Assembly: GCA_047495785.1 (NCBI GenBank)
Contig: JBLDXI010000020.1
Span: 372,001 to 436,000 of the forward strand
Direction of reading: 5' to 3'
Length of the DNA stretch: 64,000 nucleotides
Source of the DNA: Lepidodermella squamata
Lineage: Eukaryota; Animalia; Gastrotricha
The notes under the pieces are model-generated. The model was not told the DNA's origin, ran no database searches, and worked only from the letters and a program-made list of their open reading frames with translations. Shown piece by piece: positions 1 to 64,000 of the stretch. Numbering within the stretch: position 1 is the stretch's first letter; each line of letters opens with the position of its first letter. A program made the translations under genes and the position numbers.

Positions 1-224
1 TTGGACTGATGGGAGATGACTCGTGTAGCTACATAGCTTCTTTTGGAGGAAATCTTGAATGGATGCCGGCTTTTTTTATGACCATGCTCGAAGATCTCTG
101 TTTGGTCTACTTTGATGGCTTTAAGTTGTGTTTTGAACCGAATTCATGGATGACATACGCATCAGTGTCCACTTGTTCACATAATTGTTTGATTTTAGAT
201 AATTTGAATTAACTGATAGCGAAA

Positions 225-441
225 ATGTATCAGCAGGGAATGCAAATGCCGCATGATAAGACTATAACTGTTCCCAGAATGTTTCGGGACAACATAGTTC
301 GACAGCTTCAAGAAGAAATGACGCGGTGCGGTGGTATTGGGAAATCGCCCGTCGAAGTCGAGCAGTACATTTACGATACCATTCACTCTAAGGAGGAGTA
401 CCTTGAAAAGGTCGGCAAAATGATTCTTGCTTTACAGACAA

Positions 442-472
<31 letters not shown>

Positions 473-2453
473 ACAACAGCAGCAACAACAACAGCAGCAG
501 CAACAGCAGCAGCATGCTCAGCAAATGTCCGGTCAGTACCGACAGTTCCCCGGCCAAGGCCAGTATGTTCAGTTCCAACAAAATCCACAGCAAGGCCAGC
601 AAGCTACCGTTCTCATACATACCGGACAGGGCCAAGTCGCTCCTGCTCAAATTATTCGGCAGCCAGCCTTCAATGTTGTCAGAGGTCAGCTTCCTCCGGA
701 ACACGTTGCCGCAATGCAGGGTCAGCAATTTCGACCCAACGCGCCCAGACCTGGTGTTATGACCACTCAGCAACCACCACAGCAAATGGTACAGCATGGC
801 CAGATGATTGCTCAGCAGCCTCGTCAGCAATTTCCGCCCGGCCAGGCAGTTTTGCTAGCTCAGCAGGGCCCACCTCAGCCTAATATGGTTATGGGTCAAG
901 CCAGCAACATAGTTATTGGATCGAAAGTACAGCAGGCTGCAGCGGCTGCTCAGCAACAGCGCCGCCAAGTTGCCCAGCAACCACAAGTTCGTCCTCAAAT
1001 GGAACTAGCTCCTCAACAAGCACAACAGCAGCTTGTTTATGCCACAGTGCCTGGTGGGAAAATGGAACCTCAGCAGCAACAGCAACAATTTTTTCAACAG
1101 CAGCAGCAACAGTTTCAGCCCCAGCAACAAGTTGCTCCTCAGCATTTACAGCCTGGATTTCAACAAGGTCCCCAACCGCCACAGGGGCAACAGATGATGC
1201 AAGGAATTCCCCAGCAACCTCCTCAGCCTCAATTCGTTACGATGCCGCCACAGCAAGGACCTCCCCAACAACAGCAATCAAGCGCTTTACCTCGTCAAAA
1301 CCGATCGTTCAACACTGGAATTGCTAGTCCGGCGATGGCGGTCCCTGCACCTTCTACTGGGCCATCGCCTCTTGGTCCAAAGGGCGGCCCTGGTTCCGTT
1401 GGACCAGTAGCGGCAATGTCCCCAATGGTGCCAATGGTAGCTCAGCAGGCTCCTATACCCCAACCGCAGCCTGCTCCGATTCCTCATCCGCCTATGGAGC
1501 CGCAACAACATCAGGTTCCACCTAACATCAATGCTCAAGTTGTTCAACAGCAGCAGCAAGCTAGTCAAGAAGAAATCGCTGAAAAATTGAAGCAATTAGC
1601 CAAGTACAAAGAGCCCTTACGCATGCTGATCGAAACGTATGAAGGCCACAAGGACAACTCATCAACTATGAACAAAATGAAGCGCATTCTGGATATTATA
1701 TCTGGTCAGGGGTGCGAAAGTATGGCGATTTTGCGAAAATGTGAAGAGGCATGCATTCAAGTTGTCGCACGTTACTGTCCCGAGCCATCAGTAAACCAAA
1801 TATTTTCTAATGCTTTGTCGAAACTTGTCGTCGCCGCCGAAAATATCGCCTCACAGAATCCTCAGATTGCCAGCAGTGCACCCGAAGCTTTTTCACGCAT
1901 TTCAGCGAAAGCTTTCAGTGGCGTTTCTATTGATTCCAACTCTTACGACGCTGCTGACTTGGGTGACGAATGGAATAAAAAATTACAATCTGTTAATCGG
2001 CAAGTGCCTAGTATGACTGATGGAGTAGATACTGGTCCCCTCTTCAAGCAGTTTGCCCATTTATCTCGAGCGGCTCAGCGCGAATTACTGTTTTTATCTG
2101 AGAAATATTCGATATCTTGCCGCCCTAATTCTACTAATGCTAATGGCGTGCCGACCGAAAGTATTGCTGATCTCGAGGATTCAATTTCTGTCGATTTTGT
2201 CCCGACCTTGCGTTGCCTTCTCGACGCCGGGGCGCCGTCAATCAGCATGCTGATTTCGCCAGACTATCCAGAGTCCCCCGACGTCCCGCAAGTTATATTC
2301 TCACCCGCTAGCGAGTTGAACACTCGCTTAGCTGCAATCAAGAAAAAGTTCTCTTTCATGTACGATGGTATCAAAGTCAGCAGTGTTAGTGACGTCAGCA
2401 TTATCCGTCTGATTACTTTCTACGAAGCGAGCGTTCTTTCCGAATCTACTTGA
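225..2453 (+). CDS. MED15: Mediator complex subunit 15, intronless
   Basis: 742-aa ORF with an N-terminal KIX-like domain (FRDNIVRQL...EVEQYIY...SKEEYLEKVGKMIL), long Q/P-rich middle, a helical segment (EKLKQLAKYKEPLRMLI...KMKRILDII...LRKCE) and C-terminal ISPDYPESP. Confidence 0.85.
444..512 (+). repeat. CAG/CAA polyglutamine repeat (23 Q) in MED15
   Basis: Run of cag/caa codons visible in the sequence. Confidence 0.95.
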
Positions 2454-2593
2454 CTGTTTTTAAAATCATGCTCCCAGAGCATCTTAAATTGAATCGATCT
2501 GAATCTTTCTCTGTATTGACATTTGTATTCGTTTGTATTAATTAAAATATATTGAATCTTTACTTGATCTTTGTCTATAGAATTTTTGGCAAA

Positions 2594-3998
2594 ATGATAC
2601 TTCACAAATGCTTTATTCGATCACTATCTTCCCTGGTGCCTAATTATGTCCCTCATCAACCATCTATCAACCATTTTGGCCGAGGAGTGCCGTTAACTGC
2701 TGGTATAGTTCATATATTTACACAGTTTTGATATTAAATTGTGATTTTCAGCGGAATTCGAAAGGGCTATGCTGGCCGATCCAGATTCTCCGCCTGATGC
2801 TCATTTGCTGAAGCTAGCCATCATCGGAGCACCGAACTCCGGCAAATCTACACTTGTCAACAAGTTGATGAACTGGAAACTTTCGTCAGTATCTTCCAAA
2901 GTACACACGACTCGGTCGAAAATAACTGCAATAATGACTGAAGGCAACACTCAGCTCGTAATTATGGACACGCCTGGCATGGTCTCACCGAAAAAAGCCC
3001 GTCGACATAGACTGGAATCATCAATGCTAACTGATCCTTATTCATCATTTAAGGAGGCTGACCTGGGTAGGAATCTTCTATTTGCAATTATTCCCCACAT
3101 TAAAAGTTTTTTAATAGTTATGGTCGTTGTTGATGCTGCTAATAAATGGTCTGCTTCCGAGCTGGATCCTTGCGTTCTTCGCGCCCTAGCGGAATATCCT
3201 CAGAAAAACGCAGTTCTCGTCATGAACAAGGTCGATATTGTTCGTGACAAATCGCGTCTTCTCGAGCTTGCGAAGACCCTGACTGGTAATCGAGTTCGAG
3301 GTCGGCAGCTTGGAATTCCACTGGTTGGCCCTGATGCTTACAACGTTCGAGGCCGCCGACCCATTCGAGATATTATCAACAATTATTATGCAAAAATTCA
3401 ATCGAAAAATGTGCCGGTTTCAGAGGCTGAAGTCATCGAAAACGAACCTGATGATACGTCTACTGAAATCATGAGATTGCCTGATGAAGAACCGACATAC
3501 CCAGTTTCAACCCTGGTCACTCAGCAGCTAGCTGGCTCTTGGACGGGATTCTCCTCGCTCTTCATGGTTTCCAGTCGTACTGGCGATGGCGTGGCTGAAT
3601 TGAGGCATTTTCTTCTGAACAGTGCTCAACCTGGCCAATGGCTCTACCCCTCTCGAGTTGTTGTTGCGCGATCGCCTGCAGATTTGGTCATTGACATAAT
3701 TCGAGAGCAGCTACTTGAATTGTTACCCAGTGAAGCTCCATACGAAATTGGCATTCAAGTTGGCTATTGGGACGCAGAAACCGACCCTGGCTTGCTGAGA
3801 GTTGCCGTTTTTCTCGACTGCCCTCGGCCTCGTTACCACCATCTGCTAATTGGCCGTTCAGGCGAAACAATCAAGCTCATTGCAATGAATGCGAAGCAGC
3901 AATTGATGAATCTTTTCCGGACAGATATGACCCTAAAAATAATCGCCAGAGTCACTCGAACGAGTGACAGCTTTGCCAAACCCAGCGAGGAGGACTAG
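2594..3998 (+). CDS. ERAL1: Era-like mitochondrial GTPase; exons about 2594-2702, 2752-3066, 3118-3998
   Basis: GAPNSGKS (G1), DTPG (G3), NKVD (G4) and a C-terminal KH-like region. Spliced N-terminus MILHKCFIRSLSS resembles a mitochondrial presequence. GT-AG introns 2703-2751 and 3067-3117. Confidence 0.9.
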
Positions 3999-4085
3999 TC
4001 ATTTTTATCCCATTTTTAGTAGCAATATATGTTATTAATTTTCAATGCTAATTCTCGTATAGATTTTTGGTTAAAAAGTCTTAAG

Positions 4086-4624
4086 ATGACGGATATTCAG
4101 ACCGAAAAGGCTTTTCAGAAGCAGCCTACCGTCTTCTTGAACAACAAGAAGCACAACCTGCTGAACAAGAAGACGTCTCTGCGCCACTACCGCAGCGTTG
4201 GTCTTGGCTACAAGGTCCCCAAGGAGGTGAGTGGCAAGAGAAAATAGTATATTTAAGTCGGCTTTTCATTTTTCTTGAACTTTTTTAGGCTATCGTTGGT
4301 CACTACATCGACAAGAAGTGCCCGTTCACTGGTGATGTGCGCATCCGCGGCCGTATTTTGACCGGTATCATCACCAAGATGAAGATGCAGCGCACCATCG
4401 TCGTGCGCCGCGATTACCTCCACTACGTGCCCAAGTACAAGCGTTACGAAAAGCGTCACCGCAACCTGTCTGCTCACTTGAGCCCGTGCTTCCGCGACGT
4501 CAAGATCGGCGATGTTGTCACCGTCGGTGAGTGCCGGCCGCTGTCGAAGACTGTGCGCTTCAACGTGCTCAAGGTGACCAAGGCTCCGGGACAGGGTCGG
4601 ATGAAGTCGTTCTCCAAGTTCTAA
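4086..4624 (+). CDS. RPS11: 40S ribosomal protein S11 (uS17); intron 4227-4288
   Basis: [14 protein letters not shown]...GLGYKVPKE|[24 protein letters not shown]...[17 protein letters not shown]. Confidence 0.97.
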
Positions 4625-4994
4625 AAACCGATGTTAAACCGCCGGGGAGGAGATAATAATTTAGTAGTTGCTATTGTGAAAGAAAGAAAGAAAGAGAATA
4701 ATAAACCAATCAAAAAAATCTAGCCAGCGTTGTTTATTTTAATCATGAAATGAGTTTGTGGTTTCTCCAAAGCACCAAGTGACAATTTTTTTGCGGAAAA
4801 CTGAATTCGAAACCGGGTTTTCACGTTTTTACGGTCGACGATTAGGGGTTGATGAATTCAAGGAGAATTTGAAGAAATTATTGTCTATTACAGCAGCAGG
4901 GAATCCTTTTGTGATGGCGTTTCATACTTCCTGACGATGCTGGGAATGCTTTCGCACGGCTAAATATTCATTTTAACGCCTGGCGGATGCTTTG

Positions 4995-5178
4995 CCGGCC
5001 TGATTTGACGGATCTTGGTCGCCAGCTGAGCTGTTATGAAAATGTTCAACTAACCTAACCCTAACCCTAAAACCAGTTAAATAACCGACTAAAATGGTTA
5101 GGTATTGAATTAACTGAAATTTGGTACCTAATTGAGATTTCCCAATCTTCATCGTCAAATGCGTCAAATCTAGCCTGG
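4995..5178. mobile_element. Small non-autonomous Helentron/MITE-like element with a telomere-like core
   Basis: Imperfect inverted repeats ccggcctgatttgacggat (4995-5013) and atgcgtcaaatctagcctgg (5159-5178) flank ctaacctaaccctaaccctaa (5050-5070). Confidence 0.5.
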
Positions 5179-5500
5179 TCCCCGCTATCACCGAAAAACA
5201 AGGGTCTGCCAAATTCAATCACGCGGTTCATTTCCAGTTTCCAGTTATTCAGCAGCACCCTGTAGCATCGTATTTGGATTTATCGCTCGAATCCCGATTT
5301 ATAATGATACCCATTTGAAAACAAAATGCGAAAGAATGCGGTGTGTTCAACATTTCTGCGATGGTGAATGTTACCGAACGCACGGCACGCATTTTATGTT
5401 CGTATGATGAGACGATAGCGAAATAATATTATGATATGACAATAATGTTGAAGAAAAACAGCAATCGTATCGGAAATAAACGAATTTGAAACGATTGGAT

Positions 5501-8256
5501 TCAAACGGTCTTTTTACTGTCCTTGTTGGCTAGGGTACGACCACTGCGTAGTTGGTGATACTCGCGTTTCGCTAGTTCGACTCTAATCCATTCAGGAACA
5601 TCGCTGATTACTTGATTAGCGAATCCACGCATTGCAAGAATGAGGTGTTCCAAAATAATGACGACTATCAGGGCTGAATAGGATTTTTCCGCTACCGTGG
5701 AAGGGAAGAATTCATTTAATACGTTGAAATTAGCGATCAATGCAACGTTGACGACGACTGCACCAACAGCAAGAACATCAAGGGCGTGGCGCCAAATGCC
5801 GATGTCGCGCATTCGCTCGCGCGCAAATGGTCGCTGGTACACTGTGACCATTTTCAGAGCATCGGTTCGAATTTCGATCAGATTGTTTAGGAGGCACCAC
5901 ATAGCAATCGGTGGGAAGGCGACACCGAAAAGCATGATGTAACCGAGCTGGCAATACATTTCCAGGTAATCTTCGAAGCAGTCATCAAACTATATTATGG
6001 GAAACATAGAATTCATAGGAGGATGCAATCGTTCGCAGATCTCACCTCTGGCATCACAAGTTCGCTCTCGATTTGAGAGATCGTCGTCGTTCGATGTTCC
6101 TCGATAGGTATCTTAGCAATATCCGAAATCGCGCCAACAGATGACGATCGCCTTTTGCGACGCGTTTGCATCAAAAACTCCAGATCTGAAAATTGGCAAT
6201 AAATTAGATAGCGTATTAACAAAACCCACGCTGGGATGATTATCTCTTACTATTCGCAACTGTAGCAGAGAGTGAAGACGAGCTGTCATTTTTCTTCTTC
6301 GCGATCATGAATTGCTGGTATCTTGCGAGCAAGTAAGGCGTCAGAACTTCGGCTATATTTCCGGCAATTTGGCGTAGCATCACAAGGGCAGCGACTTGTT
6401 CTTGCAGCGCTTTGAAATCTTTCTCATAAAACGCGGTGTAAAAAAGCGGCAAAAATCCGTTGAAGAATTTGAACTAAAGAAATAGAAATAGAATTAAATA
6501 AAAAAGGTACTTTGTAGTTGATTCGGAAGCATCTTACAACAATGAGCTTGGCTTGTAAGTGTTGGACGTAGTCGTTTTGCGAAAAATGATTTTCTAAAAC
6601 CGTGAACTTTTAATTACCTGTTTTATCAGTCCATTAGCGCTATTTCTTACCCAGGTCGTTGAGTTTATAGGCCAGGGTGGTATACGCGTTGTTGAAAAAA
6701 TTCAAGATAAGAACAAAAACGAGTAAAGGCAGCAATCGGGCAACCGAATCGAGAGGGAAATGCAGAACTTGGACGAAAGACTTGGTATAATTTTCCAGAT
6801 TCAAGCTGAACAAAGCCGCGCACATCATAATCCAAAGGCTGATGATGCTGACCGGTACTGTGACCAGGTAAAATATTGCTGTCCTCTTCCATTCAGGCCA
6901 GTAAAGAGTTGGCTTCCCGGTCACCGGGTTCGTCGCTGGGCTGCCCTGCAGAAATCAAAAAATCGTTTGGAGAAATTAAATGACAATGAATGTTCTGATT
7001 TTCAAGTGAACATTGTGAAATTTTCGACACGTACCAACAAACATGGACATATCAAAAAGCTATAATTTACTGAAAATAGAGGCCGCGGCTCCGCGAAGAA
7101 TTTATCGCTTGAATCTCGATGGTCAATGGCAACCCATTTGAAAGCAAGCTCATGATTTCGACGTCGCCAGTACTTGCGAAATAACGCAAACCAGATTGAA
7201 TTGAAGAAAATTATCAACAGGAATGCAGTGCTATTGATAGAGCTGTCGCAAATCTCATCACCCGGATGAGACACGAGTCGCGAAAGAAAAGTTGGCTGAA
7301 GTAACCACGTAATTAGCCCAAATAAGGCCGGGGGTAGCAGCCACTTCGTGTAATGCTCGAGCCATGCGAAGTACAAAGCGATAGACGTATCAAAATAGGA
7401 GCAAACTTCATCTGTATAGAATTTGAGAAAATAATCAAACCAATTAAAATTTGCCTCAATACCGAGAGGTTGCGTCAGGAGCAATTTCGATTGGACCCAA
7501 TTTTTACGGAGTTTGCTCAGTTCGTCCTTCGAATGTAGAGGGAAGAAGCTTTTTACGACTCCGCCGATTTGCAGCGAAGCCACTGAAATATCTATTAATA
7601 AAATTAGACTAACTACCTGAATACTTACGTAATGGCTGCCGGCATGAAACTTGAACGGATCCGTATTTTTCAAAATTATCGACAACCTTTATTGTTTCCA
7701 AAGCGTGCTTTATCAGCTGTTGTCGTTCTGTCCTTGTGAAAAATGTTTCTGGCTGGTCGCTGCCATCGAAATGATCAAGGTCGCAACGGACGAAAGTCCT
7801 CAGGTAGCCAGTATGTTTTTCTCGCTTTGGTAGGCGGAAATCTTCGGCCCATTGGAAAAGCCTATCATCATAATATCAACTTCTAATACTTCTTTTAATT
7901 AATCATTTCATAGCTAACGATTTGGAATTTGCTGATATGCAAAGCGCTTTTATATCGGTCAACGAACAAGTGCGAACATTAAGACCTGAGCGCCGTGCGG
8001 AGATGACCTTGGCTAGTTTTCTGGCAGTATCGGAGGTTTCGCCTTCTCCGAGATTGATAACGACATCGCTTTGAGCTGGCGAGGAGGCAGCTGTCGATGA
8101 TACGCCTTCCATGAACAAGTCTCCGCCAGTTAATTCGGCAAATTCATCAGCATCATACTGCTGTAGTTCCCCATCGCACGATAATGGTGCCAGATATTCT
8201 CTTCCATTTTCAGCGATGCCGCTTTGATCCCCCAGTGTTTGCTCGGCCGCTGCCAT
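5501..8256 (-). CDS. ANO8: Anoctamin/TMEM16, ANO8/ANO10 clade, multi-exon
   Basis: DEVCSYFDTSIALYFAWLEHYT, LFYTAFYEKD, FEDYLEMYCQLGYIMLFGVAFP..LLNNLIEIRTDALK..QRPF, IGIWRHAL, ILEH, ISDVPEWI. Orthologue assignment (ANO8 vs ANO10) is tentative. Confidence 0.85.
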
Positions 8257-9405
8257 TGCTATTAGTTAGTTGAGATGGGAAAACGAAGTCCCGAAGAAAA
8301 AATGGATCATGAGAAGGATTATACGAAGTTTTGTGCCTGCATATATGGAAATTATTGACATATTTTCATATTAATTTAATGCTCGAGCCGTCTGCTGGTT
8401 TGCCGCAAAGAATAAAAAACTATACTTCCGACTAAAATGCACAGCTTCCTATGAAATTTTTGTGCAGTAAAAACGCATAACAATGATCCTACAGAAAAAA
8501 ACAGGTAAGCGTAAATTGCTGGTTCTTCGCAACCCGTTGCAGTATCGATGTTACCGCTCATCGTCAGCTCTCAAGACAGCTGCGTTAGGTTTTTTTCCGA
8601 ATTGATAGATATGGGGCAAAACATGAACATTAATCGATACGGAAAGTGCTGTTTGAAGTGTTACAATCCTACCACCTCTGATAAAAAAGAACAGCTACCC
8701 ATAATTGCGAATCGACACGACTTGATTCTGCTGAACACATAGAAATAGGAATGTGCCCAGTATTAGGTCAGTTTCACTTTTTTATTCACTGAGTATTCAT
8801 CGATCCAATCTGTCTGGAGGCAGCTGAATTCCGGTAAGCAAACATCACATTTCACTTTGAAAAAACCACCAGCATTTATTAGTTATATACCGAGATAACA
8901 TTCGATCGAGAAATGCAAGAGAAAAATAACATATATTATTGACAAAACTTCAATAAGGCCGCCCTACGGCTTTGTCTTGTCCTATCTCGTTGCCAAGTTC
9001 ACGCAAAGTTAATCATCCTTGGTTTTATATCCATAAAAGCGATTGTTCTTGAGGAAACCTAAAAAAGGAAATTTATAATAAATATCTGGAATTTCGATGA
9101 ACAAATTATGGATTTATTTTATTTGAAATTTGGGACCGAGCACCAGAAAAGCAAGAAATATCTCTTTCGAATTAGCCTTAAAAATTATGTCAAATTTTGG
9201 TTAAACAACCGTTGACGGAGCCATGAACAGGAAATAACGCAGAATTTCAGTCATTATTTTGACCTGCTATTGTGTAATCCGTAGTTTCACCTTGGACTAA
9301 TTTTATAATTCTTTCGTCAAAAAATCATTGGGACTTTATACTTCATGTATAAATGTCCCTAACAGATCCCAAAAACGATCATTCGAAAAATTATTGATAA
9401 AAGCA

Positions 9406-10002
9406 TTAACCTGGCATGCTTGGGCGCCACGACGTGTTGATCTTCGAGGACGTAGCCGTGAGAGATTCCCGAATCATGGACAGCATAGAGCTGTCGTGAT
9501 TTTTGCAGCACGTCTTGGCAAATACCGCCGATGCAGCGTGCAGCTTTTCGTAGAGCTTTTGGTTGCTCTTGAACAGTTGCATCTTAAAATCGTGACGTGC
9601 TTGCTGAAGTTCGAACGCTTCGAAGTACTTGAACAGCTGCTCGATAACAACCGTCAGTGTTACCATATCATCCGACCAAGGGCTATCGCTGATTTTGGCC
9701 AGGGCCTCGTACAGGCCTTGCTCGATTGCCTCTGATACATTGCCATGCTTTCCCTCGCCGTACCTCCGGAAAACGGCGGCTAGAGACACAAGCGACGTCG
9801 GATGTTCATCGGCGAGCCATTCAAAAAATGACTGGTTAGTTAATGCACTGGCTGACCATGAAAATACGTTGGGATTCTCGGAGAACGCTATTCTAGCTAT
9901 GTTGGCCTCATCAATTCCAACTGTTCTCAGTTTCTCAATGACGGGAGAAAGATCTAACGGAGTCTGCATAACTTTACTGCTATAAAATAATTTAATTCCC
10001 AA
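9406..10002 (-). CDS. Exon(s) of a hypothetical helical protein, family not recognised
   Basis: 198-aa ORF with protein-like composition and splice-like boundaries, co-oriented just downstream of DLAT. A full gene model could not be built. Confidence 0.4.
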   Translation of the reverse strand: MGIKLFYSSKVMQTPLDLSPVIEKLRTVGIDEANIARIAFSENPNVFSWSASALTNQSFFEWLADEHPTSLVSLAAVFRRYGEGKHGNVSEAIEQGLYEALAKISDSPWSDDMVTLTVVIEQLFKYFEAFELQQARHDFKMQLFKSNQKLYEKLHAASAVFAKTCCKNHDSSMLSMIRESLTATSSKINTSWRPSMPG

Positions 10003-10741
10003 TTGCTGAAATCAAAGCAAAATTTTGAGAATTGTTTTTCAGCCCGGCATTCAGGCGCGTGTTTCCAATATTTCCGGCGCGTGTTTGCGTAATGACACTC
10101 CTTGAAATAAAATATTGAACAGAACTTTTTCCAGTCTGCTGTCTCATCCAGTTTAAATTTTTCTCCCAATCAAAACACCGCGATCGATTTCAGTAAAATC
10201 TCGTTTTTTATTGTTCTCTTTCAGTGTAATAAGATACAACACAGATTGGCTGATAATGCTTCTGCACGGGTCACTAGACAGGATCTGTCGATTTCAGGTC
10301 ACAGGAAAACGCAAGAAAGCGTCGGGCTAGTCTTCATTTGCGCCAGTTCAATAACAAAAAGGGTTTACAATAATTACAGCTCGACTCTTTTTATTGTCGC
10401 AATATTTTTCGAGGATAGGATTTTCGATCCTGACGTGAGGAAGGCATAACAAATAGTAACAAGACGAAGCGATTTTGGTGAACACCGGGCGAAAAAAGAG
10501 ACAAATATCTAGACAGAGAAGGACATCTGGGTTGATTCGAAAGCGGAACAATCTAGTTCATAATAACGTCGATTTTCAGCCGACGACATGGCACTATAGA
10601 TTAGTAAGCTACTGGTCAGGACGCGGTTTCATTATTTCTACGTGTATCACTCGTCGAATTTATTCTTCAGTGCAACAAAAATACCATTCATCTTCATTAA
10701 CAGTTATTTTTATACTATATTATTTGTGACGCGGGTCCAGC

Positions 10742-13030
10742 TCATAGAAGCATCAGCGCCGGGTTTTCCATGAGGCGCTTGAACTCGGCTAACCATTGCG
10801 CCCCGACGGCACCGTCCACAACACGGTGGTCGCACGACAGCGTTACGCTCATTACCGTCGCGTGTCGCAGGTTCGCCTCGTCGACGGCGTCCGAGACCGA
10901 GGCATTGGCAGCGGGTAGTACTCGAGGGATGGCCGATCCGACGGCCAAGATGCACGCTTGAGGTGGGTTGATGACGGCGGCGAATTCGCGGATGCCGAAC
11001 ATGCCCAAATTACTGATAGTGAACGTGCCTAAAAAAAGTAAATACACTCAATTATCTTGAATTTTTCGGGGTTAAATTGTCAACTCACCTCCTTGAAATT
11101 CGTTAAGCTGGAGGCGGCCTTCGCGCGCCTTTTTAGCGAGGCTGATGACGCTGCTGCTGATCTCGCTGAGGCCCTTCGAGTCCGCGCCAAACACGATCGG
11201 CGTAATGAGGCCATTTTCGGTGGCAACAGCAACGCTCATGTCGACCTTGGCGTAGCGGCGAATGACGCCGGCTGATTCGAGCCAGGCCGAGTTGCACTCA
11301 GGCACCTTCTTCGACGCAAGAGCTGCCGCCTTGATTATGAAGTCGTTCACTGATAACTTGGCCGGCTTTTCACCTTTGCCGGCCTGCTTTTCCAGCGAAG
11401 CGTTCAATTCGGCTCGAACTTTCAGCACAGCGTCTACCTCGACGTCCGACGTGAGGTAGTAATGTGGGATGGTTTGCTTCGACTGCACCAAACGCTTAGC
11501 AATAACATTACGGATGTTGCTGATCGGAATATCGACGTAGTCAGCAGTGGAAGCGGCGATTGCTTGCGGTGTACGAGAAGCAGCAGGGGCAGACGCGGCC
11601 GCTTGGGTCGCCGGGGCAGCAGCGACAGGCGCAGCGGTGCCGGCGTGCTTCAGCACGTCAGAAGACGTGATCAAGCCGTCAGCGCCAGTTCCGGTGATTT
11701 GGGCGAGGTTGACGCCACGCTCAGCCGCAATTGTGCGGGCCAATGGTGAAGCCAGAACTCGGGTATTGTTCGGCCCGACCGCGGCTGGCGGCAAAGCTTG
11801 AGGCTTGTCGGAGAACGGCCGCGAAACTGCTGCGCCTCCGGACTGAACAGGTGCGGCAGTTGCGGGTTGATGTTGACTGGCGGCAGGCGCAGGGCTGGCA
11901 GCGGCGGCGGCAACAGGTTTCGGCGCTGCGGCAGCAGCTTCGACGAAATTGGCGAAGGCGCCTACGTCACCAGCTTTCGGCGATATGACGCAAATCAGCT
12001 GTAATTCATAACCTATAGAATCACATATTTTGTTCATCGGCTAATTTACAAACCTTTCCAACCGGTACGTTAGCCGTATTTGCTTGTACAAGAATTTTAG
12101 CTAAATATCCGGGTTCGGGTGTTTCAAAAGCCATCGTGGCTTTGTCCGTCTGGATTTCACACAGCACATCACCTTCGTTTAGCTGATCACCCTCCTTTTT
12201 CAGCCACGTCATTACAGTACCAACTTCCATGGTCGGGGATAGAGACGGCATCTTGACTTTAAAATGCTCCGGGTATGAAGCAGCTGGAGCCGCGGGTGCA
12301 GAATCAGATTGATGGACAGCAGGCGCCGCGGCAGCAGGAGCGGGAGCGGAGGTCGGTGGGACGGCCGCTGCCGAATCGCCAGAAAAATCCTTGAAAGCGG
12401 CAGCTGAGCTGTTATCAGGTACGATAACAGCAATGAGCTGGATCAAAGAAATGCATGTTTGGAAATCTTCAGTCACTAATAAACATACCTTGCCAACGGG
12501 CACATCTTTGCTGTTTGCAGGCATAAGAATTTTGGCTAAAAATCCATTTTCCGGGGATTCGAATGTCATCGTCGCTTTGTCGGTTTGAATTTCGCAAATC
12601 GGTTCGCCCTCGCTGACACTATCACCTTCTTTTTTCAACCACTGCACTAAAGTCCCGGTTTCCATTGTGGGCGAAAGTGCCGGTAATTTGATCTTGAAGT
12701 GTTGCGGTAACTCTGAGAGGAAACGACGTTCACAATAAGAATGGTAAGATAAAAGTATAATACCCCCGGAAGCAAAATTTCTTAAGACCATTTTGTTATA
12801 CGGAACTTTGACAAAGCTGAGGCCTCTTGCAGCAATAGGACTCGTAGTTCCTCTGCAATAAATTACGATGTGATTATAAATAGAATAATAGTAACAATCA
12901 CAAACCTTCCAAGAGAGATATTGGCAGTTGAGAGCGCTGTCCTTTCGTTCCCCATCGCTGATGAAAATCTGCGAGTGATGGAGATAACGTCCCTGGACTT
13001 CCCATTTTTCAAAATTCGAAAGGCCTTCAT
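10742..13030 (-). CDS. DLAT: Pyruvate dehydrogenase E2 dihydrolipoamide acetyltransferase, two lipoyl domains
   Basis: Presequence [11 protein letters not shown], two lipoyl domains ([14 protein letters not shown]), E3-binding ASPLARTIA, catalytic [11 protein letters not shown] and [11 protein letters not shown]. Confidence 0.95.
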
Positions 13031-13539
13031 CTTTCGTGTTAAAACTTGCAACACCTATGAAAAAGAAAACTATAGAAAATTTCATTTTCTCAACTCAAAA
13101 ATAGTTTGTGGTTGAACAGATATCACGATACATAATATGTGACTGCGTTATCAAGACAACCTGATCGAATCTACTCGAGCTCTCTATTTTTGCCATCCAC
13201 GAGTGTGACAAAGCTCTATATTTCATATAAAGTGACAGTGTCGCAAAGAGTTGCACACGCATGCGAACAGTAAAAAGCATGGTCTTACTGTCCACCGAGT
13301 GCTTAAGGTTTCTTCAATACTACAAAATATTATTTAGTATTTGACCCGAATGGGGTCTCTAAAAACTAGTCATTTGTTGATGTTACGGCCACTCTGTTGC
13401 TTAATTGCGGAGGAACGTTCTTACGTGAATACACTCTTAATAAGGTTTCTTAATATCATATTTGGTCACTGTCTGCAGGTTTTCGCGACAAGACTTTATT
13501 ATTTCTTTTACAAACACGGTCATCAATTGATAGTACATC

Positions 13540-14270
13540 ATCGGCTGCGTGTGGCATGGCAGCAGCTGAAAAAACGGCGGCCGATTGGCGCAAGGCGGAG
13601 GCGCTCCATATGGAGCTGTTAGCGGTGCTCCATCGCTTGGCTGGTGGAACTGATGCCCTGGGAGGCAATGTCGGCCTGCCCTGAAGACGCAGGTCAATCT
13701 CAGTTCTTGCTGATTCGAGTAAAACGATTCCTGCACCACATGTGCTCCAGAAACGAGTGCAGAAGTGCATGTTCCTCCTTCTAAATGGCTTTTTTGCCGT
13801 CCGGGGATGGTCATGAAACGCATGGGAAATGGGGCGACGAAGAGGGCACAATCGATTACAAGATCGAAAGGTCGAAAGCCAGAAGAAAGTGGGGACCCAA
13901 CCAAGCTCAGTCCACTCGACAAGCGATCAAAAGCCCGGGAAGAAGGAGAGTGTAGCTCCGATGATATGGACGCCGAACAGCAGCTTCAGGAGCGCCGCAC
14001 GTACGGAGCAGTCGCTAAGCAAGGGGCATCGAAGGAACAGTGGTTAGAGGCGCCTGTCGACGTGAGGAACAACAAGAAAGAGAAAATGATGGCAGGAGGC
14101 AGGAAAGAGACTGGAAGACGAGTTACCGGCCGAATTGAGCAAATCAGGCGTTATCCGAGTCCACGGATTCGCTGGCAAGAAAAGGGAGAAACCCTCATGG
14201 GGGACAGACTGGCTACTTGTTTTCGAGGACGACGGCTCGGCGAAGGTCTCTCTACCCGTGCCCGTTTTTT
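13540..14270 (+). mobile_element. Possible degraded retroelement (ORF1-like) fragment
   Basis: GC/purine-rich island in AT-rich intergenic DNA with a low-complexity basic/acidic ORF (…SSDDMD…RTYGAVAK…) and no splice structure. No diagnostic domain seen. Confidence 0.25.
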
Positions 14271-15293
14271 ACACAATAAAACCAGAAAATGTGCAAAAAT
14301 TTACAAAACTAAATAAACTCTAAAGTGATTTCAATACCAAGGTTTATTCTCTATTCGCTCTTCGATCCATAAGCAAAATCAGAGACAACTTAGACCCAAC
14401 TAATCTATCGCTCTTCGCTCTACTACCGGCTCCACGCTGATATCCAACGCAGAAGGAACCACCTAAACGAGAATACACGGACGATACCGCCAACCGAAAG
14501 ATCATTTTGCACAGCGACACGTACATGGGACATTCTATCTAAGAAAGAAGCCTTAATAAGTCTTGGAGGCAATGAAGTCAACGCTTCAACGCGTTATGTT
14601 CGTTTTAAACGCATTAGCAACCGTTACTCCTAGCGTATGAAGCGAGACAAAAATGACTGCAAAAGATATCTCACGAGAAAACAAGACGTGACGTCTATCA
14701 TCTAGCAAACTTCCACTAGTTTCTTTTCCTGCTGTTTGCTCTCCCTTCTCCTCAGTCTTCACTTCTTTTTCTGCTTTTCCGATTCGATCGATTTTCCGAA
14801 AGCCGCAAGAAGAAAATATATACCGCCAAAAGTATTGCTTTTTTGTTAGTGACATTTAAAGTACAATTTATTATAAACATGTTGGGTTATAAATTTATAT
14901 TATTGATTCAGAAAGACATTTTATTATAACAACGAATTTACGCTAGCAACGCCAATCAGCACTTCAAAACCCGAGGTTAACGCTAGACTCCGCAGCTCTG
15001 ACCATAGTTAATGGCTATCACAAGGCCGTGCATTTGGATAACACTGCGCAAGACTGAAAACTTGTAGTCACTGACCTTTTCTTTCAATGGGAAGTTGACA
15101 AACTCGACCTCGCAAAGCCGCTACCTGTAACGATTCTTTAGACCAAATATATCATAGCTCCATTTTCATATTTATTCTGTTTGGAAGAAATCAACTTAAG
15201 CCCTCTAGAAGCACCAGGAATGGCGACAGTAGCTTAATCTAAAATTCTAATAATATAATTGACATTTTTAGGCGTTAAATTTGTTGCTTTTTA

Positions 15294-15530
15294 ATGCCTG
15301 CTCCAAACAGATGTACTACAAGTCAAGGTAGTTGCGGTGGACAAACTGCCTATCTATCTCAGCTGGCTGCCACGTCAAACGCTCTCCTCAGCGAAGTTAA
15401 CCATGCTAACAATGCTCTTAAGCTGATTCGCCGTGAAGCACTGAGGCAATTATTAGAAAAAGAATATGTTATGTACGAAAATGAGCTCAGAGAAAAAACG
15501 AAACAACGCTTCTCGCGTGATTTCCTCTGA
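15294..15530 (+). CDS. CFAP141: CFAP141/C1orf189-like small ciliary protein
   Basis: C-terminus LKLIRREALRQLLEKEYVMYENEL…FSRDF resembles the family motif [24 protein letters not shown]…FYVERF. Acceptor at 15271, AATAAA downstream. Confidence 0.6.
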   Translation: MPAPNRCTTSQGSCGGQTAYLSQLAATSNALLSEVNHANNALKLIRREALRQLLEKEYVMYENELREKTKQRFSRDFL

Positions 15531-15626
15531 GAATAATAATAAATAAAGAGAGTCCATCGTTATCGAATGCGTTAATAAAGTTATTTTCACACTACAAGCT
15601 CTCTTTTGTGAATCTTAGAAATTAAG

Positions 15627-18008
15627 ATGGCTCAAAGTAAACCTGATGTTGCGGAGGAACAACAAGTTTTGTATCGCCGACCATTGCCGATTATCAAGGA
15701 TTCGTTCACTAATTACACACCAAGTGTCCCTATTTTAGAATTAGTAAGATAAACTTCTTGCTATTCTTGAATGCATTGTGTATTTTTTATTATAAAAGAA
15801 TGAAGACGGCGTGACGCCTGCGCCCCCTGTGTCCCGAGAACAGAAGCGAAACATATTGCCTCCTCTGCTCAATAATACCGATACCCCGTTAGCGGATGAA
15901 GAAATTTGGCAGTGGTTGGTAACTAACAGCGAAATCGCTTCCGCGCCATCTATCAATGAGCCACGAGCTAGGACAAGAACTAAGGACAAGCGACATCACT
16001 CTGAAGACTTGCCTGAACAGTTACCACCTCGTGGTCCTGCGGCCTTTCCCTCTAGGCATCCACGCAGAATTCGTGGGCGTCAATTATCAGATATGTTTGA
16101 AAATGAGCCCGAAATCAGAAATGCCCGGGCCCACAAAGATCAGTTCACGCTACAGGCTCGTTCACCCATCATATATTAAAAAATGTATAAGAATAGTTTC
16201 TCTTGCAGGATTTTCTTCAGAAGTTGGAAAATAATGCCATGATGACTAAGCCTGTTCTTGAGAAAGCGGTGTTGTCGAAAAATCATTACAAAAAACTGGT
16301 CAAAATCTTATCCGAGAGAATAGAAGAGGATGCGAAGAAGAATGACAAAAATAAAGGGTTATCTGTGTTTGATATGAATGAAGGCAAGTATTAGCGTAAT
16401 TTTATTAAATTTGCGAATATCCATTCTTACTTTCGACAGAATTCGATCTACACACGTTTCAGAGGCAACTGAAATCACCTCGGCCAGAACTCGAATCTGC
16501 GCTATCAAATGTGCTTTACGAACATGTGCGAGAAGTAGATGTTGAGCATCAGAAGGCAGTACATCATAAGCAAAAGCAGCTTGACGAATTGGAATTGCCA
16601 CCCAGTTTAGCTAAGTTGAAATCCGATCAGCATCGGCGCTCTATGTGGCGTAAAAGACAAGAGCAAAAGAAGGAAGAACAACACACTACGACTTTGTCAG
16701 TTTATGGCGAGAATTTGATTCGGAAACAAGCGTTTGAGTCGGGCGGAAAGAATGCTATCCCCAGTACCTTCTCACTCGAAGATTTCCATCCCAGCGATTC
16801 TCTTCAATTCTATGCTGAACCAACTCATTTTCAAGATTCAGTTCGGACACGCGAACCCTTCGGTATTAATGTTTTATTTATCCACCCAATATTCATAACA
16901 TATTGATGCTATTTAGCTCTGGTCAATCGTGAGGATGAAGTCTCTCCAACAGAATTTGCTGTTCTTGAAAGTTTGTTTTCTGGCGGCCGCTGGCTAAGCT
17001 TGAAAGCTCACTTCATCTCTGATATCCCCAATCTAATGCTGTTGCGGAAAACGCTGACATACATAAATTTATCCTTCAACTGTTTGAGCGAAATCCCACC
17101 GGAAATGTATGAAATGGAAAACCTGCAGATTTTGAAGCTTCGCAACAATCCGATTAAAGAAATTCCTCATGACTGCATTCGGTTAAAGAAACTGCGCGTT
17201 CTGGTTATGTCGTTCTGCATGGTACAATCTGTAAGTTTATCGTCAAATTTGACAGACTTGAGCTGAAATTTTTCCTCGTAACAGATTTCGGCTTCCTTCT
17301 GGTACGGAATGGAGAAACTTATTCTCCTAGATTTGTCATTCAATAGAATAACAGCAATTCCAAACGAAATCATGTATCTGAAGTAAGTGAGGAATCATAG
17401 CCTGACTCAACTCACTGTTTTTGTTGGCTTCTAGGAGTTTGCGAGAACTCAACGTAGCTGGCAATCAATTGATTGGCCTGCCCTCAGGTGCCCTATATTT
17501 AAATTTGAAAATGCTCAACATTTCCAATAACTACTTGCATCCTATGCTGTGGCGGGAAAACGCCAAAAATTCCCCGCAAAGACTTCAAGATATGGCTGCA
17601 TTTGTAATGGTCAAAGAGGATTTGGTAAAATTATACCCCGATCTCCCGGACCAAGTCAAACAATACTTATTGAACGGCTACACGCCATGCGACGCGTGTA
17701 AAGGCCCTCGCTTCGGCAATGGGCTCATAGCCATCCGACCTTGCGAATTCATTTTCGGCATTCGCAACTTACCATTCATTTTCCACTGCTGCTCACCTGA
17801 ATGCGTTTACGTGTTCCGCCGCGGTATTGCTGACCCGATCGAGTTGCGTTCCAGCGAGAGGGACGGCATTGATGGCTCACAGATGAACGAATTTGAAGTA
17901 ATGGACCAGGAACACCGGCAAGATATTGAGAGTTCACCCTTCTCTCCCGTGCGACGAGCGAATGCTGAAAACTTGGAGGCAGAGCGTCAGTCACCTCAGA
18001 ATCTCTGA
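15627..18008 (+). CDS. LRRC63: Leucine-rich repeat protein, LRRC63-like, multi-exon
   Basis: LSLKAHFISDIPNL…LTYINLSFNCL…LKLRNNPI…LDLSFNRI…LNVAGNQL repeats and a C-terminal CDAC…CCSPEC Cys cluster. Confidence 0.7.
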
Positions 18009-18267
18009 TTCAACATTTATTTGATTGATATAACTCTCGTATACGACATAAATGCTCTCTGTTCTAATTTTGAATACAAATTATTGATAATAAATGATAC
18101 GCATAACCATGGGCACGTCAATAATTCAATAAATTTAATAAATAACATGATATATCTGAGATGATAACAAGCTATGGGGTACTTTTTCAATATAAATCGA
18201 GACGAGAATGCGAGCAATATGAATTGAGGAAAGGTAGCTGAGGAGGCATGCGAAGGTAATAATCTCG

Positions 18268-20687
18268 CTATTCTTTTGCAGTTTCAACCAGATCGCCGTT
18301 CAAGGTGGGCAAGTGCGAGTGCAGCAAGGTCATTCGCTGATGCTGTAGAGTTGGCGCAGGGGTCGCTGAACCACCAGATGGCGCCAGCGCCGTCAAGATG
18401 CATTTGCCGAGTAGCTGATCGATGCTTGCCATGTCGACGCCAGAGCTAGCAATCATTCGCTTCATATTGACATCTGCAACTCTTCTAACTTCGCCGACGA
18501 GAAGCAAAATCCGAGAAAATCTTATAAAAAAAGAATAATCATTAGGCTTAATTTTGCGACTTAATATTGCCGAGTGTTTTACCTTTCAATAAAATTTCGC
18601 GAGTTTCTAAGCTTTTCATGCTGCAAAAGCATCGCAATAATTTTGTTCTGTGCGATTTCAATGGCAACATCTGGACTATTTGGAGACGTTCCAGCGCCCC
18701 GGCCGATGATCGCTGAGAGAAAAGAATTTTGCGGGTTGATAGACTGCTTCTGGTTCAGCCGGTCAGAATCGGCCCAAAAAAGCATTATCATCTGCATTGC
18801 AGATAGCTCAGCGCTGTCGATATCGACTTCAACAATTCTGAAAAGTAGGAAAACAAAATATTACGCAAGTTTATAAATATAGATAAGCGGAAATTGTTAG
18901 ATTGTGATTAAAAGTTACCAACTTTTTAAGAATGCTCAGAGCGCTAGGGTCACTTGCGAGAAAAATGGCAAATGGCTGGGTACGGAAGGGAGAGTCGGCA
19001 GGTGCAATTAGTTGTATGAGATTGGCAAAGATGAGTTCGCGCCAGCTCGAGCGTAGAAGTTCAATTTGCAGCGACGGCGCCAGAAAGAAGAAGTCCGGAA
19101 GAGACTTGCACCACACAAGCACGCCTTCAAGCAGGCGAAAAATGATCTCCTTCGTTCCACTTGCTGCTTGCGGTGAAAGAGGCAGTACAGTCTCTGCTGC
19201 TGCCGCTGCCTCGTTGTTGCGTTGTTGCATCGCAGCCGCCGCCATCATCAGCGTCACAGCCTGCTGTTGGCGCTGATCAGGCGTTGCTCCAAGCAACAAA
19301 TGCGCCGGGTGTAAAGTTGAAGCTAAAGGTAGGGGTGAAGGTGCTGCTTCAAATTTGCGCCCACGTTGAGGTGTTTGGCGCTCGGACTTGACCATCTTCG
19401 CCGGCGGCAAGGACTCGTCGTCTTGGTTGTCGTTCACGCTGCAATCGCCTTCGTTGTCGCTGTCATCTTCCGATGCCTCGCCACGTGACGAACGAGTTCG
19501 TTTGGGTGCAACTTTGGCTGTTTCATCGCCTTCATTTGCAGCGCCCGTCGACGTCGACGCAAGCTCCGAGAATGCGACTGAAACAGCGCTCCCTAAGCGC
19601 AACATCACAACTTCGCGATCGGTGAGTTCGCGCAACTCAACATGCGCCGAATTTCTAGGCTGGCGCTCGTGCTGCACCGCTGTCAGGGCAAAGAAATCAG
19701 AAAAAAACGATTAAACCCGCAATTGATATCCTAATCCTGATTGATCGAGGCTTACCGTTTTTATTCATGCCAGTTTGAAGGCATTTCTTAAGCCGGCAGG
19801 CTTGGCACTGATTGCGGCGCTCCTTGTCCACGGTGCACGTGCCTGTACCGGCTTGGCACTTGTAGACTAGCCGGCGTCTGACCGAACGCTTGAAGAAACC
19901 CGAACAGCCATTGCAAGCAAATACTCCATAGTGGCGGCCGTTGGAAACATCGCCTGATAATATTAAAACAAAATTGATATCAAAATGAGTGAAGGCGGAG
20001 CAAAAAACGAAACAGACACCCGGAGATTTGAAAGAGAACGTGATATGTATTAAGCAGCGTAAAGTTTTACCGCAGATGCTGCATTGAATTGAATCCTGGC
20101 CGGGCTGTAGCGATCCACTTCCTCCGCTGCTCATGCCAGCGATTCCAGAGACGTCAACGATGCCGTCCAATTCGAGCTTCCCGCCACCGATCATCGTCTG
20201 CGGAATGCCCAACATGCTGTTCGGGCTATTACTCGGTGACACAGACGCTACTCTTGAAGGGTGCCGAATCCGCGACGGCGTCTGATTTCGACCGCTGAAC
20301 AGCTTATTAGACTGGTCAGCATTCTGACTGGCCAATTTCATCATGACATTGCGCGCCGATGTGAAATCACGGTCATCGCCAACAGTCAATCGAAGTGGGG
20401 CAGTTTGCTCGCCGTCCGATTCATCATTCCCAATGTCGACATCATCGCTCGTATCGTGAGCAACCATCGACGATTTGTCGCAATGATCTACGATTTTCGA
20501 TTGGAATAAGTCATCGCAAAACTTAGTTTCTAAGTAAGCTTTTACCTGAATAAGAGTTGTTGTCGTCATTGTTGTTGTTATTAGCGTCCGATTCATCTGG
20601 GGTTCGCGACGCTTCTTCTTCGTCGGTATTTTGCTGCTGCTTCATGAGTAGGCTGTCGATCATAAATCGCGTGGAAGAGCTCATCAT
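18268..20687 (-). CDS. NR2E3: Nuclear receptor NR2E3 (PNR/unfulfilled/fax-1 group)
   Basis: Zinc fingers CSICG|[32 protein letters not shown]…[12 protein letters not shown] with the NR2E3-type P-box CNGCSG, T-box AVQHERQPR, and a divergent LBD (WCKSLPDF…[13 protein letters not shown]…RFSRILLL). Confidence 0.85.
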
Positions 20688-22275
20688 TTTCGAGCGGAAG
20701 CTCTCTATAAAAAACGTTAGAAAATATTGAGGAGCAGTCAAGTTGCTGTCTTATTCGGGTGAACAGGGTGATGAGGTATGACTCGGCCGGCAATGCGGCG
20801 ATGAAGGGCGATGATACTAAACAAAAAGCAATTATCCGCGTTTAATCCGGTGGTACATGTTGCGAGTTTTGTTGGTTACAAGCTGATTAGGGTCACTAAT
20901 GCCATCAGGCGGATCGTTTATCGCGCCTGCGAGCGCGGAAATAGCGCCGCTGACTGCGCGCCCTCGGCGGTACGTGCGCAAATCGGCTTGACAACTCATG
21001 CGTGTGTGCGCGCACGCTCGTCGGCGCTTATTGCCTGCGCTCAGCCCAACTTATCCGTTGTCTTCTCGTAGTATACTTCGAGTACGGTTCGACTGCTGCC
21101 GCTCATCTATGCCTTTCAACGATTTTTGTGTGCGCAAATCGCCAATGTACGCGCAGACCAGATGCCGAAGATTTTGCGCGGCGTTTAGCGCACATATCGT
21201 TGGCGATAAGCATCTTTGGCTCGTTCAAATTACATGACAATCTCGTCTTAAAAATGTACCCTCGCCGTCGCTCGTCGCCGTGCTCGGCGTAATCGCGCCA
21301 CACTCATGGCCGAATGTCAAGTAGAATTAGCCGCGGCGCAATCAGCTGCGATTTGCGCTACTGCCGCATCACGTACCAAATTGCAGTATAAGTAGTTGTT
21401 TCGCCCTATTTGTATCTATCTCTCGTTTGTTACAATCATATCATCTTCATCATCATCATCGCCTTCAATACTTATCATCGCGCGTCGCCATCCGGTAACG
21501 TCGCCGCGGTCTTTTGTAAAAGGGCGCGACCGGAAATACATAACGGCCAAATTGTGATTTGCTCGTCGCGATTATTGAATGTTCAATGTCAAAACGAGCG
21601 TGTTAAAATTGAATTGCGGCCTGAAGGGCAAATTTAATTAAAAATTAAAAGCAAGATTCTTGATGATTATTTCTAACTTATTACGCCGTAATGAATCCGA
21701 AATTGATACGACACGGCAATAAAGGCTCATCATCGTATCTCCTTATCGCCGCGACAGCAGCTGTTGTCGAGGAAATCCGCGCCGGCCACCAACAATGAAG
21801 TTTTCGGCAAATCAAATTGTGGCGAAAACGCCTTTTATTCTTACGCCTCTGATCTGATAATGGCAAACTCATTGCCTCTTCGCCAGCTGTACGTTCTCGG
21901 TTCATTCTCGGCGTGATATCACAATCATGTCATTGATATACCGCGTGACGTAGGCGCGGCAAATCATCGAGTCCTAATCACATTTCGGCAACGTTTCCGC
22001 GCCACAAAACAGCGCCTCTAGATAAAAACAAACCTGGAAGATAACTAGGACTGACTAAATCGCTCAACGAAAGGACTCCAGAAATATTACATGCGAAAAA
22101 GGCAATCAAAGAGTTGCTTGCGCATATCGTTTCAAAGAATCAAAGAAGCACAATATCATAGGTTACCTTTTAATTGTTGCTCAAGCTTAGGGCATTGGGT
22201 ACACATTGGATACTACTGTTTTGGAGTCGAAATTATCTTGTTATAAGGAAGTAATTACTTATAATAATATATTGA

Positions 22276-25200
22276 TCACAGAGTCAGGTGATTAGAGCAA
22301 CGCGAGTCTTTAAATTCCTTCGGAAATACGCTAACTTTTGTTAATCTCAGTCCGTCTCGGAGTTTAACCATAAAATGGTCCTGGCTCAGGCGGCTGGTAC
22401 CATGGTGGAAGATAAGGGGGCGGCGCTTGCTGAAGGACAGGGCCGTTGTTTGGCGATAAATTATAGTAAACCTGCATTAGAATTTTACACTTAAAGAAGA
22501 AACGAATGTTTGGAAATAAGTAACCTTAGGCTGCTCAACAGGTGGAGTGGTCACATCTCTGCTCAAGAAATAAGGACCAGGCGGAGGATCGTCAGCTGGT
22601 TGCTCCTCTGCGAATCGCGTCTCAGAAGGGGACAGATTGTTGCCGCTGAATTGCGCTAAAATTCGCGATCGAACTATATTCAAACCAGGGAATAAGTGTG
22701 ATTATGATAGCTTACTGCAAATTCCTGTATCCCGGTTGCTTGGATCGCAAGTAAGACAAGTGAGACCAGGAGCACAAACGCGCTCACGCCGAACTCTTGG
22801 CCAGTAAGCAGACGACCATATCGTGCCAGGATACATGGAAAGAGCTATTCGCTCGGATGTGGAACATGATTCACCACTATTGACTGTATCGTATCGGCCT
22901 CGCGGTAGACACATACGCATCGACATGGTTACTGGATATAACGGGCCCAGGTATGCCCGCAATTCGACAGGCTCTGCATCATTTAAGCAGCTAAAAAATT
23001 TCGGAAAAATATAGCAGCAATAATTAAAAACCAGGTCAATGTTACCTGCAAACATTCTGTGCGCAACGTGTGGCCTGGCTATTTCCAGGGTAACAGTCTT
23101 CATCCGTTCGACACGATTCACCGATGAATTCTATAATGAAGACAAGAAATAAGAGATTATACACCCCTTTTGAGTAACTGGCTTACTATAACGGCATCGT
23201 TGAACTGACTGGTCGAATACTCCAGCTGGACATGCGCAAGTTTTGCTGGTAACAGAGCATTCCAAGCCTTGGATAGGGTTGCAGAGATCGCTCATTGAAA
23301 TACACGGCTCGCCGAGGCTTTTGATCGTAAAGCAGCTGTTGTCTCCATCCTTTAATAGAATAAATTCGCATTTAAAAGAAGGTTTTACTCAATTGGACAT
23401 TACCATTAGAGTTAGTGCACGAGAACGCATTCTTGCGCTAATAGCGTTCTGGAGCTCGGTTCCGGAGTTGGCACATTCAACACGGCCGAATCGACAAAAT
23501 GCACCCATTGGATAGCGCTCGTTACCGGTGATATTCGGATTCATACGCATGGCACAAGGCTCGCGAAGTCGCTTTGGAATCAGCTGCTGGCAACTGCCTG
23601 CATAGGCAACTTGTCCATCGGGGCAACGGCACGTACCAACCGGGCACGTCGGATTGAAGCCAGGGCTTATAGCGCACGATTGGCCGGTAAAAGGACACTC
23701 GCGATCCGACCTACATGTTCCCGAGCCTCCAGCATCGGAGTAAAACCACGGTAACTCGACTGTAAAAGAAAGGCATGAAGAAGTGTTATCCCAATGAAAA
23801 ACTTAATTCACGTTTGTTGTCGTAAATCGGTCCCACCGTTCTTTGAACGTATTGCAGAGCTGTAAAACAGGGTATTCATAAAACACGGACTTTGTTGATC
23901 GAATTATATTACGATAAGCCGTTGGAACTGGCGGAAGTGGCTCTTGGGTAAGGTAGCTGTTAGAACCTATAACGCGAGATTAATAATGACAACCAGTTGC
24001 AATTGGAAAACAAACCGATTTTCAAAGGTCTCTGGCAACTTGGCCACAGATCGCCTGGACATTGCATGCAGATTGAATCAGCACCGCATACTCGAATATA
24101 CCCGCCATAGCTAGATTCAGTCCATGGCGATAACGTGCAGTTCTGACCTGGATACTGATCAATATGCAAGTGGTAGATCGATTTTCTCACGCAGATCGGC
24201 ATCGACAGGTAGAGGTTGGAGCCGTCGACAATCGAAACGCCATCGGTGCGAAGTACGTCTGTTTTCGTGTGCGTAGCTGGGTCGCAAAGGCAGAGACCAC
24301 TGATGCACCTGGCTCCGCCTTCCCTTCGAGCCTCGCTGTAACTGCCAGCAGAATAGCAGTCGGCATCGACAGCGCATCGGTCGCCGTAAACTCTAGGAAC
24401 GCAGGTGAACTTGTTACGGGCAGCATCGCTTAACCAACGATATCCCATTGAACAGTTACAGCGTCCATTTCCCGCGCAAATCAACATCTTCGTATCGTCA
24501 CAAATTGCGATAACAGCAAGTTGGCGGTTATTGACTACGGCGGTGCGGGTCAAGTTAGCCGCACAAATTTCGCCATACGATATGATCATATTTACACTGG
24601 TGCGGGCATCCACAGTAGGCAAAACAACTAGCGCTGCCGTAGAAGGGCGGGCAGTTACAATAGGCATGCATGCGAAACCCGACCACTTGATGTAACAAAA
24701 GTTTAGCATTAGAAAAATAATGTAAAAAATCAGCTTACGGTGAAACCGAGCGTGCAGATAACACGCTTTGACAGCGGGTCGCAAAAAGCTGCGGTTGGGA
24801 AAACTTCCCACACAGTCGAGCCGATGCAAGTCGAATTAATCGTGAGGCTGACGAGCCGATAGCAGTAGCCATCAATCGGGTCCAGAACAGCTCCAGCTGC
24901 GCATTGGCAAACACCCGATCGCGCGCAGCCAGGTGAAAACTGTTCGGTCGAAATCGAGCATGTTGAGTTTGCGTCAAATCGGTTACAATCGTCGTCAGTC
25001 GAGCATCCACGACCGTGAGCTTTGCTCTTCAAACCCGATATATAGAGAGTTGGACCGCCGCTTCCTGAAGTGAATCAACACTCTAAATTAAACCATGAAA
25101 ATTCATTCGAAACTTACGGCATCGACCGAAACCTGGGCCAAGCTCACTCGCATCCTCTGGGCATTGAAAGCAACCAAGGCCTTCGAATCCGTTGCACCAA

Positions 25201-27195
25201 GAGTTGTCGGCCGGGTCGAGTTTGCAAGCGAGACCTTTGGCAACGTTTATCGAAGAACCACCTGGCACGCAAATATTGCGGACAATGATTGATGAATTGT
25301 TGTAGACGCCAGCTTGGGTTGCGATGAAACCCGAATCGCAGCCGCAACGTCCATTCACGCATGCTGTACCTCGGCTACTGTAAGTGCCTTGGCAATCCTC
25401 GTTTTTGGAACATCCATCGCCGAACTCACCTAAAATTATGATTTTGGATAAACAATTCTGGAGAAAGAAGAGAGAACCTACGTGGTTGGCAGAGTCCGTA
25501 TTTTGGATTAAACCACTGATTGGTTGAAGCGCAAGTACAGACTAATCCCTTAAAGGGCACAGAATTACAAGCCAGTCCGGGTCGACACCCGAAATCTCCA
25601 TTTGCCATCACCGTAGTCGCGGAGCAGTTTTCGCCAAATTCTCGATACCGCCAGACTGCGAAGAAGCCAGGCGTGAATACGCTAGCTGTCGGAAAAAACG
25701 CCGGAGTCGGTTGCGTTGAGAGAATGTACGAGACGAAAGATGGTCGGACGGACGAAAAAGCGGGAACTACTCGATAGCAGATTCCGTTGTAAAGCTAGAC
25801 GAGTAGATAGAAATTTTACAATCAAACTTACTAGAAAAAAGTAATTTTGTTTACAATCATTCCAACAGTGCAGTTGACAATGTTGTCGGGAGAGCAATAC
25901 GTATTGTTCGGCATCAACTCGTTGGCTGCATTAGTGCATGGCGATCCAATCGGGAGAAAAACATCTTAAAATTATTGAACGGAAAATGAAGTTGAGATAG
26001 GTATATAGAGCGCAGTTTTACATGGGCTGCAAATTCTGTTGGCGTCAGGAGCCATGTTGGGAATGCATGAGCAAACTCCGCGTCTGCAGGGCGGGTCCAA
26101 GAACCCCTGAGAGGCTGCAACCGGCTTGTCACAATGTTCGTTCGTACCACAGGCATAGTCGTCCAGACAATCGATTCCGAGCCGCGAGAACGGCTTCGGG
26201 GTCGTAGTTGGCACGTTGTAACGAGGAGTTGTCCTAGGTTGAACAGCGAGTTGGCACCGCCCCTCAAACGGCTGCAAACTATCATCGGGGCATCGAATGC
26301 AAACATTATCTCCCTGGCACAGCTTGTTATCGGCTGCGTTGCTGTACTTCTGGGCACTGACCGTGCAGACCGATCCGCTTGCTACATTTTGAGTCACATC
26401 TTTTGCTTGGCATATTGTACGAGAGAACGTTGATGTCTCGTTGAAATCGTAAATCGCCACTGCAACGTGATCTGCGTCACAAGCGCATCGCCCCGAAACA
26501 CAGGCGTAACCAATAGAAGCGTACACGCCCGAGGCACACTGTTCGTCTTTTTCGCAAGGATCGCCGAAATCACGTGGCCAGCAATCTTCGTCGGCTGTGT
26601 TGAAGTAACGCGTAGGATCAGCGCAAATGCAGCGAGAATTGGAGTCGCAAGTCAAATAGCTGAAAGATCCAACGCCGCCACAACTTCCAGTCGAGCAGTC
26701 TTCGCCAAACATATGAACATCCGTGTCTGGTACGCAGTTAGCTCCGCTGGCCTTGAAATTCGCCGAACAAGCTACAACGCTGTTGGTACAAGTTGCATAA
26801 TCCGGGTAAATTTCATTGGCGCTTGACGTGCAGGCAGACTGAAGACCCAAAATTACATCTTTTTTGGAGATGAGATTCTTTTACCGGGAAATGAATGAAT
26901 CCGAACTCATTACCTAATTCGCAGTTGCCTGATGAGCCTCGATGGAATCCTGTCAGACATGCACATTTCCCTGCCTGGCATCCGCCGCCGGCTATAAATG
27001 AGTATTTTTGGCAAAATTCATTGGTTCCGCAATCAGAGTTGGCCAAACAATCTTGTAAAATTTGAAACACGTTTCACAGCTTCGTTATACTTGGCTTTAC
27101 TAACCTGTTCCAACTTTGTAATCGGCCCTTACATTTCGCCCGGCGAAAACCAGAATGATAACTACAGAAGTGGAAAATTTTCCGATCATAAACAT
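22276..27195 (-). CDS. Secreted cysteine-rich EB-module/EGF-like repeat protein, multi-exon
   Basis: Signal peptide MFMIGKFSTSVVIILVFAG and repeated C-x-x-D-x-x-C…C-x-x-G-x-C-x-C modules across many exons. The 3' end is uncertain. Confidence 0.7.
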
Positions 27196-27779
27196 TCAAA
27201 TTGTTCGCGATTGAGGGACTTTTGAAAATTGAATGAGGCAAGTTTAAACTCGCTATATCGTGATGGAATGCACCAGAAGGCGTGCGATTATAATAGGCTA
27301 ATAAATCGGCGCTATCGCTCGGATACCTTGGCGACAAGCGCTATTTAGAACTTCTTTTGTTTGTTTGCTGTAAAATATTTTTGACGCAGCCCGGCAACCG
27401 CAGTGCGCCAAGCACGTCGAGGCCCGGCTCTCATGAAAAAACTCAGATCGAGTCAATAGGAAGTTCAGGATGTAGCACGCTAGTAAGCATCGATTTTCGT
27501 AAAAAATTATTCTGTTCGTTTTGAAATAAAATTAATTTATTCATAGCTTTGTTTTCAACAAGTAAAGTACTCTACAAACCGAGTTAAAGGCACTCTCATC
27601 TTCACCTGAGTGTTGATTGGAAAAACTGAAAAGTACGCTATATAATAATGTATCAATAACCAAAAAATGAAGGTTCATTGTTAGCAGATGAGAAATAGAG
27701 CACTAGATAAAATTTTAGAATTTCAGAAGAAAATAATTATAATTCGGCAAATTTTCACCGCCGGATTTATTTATTCATT

Positions 27780-30700
27780 TTAATCGTCGAGATCCAAAGG
27801 ATCCAATTCGCTGGTTGCCTTCTTGTTGCCGCTCTTAGGCTTAGCGCTTCCCCGCTCTATTAGATAACAAAATTACAACACTATTTTCTAGCATAATCAA
27901 AAAACAAACCGGGTTTGGCTGATGCTGGAGGGCTCGTCACAGGTTCATCGTCTTCATTGGGTGGGTCGTCGTCCTTAGCAGCTGAGGTTGGGCGGAAAAG
28001 GTTCGCATCGCCGCCGACACTCGCCGCTGATGATGGGCGGAAGAGGTTCGAAGATGCCGACTCGGGCCGAAGAGATTTCGACGAAGCAGGACGGCCCGAA
28101 ACCGGACGTTCATTGTCCTCGGCCATGCCCGGTAGATCAGGCTCGATACCCGGTTCGTCGTCTTCGTCATCGTCGGCTACATCAGCTGCGAGTGATCGCA
28201 CCGATCGGGCCGATTGCGGTTTCGCTGACGGAGCCCGAGGCGGAGGGTTGCTCGGCGCTGGCTCGGACTTGGGCATCATTTCCTTGTTGATTTTCACCTC
28301 AGCCGCTATATCAGCCGCCACGTCACCCTCCTCGTCCGAGTCTGGGAATTCTGGGAACAGAAGCTGCGGAGGAGGCGCCCAGCCCTCGCCACCAGCAGGC
28401 GGCTGGCTTGGGTCAGCTTTTCCGGGTTGTTGAGGGGGCGCAGGCCTACCCCGATTCTGCGAAACGGTCACATTTCTTAATTTGAAAAATCAAAAACGGT
28501 AAAAATTACGCCTGATGGTCTACGCGGATCTGCCGAGCCAGTAACAGCAGCTAACGAGCCTGGGCGCTGCTGCGTTATTTCGTCGGCAATAGCCGCTGCA
28601 TTGTCGCCATCCCTATCACAGACGTAAAGTTCGAAATCAAAATGAATTCGAAATACTCACTTGTCGAGGCACATCAGCTGACCATCAGGCCCGACAACAA
28701 ACAGCTTCTGGGAAAGATCGATGGGCGGAGGAGGGGCGGGAGCGCCGCCTACAGGCATCGGCATCGGCGCAGTTCTGACCGGGAAGCAGCAACTGCACGT
28801 CAGCAGGTAGTTTGGTTTGGCTAGACCGCGTTGCGCTGAGACGTACTCTCGAGAGTCCATGGCCACGATGTCCTGCGGCTCGATGCCGCCGGTTTGGTAC
28901 TCCTGAGACACGAATTCGTTGAATGTCATCTTCTTTTTGTCCTGCTCTTCGTTGTGAAGGACGAGGGCGAAGTAACGCTCGTAGATGTCGATGAATTTCT
29001 GCCATGTGATCTTGCCGGCCGGGTGTTGCTTGCTCATACAGCCAGCGCAGCACAAAATTCTGACTTCTTCCTCGCGAAGGCAGAACATGATGAAAATGAA
29101 AAATCCTTGAGAAGCGTTGAGAATAGCATAGCCGTAGTCGTAGTAGATTGAATCGTAGGAAATACTCAAGATGCCTAGAATCCACGTTCCAGTCAGAATG
29201 ATGAGAAGGATAATTAGAGCCCAGAATTTCTTCTTCGACAGCTGTAAAAAGTTACATTTAGACAAACTTTACCGCATTATTTTTTAACATGCCTCGAAAA
29301 TGACTTCGATTTTCGCGCGCTTTTGAACTCCGTACTTGAACTCGACTCCGTAGACTTCAGCTTGGCTAAATGATTTGATCTTATGGCCTTTCACTTTGTA
29401 AATAACCGGCGCGACTTTGATCAGCATGTACAGCGATAGAACCCCAACAATCATGAACGGAACGAAGAAGGCCCATTTTATTATGCCGTCCAAGTCCATC
29501 CAACAGGAATAGGTTGAACCGTACGAGTCGAAAAAGCCCCCGGCAGTAACTACTACCGTAATAAGAGGAACGGCGAAGCCAAGGCCGTAGTAGGCCAGGA
29601 GATTTTGCCATCCCTTTCGGAATTTTGTGACAAATCTGAAATACATTGCCATGGCGAGGGAGCCGATCAAAGAGAACGTGAGTAGGCCGAAAAAGTGTAG
29701 CATGATTGAAATTATGCGGCAGGTCATTGGGCTGACTGTCAACTTCGCACCAGCAAGAAGCAGGGCTTGCGTCATGCCGATCGAAAAACAGAGTAGCATT
29801 ATGCCAACGCGTTCAGTGCTGAAGCGACGAAGTTGAATGTAAATCAGCAGGGTGAGGGCGAGACAGAGAATAGACAGGGCGCTGCCACCAACAACAATTA
29901 CTGACAAGGTATGACAGGTTAAATCGCTCTTAATTTCACATAAAATACTAACCGTTTAGAATCAAAGCAGCCAAATAGTAGGAATCAGGGATTACTTCTA
30001 CCATTGAAACCGCGAAAATGGTCATGTGACTGCAACGGCCTGAATCAAAGAAGATAATTAAAACCGATTTCAAATATTCTGATTTCTTACATCGAACGTA
30101 ACCGAATCCAGTGCCGTCAGTTGAATTATAGAAAGTTGTTTCGCATCCCGAGTCCTTCGTGCGCCACGTTGGTCCATTTATGTAGCCGAAATCGTAAAAA
30201 GTACAATGAGGCTGATAATTTCCGGCCGGAGCTTGATAGATCGGAAACCAAATCGTCAAATAAACATTTGCTGGCATTTTTGGTATGTGAGGATTCGTTG
30301 ATATTGACATGACCCCAGAATTTATCAAAGCCGGTGGCAGTTTGTAATCGTCGCTTACGTACGTGAAGCTGAAACCTTTCGCGCGAACTGAAGCCTTGAC
30401 GTATTGCGACAGCGTCGTTTGATTAGCCGCTGCCTGTGTGCTGTTGTAGATGCTCGATTTGAACTTGGTGGCGTTCACGTAGCAGTGCGCGATCAACGGC
30501 TGGTAGGCGCCGGGGTAGGACGAACGGTCGACGGCCTGCGGGGGGAAACTCCAGTTGCCACACTGCATTGAGACGAACATAGCTGCTGTGTCTTTGTCTG
30601 ACATGTTGCCGATGAACACTTCGGTGCCAGACATGACATCGATATAGGTCAACTTGGATCGCTGGGTTTCGCAATCAGGGCTCAGCATAGATTGGAATAG

Positions 30701-33700
30701 GTCAATGGCAGCTTCGTCAACCGACAATAACCGAGTCAATGCTTCGAACTCGCTGCCTGGCTCTTAAGCGAAAACGAAACTGTCAATATAGAGTAATGCT
30801 GCATTTCAAAGATTACAAACCTTCAAGCGGAGGGGAAAGAGCCTCGCCAAGAACAGGTTGCGTCAGGTATTCAAAACGCTAAAAAACCCAAAAATAACGT
30901 AAAAAATATTTAGAAATTCGTAACTTTTTACCGAGTTGAAACCATCAGCACCAGTGCATTTGAAGTAAGTTCGCTTTTGAAGATCAGCCAGTTTCGCATC
31001 GACGTCGGTGAATAGATCAGCGGGAATTTGCGGATAGGTCATGTCTAAATTGGGAAAAAATCTGATACAGGAGACAGCTCGCACTGACAAATAATCGTAC
31101 TGTTGTCAAAGTAGCCCATTTCACATTCGGGAAAGTTGGCCATGAATTGACGCGTCAAATTGAATTCTACGCAAATTCGAATGTTAAATAAGAACACGAT
31201 CAAATAATGTTGGACTAACTTGTCTCCACAGGTCTGTTTGTGACAGGGTCGATTCGCAAAAATCTAAGATGAAAAAAATTAGGGCTCAGCAAAATTTCAC
31301 AGCATGAACTCACGGCCCAACAGTTGCTCGAAGGCAGTAGCACATGTATTTCCCATTTCGAGAAACAATACGAGCAGCAGCTTCTTCGCCAGTTGTGCTG
31401 TTTTTGGTCGAATACCCGGCCTAAATTTTTCAGCTTAATTAAATCATCAGTCAAATTTCCGCATGAATCGCAAACCTTGACTAAAGCGTCTGTTTGCCCG
31501 CAGGTACAAATATAACCGCGATCATACGGAATTAGTGGATCGCCACGTTTATTCTTCAGAAATGAGCTTCCAGATACAATCTTGCACTGAGGCGGAATTC
31601 GCGAAGCTGCAACGCATCCACCGCTTGGAATTTTTCGATAGCCTGGCAAGCAATAGCAGGTATGTGGTCCGCCCTCAGGATATTGACAAAGCTTTTGTTC
31701 GTAAGACACAGAAAAAATTGAATTAAAGCTATAGATTTGCTGTCTGAAGCTTACCTGTTCAGTGGTGCAGCTGCTATAGTCAGCTTGGCATTCGTTGTAA
31801 GTGTCTTGAAAAAATATTACAAATTTGGCCATTTTCGCAACTAGAATACTAAGTGATTACATGGGCACCCGCACTCGGCAGCAGCAGCGGTGTCATCGCT
31901 GGTTTCGCCATAAGTGCACCCCATTGGCACTCCCTGGAAATCGTTTGGATATTTGTAGTACCCGAGATTACAGGCGCATCTGAAAATCCCACAACGATAA
32001 TCGGCTGTATCCTTTCAACAAATCAAATTAAAACCGGAAATTGTTGGTCAACGAATCAGCAGAGTTATCTTCGTAGCAATGAGTGTTGGCAAAAGTAGTT
32101 CCACAGTATGAGCAATCTTGAGATGGGCAGAGACGCGAAATGTAGATGTTACAATTTGCACTCTGTGTTGCCCCGGCCGAATCACCGGGAGATCCGCAAC
32201 CTGAAAATAACAAAGAAAAATTGTTAACAGCTAATAATGGTCGAACAACGGGAAATTCACCTCCGCAAACATCGGTACCGCATAGGCACGATCGAGCCCG
32301 CGTTCGTTGGCCGCTGAAAATGCACGGCGTAGTCACCATCTGGAAACTACCTTTCGATGGCTTTTGACATCCTCCCCAAGGTCCCCAAGCAGACCACTTT
32401 GGCTGGTCTATTTAAAGCGGGGATATTACGAATTCATCATCGAAAGCAAGCAATCCTTACATTGACAATATTTAGCTGTTACTTGAGAGCAACCACTCGG
32501 ATTACAGCTGCTAATGCACTTGCGCCAACGTCGGGTCTGCGAGAAAATAAGAAATCAGTCTCAAGTACAATGAAGGTCACGAATTTTATACTTGGGAGCC
32601 AGGCGCGAGAACGCAGTCGGCCGTCCAGGAGGTGTACTGTTAGCAAATTCATAGGCAATAATGGCTCGTTCATAGTCATTTTTAAACACACCTTTCCATA
32701 AACACCGGTCGAGCAATTAGCAAAGCTTAGAGATCCGAGAACTGAAAAATGGAGCAATTGATCACAAGCCTAGATTATTTGGCTATTGATAAAATCACCT
32801 CTTCGGCAAACGAAAGGCAGCGTCGAGTAGCAGCTTTTCGTTACCCAACCGTTGCCAGATGTACCATTCATAAATACGCATGTGTCGTTTGAAGCCGGTA
32901 AGTTAGGAGCAATATTTTTCGACCAATCTAAGCGGAACAACTTCAGATTATCTCATAAACGTGTAGATAAGTATCAAGATTTACATGTAACTGCTGGTGG
33001 CATCAAACTCTTCGCAGTATTTATCCAGTTAACTACGCTGCCAGAAGTATCGAATTCAGATTTAACGCCTATCCATCGCTGTTTGCTTTGAGAGGAATAA
33101 TTGTTATATTGAATGACAAGTTAATGCGGTTTTCCCTCGAACCTATTCCCGAAAATTCTCATCATGAAATCGTTCTCCTCATTGTTGTCCGGAACAGCCA
33201 GTGTGGCTGAGTTGGCAGCGCACCAATTTTGCGCAGCGAGATACGTCATGGCATTCGGATTGTAATAATAGCATCGCAACTATTTGCAGAGGTATGTACA
33301 AGCACCTGCGAAGTGAAATTTTTTATTTTATTACCTTATACTCAAACCACGTCAGGGTAGGATTTGGGGCAGACTGTAGCGGCGAGCAGTAAGACATTTG
33401 ACAAACTACGTAAGCGGTTTGGGAGCATGGTATGCTGGTCAAGTAGTAATTTGCAGGTAAATTTTGGCCAGCGTTGCCATTCTGATAAACGCCTGAAAAG
33501 ATGAAACATAGATTCAATTGTTACTGCTGGTCTTGGGATGAATTTACCGCAGTAACCAACGGTCGGTGTTCCGAAGTTATTGGGAAACCCCACAGCGTTG
33601 TAGAAGGTCTTGAATGTCGTACCATCTGCGATGTAACCGAGCCAAATGGTATATCTAATGGGATCGGCCAATTATAGTGACATTTTAATTCAGCTTTGTT

Positions 33701-34077
33701 AGCTTACCCGCTAGCAACATTCGCAAGCATCGACAATTCATACTACGATGAATGGTTTGTATAGCAAACAGTCAGCTCTAAATTTTACTCACATTGTCAG
33801 CAGGATAGGCTATTCTTGCCCCGTAGCCCAATTGACCACAAGCATCGTCTAAAATAATCAGTGACCGTTATTTAATCCACCATGGCTGAATTCATCTTTC
33901 ATTACCAGCATCACTCCAAGACATCGCATTAGTAGACAATAATTGATAGCATCGATAATCAGTTTCGTTCCATCCGGCCGGACAGTAGCTCATTGCGTAA
34001 GGCCCTGCTGCCGCTGAGTGGAGCAGGTAACTACCGCAAATCACAGCCGACCAAATTAAAATGGTTAATTTGATCAT
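27780..34077 (-). CDS. Adhesion GPCR (2 C-type lectin, 2 TSP1, EGF, GAIN/GPS, 7TM, long acidic/Pro-rich tail)
   Basis: Signal peptide, CPAGW..RCYQL, LRCYYY..AQNWC, WSAWGPW..RTRARSC, CYCLPGY, GPS CTFYD..W..SGC..RCSHMTIFAV, and secretin-family 7TM (SYGSTYSCWMD, ILTGTWILG, ILNASQGFFIFIMFCL). Confidence 0.88.
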
Positions 34078-34497
34078 TTCACGTTCACTTCTGTCAGGAA
34101 AAATGGTTTCATCGCAAAAAACACGTAATAAATTCGTCGGCTCGAATATTGGATAGAAACACTGCATGCACGTATGGCTTCATCAATTATTCATGGTTTC
34201 TTTGTTTGATACGCAAGGTGTACAGCGCACCTAAGGCGTCGTCAACGCTGCGAATAACATTTGGTAGGCATCGATCAAATCAGCGGTAGAGCGACGGCAT
34301 CCCACCAATTCGTTCGCCGCGGTGAAACCTGACCTTTATCGAATATTGTTCAGCCAGCATTAATTTTTCGCCCGTGTCGACGCAAGTTGGATTTTTACAG
34401 CACAAAAACATTAATTGTGAATAATACAAAACATATGAAACATAAACATTCGATTTTATTATTATTTGGCACTCTGAAGAATCACTTGCAGGAAACT

Positions 34498-34719
34498 TTA
34501 TTGAAAATTTACAATCCAGCGGCCTTTTAGTATACGACGCAGTAGAACTAACTTCCCGCCGACCGTCATTAAACGCCGATCCAGGCCGATGCTGTTTCGT
34601 CGACGAAGGTAACTTGGTCGATAAGTCCTTCGACTTTTAAATCGTACTATTTCGGTAGTAGATTCTGTCACCATGCGGCTCAAGAAGGAAAAAGAACTCC
34701 GCAGCATAGCCAAACTCAT
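34498..34719 (-). CDS. MRPL34: Mitochondrial ribosomal protein L34 (bL34m), intronless
   Basis: Presequence plus RTYRPSYLRRRNSIGLDRRLMTVGGKLVLLRRILKGR, the L34 pattern. Confidence 0.85.
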   Translation of the reverse strand: MSLAMLRSSFSFLSRMVTESTTEIVRFKSRRTYRPSYLRRRNSIGLDRRLMTVGGKLVLLRRILKGRWIVNFQ

Positions 34720-34869
34720 ATTTGCTCGTTTTAAAATATCGCCCTATTAAACAAAATAACTGTAAATTCGTTGTAAACGAAACGAAAAGAACGAAAAGCT
34801 TTTTATTTTGTCCTTTTTTCCAGATAAAACGAAAGAAAATGTACAATTTGGAAGGTAAGAAAAAAGGCG

Positions 34870-35663
34870 CAGGCACAGCACGAAAAAGCGCTTGTCCGGG
34901 ACAGTGCGCCACTCATAACACCGGACGGGCACATACTGAAATTATCACAAGGAGCGGAATTATCAGACACAGCAGAAGACAGAAGGCTAGTGATTAGCGG
35001 TAGGACGGGAGAAGAAGAAACAAGGAAATAAGCAGGAAGGGGAAGAAGAAAGAGGAGAGAGACTAACATTGTGGGACAGGGAGCGGGCCGGGCGGCAGGC
35101 GAGCGTTGAGAAGGAAGACAGGTGACTTCACAGGCGGCGACGCGGAAAGCCGAACATTCTCGATGTCTTCGCGAAGCGGCAGCACAAAGCGGACGACGTT
35201 GTCGGCATAGCGGCACTGGACGGCTTGTAAGTGCGAGGACAGACTGGGCAGGCGACAGCGCTGCTCCAGCGCACTAACACGAACGCGATCATCGAGACGG
35301 ACATGGAGAATGGCGCGCAGACAGTTATTCTGAAGCACGTCTAGGCGGCGGAGCTGTGTCTTCGCAGCAGACGCAAAGGAAACGAAGCCGAAGGTGGCGA
35401 TGGAACGGACGAGCGCCAGGTAGGCGGTGCGGCGCCACCGGAAAGACAGCCCTGGCCGGCTAACAACCGAGCGGAACCACAACAGATTTTCCCACAGCGA
35501 TGGAGCACATGGTCGATATGGGGCTTCCAGGTCAACTTCTCATCGAACAGAATGCCCAGAATTCGAAGTACAGAGACTTGCGGGATGACAGTGCCTCCAA
35601 GCACGAGCCTCACACCGGGGGGACGACGGGAGAATGCGACAACCTCACTCTTGGCGGCGTTGA
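34870..35663 (-). mobile_element. 5'-truncated non-LTR retrotransposon fragment (RT C-terminus and 3' UTR), frameshifted
   Basis: NAAKSEVVAF…LRILGILFDEKLTWKPHIDHV, then in another frame AYLALVRSIATFG…LDVLQNNCLRAIL, typical LINE ORF2 post-RT motifs, followed by a pyrimidine-rich 3' UTR. Confidence 0.85.
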
Positions 35664-37955
35664 CTAGATAACAAAACGTATTTGTTTATTAATGTGGTGT
35701 AGTAGGCCACGCAGCACGGTCACAACTATGAGGTTATGAACCGGCAGGGTGCCAACGCAAGGGGCACAGCCGGCGACTATGAGGTCACCAGCCGGCGGGA
35801 CAAATCTGTGTGATTGACCAAAAAAGAGCATCAGTGATGTCAAAAAGGTCATGCCCAGGGTAACCCTGTTAGGCGAAGCACGTCGGTTGTCGGCGTTATT
35901 TTATTTTTCTTGTAATTAGATACGGCCAAGAATAACCTGGAGACCTGGTAGCACCAGGGTAGGTTGCGGCCAGAGTGGCCCGAGGTCTATCGTGTGTTGA
36001 CCACACGGTAACACTGGACTCCTCTTGGGAGGCCACATCCCCGGCTCCGTAGAGGGAGGTAGTGTCATCATCGGGAGGTGAGAAACACCCGTTGCTAAAC
36101 CGGCGATCTAGGGATCTATTTTCCGAGGAAATTCACTACGTATATAACGTCCCGACACCGTATTACCGAGACGCAGAGTCAGATTAATATTACGCTTGAG
36201 TCCTCGGTAGAGGGGGGCTGCCGCACTAGTGTAAGTGAGCGCCAAGCGCGGTTTGAGCGGCAGTTGAGGCTGCCAGGCGGGTCGACTAGAGTACCAAGGC
36301 CAGTCCTTGCCAGTGGTAGACGTCAGGGTGCGGTCAGGGTGCGGGGCAATGGAAGATTAGCTTCGAGTACGCATCTTCTTCCAGCCTTAGTTGCTGGCGA
36401 CGTAACTCGCCGACTGGAGACGAGCAGAGTTGCCATCAGCTTCATTGTCACCTTCATCGTCAGCGCTGTATATAGTATATAGGGTCTTCCCGGCAGCATA
36501 GCAGAGCAGCGGAACCATGGGCGTTAAAGAGCTCCCATTCATTCATTTCAAAGGGTCTCCGCCTAAAAAAAGCACGTTTTACGCGCTCTTTTATTCAAAT
36601 TTTATTTTGACATATGATCTAAGTCAATAATAAAATACAATTTAATATCTAGTTGAAATATATTATTATTCTATGACAAATGGTTTTTCACAAGTCCTTC
36701 TCCATCGGCAGCTTTCAGCTTTCGGCTTTCAGCGGTCGTAGTAGTAGCAGTAGGGGTAGTAGTCTAGTGGTGTTCTTCTTGTTTTCCACCGTACCGCGTA
36801 CCGTGTATAGACCGTCCGCAGTCCTGCGCCGCCCGTCTGCCGCTATTTTTTCACTTGTGTTTACCTTTTCTGTCTTATTTATCAGCGTTGAAATCTCTTA
36901 AATTGCGTTTATTTTGTTGGAGAAGCCATTCGTTAACTGCAGCCATTGTAGCCTTAACCCAAACGGCAAGGCTTTTTTGATTGTTCATTTTATAAAATTC
37001 GTATATTGACGCTTGTAAACTGTAAACGGCAGTTGGGGATCTATTTATATGTCTCTAGTGTGTTTCTAGTGTGCGACAACTATATTTATCTTGTCCTAAT
37101 TATGATCGAGCGATATTTAGGGAGTATTACGCTCGTCTGGAAGCTGAATTTACGAAATAGTGCAGATAAATGTTGGGCGATCTGCTTTGATTGTGAACTG
37201 ATTTTTGGGTTTTGTTAGAACCGAAAATGGAAGCATTACCGTGCTTCTTGCTTATATATGTTTTCTTGTTTGCTGCTTTTGGATATTTTTCTGGATATTG
37301 ACGAAGGCTATTTATTGGTTATTGAAGCCGGCAGCCTTGGCTTACTAGCCGACTGATTTATGATTTATGGCACCAATCATCAATCTATACGTTGGAATTT
37401 CGTGCATGTTGCAGATTGGAAGTCGAAACAACTTTCAATTACAAGAAGGAAGGATTTCCCATTATTCATAAATCTACCCTATGCTCGACTTTGGGAAACG
37501 TCATTCATACTAATTTGCTCGGCGTACTCGACGGGTGCGGCATTCCACATGATTATGAGCCCTCCGAGGGTGTCAACTTATAATGTCTAAGATGTAGCAC
37601 GCCAATTGCTCGAACTTAATCAGCGCTGAGACTCCATTCCCATCGAGGCTCCACGTTTAATATTCCACATGTAGCGCTGCAATTTTTCCCGACTTCCCCC
37701 TGAAGCGGCTCATAGTTCAAAGCGAGAAAAATGCTGAATTGGTCGCGTTTAATGTAGCTGTCTTGGAGGTCATTACAGTCCACTGCTGTTGATTTCCCTT
37801 GAAAGCTCAGCACGTTGAGAGATCTCTTATTATCTCGATATATTCTTGTTCTAGTATTTCAACTACTATGTTATCATCTACTATCCTTTTGAAGTTGATA
37901 ATCATATGATGAATTCCCGGTAGGATGTTGATATGATAATGAGAAGGCGGAGATT

Positions 37956-40900
37956 ATGCGTATAACGGGGATTTTGGTAATTCACGTTTCCTTGTTTCTG
38001 GTTAGTTATGTCTATTTTCCGTGTATTCACTTTTTCTTATGTTCTCATCTTTTTATCTAGGCGGGAAACGTGATAACCACCATCAGAGGCCAGGCACAAT
38101 CGTATCCGACTGGCTTGGTAAGTTATTTGTTAACTTATTGTTATTTGCCATGATTGCTTTTTGTGTGTCAACATTGAGCATTTCTTGCGAAATGATGCGA
38201 TTCTTTAGAAACAACAAAAACAAGTATTTTCACACTTCCAAGGCGCTGTTGTATTAACGTTGCTTTATAATAAGCCAACGGAGACTTATGTGCTTCGCAT
38301 TGTCACTTGATAGGACATTGATTTTCAATACCAGCAGGCTATTCGCAAAACGTCCCCGCGTTTACAGCTCCTATTTTGTTACATAGTGGATATTTTATTT
38401 GGTCTTCATTATGTACATGTATGTAATGCGCGGCTCATCCTGTTGGCAAACAGCAGAAAACCAATCTTTGCGACTAGTTGTAGACTATGAATAAATGCTG
38501 GGACGAGGAAGGAGCCAATAGTACTTGTTTATGCCCGCCGATCTTTTAAATTCATAATGGCATGTATAAGCTAAGCGTCTGCTGCCTTTCGTCATTGCCG
38601 TTTGCTGAAAAATTTCTACTAACACGCAGCAGTTAGTTGTCCATATGGTTATTATGGGTGGCGCACTGTTTGTGGCTGATCTAGCTGGCGCCCTAAATGC
38701 GATCGATGTCTCTTTCTCTGGGGCACGGCAATGTGACAGCGGACGTTGCCTGTAAGCTCTGTATTATAACGCACATCCGCTCCGAAATTGGTTGCGCCGT
38801 ACTGAGAACAGAACTCTTCATTAAGGGTGATAATTTGGCTGCTATCTAAGGATACATGCGCGCTACGAATTTTTACGGCCGGTCATTTATTTATCGCCTT
38901 GAGTGTTGAATCGCAAACTATTTGCGATGGTCATTCGCTAAATTTTTTATACTATTTATCCCGTCGTATATTCAATTTTCAGTTGGGAAAACACAATTAA
39001 GGAGGGTTTAGCAAAAAAAAATTGTGATGAAAATTTATGTGACCGCGCAGTGAGGCGAGCTGCCATTAGATCTACTTATTATGGACTAACGAATCCGAAA
39101 ATTGTTCATTTTTCAGGACACCGTGATGATAATGAGTGCTAATGTTTTTTTTTTGCTTTTACGTTATTATAGCGTGACGATGAAGACTTCGCATCGCAAG
39201 GCAGCGGCAGTGGCTCGGAACCGCCGGCGGTGGAAACTCCGATGCAGAGCTCAGGATCAGGTAAGAAATGATCGCCGGTGCCGCAGAATTTCTCGTAATC
39301 GATCGTTTTCGTTGGCCAATAAGTGGGGCTAATAGTCGTGTTTTTATTTGCGGACATGCAAATGTTATTATGATTTGACGATAAGACGAAAAAATAATGC
39401 ATTGTGGAAGATTGAAGCACCCATTGCTTTAAAATGTAGACGTCAAAGGTGTCAGTCCATTCCTGTGATAGTAGGCAATTTATGTTTATTTTAATTTGGT
39501 TATGATTTAATTTTAACAGTTCACTGTAGGAAATCGCACATTTTTATCCTTGAACTGAAACTATCCTTTAGAAATCAAACACGCCATGCACATATTAATT
39601 AACCGTCCACTTCTAAAAATAGTAGTTACGCCGAAAAATCATAAAAAAACGACTAATATGTAGTGAACTGTCGTTTTTAATATTTTTTATATTTCCTGTT
39701 GTGTCATGTGTCTACCAACTTCCCTATTACTACTTGCTGTTGTAGAGCCATTAGAACCCGCCACAAAGGGATCTGAGGATAACCAGAGGATGGAGGTGGC
39801 GACTACGCCCGTGCTGATTTACTCTACGCCAACCACGCCCAGCTCAACGCCCTCAACAAGGCGGACCTCGACCCCCTCGACGACTACCTCGACCTCGACG
39901 ACCACAACAACGACGCCGTTGCGAACGAGCACCACGTCGGCGCCGTCCTACTTCGTAGTTACCGGTGTTGAAAAACAAACAACTACGGGTATCACCTCGC
40001 AGCTCGACGACTCGTGTCTTCCAGTCAGTTATATTCCGTCTTACCCGTGGCCGGTCAAGATCTATTGCAATCGCGAATCAAATTCTCTGCGAGCCGTTTG
40101 TCTAGTCGGCCCGCCACCCCAGACGTGCTACTGCGTCGACCCCGTCGGAGGCAGCATTCTCTACGATGTGGTTTACCCCAATTGCGGCCCAGGTTTGTTT
40201 CGAACGGCCTCCTCACCCGTCACAGGGTTTCCACAACTATCTACTAAAATTACTAAAAAAAACCTCATTTATTTTTTTGTGCTTGCTCTTTCACATGCAT
40301 GCTTTGAATGTTTGTTTGTTGAATGTTCGTATAATTTAAAATTGCGCACGATTTCCTTGCCTGAGCACTTTGATCGCGGTGTCGTCCTTTTCAGCCTTCA
40401 TTGTTCATGTTGTATGTGTTGTAGTCAATTTTCGTGGCCACGAGAATGGATTGGGCCTCGTTCAAGTTGAATTCAATTTAAAAGTCATCTGGCGTTTCAT
40501 TAAATAATTCCCCCATTGTTCGCTTGTTGAATTGAATAATTATTGAGGGAAGTGGCCCTAGCGCTGTCAGTTGAACCGTCATGTCTCGCTCGCTCGCTCT
40601 CTCTCGACAGGGTTTCCGTCTCTTTGCGCGGCGCGTGTGCTTCGAAGCTGCTCGTTAATTTTATATAGGGGCCTACCTGTAAGGATAAGTGTAGTTATAG
40701 CTGCTATCTGGCCTTGTGTGAAATTTCACTAAGCCGCTTATGTCACCATGAGTGACGCGTATATTACATTTCCTAGCGGCCTGGTATGTATTTTGCCGTT
40801 GATAATTATCATCGCAGCCGGATCTTGGTGCACCTTTGAGCTGCGAAAGTGACATAACGACGCGTTAAAACAGTTTGCGCGCATACAGCGATAATATAGG

Positions 40901-43552
40901 CTCGGAAATTGATGGAAAAAGGTGTTAGAGGGCTGCCGCAGTCGTCGCGCGTAGTTAAGGTAGTAGCTGTAGTATAGTAGTGATATTGTTATTTAGATCT
41001 GGATGTTTATTATTGATTTGTACGCATGGCAGCGTGTGGTGCGATATAATAACAATAGATTCGCGACGCGGCATCGTTTTTGCGCGCGAAATCCGCATTT
41101 GCTTGATTGCGAATCGCGGCGGCGAAACGTTGGCGATGGATTTTCTATGGATTTATGTTCGTGCCTCGCGCTCTTGGTCATTTGTCATGTGGAGAGCAGG
41201 CGTGTGTGTTGCGTGTGTGATTTTCAAGTGCAAACTATGCGCCGATTTATTGAACATGCCGATGAAGTTGTAATAATAATAGTAATAGAGAGACACAGCG
41301 AGAGACATGCCGAGCTTGTTTTAATGAAGACTGTAAACAAACGGCGGCGGCTTTTGGCGGCGAAGGAATAACATATAAAATAATAATCAGGTCCGGCGAT
41401 ATGCAATTAACCGGTGCACGAGTAAACAGCAAATCTTTTGTCTTCGGTGTTGGCTTTACTCTCGAGGCATGCTTACTTTTCGGATGGATATATCATAACC
41501 CATCAGCGGGATTTTCTTATTGTCCCACGGACGTGTCATGCGAGTGATTGCCGAGAGATGCTAAGGGCGAGAAACACGTTGGCAAGGTCACATTCGAGTT
41601 GTGTGAGTGAAGGTGTGCGTGTGTGTGTGGTGATGTTTCATTGATGAAAATGATTTGAAAAAAAACCGACGATGAAATGAGCGTTGAAAAAAATCTTTTA
41701 AAAAATTACCCCATTTTCCTCGAATTTCTCACAAAACGATCATTATTGTTTTATTGATTTATTGAAATTTTCTCACAGTGACGCGGACCACACCCATTGC
41801 CCCTCTTCAGCCAAATCCTACAACGACGCAGCGTGCGAAACCGCCGGCGAAAACCACGCCGACTGTTGCACGGGCACCGTCGACCACACCGCGGCCAACA
41901 CAGAGGACGACCTCGACACGACCGGTTCAACCGACCCTCCAAACAACGACGTTCGAGACGTCGAAAATCGTAAGTGCTTTCCCGCTCGAGTGCGTTTTCG
42001 ATGCAAATAGCGATAAAATAATAAGTAACTCGATATTAACAAAGATGTATATTTTTGTAAGCTGAGCAATCGAGCAATGATGATGTTCATAATCGGCGCT
42101 TGATTTTTCCATTTAATTGTTGTTGCTATTAAGCCGCTTGTAACACACGGCCGGCAATGGCGCGATTTCTTATCGGTGCGCTTTATTTCATCTAAACAAT
42201 GTTATTATTTGGCGTTTGTGTTTACGATTGAGCTACATATATTATGCCCATTTTCTACGCGTGCTACATTCTGCTCAACAGCGGTAATAAGTAGATGCCT
42301 GCGAGGTGAAGACGTCAGAACATTCTGTCTAGCTCGCGGGCGCCGGCGCCGCCTGCCCCTCATTCAACGCGCGTCGGAACCTGGTGCGGCCGCGGCCAGG
42401 TATACCTATGCTTGATGCGTGTCTCGCGTTGTTTGTGGGCCGGCCACAGCGATTCAGTGGAATAATTAGACATGCCGTTCGTATTCACCTTATTCGCTGA
42501 TATAATACATGCCTCTACTTAGCTGCGGCTTCGGATGGGCCGGTTGCTCCGTTGCAATGGTAATAACGCGCTCTTTATCGTATGTTTGTCCGATCGTGGC
42601 GTTTCCCCACGAGATGTTATTGTTGTTATTATTACTAAGCAGTCGGTTGTTTGTAAATGCGTACTTCATAATGGGTATCATACCCCTACCTCAGCGCCAT
42701 TATTTTCGCGTATTATTCGGCGACCATGCATACCTGCTTGCGTAACGGGTCACGTCTGAACCGACTGTCGAATGGCTAATAATTAGCACATGCTTCAGTG
42801 TTGTATTATTTCGGTAATATGGACCTGCCGCCCGATGGCCAGACATCGTTACCTGTGGCGCCTTCACGCTTGCTGCTCGTAGTGCACTTGCCGCGGTCAA
42901 TTTGTAGCCTCGGAACCCCGTCGCGCTTCATCTCATCAAAGCGGCCTTTTCCCGCCGCCCGCCGCCACAGCCGCTTAAATCGATCGCATTTCACGCAGAG
43001 CGATTGTCCGATAATGTGTAGATCTTGTCAAGTGTAAACTCGATTGCTCAAAAATAGGAAGAAAAAAACAAGCGCGCGGCTTACACTTTATTGTTCCGGT
43101 AAATACTTCGACCGTGCTCATAAATAATTATGCGCGCAGCCATTTGTCGCTTTAATGCCAGTATTGAATATGAACAATGAGTGACTGCACTGACTGAGTG
43201 TTTTTTTCGTCTCCGCAGGATCAAGAATTATTGGAGGCGAGGGCGGATACCACAAAGAGTAAGCGGATACCGATGATGAAAAGGAAAAAGAAAACTAAAC
43301 GAAGTGTTAATTGCTTTTTCGACAGGTTGGGATCAAGGAGTTCCTGTTATTGCGACTTTCATGGGCCAGCCCGGCCTCTTGGCCGCCATTATTTGCGGCG
43401 CTGTCGTGGGCCTGCTCACCGCCGTCCTCCTCGTCATGTTCCTCGTCTACCGCATGCGGAAAAAGGACGAGGGCAGTTACGTGATCGAAGAGCCTTCGAA
43501 ACGTGTGCCGCTTGTCCAACCCTACGAAAGAACTCGGGAATACTACGCGTGA
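37956..43552 (+). CDS. SDC: Syndecan; predicted exons 37956-38000, 38061-38117, (39117-39122), 39173-39260, 39746-40192, 41780-41969, 43220-43259, 43326-43552
   Basis: TM GLLAAIICGAVVGLLTAVLLVMFLV, C1 YRMRKKDEGSY, PDZ tail EYYA. Upstream exons splice in frame: signal peptide MRITGILVIHVSLFL|AG, Ser-Gly GAG sites DDEDFASQGSGSG, Thr-rich mucin stalk. Confidence 0.9.
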
Positions 43553-46500
43553 TGTGTGCAGAAATTTGAAATAGATTGCAGTAGTAATAGTAGGCTCAAT
43601 ATCTTTCTTGTTTAATCTCGCGTCCAGAATTTCTCAACGAGATGCTTTCTTCAGACTCCACCGTCAGTGCCGCCGATATTAACACTTGATTAGCTTCAAA
43701 GTCATTGATAAATTATGATTATGATGATAAACATGTCAAGTTGACTGAAATCAAACGAAGTGATGTTTCTGCACACTCTTATTATCGCGTCTCTGGGAAG
43801 CATCTCATTGCAAGAGGAGGCACCGTTTGAACGATACCTACGGAGATACTGCGAGCCAACTGTCTTTTTCTAGAGGAAATTTGCGAAATCACGCGTATGA
43901 GTACCGAACATTGCCGCAGTATGAGCGCTTTCATATCATAACGATTACAATATTTACTGTCGATTCAACTTGTGAATGCGTGTACCGTACCTTTTTATTC
44001 TGAGAGGGTAGAGCCTTACTGCGTAATAGCTCCATCAAGTATTAGCCTTCTTCATAATCAATTTTAGGTGCATAAATTAATTGTTGCTGATTGATTTCAT
44101 GATATATTTACTTAGCTACCATTTCGTTACTTTGGCGCTACATGAGTGCATGTTTAATTTTCACTCACTTGCTGTCAACTTGATTCCGATTGTCCGCTCG
44201 TAACAATCATCGAAGACGCAATTTACAGCACAATTTTAATAACGATACCGCCGTTTGCTCACTTATTAAAATTCATGATTTCCTTAGCTGTTCTCAAAGT
44301 CGAAGTGATTTTTTCCCCTAGTAGATCGACGACTATTTGTAGCATTAGTCTTCATGCTGCTGTTCACTTGAAATATTTCTCGTTCGAATATGTTTGTTGA
44401 GTTTTCCCCCAAACTAAGTTGATTTTTTTTTCATTTAAAATTATTTATATAAAGATTTGATTAATTATTATGTATAATTTTACTTCAAAACACGCGCTTC
44501 GTTTATGTTGGAATTCTTGAATTGAGCGTATAATAATAATAATATTTTATGAATTGATTATACAATGATTAGAAATGTCAATTGTTGTCTGGATACTTAT
44601 CCTCATCTCTAGTTACTTACTTCCGTTCAAAGCCTGTTTTTATACTTTCTTATGTGGCAGCGTGTCGAACCAAGTTTTTTACCGAGTCTCTCATTCTTTG
44701 CCCACATCTCTCCGTCAATCATCTTGTTACTTCAGTCTCTCTCGTCGCCGGATTTCTGGAAACAAGTGCCACAAATTTATATCATATACTTCTTCGTGAA
44801 GCATGGGGATGAATTTTTCGTTCGCTTCCATGTAAAAAATGAACAACTATACCTCTCGCAAAGAAATGATTATCAGTCACAGCAATAATGATCGTTCCCG
44901 TATGATTTCAATGATAGCCGAATTGAGACGACCAATCTCTGCCTGACCTCGACATCGGTTTTACTGTTAAGTGACGGAGACAGTTGCCATAGCTGTTTCT
45001 TCGCACTTGCTTTTATTTGCGTACAATTTCTAAGCTAAGATTTTATCCGCTTACTCGAAAATATTTGTTCGCCTAAAGCATTTACTAGACAAATTATTGC
45101 GTTGCACATAGTACGATAACTGCAGCTTCCTTCCTTTGTTCGTATTGTGTGTTTGTGATGCCTGCTCCTTTTTTCTTGTTTTCATCAAAGCGGGCGTTGA
45201 CACTTTGCGCCGGGCTGTTGTACTACTGCGCAGAATGGATATCATTCGCTGCTTGTTTGTGTCACCTGCAGTGTTTGTTTTTTGTACTCAGCGGTATTCG
45301 CCATTACGCTGTGTATCTTGCGCCGCTGCTATTGCGAGATGATTATACAAATTTCCGGAAACATCAACGTCTTGTGTCGTTTTATTCACTGTCGTTTGAA
45401 AAATAAATGGTCTCTGCTCAGCGAATATCGAAAATGGGGTGTCTTTATTAAAGCTATTTAATCCTACGGAAGCTCGAATGCTCACTTGGAATGAACCCTG
45501 AGGGCAAATGATGCAATACTCTTTAGTAGTTAGTACATTGCAGAACATGTGAAAACGGCAAAAAAATCGATCTTGGCACTTCGACACCCGAAACTATGAT
45601 AGACAACGGATGATGGCAGTGCTCAGAGACATCTGCAAGTAGCATTGGAGAAATATGTCCAATAGCGAATTCGAATATTTTCTTCAGCTGCCGAATTTTC
45701 AGTTATACGCCATCGTGAGAAGTTTACGATAGGTGTCTCAAATTTATCTGAAAAATTTATCTGAAATGCATGCAAGGCAAGAGTCCCTGGACGCTTATGC
45801 CATTAGGTTGCATTAGGTGCCACACTATGTCCCGTCTTAAATCATGGTAAGAATGGACAAGTTGCAGCAATATCATACATCGTTGTCCAAAATTACTTGA
45901 GATAGTTGAAATTTCATTGCTTCCCTTAAACACTAGGATAGCGTTCAGATCGTCAATAGCCACCTCTTCAGCAGGGTAATTATGGGAAGGTAGCTGTTAA
46001 TACTTTTGTCTTTAGGCTTTGCAGGTGATCAACTTTTCAGGGTCGAACATGTGGGGATTTTACTCGAAAGCTACTCGTCTCATCAACTTTCTCTCGATAT
46101 TGAACCCACGATGATCAGAGAAAAAGTCTATCGCGGAAGAAATTCAAGCAATGCGACATGCGCGAATTGGATTTCGTTGGGGGATTTAACTTTAACATAA
46201 TAACTTTAACATAGAATTCAAATTATATCCAATACAGTTTAAAAAAATCGAAAATTTCAATCACATTTCCTCTGGGCTAATCGCGTCGAAATGCCTCAAC
46301 ACAGTTCAGTTTCAGAGGAATTTATGTTGACAGAATATCCAGGCTTGAGTCGAAATGCTCTGCTCGCAACTTAAGACATAAAAAGTTTGATTCGAACCTC
46401 TTGACTCGGACTGACTCCGACTCTTCCGTCCGACTTGACTCGGACTTGAGAATCCGTGCGTCGTTATATAATTGATCTGCTCATGCAAGCATTCCTCTAG

Positions 46501-47063
46501 CCACCATAGTAAGTAGGGGGGATAATATCCAATGATCCCCCTACTTTTAGCCTGCGTGGTGATCCGCTTGCTGTCCACGTGCCTGCATACGCTTTGATGC
46601 ACGTGAACACTACTTGATTCACTGTGCATCATCTGGCCATATTAATCTGTCACTGACAACTATTAATTACTTAGGGGTTGGTACGATTTGTCTGGCTTTT
46701 ATCGAGGCATCCTTGGGTATATTAACCAGATAAATAGTAACAGTAGTAAATTTTGTACACTCTTGGGAGTTGAAAAGTCAAAAGCTGCACCAACCCACAA
46801 TTGGGAAAGGGAAGTGATCCTTCATGGTCTTCCAGCTTCCCGAGCAGCACCGATTTTCTGAATGAAAATTTCTCCTTCCTCGGGGGCTCCTCCATCATGT
46901 TTTTATATCCAACCATTTTCCATGATGGTATCCGTCTTTGGTTTTTTCGGAAGGTCCGATTATCGCAAGCCCCCAGGCATTTGCCAAGTTTTCCCAATGG
47001 AAAATCAGGCACGGTCCTCGAACCCAGAGCCACATATCGCTGGGGGATAAGGCGAGGCACACA

Positions 47064-47255
47064 TCGCGACTTCCGCGCCAGAACAGTGTGCCGGAAATAG
47101 AAACAAATGACGTAATGCAATTGATGCGCGGCAAAAACTGGCGTTCACTTTTTTCTAGCGGTCAGGAACGTGACTGACTTGGCGGAGATGCAAAAAGATA
47201 GTTTTACGCCATTTGTTTCTATTTCCGGCACACTGTTCTGGCGCGGAAGTCGCGA
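47064..47255. mobile_element. MITE with near-perfect ~50-bp terminal inverted repeats
   Basis: tcgcgacttccgcgccagaacagtgtgccggaaatagaaacaaatg at 47064 has its exact reverse complement ending at 47255. Confidence 0.85.
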
Positions 47256-47701
47256 CATGTACCTTTTGTACAGGTGAATTCGTGTCGATAGATCTCCATC
47301 ATAGCCTCATGACAAATTTGTTCTGACTAATTCAAACAAGCTGAGCATTCAAGCTGAGGAAGCCGATGGAGCAGAAAACAGAAAAGAAAAGGCCCTTGGA
47401 AGAACTGGCAACAAACGCGCTTGCCATTTAGTAGAATTTACTACTATCAACTTTATATTCTATTTTATACGAAATATTGAAATTAATTTAAATTTAATAA
47501 TTTGATAGCAAAATTTGTTAAATAATAAGATCCAATCTGCGACCTTCAACGTAAAGCGTTCTTAGCCCCGGCTTGGCGACACAGGCCAGAATCGAAAACT
47601 CTATTTGCTCTGTTCGTTTCAACTTTCATGTAAGTTAGCGCTCCATGCTTTATTTTCATTCGCCTGCTCTATGTTTTCTGTTATCTGTTTGATTATTTAT
47701 C

Positions 47702-48100
47702 TTGAGGTCAGCTGACTCTTCAGTTAGTAAATTCAATATTTTATCTCTTCATCAACGATGGACCATTAGAGATCTCCAAATGACTCATAAAATTATTCAC
47801 AACCATAGCATTATACCACCTAGTGATTTCTATATTCTACCTTTTTCGGATAAGACTAGGTCATGTCACAACAGCAAATTGATTCTCCCACCATGGCATC
47901 ATAAGTTTAGGTACTCTTCCTTTGTTATTCGCTCTTCGCTTCTATGGAACTCACTACCAAATGAGTTAACATGTATAATTTCTTCTTTGATATTTAACTG
48001 TAAAATTCATAAATTTGTTGTTTCATCTTTGCCTATTTTGCCTGTATCCTAATTTGTCTATTCATTGTTCTTAGTGTGCGTTAACTTGTCTTATATGCAC
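47702..48100 (+). mobile_element. CR1/L2-like LINE 3' fragment
   Basis: LSLHQRWTIRDLQMTHKII…TRSCHNSKL…SFVIRSSLLWNSLPNEL matches the CR1-group ORF2 C-terminal pattern (F..R....WN.LP). Confidence 0.8.
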
Positions 48101-48357
48101 CATTATGGATATAATTTTCGATTCAGTCCCGGACGCCTTAAGTCAGCGCTCGTTCCGTCATTTGTACCTATTTTCATTATGGATTGTTTATATTATAGTT
48201 TAACTGGTGCAAAAGAACGGTGAAATAATAAAGTTTGAAGTTTTTTTTTTTTGAAGTTATGAATGCTGCAACAAATCTTCCGACTCTTGACTCTGGAGAA
48301 TCTCGTCCATCGTATGTCCTTAGATTATTCTTTGACAAACTTACAATAACGCAAAGA

Positions 48358-48622
48358 CAATGGCGGGGAGCGTAGACATGGGGCATCCAGGGGTAACACT
48401 GCGTCCCCAAGACTTTACGGCCACGCTAACTTTGAATTGAGCTGGTCGATTCGATTGATTTCTTTCAGCTTTTGGCTCAAAAAGCTCGCCGAAGTAGTTT
48501 TCGCTAAATTTTGTCTGCAATTTGGGCGTTGCACCGTAATCGAATATGTCACTAGTCACTACCCACATCAGGTAGTGGCACCCTAAGGACTATCCTAGGG
48601 AAATTTCCATACCTCCGCCACT
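48358..48622. mobile_element. Degenerate hAT-like MITE
   Basis: Begins caatggcgg, ends ccgccact (CAGTGGCG-type short TIRs), with GC-rich subterminal motifs (ggggcatccagggg…cccc). Confidence 0.4.
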
Positions 48623-49369
48623 CCGTAAAGGTTAGTAAAGTCGAAGCAACCTTTCCCTTATAGCTGAATGTGAGACAAGAAAATACGAAATACTACAACA
48701 AATATTATGGGTGATTGTTGGCGCGTCCTGAGTGCATTAGCATTTACCATTGACTGAACTGTTGAAGAGTTTAGCTTTGCGCGTATAAATCCAGATGTGA
48801 TCGTTATGAATTGCTTCTTTCTGTCGAAAGCTTTCGAATGACGGAATGACATGGCAGAATTGAGGTTCATATGCTGCGAGCCTGTGGACAGATCCGAGCA
48901 TTCTGAGTCTGAGAAGGGTTTAGAAATGAGTCGTTAGTCGAAAAAAGATGTTCTGTTCCCAAGCTGATATTTTCGAGGAATGCTTTGTCCTTTGTCAAGG
49001 ACGAACTGTATGTGAATTGGCGTATGTGAATGTGATTATCATTACCACATTTTTATTTTATTGTCAGGAAAACTGAAAATACAAGTAACTTGAGGCTTCG
49101 CCGTTGATTTTTATTAATAATGACTTCACAAGAATTCAGTCACTTATTGTGTAGTTGTTAGTGCGAAATTTCTATTGATTGACTCCCGCATTTTTTCCTT
49201 AGCAATCTTGATGCTGAAATATTAGTTGAAAGTTTGGTTGCTATATTTGTACAGTGAAGCCTCTATCTTGATCTCTTGTGTTCATCTATGTTGACCGCGC
49301 AATTTTCAGAGATGTGCGACAGGCATGTTGGGATTTATGAATTTGCTTTGAAACTTGATAGGATTTAAA

Positions 49370-51181
49370 ATGTCCGATGAGCGGGTTCCTTGTCGCGTTT
49401 GTGGCAGAAACTTCGCCCCTGAATCTGTGGTAAATTAATACTTTTGAATTTTCTTGGTTCTGTGCAGCTCTTCCTGTTTGCAGGGGCGTCACGAAAAGGT
49501 CTGCTCAAAAGCAACGACAAAGAAGCCTCGCAAGGTATTTGATTCAGGCAGACAGAGGGCTGCGGGATCTGACGTACCCTACACCAAAACCTTGAAACCG
49601 GCACCCTCGTACGCACCGCCAAAGTACCCAGATGCTCCGAAAGTCAGCCCGTTCAAAACACCTATTCGTGAAGTACCGAAGAAATCAAATTGGCGGAAGC
49701 AACATGAGGATTTCATAGCAGCTGTGCGAGCAGCAAAAGCCTATGGACAAGCAGTAAAAACTGGAGGCCCTCTGCCTCCGCCAGCTCCTCCTTCAGAGAA
49801 TCCCGGTAAAATACTTAATATCTGTTGAACCATATTACATGCATTACCATTTAGATTATGTTTCGTGCCCCACTTGTGGTCGTCGTTTCAATGAAAATGC
49901 TGCCGCTCGCCACATTCCATTTTGCGCCGAAAAGAACAACCGAGTCCCTACTCGGAAAACAGCAGACCAAGCTGCTCAAAAGCGAGCCAATGCTCGAAAC
50001 TATGTCGCTCCCATGCCCGGCAAACCTAAAAGTACATCTGGCGGTGGCGGGCGCGGAATGGGTGGCTATGGCGCGGATGGTGATTATTACGACAGCTATT
50101 CCCCGTCTTCTCAACCTCAAAGATTCGGTAATAATTATTCTTCTCCTTATTCGTTGATGTCCTGTCAACTATTAAAAAGTCGTGTCGTTAATCATGTTTA
50201 ATCTCTCTGTGTTAAGCTCCAGCGCAACCGGTTAGGAGAGGAGTTCCGTCTGGTGGGTCTGGGGGTAGATATGCAGCTGGTTCTGGCAGCCGACAGGTAA
50301 TCAAAACAAAATTATTTGAGTTGACACCTAATATTTCTTATTAAATAGATGATGGATGATGGTGACTTTGACTCAACCTACGTCATGCCTGCTGCAGCGG
50401 GTCCGCGGGGTTCTAGACTGGGCGCCGGTGTACAATCTAAAACACAACCCCTGGGCTCCAGCACTCGCCTAGCCGCGGTATCGGGCGGTACTGGCCGTGG
50501 CGGTAGCCCTCTAGGCGCTTCATCTGCATTTGGAAATCGGAATCCTGTCGCTAGCGGTGGGCAGGCTGTTTATCTCGGTTCAAATCCCAGGTAACATATT
50601 GCCTTTTATTCCCGTGAAATGTCGAATCAAATACCCAATAGTATATGACGTCAATGTTGACGAGTAAAGAACCATGAGAAAATTATGTATACAAGGCGGT
50701 CTATTCAGATGCGTAAAAAACACTCACCGATGTAAAGACTTGCATTGCTTTGCTCAAACACGGCTTTGACTTTTTCATACTGGTATATCAGTCGTTGAAA
50801 TTGTTGCAAATAGCTGTCTTTTACCCGCAGTACTCTTATACAGCGAAGTTGAATTGTGTCAGGTCGTAACAGATAAGGCTGTCAATTTATGTTGGGAAAG
50901 CAAAAAGTCTACACTTTTTTGGATGAGGAATTTGTGTTTATTTTAGTGGCGGCATCCAGGGCCGTGGAACTAAACCGGGGGCTGGTGGCGTGAATGGAGG
51001 TTACGGTGACTATGACTCGCCTCCGATGGGTGGTGGCGGCAGCAGCAAACCAGTGGCGTCACGAGGCAGCAATGGTCGCTCTGCTGAGTCTGGCCAGTTC
51101 TGCTACGAATGCGGCAATCATTATCCGAGCAAAACAGCCAAATTTTGTGTCGAATGTGGAGTGAAGCGGATCGGTTTTTAA
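49370..51181 (+). CDS. ZC2HC1A: Zinc finger C2HC domain-containing protein 1A (FAM164A)
   Basis: PCRVCGRNFAPESV|GRHEKVC, RKVFDSGRQRA, NWRKQHEDFIAAVRAAK, YVSCPTCGRRFNENAAARHIPFC, and C-terminal FCYECG..AKFCVECGVKR. Confidence 0.9.
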
Positions 51182-52239
51182 ATTCACACCAGTGTTTTAT
51201 TCCTCAATCACGGAGATATATAAATAGTTGTATAGTATGATAAATGATTTTTTTCCTGCATGGAAACCCCGATTGAACGTCTGAACGGCATTCGTTCGGA
51301 CGAAAATCGGGGTTTCACTGCGTTTACGAATTGCGAGTTCGAGGCAACAAGCTGTGAATAAGTGAACTACTGACTTGGAATATGGTTGATTTGACTAGAG
51401 CTTTCTGTCTTTTACATCGCTTGCTGCTCCGTCTTGCTAGCAAGTTATATATGGTATGCCGAATGGACTTAACCTCTAGTATAATCGGTCTTATTACACC
51501 TGTTACATTAATTTTTTTTTCTCATGTAAAGATCGAGCCTTTTAGCATCAAACAACATGAGCTGCTTCTCGTTTAGCATTTATACAGAATGAACTTTCCT
51601 ATCTGCGTGTTTGTTTATGTCCTTTCAAGAAATCCTGTTGATCTCATAGTCTCAACTCGTGTAATGTCGGTCATATGACGGAGTGGACTTTCTTAGCGAA
51701 ATATCAAATCACTTATTTGACCTGAAAAAATGTTATCAAGCAAGACTGATGTATGGATAATTCTTATACATTATGCGAATTTCGTGACTATTTTGCCTTG
51801 TATTCTGTTTTATTTACACTACTACGTGCACGGAAGAAATCATTTCGCCTTTATCATTTTGTAATCCTAAATTTGTAATCTACTTCGATCTCATTTATCA
51901 CTTGTGATCCATAGAAATTATAAAAGATTTCCACCGAAAAGCGTCAGAAAGATTGAAATAATATTTGTTGTCGATAAATTATTGATATTACTCCCATCGA
52001 ATTCGCGCTTGTCTATTACATCAAGCCTGCAAAAGCTGACCAGCAGAATGACTTGGCGTCGTGATAAACTTCAAATCGAGTTTTGTTACGCTTTTGAAGA
52101 TATTTACTCGAAGATGATGAAATAAAATCGTTTTTCCTACAAGAGCTTTATTTGAAATCAAGAAATTACTTAGCGATCAGTTATTCATTCAATATTTATT
52201 CAAAAGTTATTTGGGTCAATGAATGCGATTATCGAACAT

Positions 52240-53858
52240 TTATTGAGTGCAATCAATCATGACCTTGATCGCTCCAGTTGCAATGGCATTAGCTGCAGTT
52301 TCGAAAGCATCAACGGTTTGCGACAACGGAAAGGTGTGAGTGACCATCTTGTCCAGGCCGATCAACTTTTTGGACGCTACCAGGTCAACAGCTGCCTGAT
52401 AGGTGTTGTTGTAGCGGAAAATCGATCTAATATCGATTTCTTTGCAAATCATGTCTAATATCGGTAGAGCGTTAAGCTCGTGATGGTAACCGACCAGCAT
52501 CAAAAGACCGCAGCGTTTTAGGGCGTAAATTGTAGCCTGCTGGAGAAGTTCCACACCAGTTGTATCGAAGCAAACATCAGGAGCGCGCCCGGCAACGTCA
52601 ACGATTTTCTTCGCCAAGCTGCGAGAAGGCGAATTGGAATCCAAATAATCAGCCTTACGATCAGGGTTCGGCTTAGCGCTGGGATCCAACAAGATGGTCT
52701 CAACGTCGTCACCAAAAAGCTTTTTCGCAAACTCCAAGCGGCCTTGGTTTATATCTGAGTGAAAGTGCAATCGGATAATGAAATCATGGGATATTTTAAT
52801 AAATCAAACCAGTAAAAACTGTTTTACTGCTTCCCGCAGAACTAGCGACCATTTTCAAGCACAATCCGACAGGGCCTTAAAACGTCGGTTATTGATGGTA
52901 TTATTTCAGGCAAAAAGCGTCTACCTGCGCCATGAATAACGACAATATCGCCAGCTTGGACGTTAGCACGGCGAACAGCCCCAACAGCGACAGCAACAGG
53001 CTCCACTAGAGCAGCCTCCTCATCGGTAACAGTATCGGGAATCCTGATGGAATGAATGAAATGAACCGCTTTGAGGCAATACCATTCTAGAGCTGCTTCT
53101 TACTTGAAACAAAAATCAGCAGCAATGTTGACGAAATTTTGCAAGGAGCCGTGGCAGCTGGTCGCAAAAAACTGTTCATCCGGGCAAAGGTTATAACGTC
53201 CTGAAAAGACGGTAAATACATAATATTGAAATGAGAGGCGTGCGTCAGCAATGTCTCTTTTCAGCTCCCTATTCACTGATGACGTATGACGTCGTGTATA
53301 GACTTGTTTTCTATATCGGACCTGATGCACGCTATGACGTATCAATATACATACCGATGTGGCAATATTCACAAGACCTGCACGGGACACCTGGTTCAAC
53401 GGCCACTCTCTCGCCAACTTTGAAACGTTTCACATTTTTGCCAACCCGTGTTATTTTACCGCCAAATTCGTGCCCCTTCATTGAAATACCTTAGGAACTA
53501 TCACATGGGCTTAAGGAGAAAGTTACCATAACCAAAGCTTTGCTCATCGGGAACATTCCAGATAATGAACCATCTTTGTAAAAATGAATATCACTGCCGC
53601 AAATGCCAACTTTCGCTACTGCCACTTGGATTTCTGGATTAAGAAATTATACGCCCAAGGTTGAATCACAATTGTGCAAGCAGCGTTTCATTTTTTAGCA
53701 AGCCGCGTTCAAACCGTGATCTTCGGGCAAAGGAACTGCGACTTTTTCCTTGATTGTTGGCGAATTAAATTATTATTGATCCTGGAAAAAATGCTCACAA
53801 TTTTAAAGTCCTTTGGGCCGTAGAGCACAGCGCCAATGTTGTTGCTCGTATCTGCCAT
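52240..53858 (-). CDS. SORD: Sorbitol dehydrogenase-like zinc MDR alcohol dehydrogenase, multi-exon
   Basis: VGICGSDIHFY, M|GHEFGG, VGERVAVEPGVPCRSCEYC..GRYNLC, GA|GPVG, IFRYNNTY, VTHTFPL, AIKVMI. Confidence 0.88.
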
Positions 53859-54188
53859 GAATTCAAGATAGCAAACTCTAGCTTGAAAAATGAATTTTTT
53901 TATTTCTTGTTAATAATTATTTCGTGATAAGTAACACATGCGCAGTTGTCAGACCAGTGAAATTCGCAGCATCAGATCACAGATTTATGACTTGGTTGAA
54001 GTGGAAAGAAAAAGATGCAAAGACAAAACAAATCGTAACTATACCGAGATTTCTCTCAACTGAAGCACACGCACACGGCACACGGTACACAAAATCAGTC
54101 GGTGTAAATAAATATCGCTCTATTCTGACATTATTTATCGATATAAGGCAATCAGATAATTTTGTAAATCTCAAAATCTCAGTCATTT

Positions 54189-57100
54189 TTAAGGCTGCTT
54201 TGTCGAAGCAGTCGCAACTCTGGCGGAAAACCACTTCAAAGCTTCGGCCCAATATTGCGACGGAAATCGGCTCGAAAACGAAGGTATAACTAAATCGGCA
54301 ACAACGACGACTGGCTTCGAGTCGCCAGTTGATTTACCGATGTGATCTTGAAGAAATCTCACCATCATATGAGGACTCAGTTCAGTTTCAAGAACAGCGA
54401 TGCAATTTTCACATTTGAAAGTAATGGCAAGAAGCGTCGGTATCAAGACATTGGTCAAATTTGGGTCTGTGAAGTAGTTGATCGGCATTTGGCACAGCTG
54501 TTGTAAGATAGTAGGCGGCTGGCCTGATGCAAGCGTACTCTCGGCCAGCGAGTGATTGAGAAGCGAGAATAAACCCACGCAAACAATGGCTTCATCAACC
54601 AATTCACAGTGAGTTTTGCTCATGTTTGAAGCACTCACTTGAGATAAAATGTAAGCAGAAGCTTGTCTGAACTGAAGAAGTAAAGGCGAGTCACCGGCTA
54701 GGGTAGTTTGAAGCAAAGCAGGCTCCAAAGAAGCGGCAGCTGTGAAAAAGCGATACACGAGAAGAATCAACTCTGCGGCAGAAGTGGGTATATCAGTGGA
54801 AAAGTCATGATCTGTTTGCGTTGTTGGTTTCCCAAGGCCGGTTTCTTTCAGCATTAGAGCGTAAACCAGCGAAACCATACCGGCCATGTCACACATTCTC
54901 AATGAGGCGATGAGTAACAAGGACTCTTCTGCCTTATCAAGTGCATTGGTTTCTGCTGCTTTTGATAAGCGGCACGACGCCGTTAGCAGGCGAGATAACA
55001 TTTTTAGCAGGTCGCAAACCGTCTCATCGCTAAATTCAGTTAAATAGGTGGCGACAGCGACCAGTTGAGCAGTTTTGTCAACAAACCCGAGGGCAATCAA
55101 CAGGTTCAACGTATACAAACAGCGATTAGAAATTTCTTTCTTGTCAACTGAAACCAGTTTCTCGTCGCTTTGATGAACAGTGACGGAGAAGGAAACCGCG
55201 TCAAAAAAGCAGATTGTCCATTTCATGGCGGATATCAATTTGAGTCTCACCGCCTCAAAAACAGAACCACCCAGTCGCAGAGAGTCAACTGCAGCGTCGG
55301 CTAATCTTTCAAGCCCGGATGTCAACATGTCGAATATCGGTATTATTATTGACGATTCAAACGCAAGAAGATACACCGCGCTTTCCGGATTCTGAAAAAA
55401 TTAATCAAAAGGTCAGCTGTCGTGACTTTAGGAGAAATTAATATAATCCTACCAATTTGAAAACGGTGACAAAAGACTGAAGAATAGCAGAGATGAGACG
55501 GTCCGAGTTTTCCGCGTTACCGTTTTTCATTTTGGCGTCAACTGATGACTGCAAAGGCATATATTTTACGAGGGCCTTTATCAGCGCTGAAAAAACGCTG
55601 CTACTATTGCACTGCGTCTCTGATAAGTCTTTTGGTAGCTGGCGCTCCGCTAAGCGCGTCAGCTCAAGTACCAGGCGCTCAGCGGTCAGGAGGCGATCGT
55701 TCAATGCTTGACTAGACGTTGCTGAGTCCAACATTTTATTTAGCTCTGAAACCACATTGCCAAATCGACCCGAGATATTGGCTTTGAACCCATTATCCCC
55801 ACTATCAACAGCCGAGCTTAAGTAAGAACGATACTTTTTCGCTCGTTTCTTTTGCGATTGTCTCGTGTTATCTGCACTGGGTTCAGATTTTCGGCTGATA
55901 TTGGCCAACTTTTGGCTCTGACTGTTGTTCAAGCTGGTCGAAAGTAGTTGTTGCTGTTGACTTAGGGAAAGAGAAACGATTGGCTGCATTGTTGACAGCT
56001 GAATGAAATTGGTAGCCGTTTTCGGCGCGCCAGACAACTGCCGATGCTGACGATTCTTCAAATGCTCCATCAATGAGAGTTCCGAGTCGATGACCACGTT
56101 GCAAAGCGAGCAAAATTTGCGTTGATCGACGACGAAAGGCGTGGTGTTTGGCGCTGCGGCTGTACCACTGCTTTGTTTCGTCACTTGGGTCTGATTTCTT
56201 GGCGATTGCATGTTTTGGACGGAGAGAGCAACGGCACGTTCACGACGTTGCTCGATCAATTCGCTATGACGACGGGCACACTCGTCCTGCTTCGTGTAGA
56301 TGCGTTCGCGAAGTTCATTTGCGCGCTGCTCGTCAGCCAACCGCAGTTGAGCTAGTCGCTCTTCGTGTTCACGCTCTCGCGCTCGACTTGAAGCCACCCG
56401 CTCGGCAAATTTTTCAACTTGGCGCTCCTCGGCCTTCCTCTCACGCTCCTTCTGTTTCTCCAGCAGCTCTTTCATGCGGTGATGACGTTCGGCATCGAGA
56501 GCGCGTTTTCGATCAGATGCTGCTAATTTGCGTCGATTTTGCTCTTCAAGTCTTTTACCTTGTTCATCAGCTAATTCGACCAGTCGCTTTTTCCACAGTT
56601 GGTACTTCATCTGGACCTCTTGTTTCCGCGATTCAGCTTCGATATTGTTGATAAACGCAATTTCACTTCCTTTAGCCTCCTCGTCGTGGGCTTTCCGTAC
56701 AATCTGCCGCAGTTGATTCAGACGACGCTGCTCTGCGGCTTTCATTTTGCTTTCAATTGCTCGTTTCTTATCCTGCAGGAGCTCATTTTTCCAAGATCGA
56801 ACCTCCTCGACTCGCTTTGATAATAAAGCGCAACGTTCGATTTTCTCGCGTTGTCGACGTTCGCGTAACTCTTGAGACTTCAACTGTTTTTCTGCTAATT
56901 GCTCTGCCAATCCAGCTCTGCCGCTTTCGTCGCCTGGTTGTTTTTCAGATTTGTTCCGCCGAGCGGGTGATAGCAGTTTTTCATGTAGTTCCACGCCTCG
57001 ACCGGGGATACGAACGGAATCCGCCGACGCTGACAACCAGCTATCAGACTAAAAAAAATTAAAATTATACTTACTGAGAATAAAGCATTCTGGTAAAAAC

Positions 57101-58152
57101 AGTACCTGATCATCGGTAAAGTCTTGATCGTCCGCCCCACCCACACTATCGTTCAGTTCATCTCGGAGCTCGTTGTTGAGTTCGTCCTCAGCAGTTAGAG
57201 CGGATATCAAAGCTTCGTCAAGTTCGATGCTCAGGTCAAGTTCACTATCATGACCATTGTCAAAAAATGCCGGCAGCTGATGAAATTTACGTAAATCTCC
57301 ATTGGACAACGTGCTCGTTCGCGATCGAGCAACGATTTGATCAACTGGGGTATTATCTTCGTAAAGCTGATCAGTGGGAGATTCTGTCGTGGGATTTCGT
57401 ATCTCAACTTTAGCAACCGCAGTGGCAGAAATATTATCACATCCATCCTTTGATCCCAAATAGTCGTTTCTCTTGGACACTCTACCTTTTTTGTTAGGTT
57501 TGACGATATGCCACTCGCCATCATCGGTATCCTGCTTAGCCCCATTATTATATCCCGGAAATGGAGGATTAGCAGAAACAGTAACAAGCAGCGGTTCAAC
57601 GCCATTGGACTTGGATGGCACATTATTATTTGGCACTGCAACATTGCTTTGGCTGCTCGATGCAGATGGGATACAGCTCACATTAAACAGGTTCTTTTTT
57701 GACAAGCGGCTGTTGGCTCGTCTTGGGGACATTTCACTCGGTTTAGCGACAGGAACAGGACTCCGCACTTCCCATGCGAGAGAGGAGGGCCTAAGACAAA
57801 CATTTTAAAATAGAAATTGAGCAATCTAATGAATAATCTTACTTTCGGTCTTTCTCAGCAGATTCGAATTCGTTAATAACTTTGAATCGATCAATAAGAG
57901 CGTGGAAATCTTTAGTGCACTTATCCAGTACCATAGCTACTTCCTGCAAAAGTGATTTGTTAGGGAAGTAAATACAACAATTATTCAACATACCTTGCAT
58001 TGCACAATGTTTTCATCAGCCTCGCACGTAGCGTAAAGCTCATCAACAGCCCGTTGCAAATTATCAAAGAGAAATTTCCAATACCGCTCCTTCAATCCAC
58101 GATCCACAGTTACAGCGTTGAAATCGCCAAAAGTAATGGGGGGAATATTCAT
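54189..58152 (-). CDS. SCAPER: S-phase cyclin A-associated protein in the ER
   Basis: RYWKFLFDNLQRAVDELYATCEAD, SLAWEV, PGRGVELHEKLLSP, coiled coil with EIAFINNIEA, C2H2 finger CSLCNV..HLKNRQH, and PTILQQLCQMPINYFTDP. Confidence 0.92.
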
Positions 58153-59403
58153 CGTGTCCTTTAGATTAGCCTATCATTCTGGCGAAAATAAACTTTAAAA
58201 CTTGTTGAGCGCATAGCACATGCCCTTGAGCAGATGAGACCAACCCTGAGCCCTGATCAATTTACTTCAATCCTTCGGCGGGAGAAATATTTAATATAAA
58301 TAATATAGACTGAGGCAAATCAATGCGAATCCATAAGGGAAAAGAAATGGAACATTGTCCCCCACGCTAAGCTAGCTGATTCCAGCGCAGTTGCGCACCA
58401 CTTGCTTGGGAAGTACTGCGCTCCAAGCAGCTCAGTCTTCCCAAGCAATGCGTCTGGCGCACTGTTGTATTCGGTCGGCGAGAGTATGGTGAGGCGACGT
58501 TATGACTAAAGTGACGTATAAGACTAAAGTGATGAAAGCTACACCGCAACAGCCAAGGACCTTGAGCTAAAGAGCGAAAGAAGCAAACCCAGTCGATCGC
58601 ACTTCTTAGGCACACTTAGACACACACACATGCCAAGCGTCGCCAACCCAACGACTTTCCCGCTAAACTCGAGCATAATTGACATTAATAAACGCCTAAT
58701 AGACGTATTTTTATAACTAAGCGCCTGAAAAAGTGATGATATAAATCCTTGTTGGTTTTTCAAAAAAGCCGAATCCCCGCAAAATCTCGCGTTAAAAGTG
58801 GCTTTTTGCGGTGTTGACGCGAATCAACTTCGGGAGCAACAACGGAAGTTTTTGTGAAGGGAAGAAAGAATGCTTATACTGCTTTTTGCTACATAAAATT
58901 GATATTTTCTTTATGCGCATCATGTGCTGTGAACAATATGATATGAAATATGGCATCCAATTTAAAGAAAAAACTCAACTTATATTGGTCCTTTCCAATA
59001 GTTTGGAGAATACGTTGTAAAGCAACCATAAGTGATGTAGGACTAAAGTAGCTTGAAATTGATTGTTTAATCGTTCATAATTCATTTGACGTTCACCAAG
59101 TACGCTGCTAATAGGGCAAAACAAGCGGTATGTAAATGACTTGCCCATTTCCCATTTCCCCTAAAACAGCATTACTAAACAGCTAACCGTGTGCTATTCG
59201 TCGTTTGCGAAACACTCCGTGCTGGTGGTAAAATCGCCCTATCATCCTTCGCCACAGGCATGGTGGTTTTGCGCTTTGCTATAATGCTTTATGCTTTATA
59301 TCTGAGGTTACTGCCTGCAGAAATTATCAATCATCTTAATCTACTCAAAAGCCAGATAACCATGAACTCATTTTTATAGACTGCCACCCAGTGTTATTTA
59401 TTC
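58153..59403. promoter_or_regulatory. Divergent intergenic region, probable bidirectional promoter for the SCAPER-SORD and CNOT10-GMPR-POFUT2 units
   Basis: Head-to-head arrangement of two co-oriented gene runs. No core promoter motif identified with confidence. Confidence 0.45.
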
Positions 59404-61857
59404 ATGGCGGAAGAACAAGCTCTATGTCTGTCTGCTTGCGAGCAGTTCGCCAAAGGCGATTTTTCTGCTGCTGATGAGAGTTTAAAAGCACTTGGCGAAA
59501 AGCGAAGATCAGACTGGCGCACAACGTTGAACAGAGCCATCGTTTCATTCTGCTCTTCGCGATTGTCAAAACTCGACGAGTTTCTGTCAGAGCTGACTAA
59601 GATTTGCGACCAGGTACTCCGCGTGGTTTGCAAAGTCCTTGCATTTGTCATTGCTTCTTTTTAGCTTCAAATCAAGCTGGAGGTCGGCTCTTCTGCCTCC
59701 ATTAAGCAGCCGCAAGATGGAACAACACTGTGTCTATATTATAATTACGCTTTGTCCTTATTCTTGGGCTGTCAATATTCAGTGGCGACTTGCGTTGTCG
59801 AAAGACTGATACCTTTTTGTGAGCCATACGGTAAGGGTCGATTTCGGTGGTAAATTGATTTTACAAAATTTCTAATATTATTGCAGATGACTTGCTGTCT
59901 CTAAAAATAGCTTTCTTAGCTATCCACTTGCATCTTATTCGTGGATCATACGAACGGGCCCTCAACATAATTTCACAAATTGAAGGGTCTCTTCTGTTAA
60001 ATCCCCCATCAGACAGTCAATTATCTGAATCGGACAGCATTGCATCGACCAAAAATAAAATAGCTCTTTACAAAGCGTATTGTCTCTTGTTATCTGGCAA
60101 CATGAAAGGTGCGATTTTGTCTATAAGTTGAAATAACGTAAACTTGTCTTTCATTTCAGCTTCGAAAAGAGAGTTGAAGCAGCTCTCTAGTAATCTTTCT
60201 TCCAAGCCAAATCAGGGTAGCGCCAACTATTCTGGATATATGCTGGCATGGCTCAAATGTCACTTCGAATATTTGCGAGGGAATGGACGTAAAACACTGA
60301 AATTATTAAATGGAGTGCCGGGTCAGCTTGGTATGATGTTCTCACCCGGCGTAACCCCACTAAGCCTCTAATCATGCATTTATTTAGCTCCAGAAGACTT
60401 TCCATTTATGGAAAATATCGCCTTGCCCGGTTTCGATCACAAAGCGTCTTACGCGACAATTAAAGCTTGTGGCTTATATCAAATGCGTCGTTTCAACTCG
60501 GCTGCCCAACTGCTACTGGAGGCATGGGATGCGATCGACAAATATTGCGAGGACACCGCAATCGGCAGTGGTGCGCTGTCTTTGCGAACTCTCAGTTTCG
60601 CCGGGCCAGCTTATTCAGCTGTTGGCTATAACATTGCGTGCTGTTTTCTTCACGCGGGCTTGTATCGTGCTGCATTCGACGCGTTTATTTCCACCCTTGG
60701 TGGGGTGAAGCATATGCCTCAAGCATGGCTTCACATCGCGGAATGCTGCATTCAAATTAATGAACAAAGCAAACAGAATATGCGATCAAATTCGTGCCGT
60801 CTCTCAATTGTCGGCAACAGTTTCGGCAATGGTCTTCATCGGAAAGTCCCCGTCAGCTGTGACTTTTTGCGGCAAAACTCACCGCCGCACAGTGACGGAC
60901 AAACTAACCACCATCACCATCAACAGCGCCCGAGTCTGGAGTTTGCGAGCGCATGCTTATCCAACTGTCTTATGCTCATCGCTCAGTACCGGGCTTTGAA
61001 CGGGTCTGCTGCGAAGGCCTCAGTTTCAGACGATCAAACTCCCAATAAGTTGGCGAATAGTCGATCAGTTGTTGTCATTTTAATTATTATTTAATTTAAT
61101 TTAGGGCAAATATGTCTGTGGGATTGCCAATGTCAGCGGTTTCGAGTGAAACCTTGGATGCGATACAGGCTCAAGCTTTACTATCTCTCGCCTATGTTTC
61201 GTTGTGTCTCAACAACTTCAACTTGGCTGTGAGGACTTGTTTGGATCTGCTCGCGCTGGGAGCAAAACTTACTCCTGTCGTGAAATATCTTGGTCATTTA
61301 TATATGGCCGAGGCTCTTATTAACGTTGATCGAATAGCTGATGCCATGGGTTATTTACAAGCCGGAAATTTAGCTCAAGATTTTTCTGCTCCATCTCAGC
61401 TGGGCGGCGTTGCGAGTGGTCGTGTTTCGGTTTCTAGTCTCAGCACGCCTCGTGAGCGGTCCATCGATGCCGACCAGGGCGACGGCTCGTCTAACGCGCA
61501 ATCAGCGCCTGTGCCTCAATTTTGGCCTAATTCGCAAGCGGCTGGTCAGGCGGTCCTAGTCTACAATTTGGCCGTCGCCTACGCCACTCGCGGCGATATG
61601 GAGAAAGCGAGAATGCATCTAGAGACGGTAATTTATGGATTATTATTGCATGAGCGGGATAATTATCGCCGTTATTGATTTATGCCTTATGTGCCTGTGT
61701 TTACTTTCAGGCAATGTCGAGCATCGCCGAGCCGTGGCCTGCTCATTTCTATCACCTTGCTTTTTACCTGGCGCTGTGCGACGCGCCGACGATGGGTGCA
61801 AGCCGAGCTTTGGAATTGGTGCGCAAGTACTATACTCACGTCACGCCCAACAGATAG
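59404..61857 (+). CDS. CNOT10: CCR4-NOT complex subunit 10, multi-exon
   Basis: LKCHFEYLRGNGRKTLKLLN, WLHIAECCI, PSLEFASACLSN, LAYVSLCL…YLGHLYMAEALI, YNLAVAYATRG. Confidence 0.88.
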
Positions 61858-62046
61858 TGAAGCTGTCTAGTCGAATCTTCTTGCTAAATTTGACGCTTTA
61901 TGTACCCACTGCCCTGAAGCTATTATGTACTGTTGTGCTGATTTAATAACACCTTGAATAAACTAAAAGCAATTTTGTCTTGTTTATCACAGTGTAAATT
62001 TGCCTTTTTAGGTGGTTGAATTTAAGACTACATAGTTTGCCCAACA

Positions 62047-63212
62047 ATGCGTATCGATAACGATATCAAGTTGGATTTCAAGGTTTGCTCTCATCCCAGT
62101 TTTCGTGGTTGTATAAATCATTGTTATGATTACAAAGGATGTTCTCATTAAACCGAAGCGAAGCACGATTCGCAGCCGTGCCGACGTAAATTTATTGAAT
62201 ATTTTTAAATAATTTTTTTTAACCATTCTTCATTCATTTAAAGGCGGATCTCACTCGCGAATTTGTTTTCCGCAACTCGAAGGCGAAATACACGGGTGTT
62301 CCGATCATGGCCTCAAACATGGACACCGTCGCGACTTTCGACATGGCTGCTGCTCTGCACAAGTTCGACATTTTCACGTGCATTCATAAACACTACCAAC
62401 CCGAAGACTGGGCTCGGTTCGCTAAACAAAATCCTGATAATTTCCGCAACATCGCTGTAAGCGCTGGCATGTCTGATAATGACTTGAAACGCATGCGGGC
62501 TATTGTCGAAGCTGTACCCGAGGCTCGCTACCTCTGCCTTGATGTAGCAAACGGCTATTCGGAGCATTTCGTCGACTTTGTTCGCCGAGTTCGCGAAGAA
62601 TTCCCGAACCATACGATTCTGGCTGGTAACGTTGTCACTGCGGAAATGGTAGAAGAACTGCTGCTATCCGGCGCTGATATCATCAAGGTCGGCATTGGAC
62701 CGGGTAGTGTTTGCACGACCCGCAAAAAGACCGGAGTTGGCTACCCTCAGCTGTCGGCTGTTATCGAGTGCGCCGATGCCGCTCACGGCTTGGGCGGGCA
62801 CATCATTTCCGATGGCGGCTGCACGAACCCTGGAGATGTCGCTAAAGCCTTTGGAGCCGGTGCTGACTACGTTATGTTGGGCGGTATGCTGGCAGGTCAT
62901 ACGGAATGCAACGGCGAGCTGATTGAGAAGAACGGGAAGAAATTTGTGAAATTCTACGGAATGAGCTCTTCAACTGCCATGCAGAAATACGCTGGTGGTG
63001 TTGCTGAATACCGTGCCAGCGAGGGTAAGGTGGTTGAAATCGAATACCGTGGCCCCGTTGCCGCCACCGCGCAGGACATTTTGGGCGGCCTTCGCTCGGC
63101 CTGCACTTACGTTGGAGCTGCCAAGTTGAAAGAACTGAGCCGTCGCACCACCTTTGTCCGAGTCACTCAGCAGACCAATGAGGTCTACACGCCATTCAAC
63201 GCTGGAAGTTGA
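62047..63212 (+). CDS. GMPR: GMP reductase; two short 5' introns
   Basis: [12 protein letters not shown]|[47 protein letters not shown]. Confidence 0.96.
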
Positions 63213-63563
63213 ATTCTTTGAGATTGATAACGATTTGAAAGAAACGTTTCAAATACATGCGAGACATTGTTCATTTTTATGAGTTTTTGCCGCTTTTTTG
63301 TCTTTTGGTCCGGCTATTGTGATAATCGCCTAGTCAAGTCATTGCCTCACATTCCGGTTTGAATCTGGTTTAAAATAGTGCTGCTCTCTGTTGTGCGCGT
63401 TTTGTTCATCTGATCACCGAATCTTCAATTAACAGTGTTGTGATATTTCACAGATGATATCGTCGCCCCTCTGTGAAATTGATCGGCTTTACTTACTCAC
63501 ACTTGAGCGATTAAAACAGGGGACTTTGTTTTACATGCTTCTTTTTTCTCATAGCTTAGAGAT

Positions 63564-64000
63564 ATGCACGCTTTTATATTAATTTTATTTTTGCTTTATC
63601 GAATCGACAATGCCTCAGCTGAGTCTCCTGAGACACTGACAAGGTTTGACATATTTACATGCATTTTTCAAATATTTACCTGTCATTTCAGCAGATATCT
63701 TTTGTACGACGTGAATCCGGTTGAAGGTTTTAATCTGCGGCGCGATGTTTACATGCGCATGGCCAATTTAGTGAAACTCATGAGGAAGAAGGACTCTGCT
63801 TGGACTTTGGTCCTACCTCCTTTTACCAATCTTTATCACTGGCGCTCGATTATTGATCAAGAAAAGCTACCCTGGTCTTACTTTTTTGACGTGGCTAGCT
63901 TAGCAAAACATGTTCCTGTGATTGAATTCATTGAATTCCTGGAAATCGCCAAAGCTAATCCTTTGTCTAAATCAGGCGATGTTTACAACGTAATAGACGA
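63564..64000 (+). CDS. POFUT2: Protein O-fucosyltransferase 2 (5' part, runs off the window)
   Basis: Signal peptide [11 protein letters not shown], then R|[26 protein letters not shown]…WTLVLPP…LYHW. Confidence 0.9.

Follow-up and report, generated by a model that had tools for sequence, protein, structure and literature searches.

A spliced leader on RPS11 mRNA and multi-copy leader genes in the rDNA spacer point to probably widespread trans-splicing in a compact animal genome

The RPS11 mRNA of this animal receives a trans-spliced leader at positions 4061-4062 of the window, by which we mean the whole 64-kb stretch of DNA analysed here. The genome carries hundreds of genes in which such a leader is followed by a splice donor, and leaders of the same family head transcripts of two relatives, so that spliced-leader (SL) trans-splicing, which the initial annotation of the window had proposed for this animal, is borne out. 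Trans-splicing from two leader genes, SL-A and SL-B, is probably also the explanation for most of the other AGs marked upstream of start codons, which would then be outron acceptors, and it is likely that most mRNAs of this animal receive a leader. Site by site, the leader was seen directly at one of the 16 starts (RPS11, in assembled contigs) and through an orthologue at one (GMPR).

SL trans-splicing itself is a well-known mechanism. As applied to this genome, the SL-A and SL-B RNAs would supply the leader and its GT donor from genes in the rDNA spacer, the spliceosome would join the leader to an AG lying a few to approximately 40 nt upstream of the ATG, and the part of the pre-mRNA upstream of that AG, the outron, would be discarded.

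A leader on the RPS11 mRNA

The RNA evidence consists of assembled contigs of three public runs (X1, X4 and X7) over one 6-kb stretch. That these contigs represent RNA is seen from the introns at 3067-3117 (X1) and 4227-4288 (X1 and X4), which are spliced out. RPS11 was covered in X1 and X7 at 50 to 1000 times the depth of the neighbouring genes. In three contigs, two from X7 and one from X4, the match to the genome begins at 4061, that is, at the RPS11 acceptor AG, and is preceded by non-genomic letters, GATTGAATATAAAAGTGTCTA in X7 and CGAATTCTA in X4. The X4 letters match the end of the SL-A leader exactly, while those of X7 match SL-B at 19 of 23 positions. Since the X7 leader differs from SL-B at 4 of 23 positions and the assembly contains no closer copy (none of the leader as printed at up to two mismatches), X7 appears to derive from a diverged strain, whose ERAL1 sequence differs by approximately 2%. 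The 64-kb window contains neither leader (no 11-mer match for SL-A or SL-B, and no 18-mer at up to three mismatches), and cis splicing at RPS11 is therefore excluded. The search of RNA for a shared leader, which the initial annotation had suggested, found one joined exactly at the predicted RPS11 AG, a result that concerns this site and not the others. At MED15 the X1 contig ends at 225 without extra letters and is uninformative on the leader, and the 5' exon of ERAL1 was covered by no RNA contig.

Could the leader on RPS11 be an assembly chimera of rDNA-spacer transcripts and RPS11 mRNA? The contigs were built from public runs by de Bruijn assembly, and the two RNAs are each abundant, but we find this reading hardly credible. 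One side of the joint coincides precisely with the SL donor and the other with the AG acceptor, and two runs belonging to different studies yielded it in three contigs in all, with two leader types. A chimera at k = 31 requires a shared 30-mer, and none exists. Finally, an RPS11 and a GMPR contig from two additional samples, unrelated to these, have same-family leaders at their 5' ends, as described below.

The SL-A and SL-B genes

The SL-A leader (L006:4668-4699:-) reads AAATATCTGCGTATCGATTTTCGAATTCTAAG and the SL-B leader (L006:5136-5168:-) reads AAATATCTGCGATTGAATATTAAATTTTCTGAG, each followed by a GT donor. A genome-wide count gave 536 leader-plus-donor copies for SL-A and 461 for SL-B, against 0 for the reversed controls; in round terms, the intact copies are put at about 500 to 540 for each gene. 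The copies sit mostly in the rDNA intergenic spacer, with one of each per 8.46-kb rDNA unit; there they adjoin the 5S gene and run in the same direction as it, opposite to 18S/28S. The leaders end in TCTAAG or TCTGAG, and a full-length cDNA from a relative puts their length at approximately 32 nt.

Past the donor, and judged against the Sm reference RAU3-6GR, SL-A carries an Sm-like site (AAUUUGAG) and then a 7-bp GC-rich hairpin, and SL-B carries AUUUUAG, an imperfect version, and then a terminal hairpin of approximately 12 bp. The block TAAATATCTGCG is common to the two genes, as is an ATACSGGCA..AAA..TTTT element upstream. When the SL RNAs were folded, their energies gave z-scores that were not significant against shuffles, and covariation requires more than two sequences. 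The initial annotation had also advised looking for an SL RNA gene, and leader and GT donor were indeed found together, in hundreds of copies. Two metagenome matches to an SL-A 20-mer were dismissed as chance, both being internal and without SL context.

Leaders of the same family in relatives

Two contigs from uncultured relatives, obtained from two separate and unrelated environmental samples, carry leaders of the same family. The first (L021) encodes a GMPR that is 84% identical to the GMPR of the window and has the same N-terminus; its 5' end consists of a cDNA-adaptor tail followed by the leader AACCATCTGCGAATTTTGATTTGTGTCTAAG. The second (L024) contains the closest RPS11 in the collection. 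From the leader CTGCGATTTCGTGTTCTGACTAAG at its start to the ATG the distance is 24 nt, compared with 23 nt from the acceptor in the window. A further RPS11 contig (L025) was uninformative on the leader, as its UTR measures only 5 nt and its N-terminus differs. A high-scoring GMPR match labelled 'Darwinula' was not accepted as a close relative, since it is a long-intron gene matched in two stretches.

Acceptor-like sites upstream of start codons

The initial annotation had placed an AG 2-35 nt upstream of the start codons of the window, and this was confirmed at all 14 of the sites for which it gave a coordinate or motif (Table 1). In each of the 14, a T-rich tract closes in YAG and the next ATG is the start of the ORF. 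The coordinates of the MRPL34, SORD and candidate SCAPER acceptors were located in the present analysis.

Table 1. Marked start codons of the window and their acceptor-like AGs; spacers run from the stop codon of the preceding gene to the acceptor
Gene	Position (strand)	Upstream sequence	Acceptor AG	ATG	PWM score	Identity and remarks
MED15	183..227 (+)	T-rich tract	197-198; second AG 218-219	225	8.0 (99.8th percentile of all AGs)	Pfam Med15_N and Med15_M
ERAL1	2454..2596 (+)	127-nt spacer from MED15 stop	2579-2580	2594	2.76 (96.6th percentile)	Feature search and protein search (best match 37%)
RPS11	3999..4088 (+)	64-nt spacer from ERAL1 stop	4061-4062	4086		Pfam Ribosomal_S17; RNA-verified
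ANO8-like	8254..8275 (-)	ctaactaatAG	8260-8259	8256	-4.4	Low score; CTAAC motif
DLAT	13028..13070 (-)	ttttcatAG	13056-13055	13030	3.9	Pfam Biotin_lipoyl, E3_binding and 2-oxoacid_dh
CFAP141	15257..15296 (+)	catttttAG	15270-15271	15294	7.3	Pfam CFAP141
LRRC63-like	15531..15629 (+)	88-nt spacer from CFAP141 stop	15617-15618	15627	4.5	
NR2E3-like nuclear receptor	20685..20720 (-)	ctaacgttttttatAG	20706-20705	20687	4.3	Pfam zf-C4
Adhesion-GPCR-like	34075..34105 (-)	tttttcctgacAG	34092-34091	34077	-2.1	
MRPL34	34717..34760 (-)	ttgtttaatAG	34745-34744	34719	3.4	Single-exon 73-aa ORF; Pfam Ribosomal_L34
ZC2HC1A-like	49347..49372 (+)	aacttgatAG	49360-49361	49370	-0.5	
SORD	53856..53892 (-)	catttttcaagctAG	53879-53878	53858		Pfam ADH_zinc_N, on a downstream exon
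SCAPER, putative start	58683..58735 (-)	cactttttcAG	G at ~58725	58685 (putative)		Feature search on downstream exons
CNOT10	59365..59406 (+)	catttttatAG	59378-59379	59404	3.2	
GMPR	61997..62049 (+)	gcctttttAG	62010-62011	62047	6.5	Pfam IMPDH
POFUT2-like	63540..63566 (+)	ttttttctcatAG	63553-63554	63564	2.6	Score belongs to the AG ending 4 nt before the ATG, not to AG 63553-63554

A bare AG upstream of an ATG is a non-discriminating criterion, because of the 2110 ATGs that the window contains, 90.6% have a plain AG within 40 nt upstream. Acceptors were scored with a PWM trained on 33 hand-curated cis introns from the 64-kb window, and an acceptor was called cis-quality when it reached at least the lower quartile of the cis acceptors and lay no more than 40 nt upstream of the ATG. 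Among the marked starts, a set that was the earlier reader's own selection, 10 of 14 have a cis-quality acceptor, compared with 23.5% of AT-matched ATGs and 11% of all ATGs in the window. The difference between marked starts and AT-matched ATGs is significant (binomial p = 2e-4; Mann-Whitney p = 6e-4), and when the same upstream segments were shuffled, 10 of 14 was reached in only 2 of 2000 shuffles. The comparison with an AT-matched background, as had been recommended with the initial annotation, shows that good acceptors are enriched.

These figures bear on the possibility that the pattern is compositional, with AT- or T-rich upstream sequence producing AGs most of which are no splice sites. 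The ubiquity of the plain AG, the 23.5% of AT-matched ATGs that have a cis-quality acceptor and the 4 of the 14 marked sites that score below the cis lower quartile are what such a reading would draw on. We judge it very improbable in view of the 10 sites above that quartile and their rarity among shuffles. Moreover, the RPS11 site scores poorly and is nonetheless a proven acceptor, from which it follows that the matrix is a weak detector.

A second reading accepts the AGs as splice sites and takes most of them for cis acceptors of introns in 5' UTRs, each gene having a promoter and a non-coding first exon of its own farther upstream and the leader being confined to a small number of strongly expressed genes, RPS11 among them. 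There is room for such introns at some loci, since at least nine genes have at least 300 nt of upstream sequence (for example, GMPR 333 nt, POFUT2 342 nt, SORD approximately 310 nt and DLAT approximately 380 nt). Published systems also trans-splice only part of their genes, at least 39% in Oikopleura and about half in a chaetognath. Against this, ERAL1, RPS11 and the LRRC63-like gene follow spacers of 127, 64 and 88 nt, respectively, which are too short to hold a promoter together with an exon and an intron, and the GMPR orthologue of the relative carries the leader. In addition, the stretch of 5' UTR between a marked AG and its start codon is always very short, as is usual in organisms that trans-splice. 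On balance we consider cis splicing at most of these sites unlikely and favour outron acceptors. The remark in the initial annotation that several genes have too little upstream room for a 5' UTR exon and a promoter stands for the three genes with short spacers.

Gene spacing and operon-like pairs

The three short gaps, measured from stop codon to acceptor, all separate genes on the same strand, namely MED15 and ERAL1, ERAL1 and RPS11, and CFAP141 and the LRRC63-like gene. A 59-nt gap upstream of MRPL34 was not counted as a gene-to-gene spacer, as the ORFs upstream of it resemble a decayed retroelement. Trans-splicing would allow genes to sit 64 to 127 nt past the stop codon of the previous gene, and such tight spacing would reflect either operon-like pairs or promoters within the upstream gene.

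The pair ERAL1-RPS11 has the features looked for in an operon, namely a very short same-strand spacer and a downstream gene that carries the leader. In X1, the match of the ERAL1 contig to the genome breaks off at 4045, which leaves 17 nt to the RPS11 acceptor. The depth of RPS11 is approximately 1000 times that of ERAL1, a gap that fits poorly with simple co-transcription of the two genes and argues for a separate RPS11 promoter.

Implications

Every gene model in this genome is affected, in that transcription starts are not inferable from the 5' ends of mRNAs, promoters may lie inside upstream genes and operons may account for same-strand genes at close spacing. With the leader as a handle, full-length cDNAs can moreover be retrieved from mixed samples for this animal and for its relatives, which the two environmental contigs illustrate. 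A wider and more tentative suggestion, for which we put the chances at somewhat below even, is that SL trans-splicing is previously undescribed in the lineage (class or phylum) of this animal. The leader family of approximately 32 nt, with 5' ATCTGCG and 3' TCTRAG, present twice per rDNA spacer and shared with uncultured relatives, might then mark an unrecognised trans-splicing clade with operon-like pairs. Should the mechanism indeed prove unreported there, the lineage would add one more case to the long-running discussion of whether SL trans-splicing arose repeatedly among animals.

Comparison with known leader systems

Searches with three proteins turned up no close named relative. The best match of ERAL1 reaches 37% and that of GMPR 78% (molluscs and a sponge), and RPS11 matches at approximately 80% across phyla. 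The single-exon MRPL34 and CFAP141 proteins had no exact match on record in public assemblies. In the searchable literature, leader strings of 13 to 15 letters had no match and terms of 9 and 10 letters matched unrelated papers; nothing relevant was found on SL genes in rDNA spacers, and nothing on tardigrade SLs.

In C. elegans, the SL1 leader is 22 nt long, SL1 RNA genes lie on the 5S rDNA repeat, and operon spacers are approximately 100 nt. The system described here resembles that of nematodes in having a small RNA with leader and GT donor and, here in putative form, Sm site and hairpins, encoded by multi-copy, 5S-linked genes, as well as acceptors close to the ATG and same-strand genes approximately 60 to 130 nt apart. 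It differs in its unrelated leader of approximately 32 nt rather than 22, in the location of its genes inside the 18S-28S spacer and in the presence of a motile-cilium gene, CFAP141. The initial annotation had argued against a nematode, and the Pfam-supported CFAP141 gene agrees with it, as does the absence of the nematode SL1 leader from the genome at up to three mismatches. Rfam searches of the window and the rDNA unit (the latter with E up to 1) returned rRNAs alone and no SL family, the nematode families being RF00198 and RF00199. Genome-wide, RF00198 (SL1) had no match, but it had none in the controls either, so this result carries little weight.

A compact genome with introns of approximately 50 nt is a likeness to bdelloid rotifers, for which PMC1925144, citing Pouchkina-Stantcheva and Tunnacliffe (2005), gives an SL of 23 nt. 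The bdelloid SL followed by a GT donor is not in the genome; a single match at three mismatches lacks the donor, and the reversed control also produced one. No rotifer proteins are among the best matches of ERAL1, GMPR and RPS11.

Oikopleura dioica has an SL of 40 nt with 5S-linked genes, operons and introns of approximately 50 nt (PMC6883708, PMC8008620). Compactness and 5S linkage are shared with the genome analysed here, which is, however, twice the size, and the 5S-SL loci of Oikopleura lie apart from its rDNA arrays. The Oikopleura leader, which ends in ..GTCTAACAG, is weakly similar to SL-A and SL-B in their 3' halves (shuffle p 0.005-0.05). Kinship was not deduced from this likeness, as a euglenid leader scores equally well, and no Oikopleura proteins are among the best matches.

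Chaetognaths have several leader types together, operons, and SL genes that reportedly tend to be located in rDNA clusters (PMC2481426, PMC12460157). Chaetognath leaders are 36 nt long and start with GGAAGCT.., and they, like those of copepods, Ciona and Oikopleura, are clearly different from SL-A and SL-B. The system of this animal resembles that of chaetognaths in the occurrence of several leader types side by side, in the location of leader genes in rDNA and, through its operon-like pairs, in gene arrangement.

Gene content and candidate acceptors

The window is gene-dense animal DNA with a GC content of 40-48% and very short introns, of which lengths of 51 and 62 nt were confirmed by RNA contigs. 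The gene names given in the initial annotation were borne out by Pfam matches (MED15, RPS11, DLAT, a C4 zinc-finger nuclear receptor, MRPL34, CFAP141, GMPR and a sorbitol-dehydrogenase-type enzyme) and by feature searches, which recognised ERAL1 and SCAPER. A T-rich tract with a terminal YAG is likewise present at each coordinate that had been named, with a reading frame opened by the next ATG 2 to 35 nt downstream; site coordinates were added for MRPL34, SORD and a doubtful SCAPER start. Within MED15, contigs break at a long polyglutamine-encoding run (Table), which was skipped as a repeat in read mapping.

As a criterion, an AG upstream of the ATG, as worded in the initial annotation, shows no excess over chance, since a plain AG is found within 40 nt upstream of 90.6% of all 2110 ATGs in the window. 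Intron-quality acceptors were therefore scored using a matrix derived from 33 cis introns curated within the window. Such an acceptor lies within 40 nt of 10 of 14 starts; the share is 11% when all ATGs are counted and 23.5% among AT-matched ones (binomial p = 2e-4, Mann-Whitney p = 6e-4). When those upstream segments were shuffled 2000 times, an equal score was reached only twice. The enrichment before these starts, which were those chosen by the initial annotation and were scored with a weak matrix, is real.

RNA evidence at RPS11

RNA contigs were examined over window positions 1-6000, covering MED15, ERAL1 and RPS11; those of MED15 and ERAL1 end short of the 5' ends. Public sequencing runs X1, X4 and X7 were classed as RNA since both introns are spliced out in X1 and X4 contigs and RPS11 depth is 50 to 1000x that of its neighbours in X1 and X7, while run X6 behaves as DNA. 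ERAL1 in X7 is approximately 2% different from the window, indicating a diverged strain.

The predicted RPS11 acceptor was confirmed in two X7 contigs and one X4 contig, in which the match to the genome begins at 4061. The letters before this point, absent from the genome there, are GATTGAATATAAAAGTGTCTA in X7 and CGAATTCTA in X4. The match opens with AG, which suits the acceptor and the leader end alike, so that the RPS11 message reads ..TCTAAG joined to 4063. That the leader pieces in both runs are shorter would be expected of k-mer contigs for a sequence common to many messages. Neither of the two leaders described below was found in the 64-kb window, which excludes a nearby cis exon for RPS11.

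Between RPS11 and the ANO8-like gene is a telomere-like CCCTAA/CCTAA run, where X6 reaches a depth of about 4900, compared with about 80. Its contigs have many loose ends there, a pattern like that of a repeat or transposon junction.

Leader genes and their family

In the spacer of the 8460-bp rDNA unit (L006), the strand opposite that of 18S and 28S carries two small genes, SL-A and SL-B, followed by 5S. Both small genes have a leader with a donor directly after it. The last eleven letters of the SL-A leader equal the X4 letters plus AG exactly; the SL-B leader matches the X7 letters at 19 of 23. Each gene has an Sm-like site 3' of the donor (AAUUUGAG or AUUUUAG) and a strong terminal hairpin, and a start block and an upstream element are common to both. 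The genome contains 536 SL-A and 461 SL-B leader-plus-donor copies, versus zero for reversed controls.

SL-A copies are almost all inside rDNA arrays; SL-B-type copies, some slightly altered, also occur outside. The spacer also has two copies of a 32-nt motif that are 91% identical. The SL-A leader begins about 290 nt downstream of one copy, and 5S lies 25 nt downstream of the other. The motif may be a common promoter element or may point to a further, third small gene between SL-B and SL-A.

Locations of the leaders and of other sequence features
Feature	Location	Strand	Description
SL-A leader	L006:4668-4699	-	AAATATCTGCGTATCGATTTTCGAATTCTAAG, then GTATGA
SL-B leader	L006:5136-5168	-	AAATATCTGCGATTGAATATTAAATTTTCTGAG, then GTTAGT
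32-nt spacer motif	L006:4466-4497 and 4991-5022	-	GTCGCCAATGACCAYGTGCATGTGGT..
SL-B-type copies outside rDNA arrays	G000 (genome) C1:2749879, C4:990325, C7:2115404, C9:2558206, C15:4942059, among others		leader plus donor
MED15 repeat	window 438-520		CAG/CAA run
Telomere-like run	window 5040-5130		CCCTAA/CCTAA
ORFs upstream of MRPL34	window 34800-36300	-	stop-ridden, reverse-transcriptase-like stretches
ORF on RPS11 cDNA contig of a relative	L024:902-2025	-	convergent, 450 aa

Neither the species' own proteins nor those of a close named relative were found in the protein collection, in which ERAL1, RPS11 and GMPR were searched exon by exon. The closest sequences to GMPR (84% identical) and to RPS11 are two environmental cDNA contigs of relatives. 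The GMPR contig (L021) has a template-switch adaptor tail followed by AACCATCTGCGAATTTTGATTTGTGTCTAAG, a UTR of 46 nt and an N-terminus that is the same as in the window GMPR. The RPS11 contig (L024) begins CTGCGATTTCGTGTTCTGACTAAG, with the ATG 24 nt later versus 23 nt in the window. The leaders are one family: the block ATCTGCG at the 5' side is followed by a T-rich middle, and the 3' end is TCTRAG or CTAAG. In the contig with the adaptor tail, the 5' end falls upstream of the ATCTGCG block, giving a leader length of about 32 nt. The convergent ORF on L024, 377 nt downstream of RPS11, suggests that convergent genes overlap at their 3' ends in the relative's compact genome.

Proposed mechanism and gene spacing

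In the proposed mechanism, SL-A and SL-B would produce SL RNAs of about 100 nt, whose leader would be spliced to the AG just before the start codon with loss of the outron. Trans-splicing of this kind would account for uniformly short 5' UTRs and very tight same-strand gene pairs. Stop-to-acceptor gaps are 127 nt from MED15 to ERAL1, 64 nt from ERAL1 to RPS11 and 88 nt from CFAP141 to the LRRC63-like gene. The ORFs directly upstream of MRPL34 resemble those of a decayed retroelement, and the gap before the MRPL34 acceptor, short as it is, is therefore not a spacer between two genes.

One ERAL1 contig loses its match 17 nt before the RPS11 acceptor. Despite the closeness of the ERAL1 stop, RPS11 contig depth (window 3999-4700) is about 1000x that of ERAL1, which calls for either a strong promoter within ERAL1 or a large difference in mRNA stability. 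Given the difference in depth, we favour for this pair a promoter inside ERAL1 over plain co-transcription.

The initial annotation had proposed that most mRNAs are trans-spliced. In kind this holds, as shown by one trans-splice junction, at RPS11, by the donor genes and by the leader family in relatives. That most mRNAs receive a leader is likely, while leader use at the other 15 marked sites, the proportion of genes concerned and the presence of operons are inferred.

Comparison with known systems

Nematode SL1 was not found in the genome or the rDNA unit, nor the bdelloid rotifer leader in the genome, and the leader strings were not found in the searchable literature. In Brachionus plicatilis, a monogonont rotifer, no leader had been found by an EST study of 2007. 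The leaders also differ from those of chaetognaths, the 46-nt copepod leader, the Ciona leader and that of Oikopleura. Their 3' halves are weakly like the Oikopleura leader, but a euglenid leader is equally alike, and the resemblance was treated as convergence rather than kinship. Oikopleura has 5S-SL loci outside its rDNA arrays, whereas here they lie inside. The anatomy of the leader genes resembles that of classical SL systems, a well-known kind.

Follow-up and report, generated by a model that had tools for sequence, protein, structure and literature searches.

The gastrotrich Lepidodermella squamata possesses a syndecan gene in which a 447-nt exon, designated here as exon B, encodes a mucin-like, Thr-rich stalk followed by a segment with six Cys residues. 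Judging from its sequence, we consider it slightly better than an even call that this real syndecan exon combines a mucin stalk with a strongly diverged, thyroglobulin type-1 (TY)-like knob held by three disulfides. Positions are those of the window, the whole stretch of 64,000 nucleotides that was analyzed. Syndecan ectodomains are regarded as rapidly evolving spacers that bear GAG chains and have no folded modules (PMC1464127 and PMC8061687); a description of a folded ectodomain module was not seen in either paper, and the word "cysteine" does not occur in the former. In the literature searched, we found no paper that joins syndecan with a TY architecture, and the three papers in which syndecan is mentioned together with "thyroglobulin type-1" are about SMOC and CCN proteins. 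A six-Cys module is unusual for a syndecan, and the present case, which comes from one genome of an unsampled lineage, should be regarded as a lead. If the TY-like knob is true, it would represent a rare folded interaction or protease-inhibitor module grafted onto the family, as well as a TY domain so divergent that current profiles no longer detect it.

Exon B and the syndecan gene around it

The exons of the gene and the two parts of exon B are the following, all on the + strand.

39173–39260, + strand: exon A; an acidic stretch, then a Ser-Gly repeat that provides candidate sites for heparan-sulfate attachment; phase 1 at its end; GC 0.62
39746–40192, + strand: exon B; 447 nt, phase 1-1; encodes the mucin-like Thr-rich stalk and the six-Cys module
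39748–39996, + strand: Thr/Ser/Pro-rich part of exon B, mucin-like and probably O-glycosylated, as judged from the translation
40015–40185, + strand: six-Cys module from Cys1 to Cys6, 57 aa; divergent TY-like candidate
41779–41969, + strand: exon C; a further Thr/Pro-rich segment of the stalk, the second; phase 1 at its start and phase 0 at its end; GC 0.61
43219–43258, + strand: exon D; short juxtamembrane segment of 13 codons and 1 base; acceptor ccgcag/GAT, donor AGA/gtaagc
43326–43552, + strand: exon E; transmembrane helix and cytoplasmic tail; stop codon at 43550–43552

Read from the sequence, exon B is bordered by the acceptor ...ttgtag/AG at 39745/39746 and the donor CAG/gtttgt at 40192/40193. 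It consists of 2 bases, 148 codons, and 1 base, which add up to 447 nt, and its stop-free translation runs from a Thr/Ser/Pro-rich stretch into the six-Cys segment; by our own estimate, the chance of an open frame of 148 codons is about 0.001. The GC content of exon B is 0.57 (GC3, 0.65) and resembles that of the other syndecan exons (0.58–0.62), whereas the flanking introns have values of 0.34–0.44. Given that GC3 falls from 0.65 to 0.32 exactly at the donor (40192) and that the upstream flank has a GC content of only 0.34, coding appears to begin at 39746 and to end at 40192. Exon B and its introns were found to be single copy in own-genome protein and DNA searches. The mucin-like part gave weak low-complexity matches only when compared with Pfam, for example, to Mucin (E 1.9).

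The neighboring exons fit exon B on both sides. Exon A (acceptor tattatag/CGT, donor CAG/gtaaga) ends on one codon base, and exon C (acceptor ttctcacag/TG, donor ATC/gtaagt) opens with two. The initial annotation had described a 447-nt, in-frame exon of phase 1-1, and the borders, the open frame, and the phases of the neighbors all agree with this description; the start that it gave for the downstream exon (41780) was off by one, as the AG at 41777–41778 places this start at 41779. Taken together, the sequence indicates that 39746–40192 is a genuine coding exon of the syndecan gene, beyond what chance would produce.

The identification of the gene as a syndecan gene, which had also been claimed, is borne out by its last exon. 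The region 43328–43549 matched the Pfam Syndecan family (PF01034; Pfam cut-off, 25.2 bits) with 83.4 bits and an E-value of 1.1e-23. It also scored 82.8 bits in a genome scan with PF01034, in which it was the sole strong syndecan match in the 121 Mb (151 contigs) that were searched. Exon E contains the C1 motif RMRKKDEGSY, and its C2 C-terminus is EYYA instead of EFYA. Exon A encodes an acidic run and then S-G-S-G-S, which is the typical context for heparan-sulfate attachment, and glycanation at these sites is predicted only. The protein is thus like the members of the syndecan family (PF01034; Drosophila Sdc and C. elegans SDN-1) in its transmembrane helix, its C1 sequence, its C2-type C-terminus, its N-terminal acidic Ser-Gly GAG-attachment exon, and its single gene in the genome. 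It is unlike them in the EYYA end and in its ectodomain, which contains a six-Cys module that is probably folded. The Thr/Pro-rich spacer is comparable to the mucin-like region of vertebrate syndecan-3. One syndecan gene per genome is also what has been described for invertebrates (PMC8061687).

The genome scan returned a marginal second PF01034 match (25.7 bits) on another contig (C48:1241347–1241451, + strand). It covers the transmembrane and C1 part only and may stem not from a second syndecan but from a different membrane protein whose juxtamembrane motif resembles that of syndecans.

No convincing signal-peptide exon was detected upstream of exon A in scans of the + strand from 31801 or 20001 to 39172. 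The exon that encodes the signal peptide of the syndecan may be located further upstream or may be atypical. An adhesion-type GPCR gene occupies 28657–31832 on the minus strand, upstream of the syndecan exons. The first syndecan exon may lie beyond this gene, in which case the GPCR gene would be nested in a large first intron. Overlapping ORFs at 34803–35482 (minus strand), likewise upstream of the syndecan exons, resemble, as judged by eye, the C-terminal portion of a reverse transcriptase from a non-LTR retrotransposon.

The six-Cys module compared with thyroglobulin type-1 repeats

All sequence searches and folding were carried out with single exons or with the module. The six Cys residues of the module enclose loops of 17, 10, 8, 1, and 19 residues and include the motif C-Y-C-V-D-x2-G-x2-I. 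The underlying sequence, C-Y-C-V-D-P-V-G-G-S-I, fits a C-W-C-V-type motif followed by x3-4-[SG] and is unique across the six frames of the window. In TY domains, disulfides connect Cys1 with Cys2, Cys3 with Cys4, and Cys5 with Cys6. We aligned the module by MAFFT with ten canonical TY repeats encoded elsewhere in the genome (alignment A1), which were validated as TY by the finding that the A1 profile matches thyroglobulin, saxiphilin, p41, IGFBPs, EpCAM, and Trop2 in the PDB. The six Cys residues, together with a Val and a Gly, are located in invariant columns, and the module keeps eight of the ten positions that are invariant among the A1 repeats; its six Cys residues also match the invariant Cys columns across 12 aligned TY sequences. 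The Cys2–Cys3 loop has exactly 10 residues, the same as in every TY repeat of the genome, and all four long loops are within or next to the TY length ranges.

The residues between the Cys positions also carry some similarity. With the Cys residues fixed, the other residues of the module fit the TY columns better than permutations did (z 3.8, p 0.0006, for an alignment optimized on the real sequence), and nearly all of this signal came from V-D..G..I. When a local HMM was made from the genome's own TY repeats, the module scored only 6.5 bits; 9 of 2000 shuffled sequences attained this value, as did 29 of 2000 in which the Cys residues were kept in place. In a protein-language atlas, every match shown for the module was a TY cluster, with values of 0.82–0.84, which are in the "lead only" range of the tool (<0.9); no usable match was left in the atlas when the PF00086 clusters were excluded. 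The atlas "recognition" value of the module was 2543, which exceeds the level reached by 91% of known-family proteins. No family other than TY gave a signal for the module. EGF, cystine-knot, Kazal, Kunitz, WAP, trefoil, and CysD domains were compared by cysteine pattern and rejected because of a misfit in loop lengths or in the position of C-x-C.

The initial annotation had proposed a TY domain and had suggested a comparison with Pfam Thyroglobulin_1, which turned out negative. With this profile (PF00086; gathering cut-off, 20.6 bits), nothing was obtained at E ≤ 10 for exon B or for a 65-aa sequence covering the module. A six-frame scan of the genome detected 20 TY repeats on contigs C28, C3, and C34, and exon B was not among them. 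A phmmer search of the PDB returned chance gp120 matches only, without any TY chain, and hhalign against A1 gave a probability of 24.5% over 13 columns only, which correspond to the CxCVD..G..I block. The PROSITE-type TY signature before Cys3 is [SG]-x-[FYW]-x3-Q-C. In the module, the Gly, the aromatic residue, and the Gln of this first-half signature are replaced by Ser, Ser, and Val, respectively; Ser is allowed at the [SG] position, whereas the aromatic residue and the Gln are absent. In the genome's own TY repeats, G, Y, and Q of the signature are invariant or nearly so, and Gly is found at the [SG] position in all of them.

Compared with the TY family (PF00086; the p41 invariant-chain fragment, IGFBP C-domains, saxiphilin, EpCAM/Trop2, testican, nidogen, and SMOC), the module is similar in its six Cys residues, its matching loops, and C-[YW]-C-V-D-x2-G-x2-I. 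It differs in that it falls below every sequence threshold, is without G-x-[FY]-x3-Q before Cys3, and has a Cys1–Cys2 loop that is rich in Pro and aromatic residues, not helical. In addition, its Cys3–Cys4 loop contains 8 residues, while that of the genome's own TY repeats contains 4.

AlphaFold2 predicted a four-strand, generic beta-meander from the single sequence, with a pLDDT of 66. Foldseek/VIA searches with this model gave generic beta-meander or WD40-blade matches and no TY match; the former were dropped as indicators of identity, being uninformative at a pLDDT of 66. With a TY-guided alignment (A2), the pLDDT was 47. In a Foldseek search with the TY-guided model, p41, IGFBP-4, saxiphilin, thyroglobulin, and Trop2 ranked first, with values that were non-significant and biased by the alignment (E 1.2–5, TM 0.26–0.37). 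The AlphaFold check thus placed TY chains at the top, non-significantly, for the TY-guided model, and it provided no confident fold with or without the TY alignment. The TY assignment accordingly holds for the Cys framework, the second-half motif, and the atlas clusters, and it does not hold for the Pfam score and the first-half hallmark; the AlphaFold2 models decide it neither way. The assignment was to be abandoned if the segment neither scored nor folded as a TY domain, and these results come close to that outcome.

We also searched for relatives of the module. A phmmer search against 1.84 billion protein representatives identified no genuine relative; two matches were rejected as spurious, one being the translation of a repeat array and the other a PKD-repeat protein. 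A scan of metagenome contigs revealed no relative of the module, and a word-indexed protein search with the reference ORF 39706–40467, covering proteins of 140–444 aa, gave no candidate. In own-genome protein and DNA searches, the module's locus alone was recovered, with no paralogue. A profile search with the genome's TY repeats, which was performed to enlarge the alignment, added two short proteins only. The best public match of the neighboring ERAL1-like housekeeping gene is 37% identical, as expected of an unsampled lineage, and syndecan ectodomains diverge very fast (PMC1464127); therefore, the missing relatives say little about the age of the module or the constraint on it. Exon shuffling, by which the module had been supposed to enter the gene, was not supported by these data. 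Stalk and module are encoded by one and the same exon, the genome holds no paralogue of the module, and the locus is single copy.

Possible role of the module and alternative explanations

The sequence itself shows the exon anatomy, the identity of the syndecan, the Cys framework, and the motif; we infer the TY homology of the module, its folding, disulfides, and function, and its splicing as follows. Exon B encodes part of an extended, probably O-glycosylated Thr-rich stalk, in which a compact module of ~57 residues is placed between two mucin-like segments; three disulfides within the module most likely join its six Cys residues. Read as a diverged TY domain, the module keeps the Cys framework of TY together with the motif of the second subdomain, C-[YW]-C-V-D-x2-G-x2-I, but the hallmark of the first subdomain, G-x-[FY]-x3-Q-C, has been lost, and a Pro/aromatic-rich Cys1–Cys2 loop takes the place of the usual helical one. 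A type-I membrane heparan-sulfate proteoglycan would in this way present, on its glycosylated stalk, a knob made rigid by disulfide bonds, and the knob would add a protein-binding site to the syndecan core beside the GAG chains. By analogy with TY proteins, protease inhibition or ligand binding by the module is possible.

Because the phase of exon B is 1-1, leaving it out preserves the reading frame, and a cassette-exon isoform that lacks exon B is possible. The donor of exon B, gtttgt, is the weakest among the four of the gene, the others being gtaaga, gtaagt, and gtaagc. The symmetric phase and the weak donor may be taken as hints only of alternative splicing. It appears improbable to us that the gene represents a hitherto undescribed type of syndecan, in which the mucin stalk of the core protein bears a functional TY-type knob that inhibits cysteine proteases or traps a ligand and that is switched in and out by a frame-preserving cassette exon. 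If such a functional cassette is true, it would provide the syndecan with a binding or inhibitory activity that is independent of GAG and can be regulated.

Testican/SPOCK is a proteoglycan that has both GAG chains and a TY domain, in addition to Kazal and EF-hand domains, and the type-I membrane proteins EpCAM and Trop2 have ectodomains that include a TY domain. In functional terms, these proteins are analogous to a core protein that bears GAG chains or resides at the cell surface and carries a TY knob, and the L. squamata syndecan, if its knob is TY-like, would parallel testican in combining GAG chains with TY and EpCAM/Trop2 in combining a membrane protein with TY. However, they belong to unrelated families, and none of them has the syndecan transmembrane/cytoplasmic region.

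The main rival to a TY-like knob, which we consider somewhat unlikely, accepts exon B as a real exon of the syndecan gene and assumes that the module is a lineage-specific, small disulfide domain outside the TY family, whose motif and loops are convergent or coincidental. The silence of the Pfam TY profile, the restriction of detectable similarity to ~13 residues, the missing first-half hallmarks, the want of a confident TY fold, and the empty search of 1.84 billion representatives are all in line with this explanation. On the other hand, a coincidence would have to account for four long loops within or next to the TY ranges, including a Cys2–Cys3 loop of exactly 10 residues, and for an atlas that sees TY alone while other families give no signal. 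Very improbable, in our view, is the absence of any autonomous fold, where the Cys residues would make intermolecular disulfides (covalent syndecan dimers or matrix links) in a disordered ectodomain. Such an arrangement would be consistent with the low confidence of both AlphaFold2 runs and with the generally fast-evolving, unstructured nature of syndecan ectodomains (PMC1464127), but the even number of Cys residues, the compact span of 57 residues, the domain-like spacing, the C-x-C motif, and an atlas recognition beyond the level of 91% of known-family proteins argue for a folded unit.

The remaining alternative concerns the exon itself. The segment might not be spliced into syndecan mRNA as modeled and might instead be a nested unit, a retained-intron product of a 254-codon ORF, or a decaying pseudo-exon. 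The ORF in question (39706–40470, + strand) begins at an ATG that precedes the acceptor by 40 nt, has a short, hydrophobic, signal-peptide-like beginning, and runs 278 nt beyond the exon B donor into a hydrophobic stretch. It is thus open across both splice sites, one of which is the weakest donor in the gene, and no upstream signal-peptide exon was found for the syndecan. Nevertheless, the drop of GC3 at the donor and the low GC content of the upstream flank coincide with the modeled borders, both phases fit the adjoining syndecan exons, and the Thr-rich character carries on into exon C. Hydrophobic peptides, moreover, are the expected translation of an AT-/pyrimidine-rich intron. Given the break in composition at 40192, ORF 39706–40470 most likely arose by chance from intron sequence rich in pyrimidines and AT, with a nested, intron-retaining, or alternative-start product as a minor possibility, and we regard it as quite improbable that exon B is excluded from the syndecan message in one of these ways. 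The reading of exon B as a syndecan exon with a mucin stalk and a diverged TY-like knob is hence the one that we favor.

Neighboring genes and canonical TY repeats elsewhere in the genome

Exon B is surrounded by metazoan genes, namely those for MED15, an ERAL1-like GTPase, a C4 nuclear receptor, a secretin-family GPCR, a C2HC zinc-finger protein, and GMP reductase. The window also contains genes for two EB-module proteins and for a 2-oxoacid dehydrogenase (E2) acyltransferase, probably pyruvate dehydrogenase E2. The MED15 homologue (225–2453, + strand) is encoded by a single exon of 742 codons and has the KIX and central domains as well as an uninterrupted poly-Gln stretch of ~30 residues. 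Two adjoining Cys-rich ORFs of ~290 aa are located at 23960–24829 and 25972–26850, both on the minus strand, and match the EB module (PF01683; cut-off, 24.3 bits) with 20.4 and 27.8 bits, respectively. They are probably tandem paralogues that encode a secreted Cys-rich protein.

Canonical TY repeats occur as arrays in long open frames at C28:347591–348852, C28:375177–376429, C34:1345946–1347201, and C3:978417–978786, where they match PF00086 with up to 44 bits. The arrays at 375–376 kb of C28 and at 1346–1347 kb of C34 are nearly identical to each other, and this near-identity marks them as the result of a recent duplication or as uncollapsed haplotypes.
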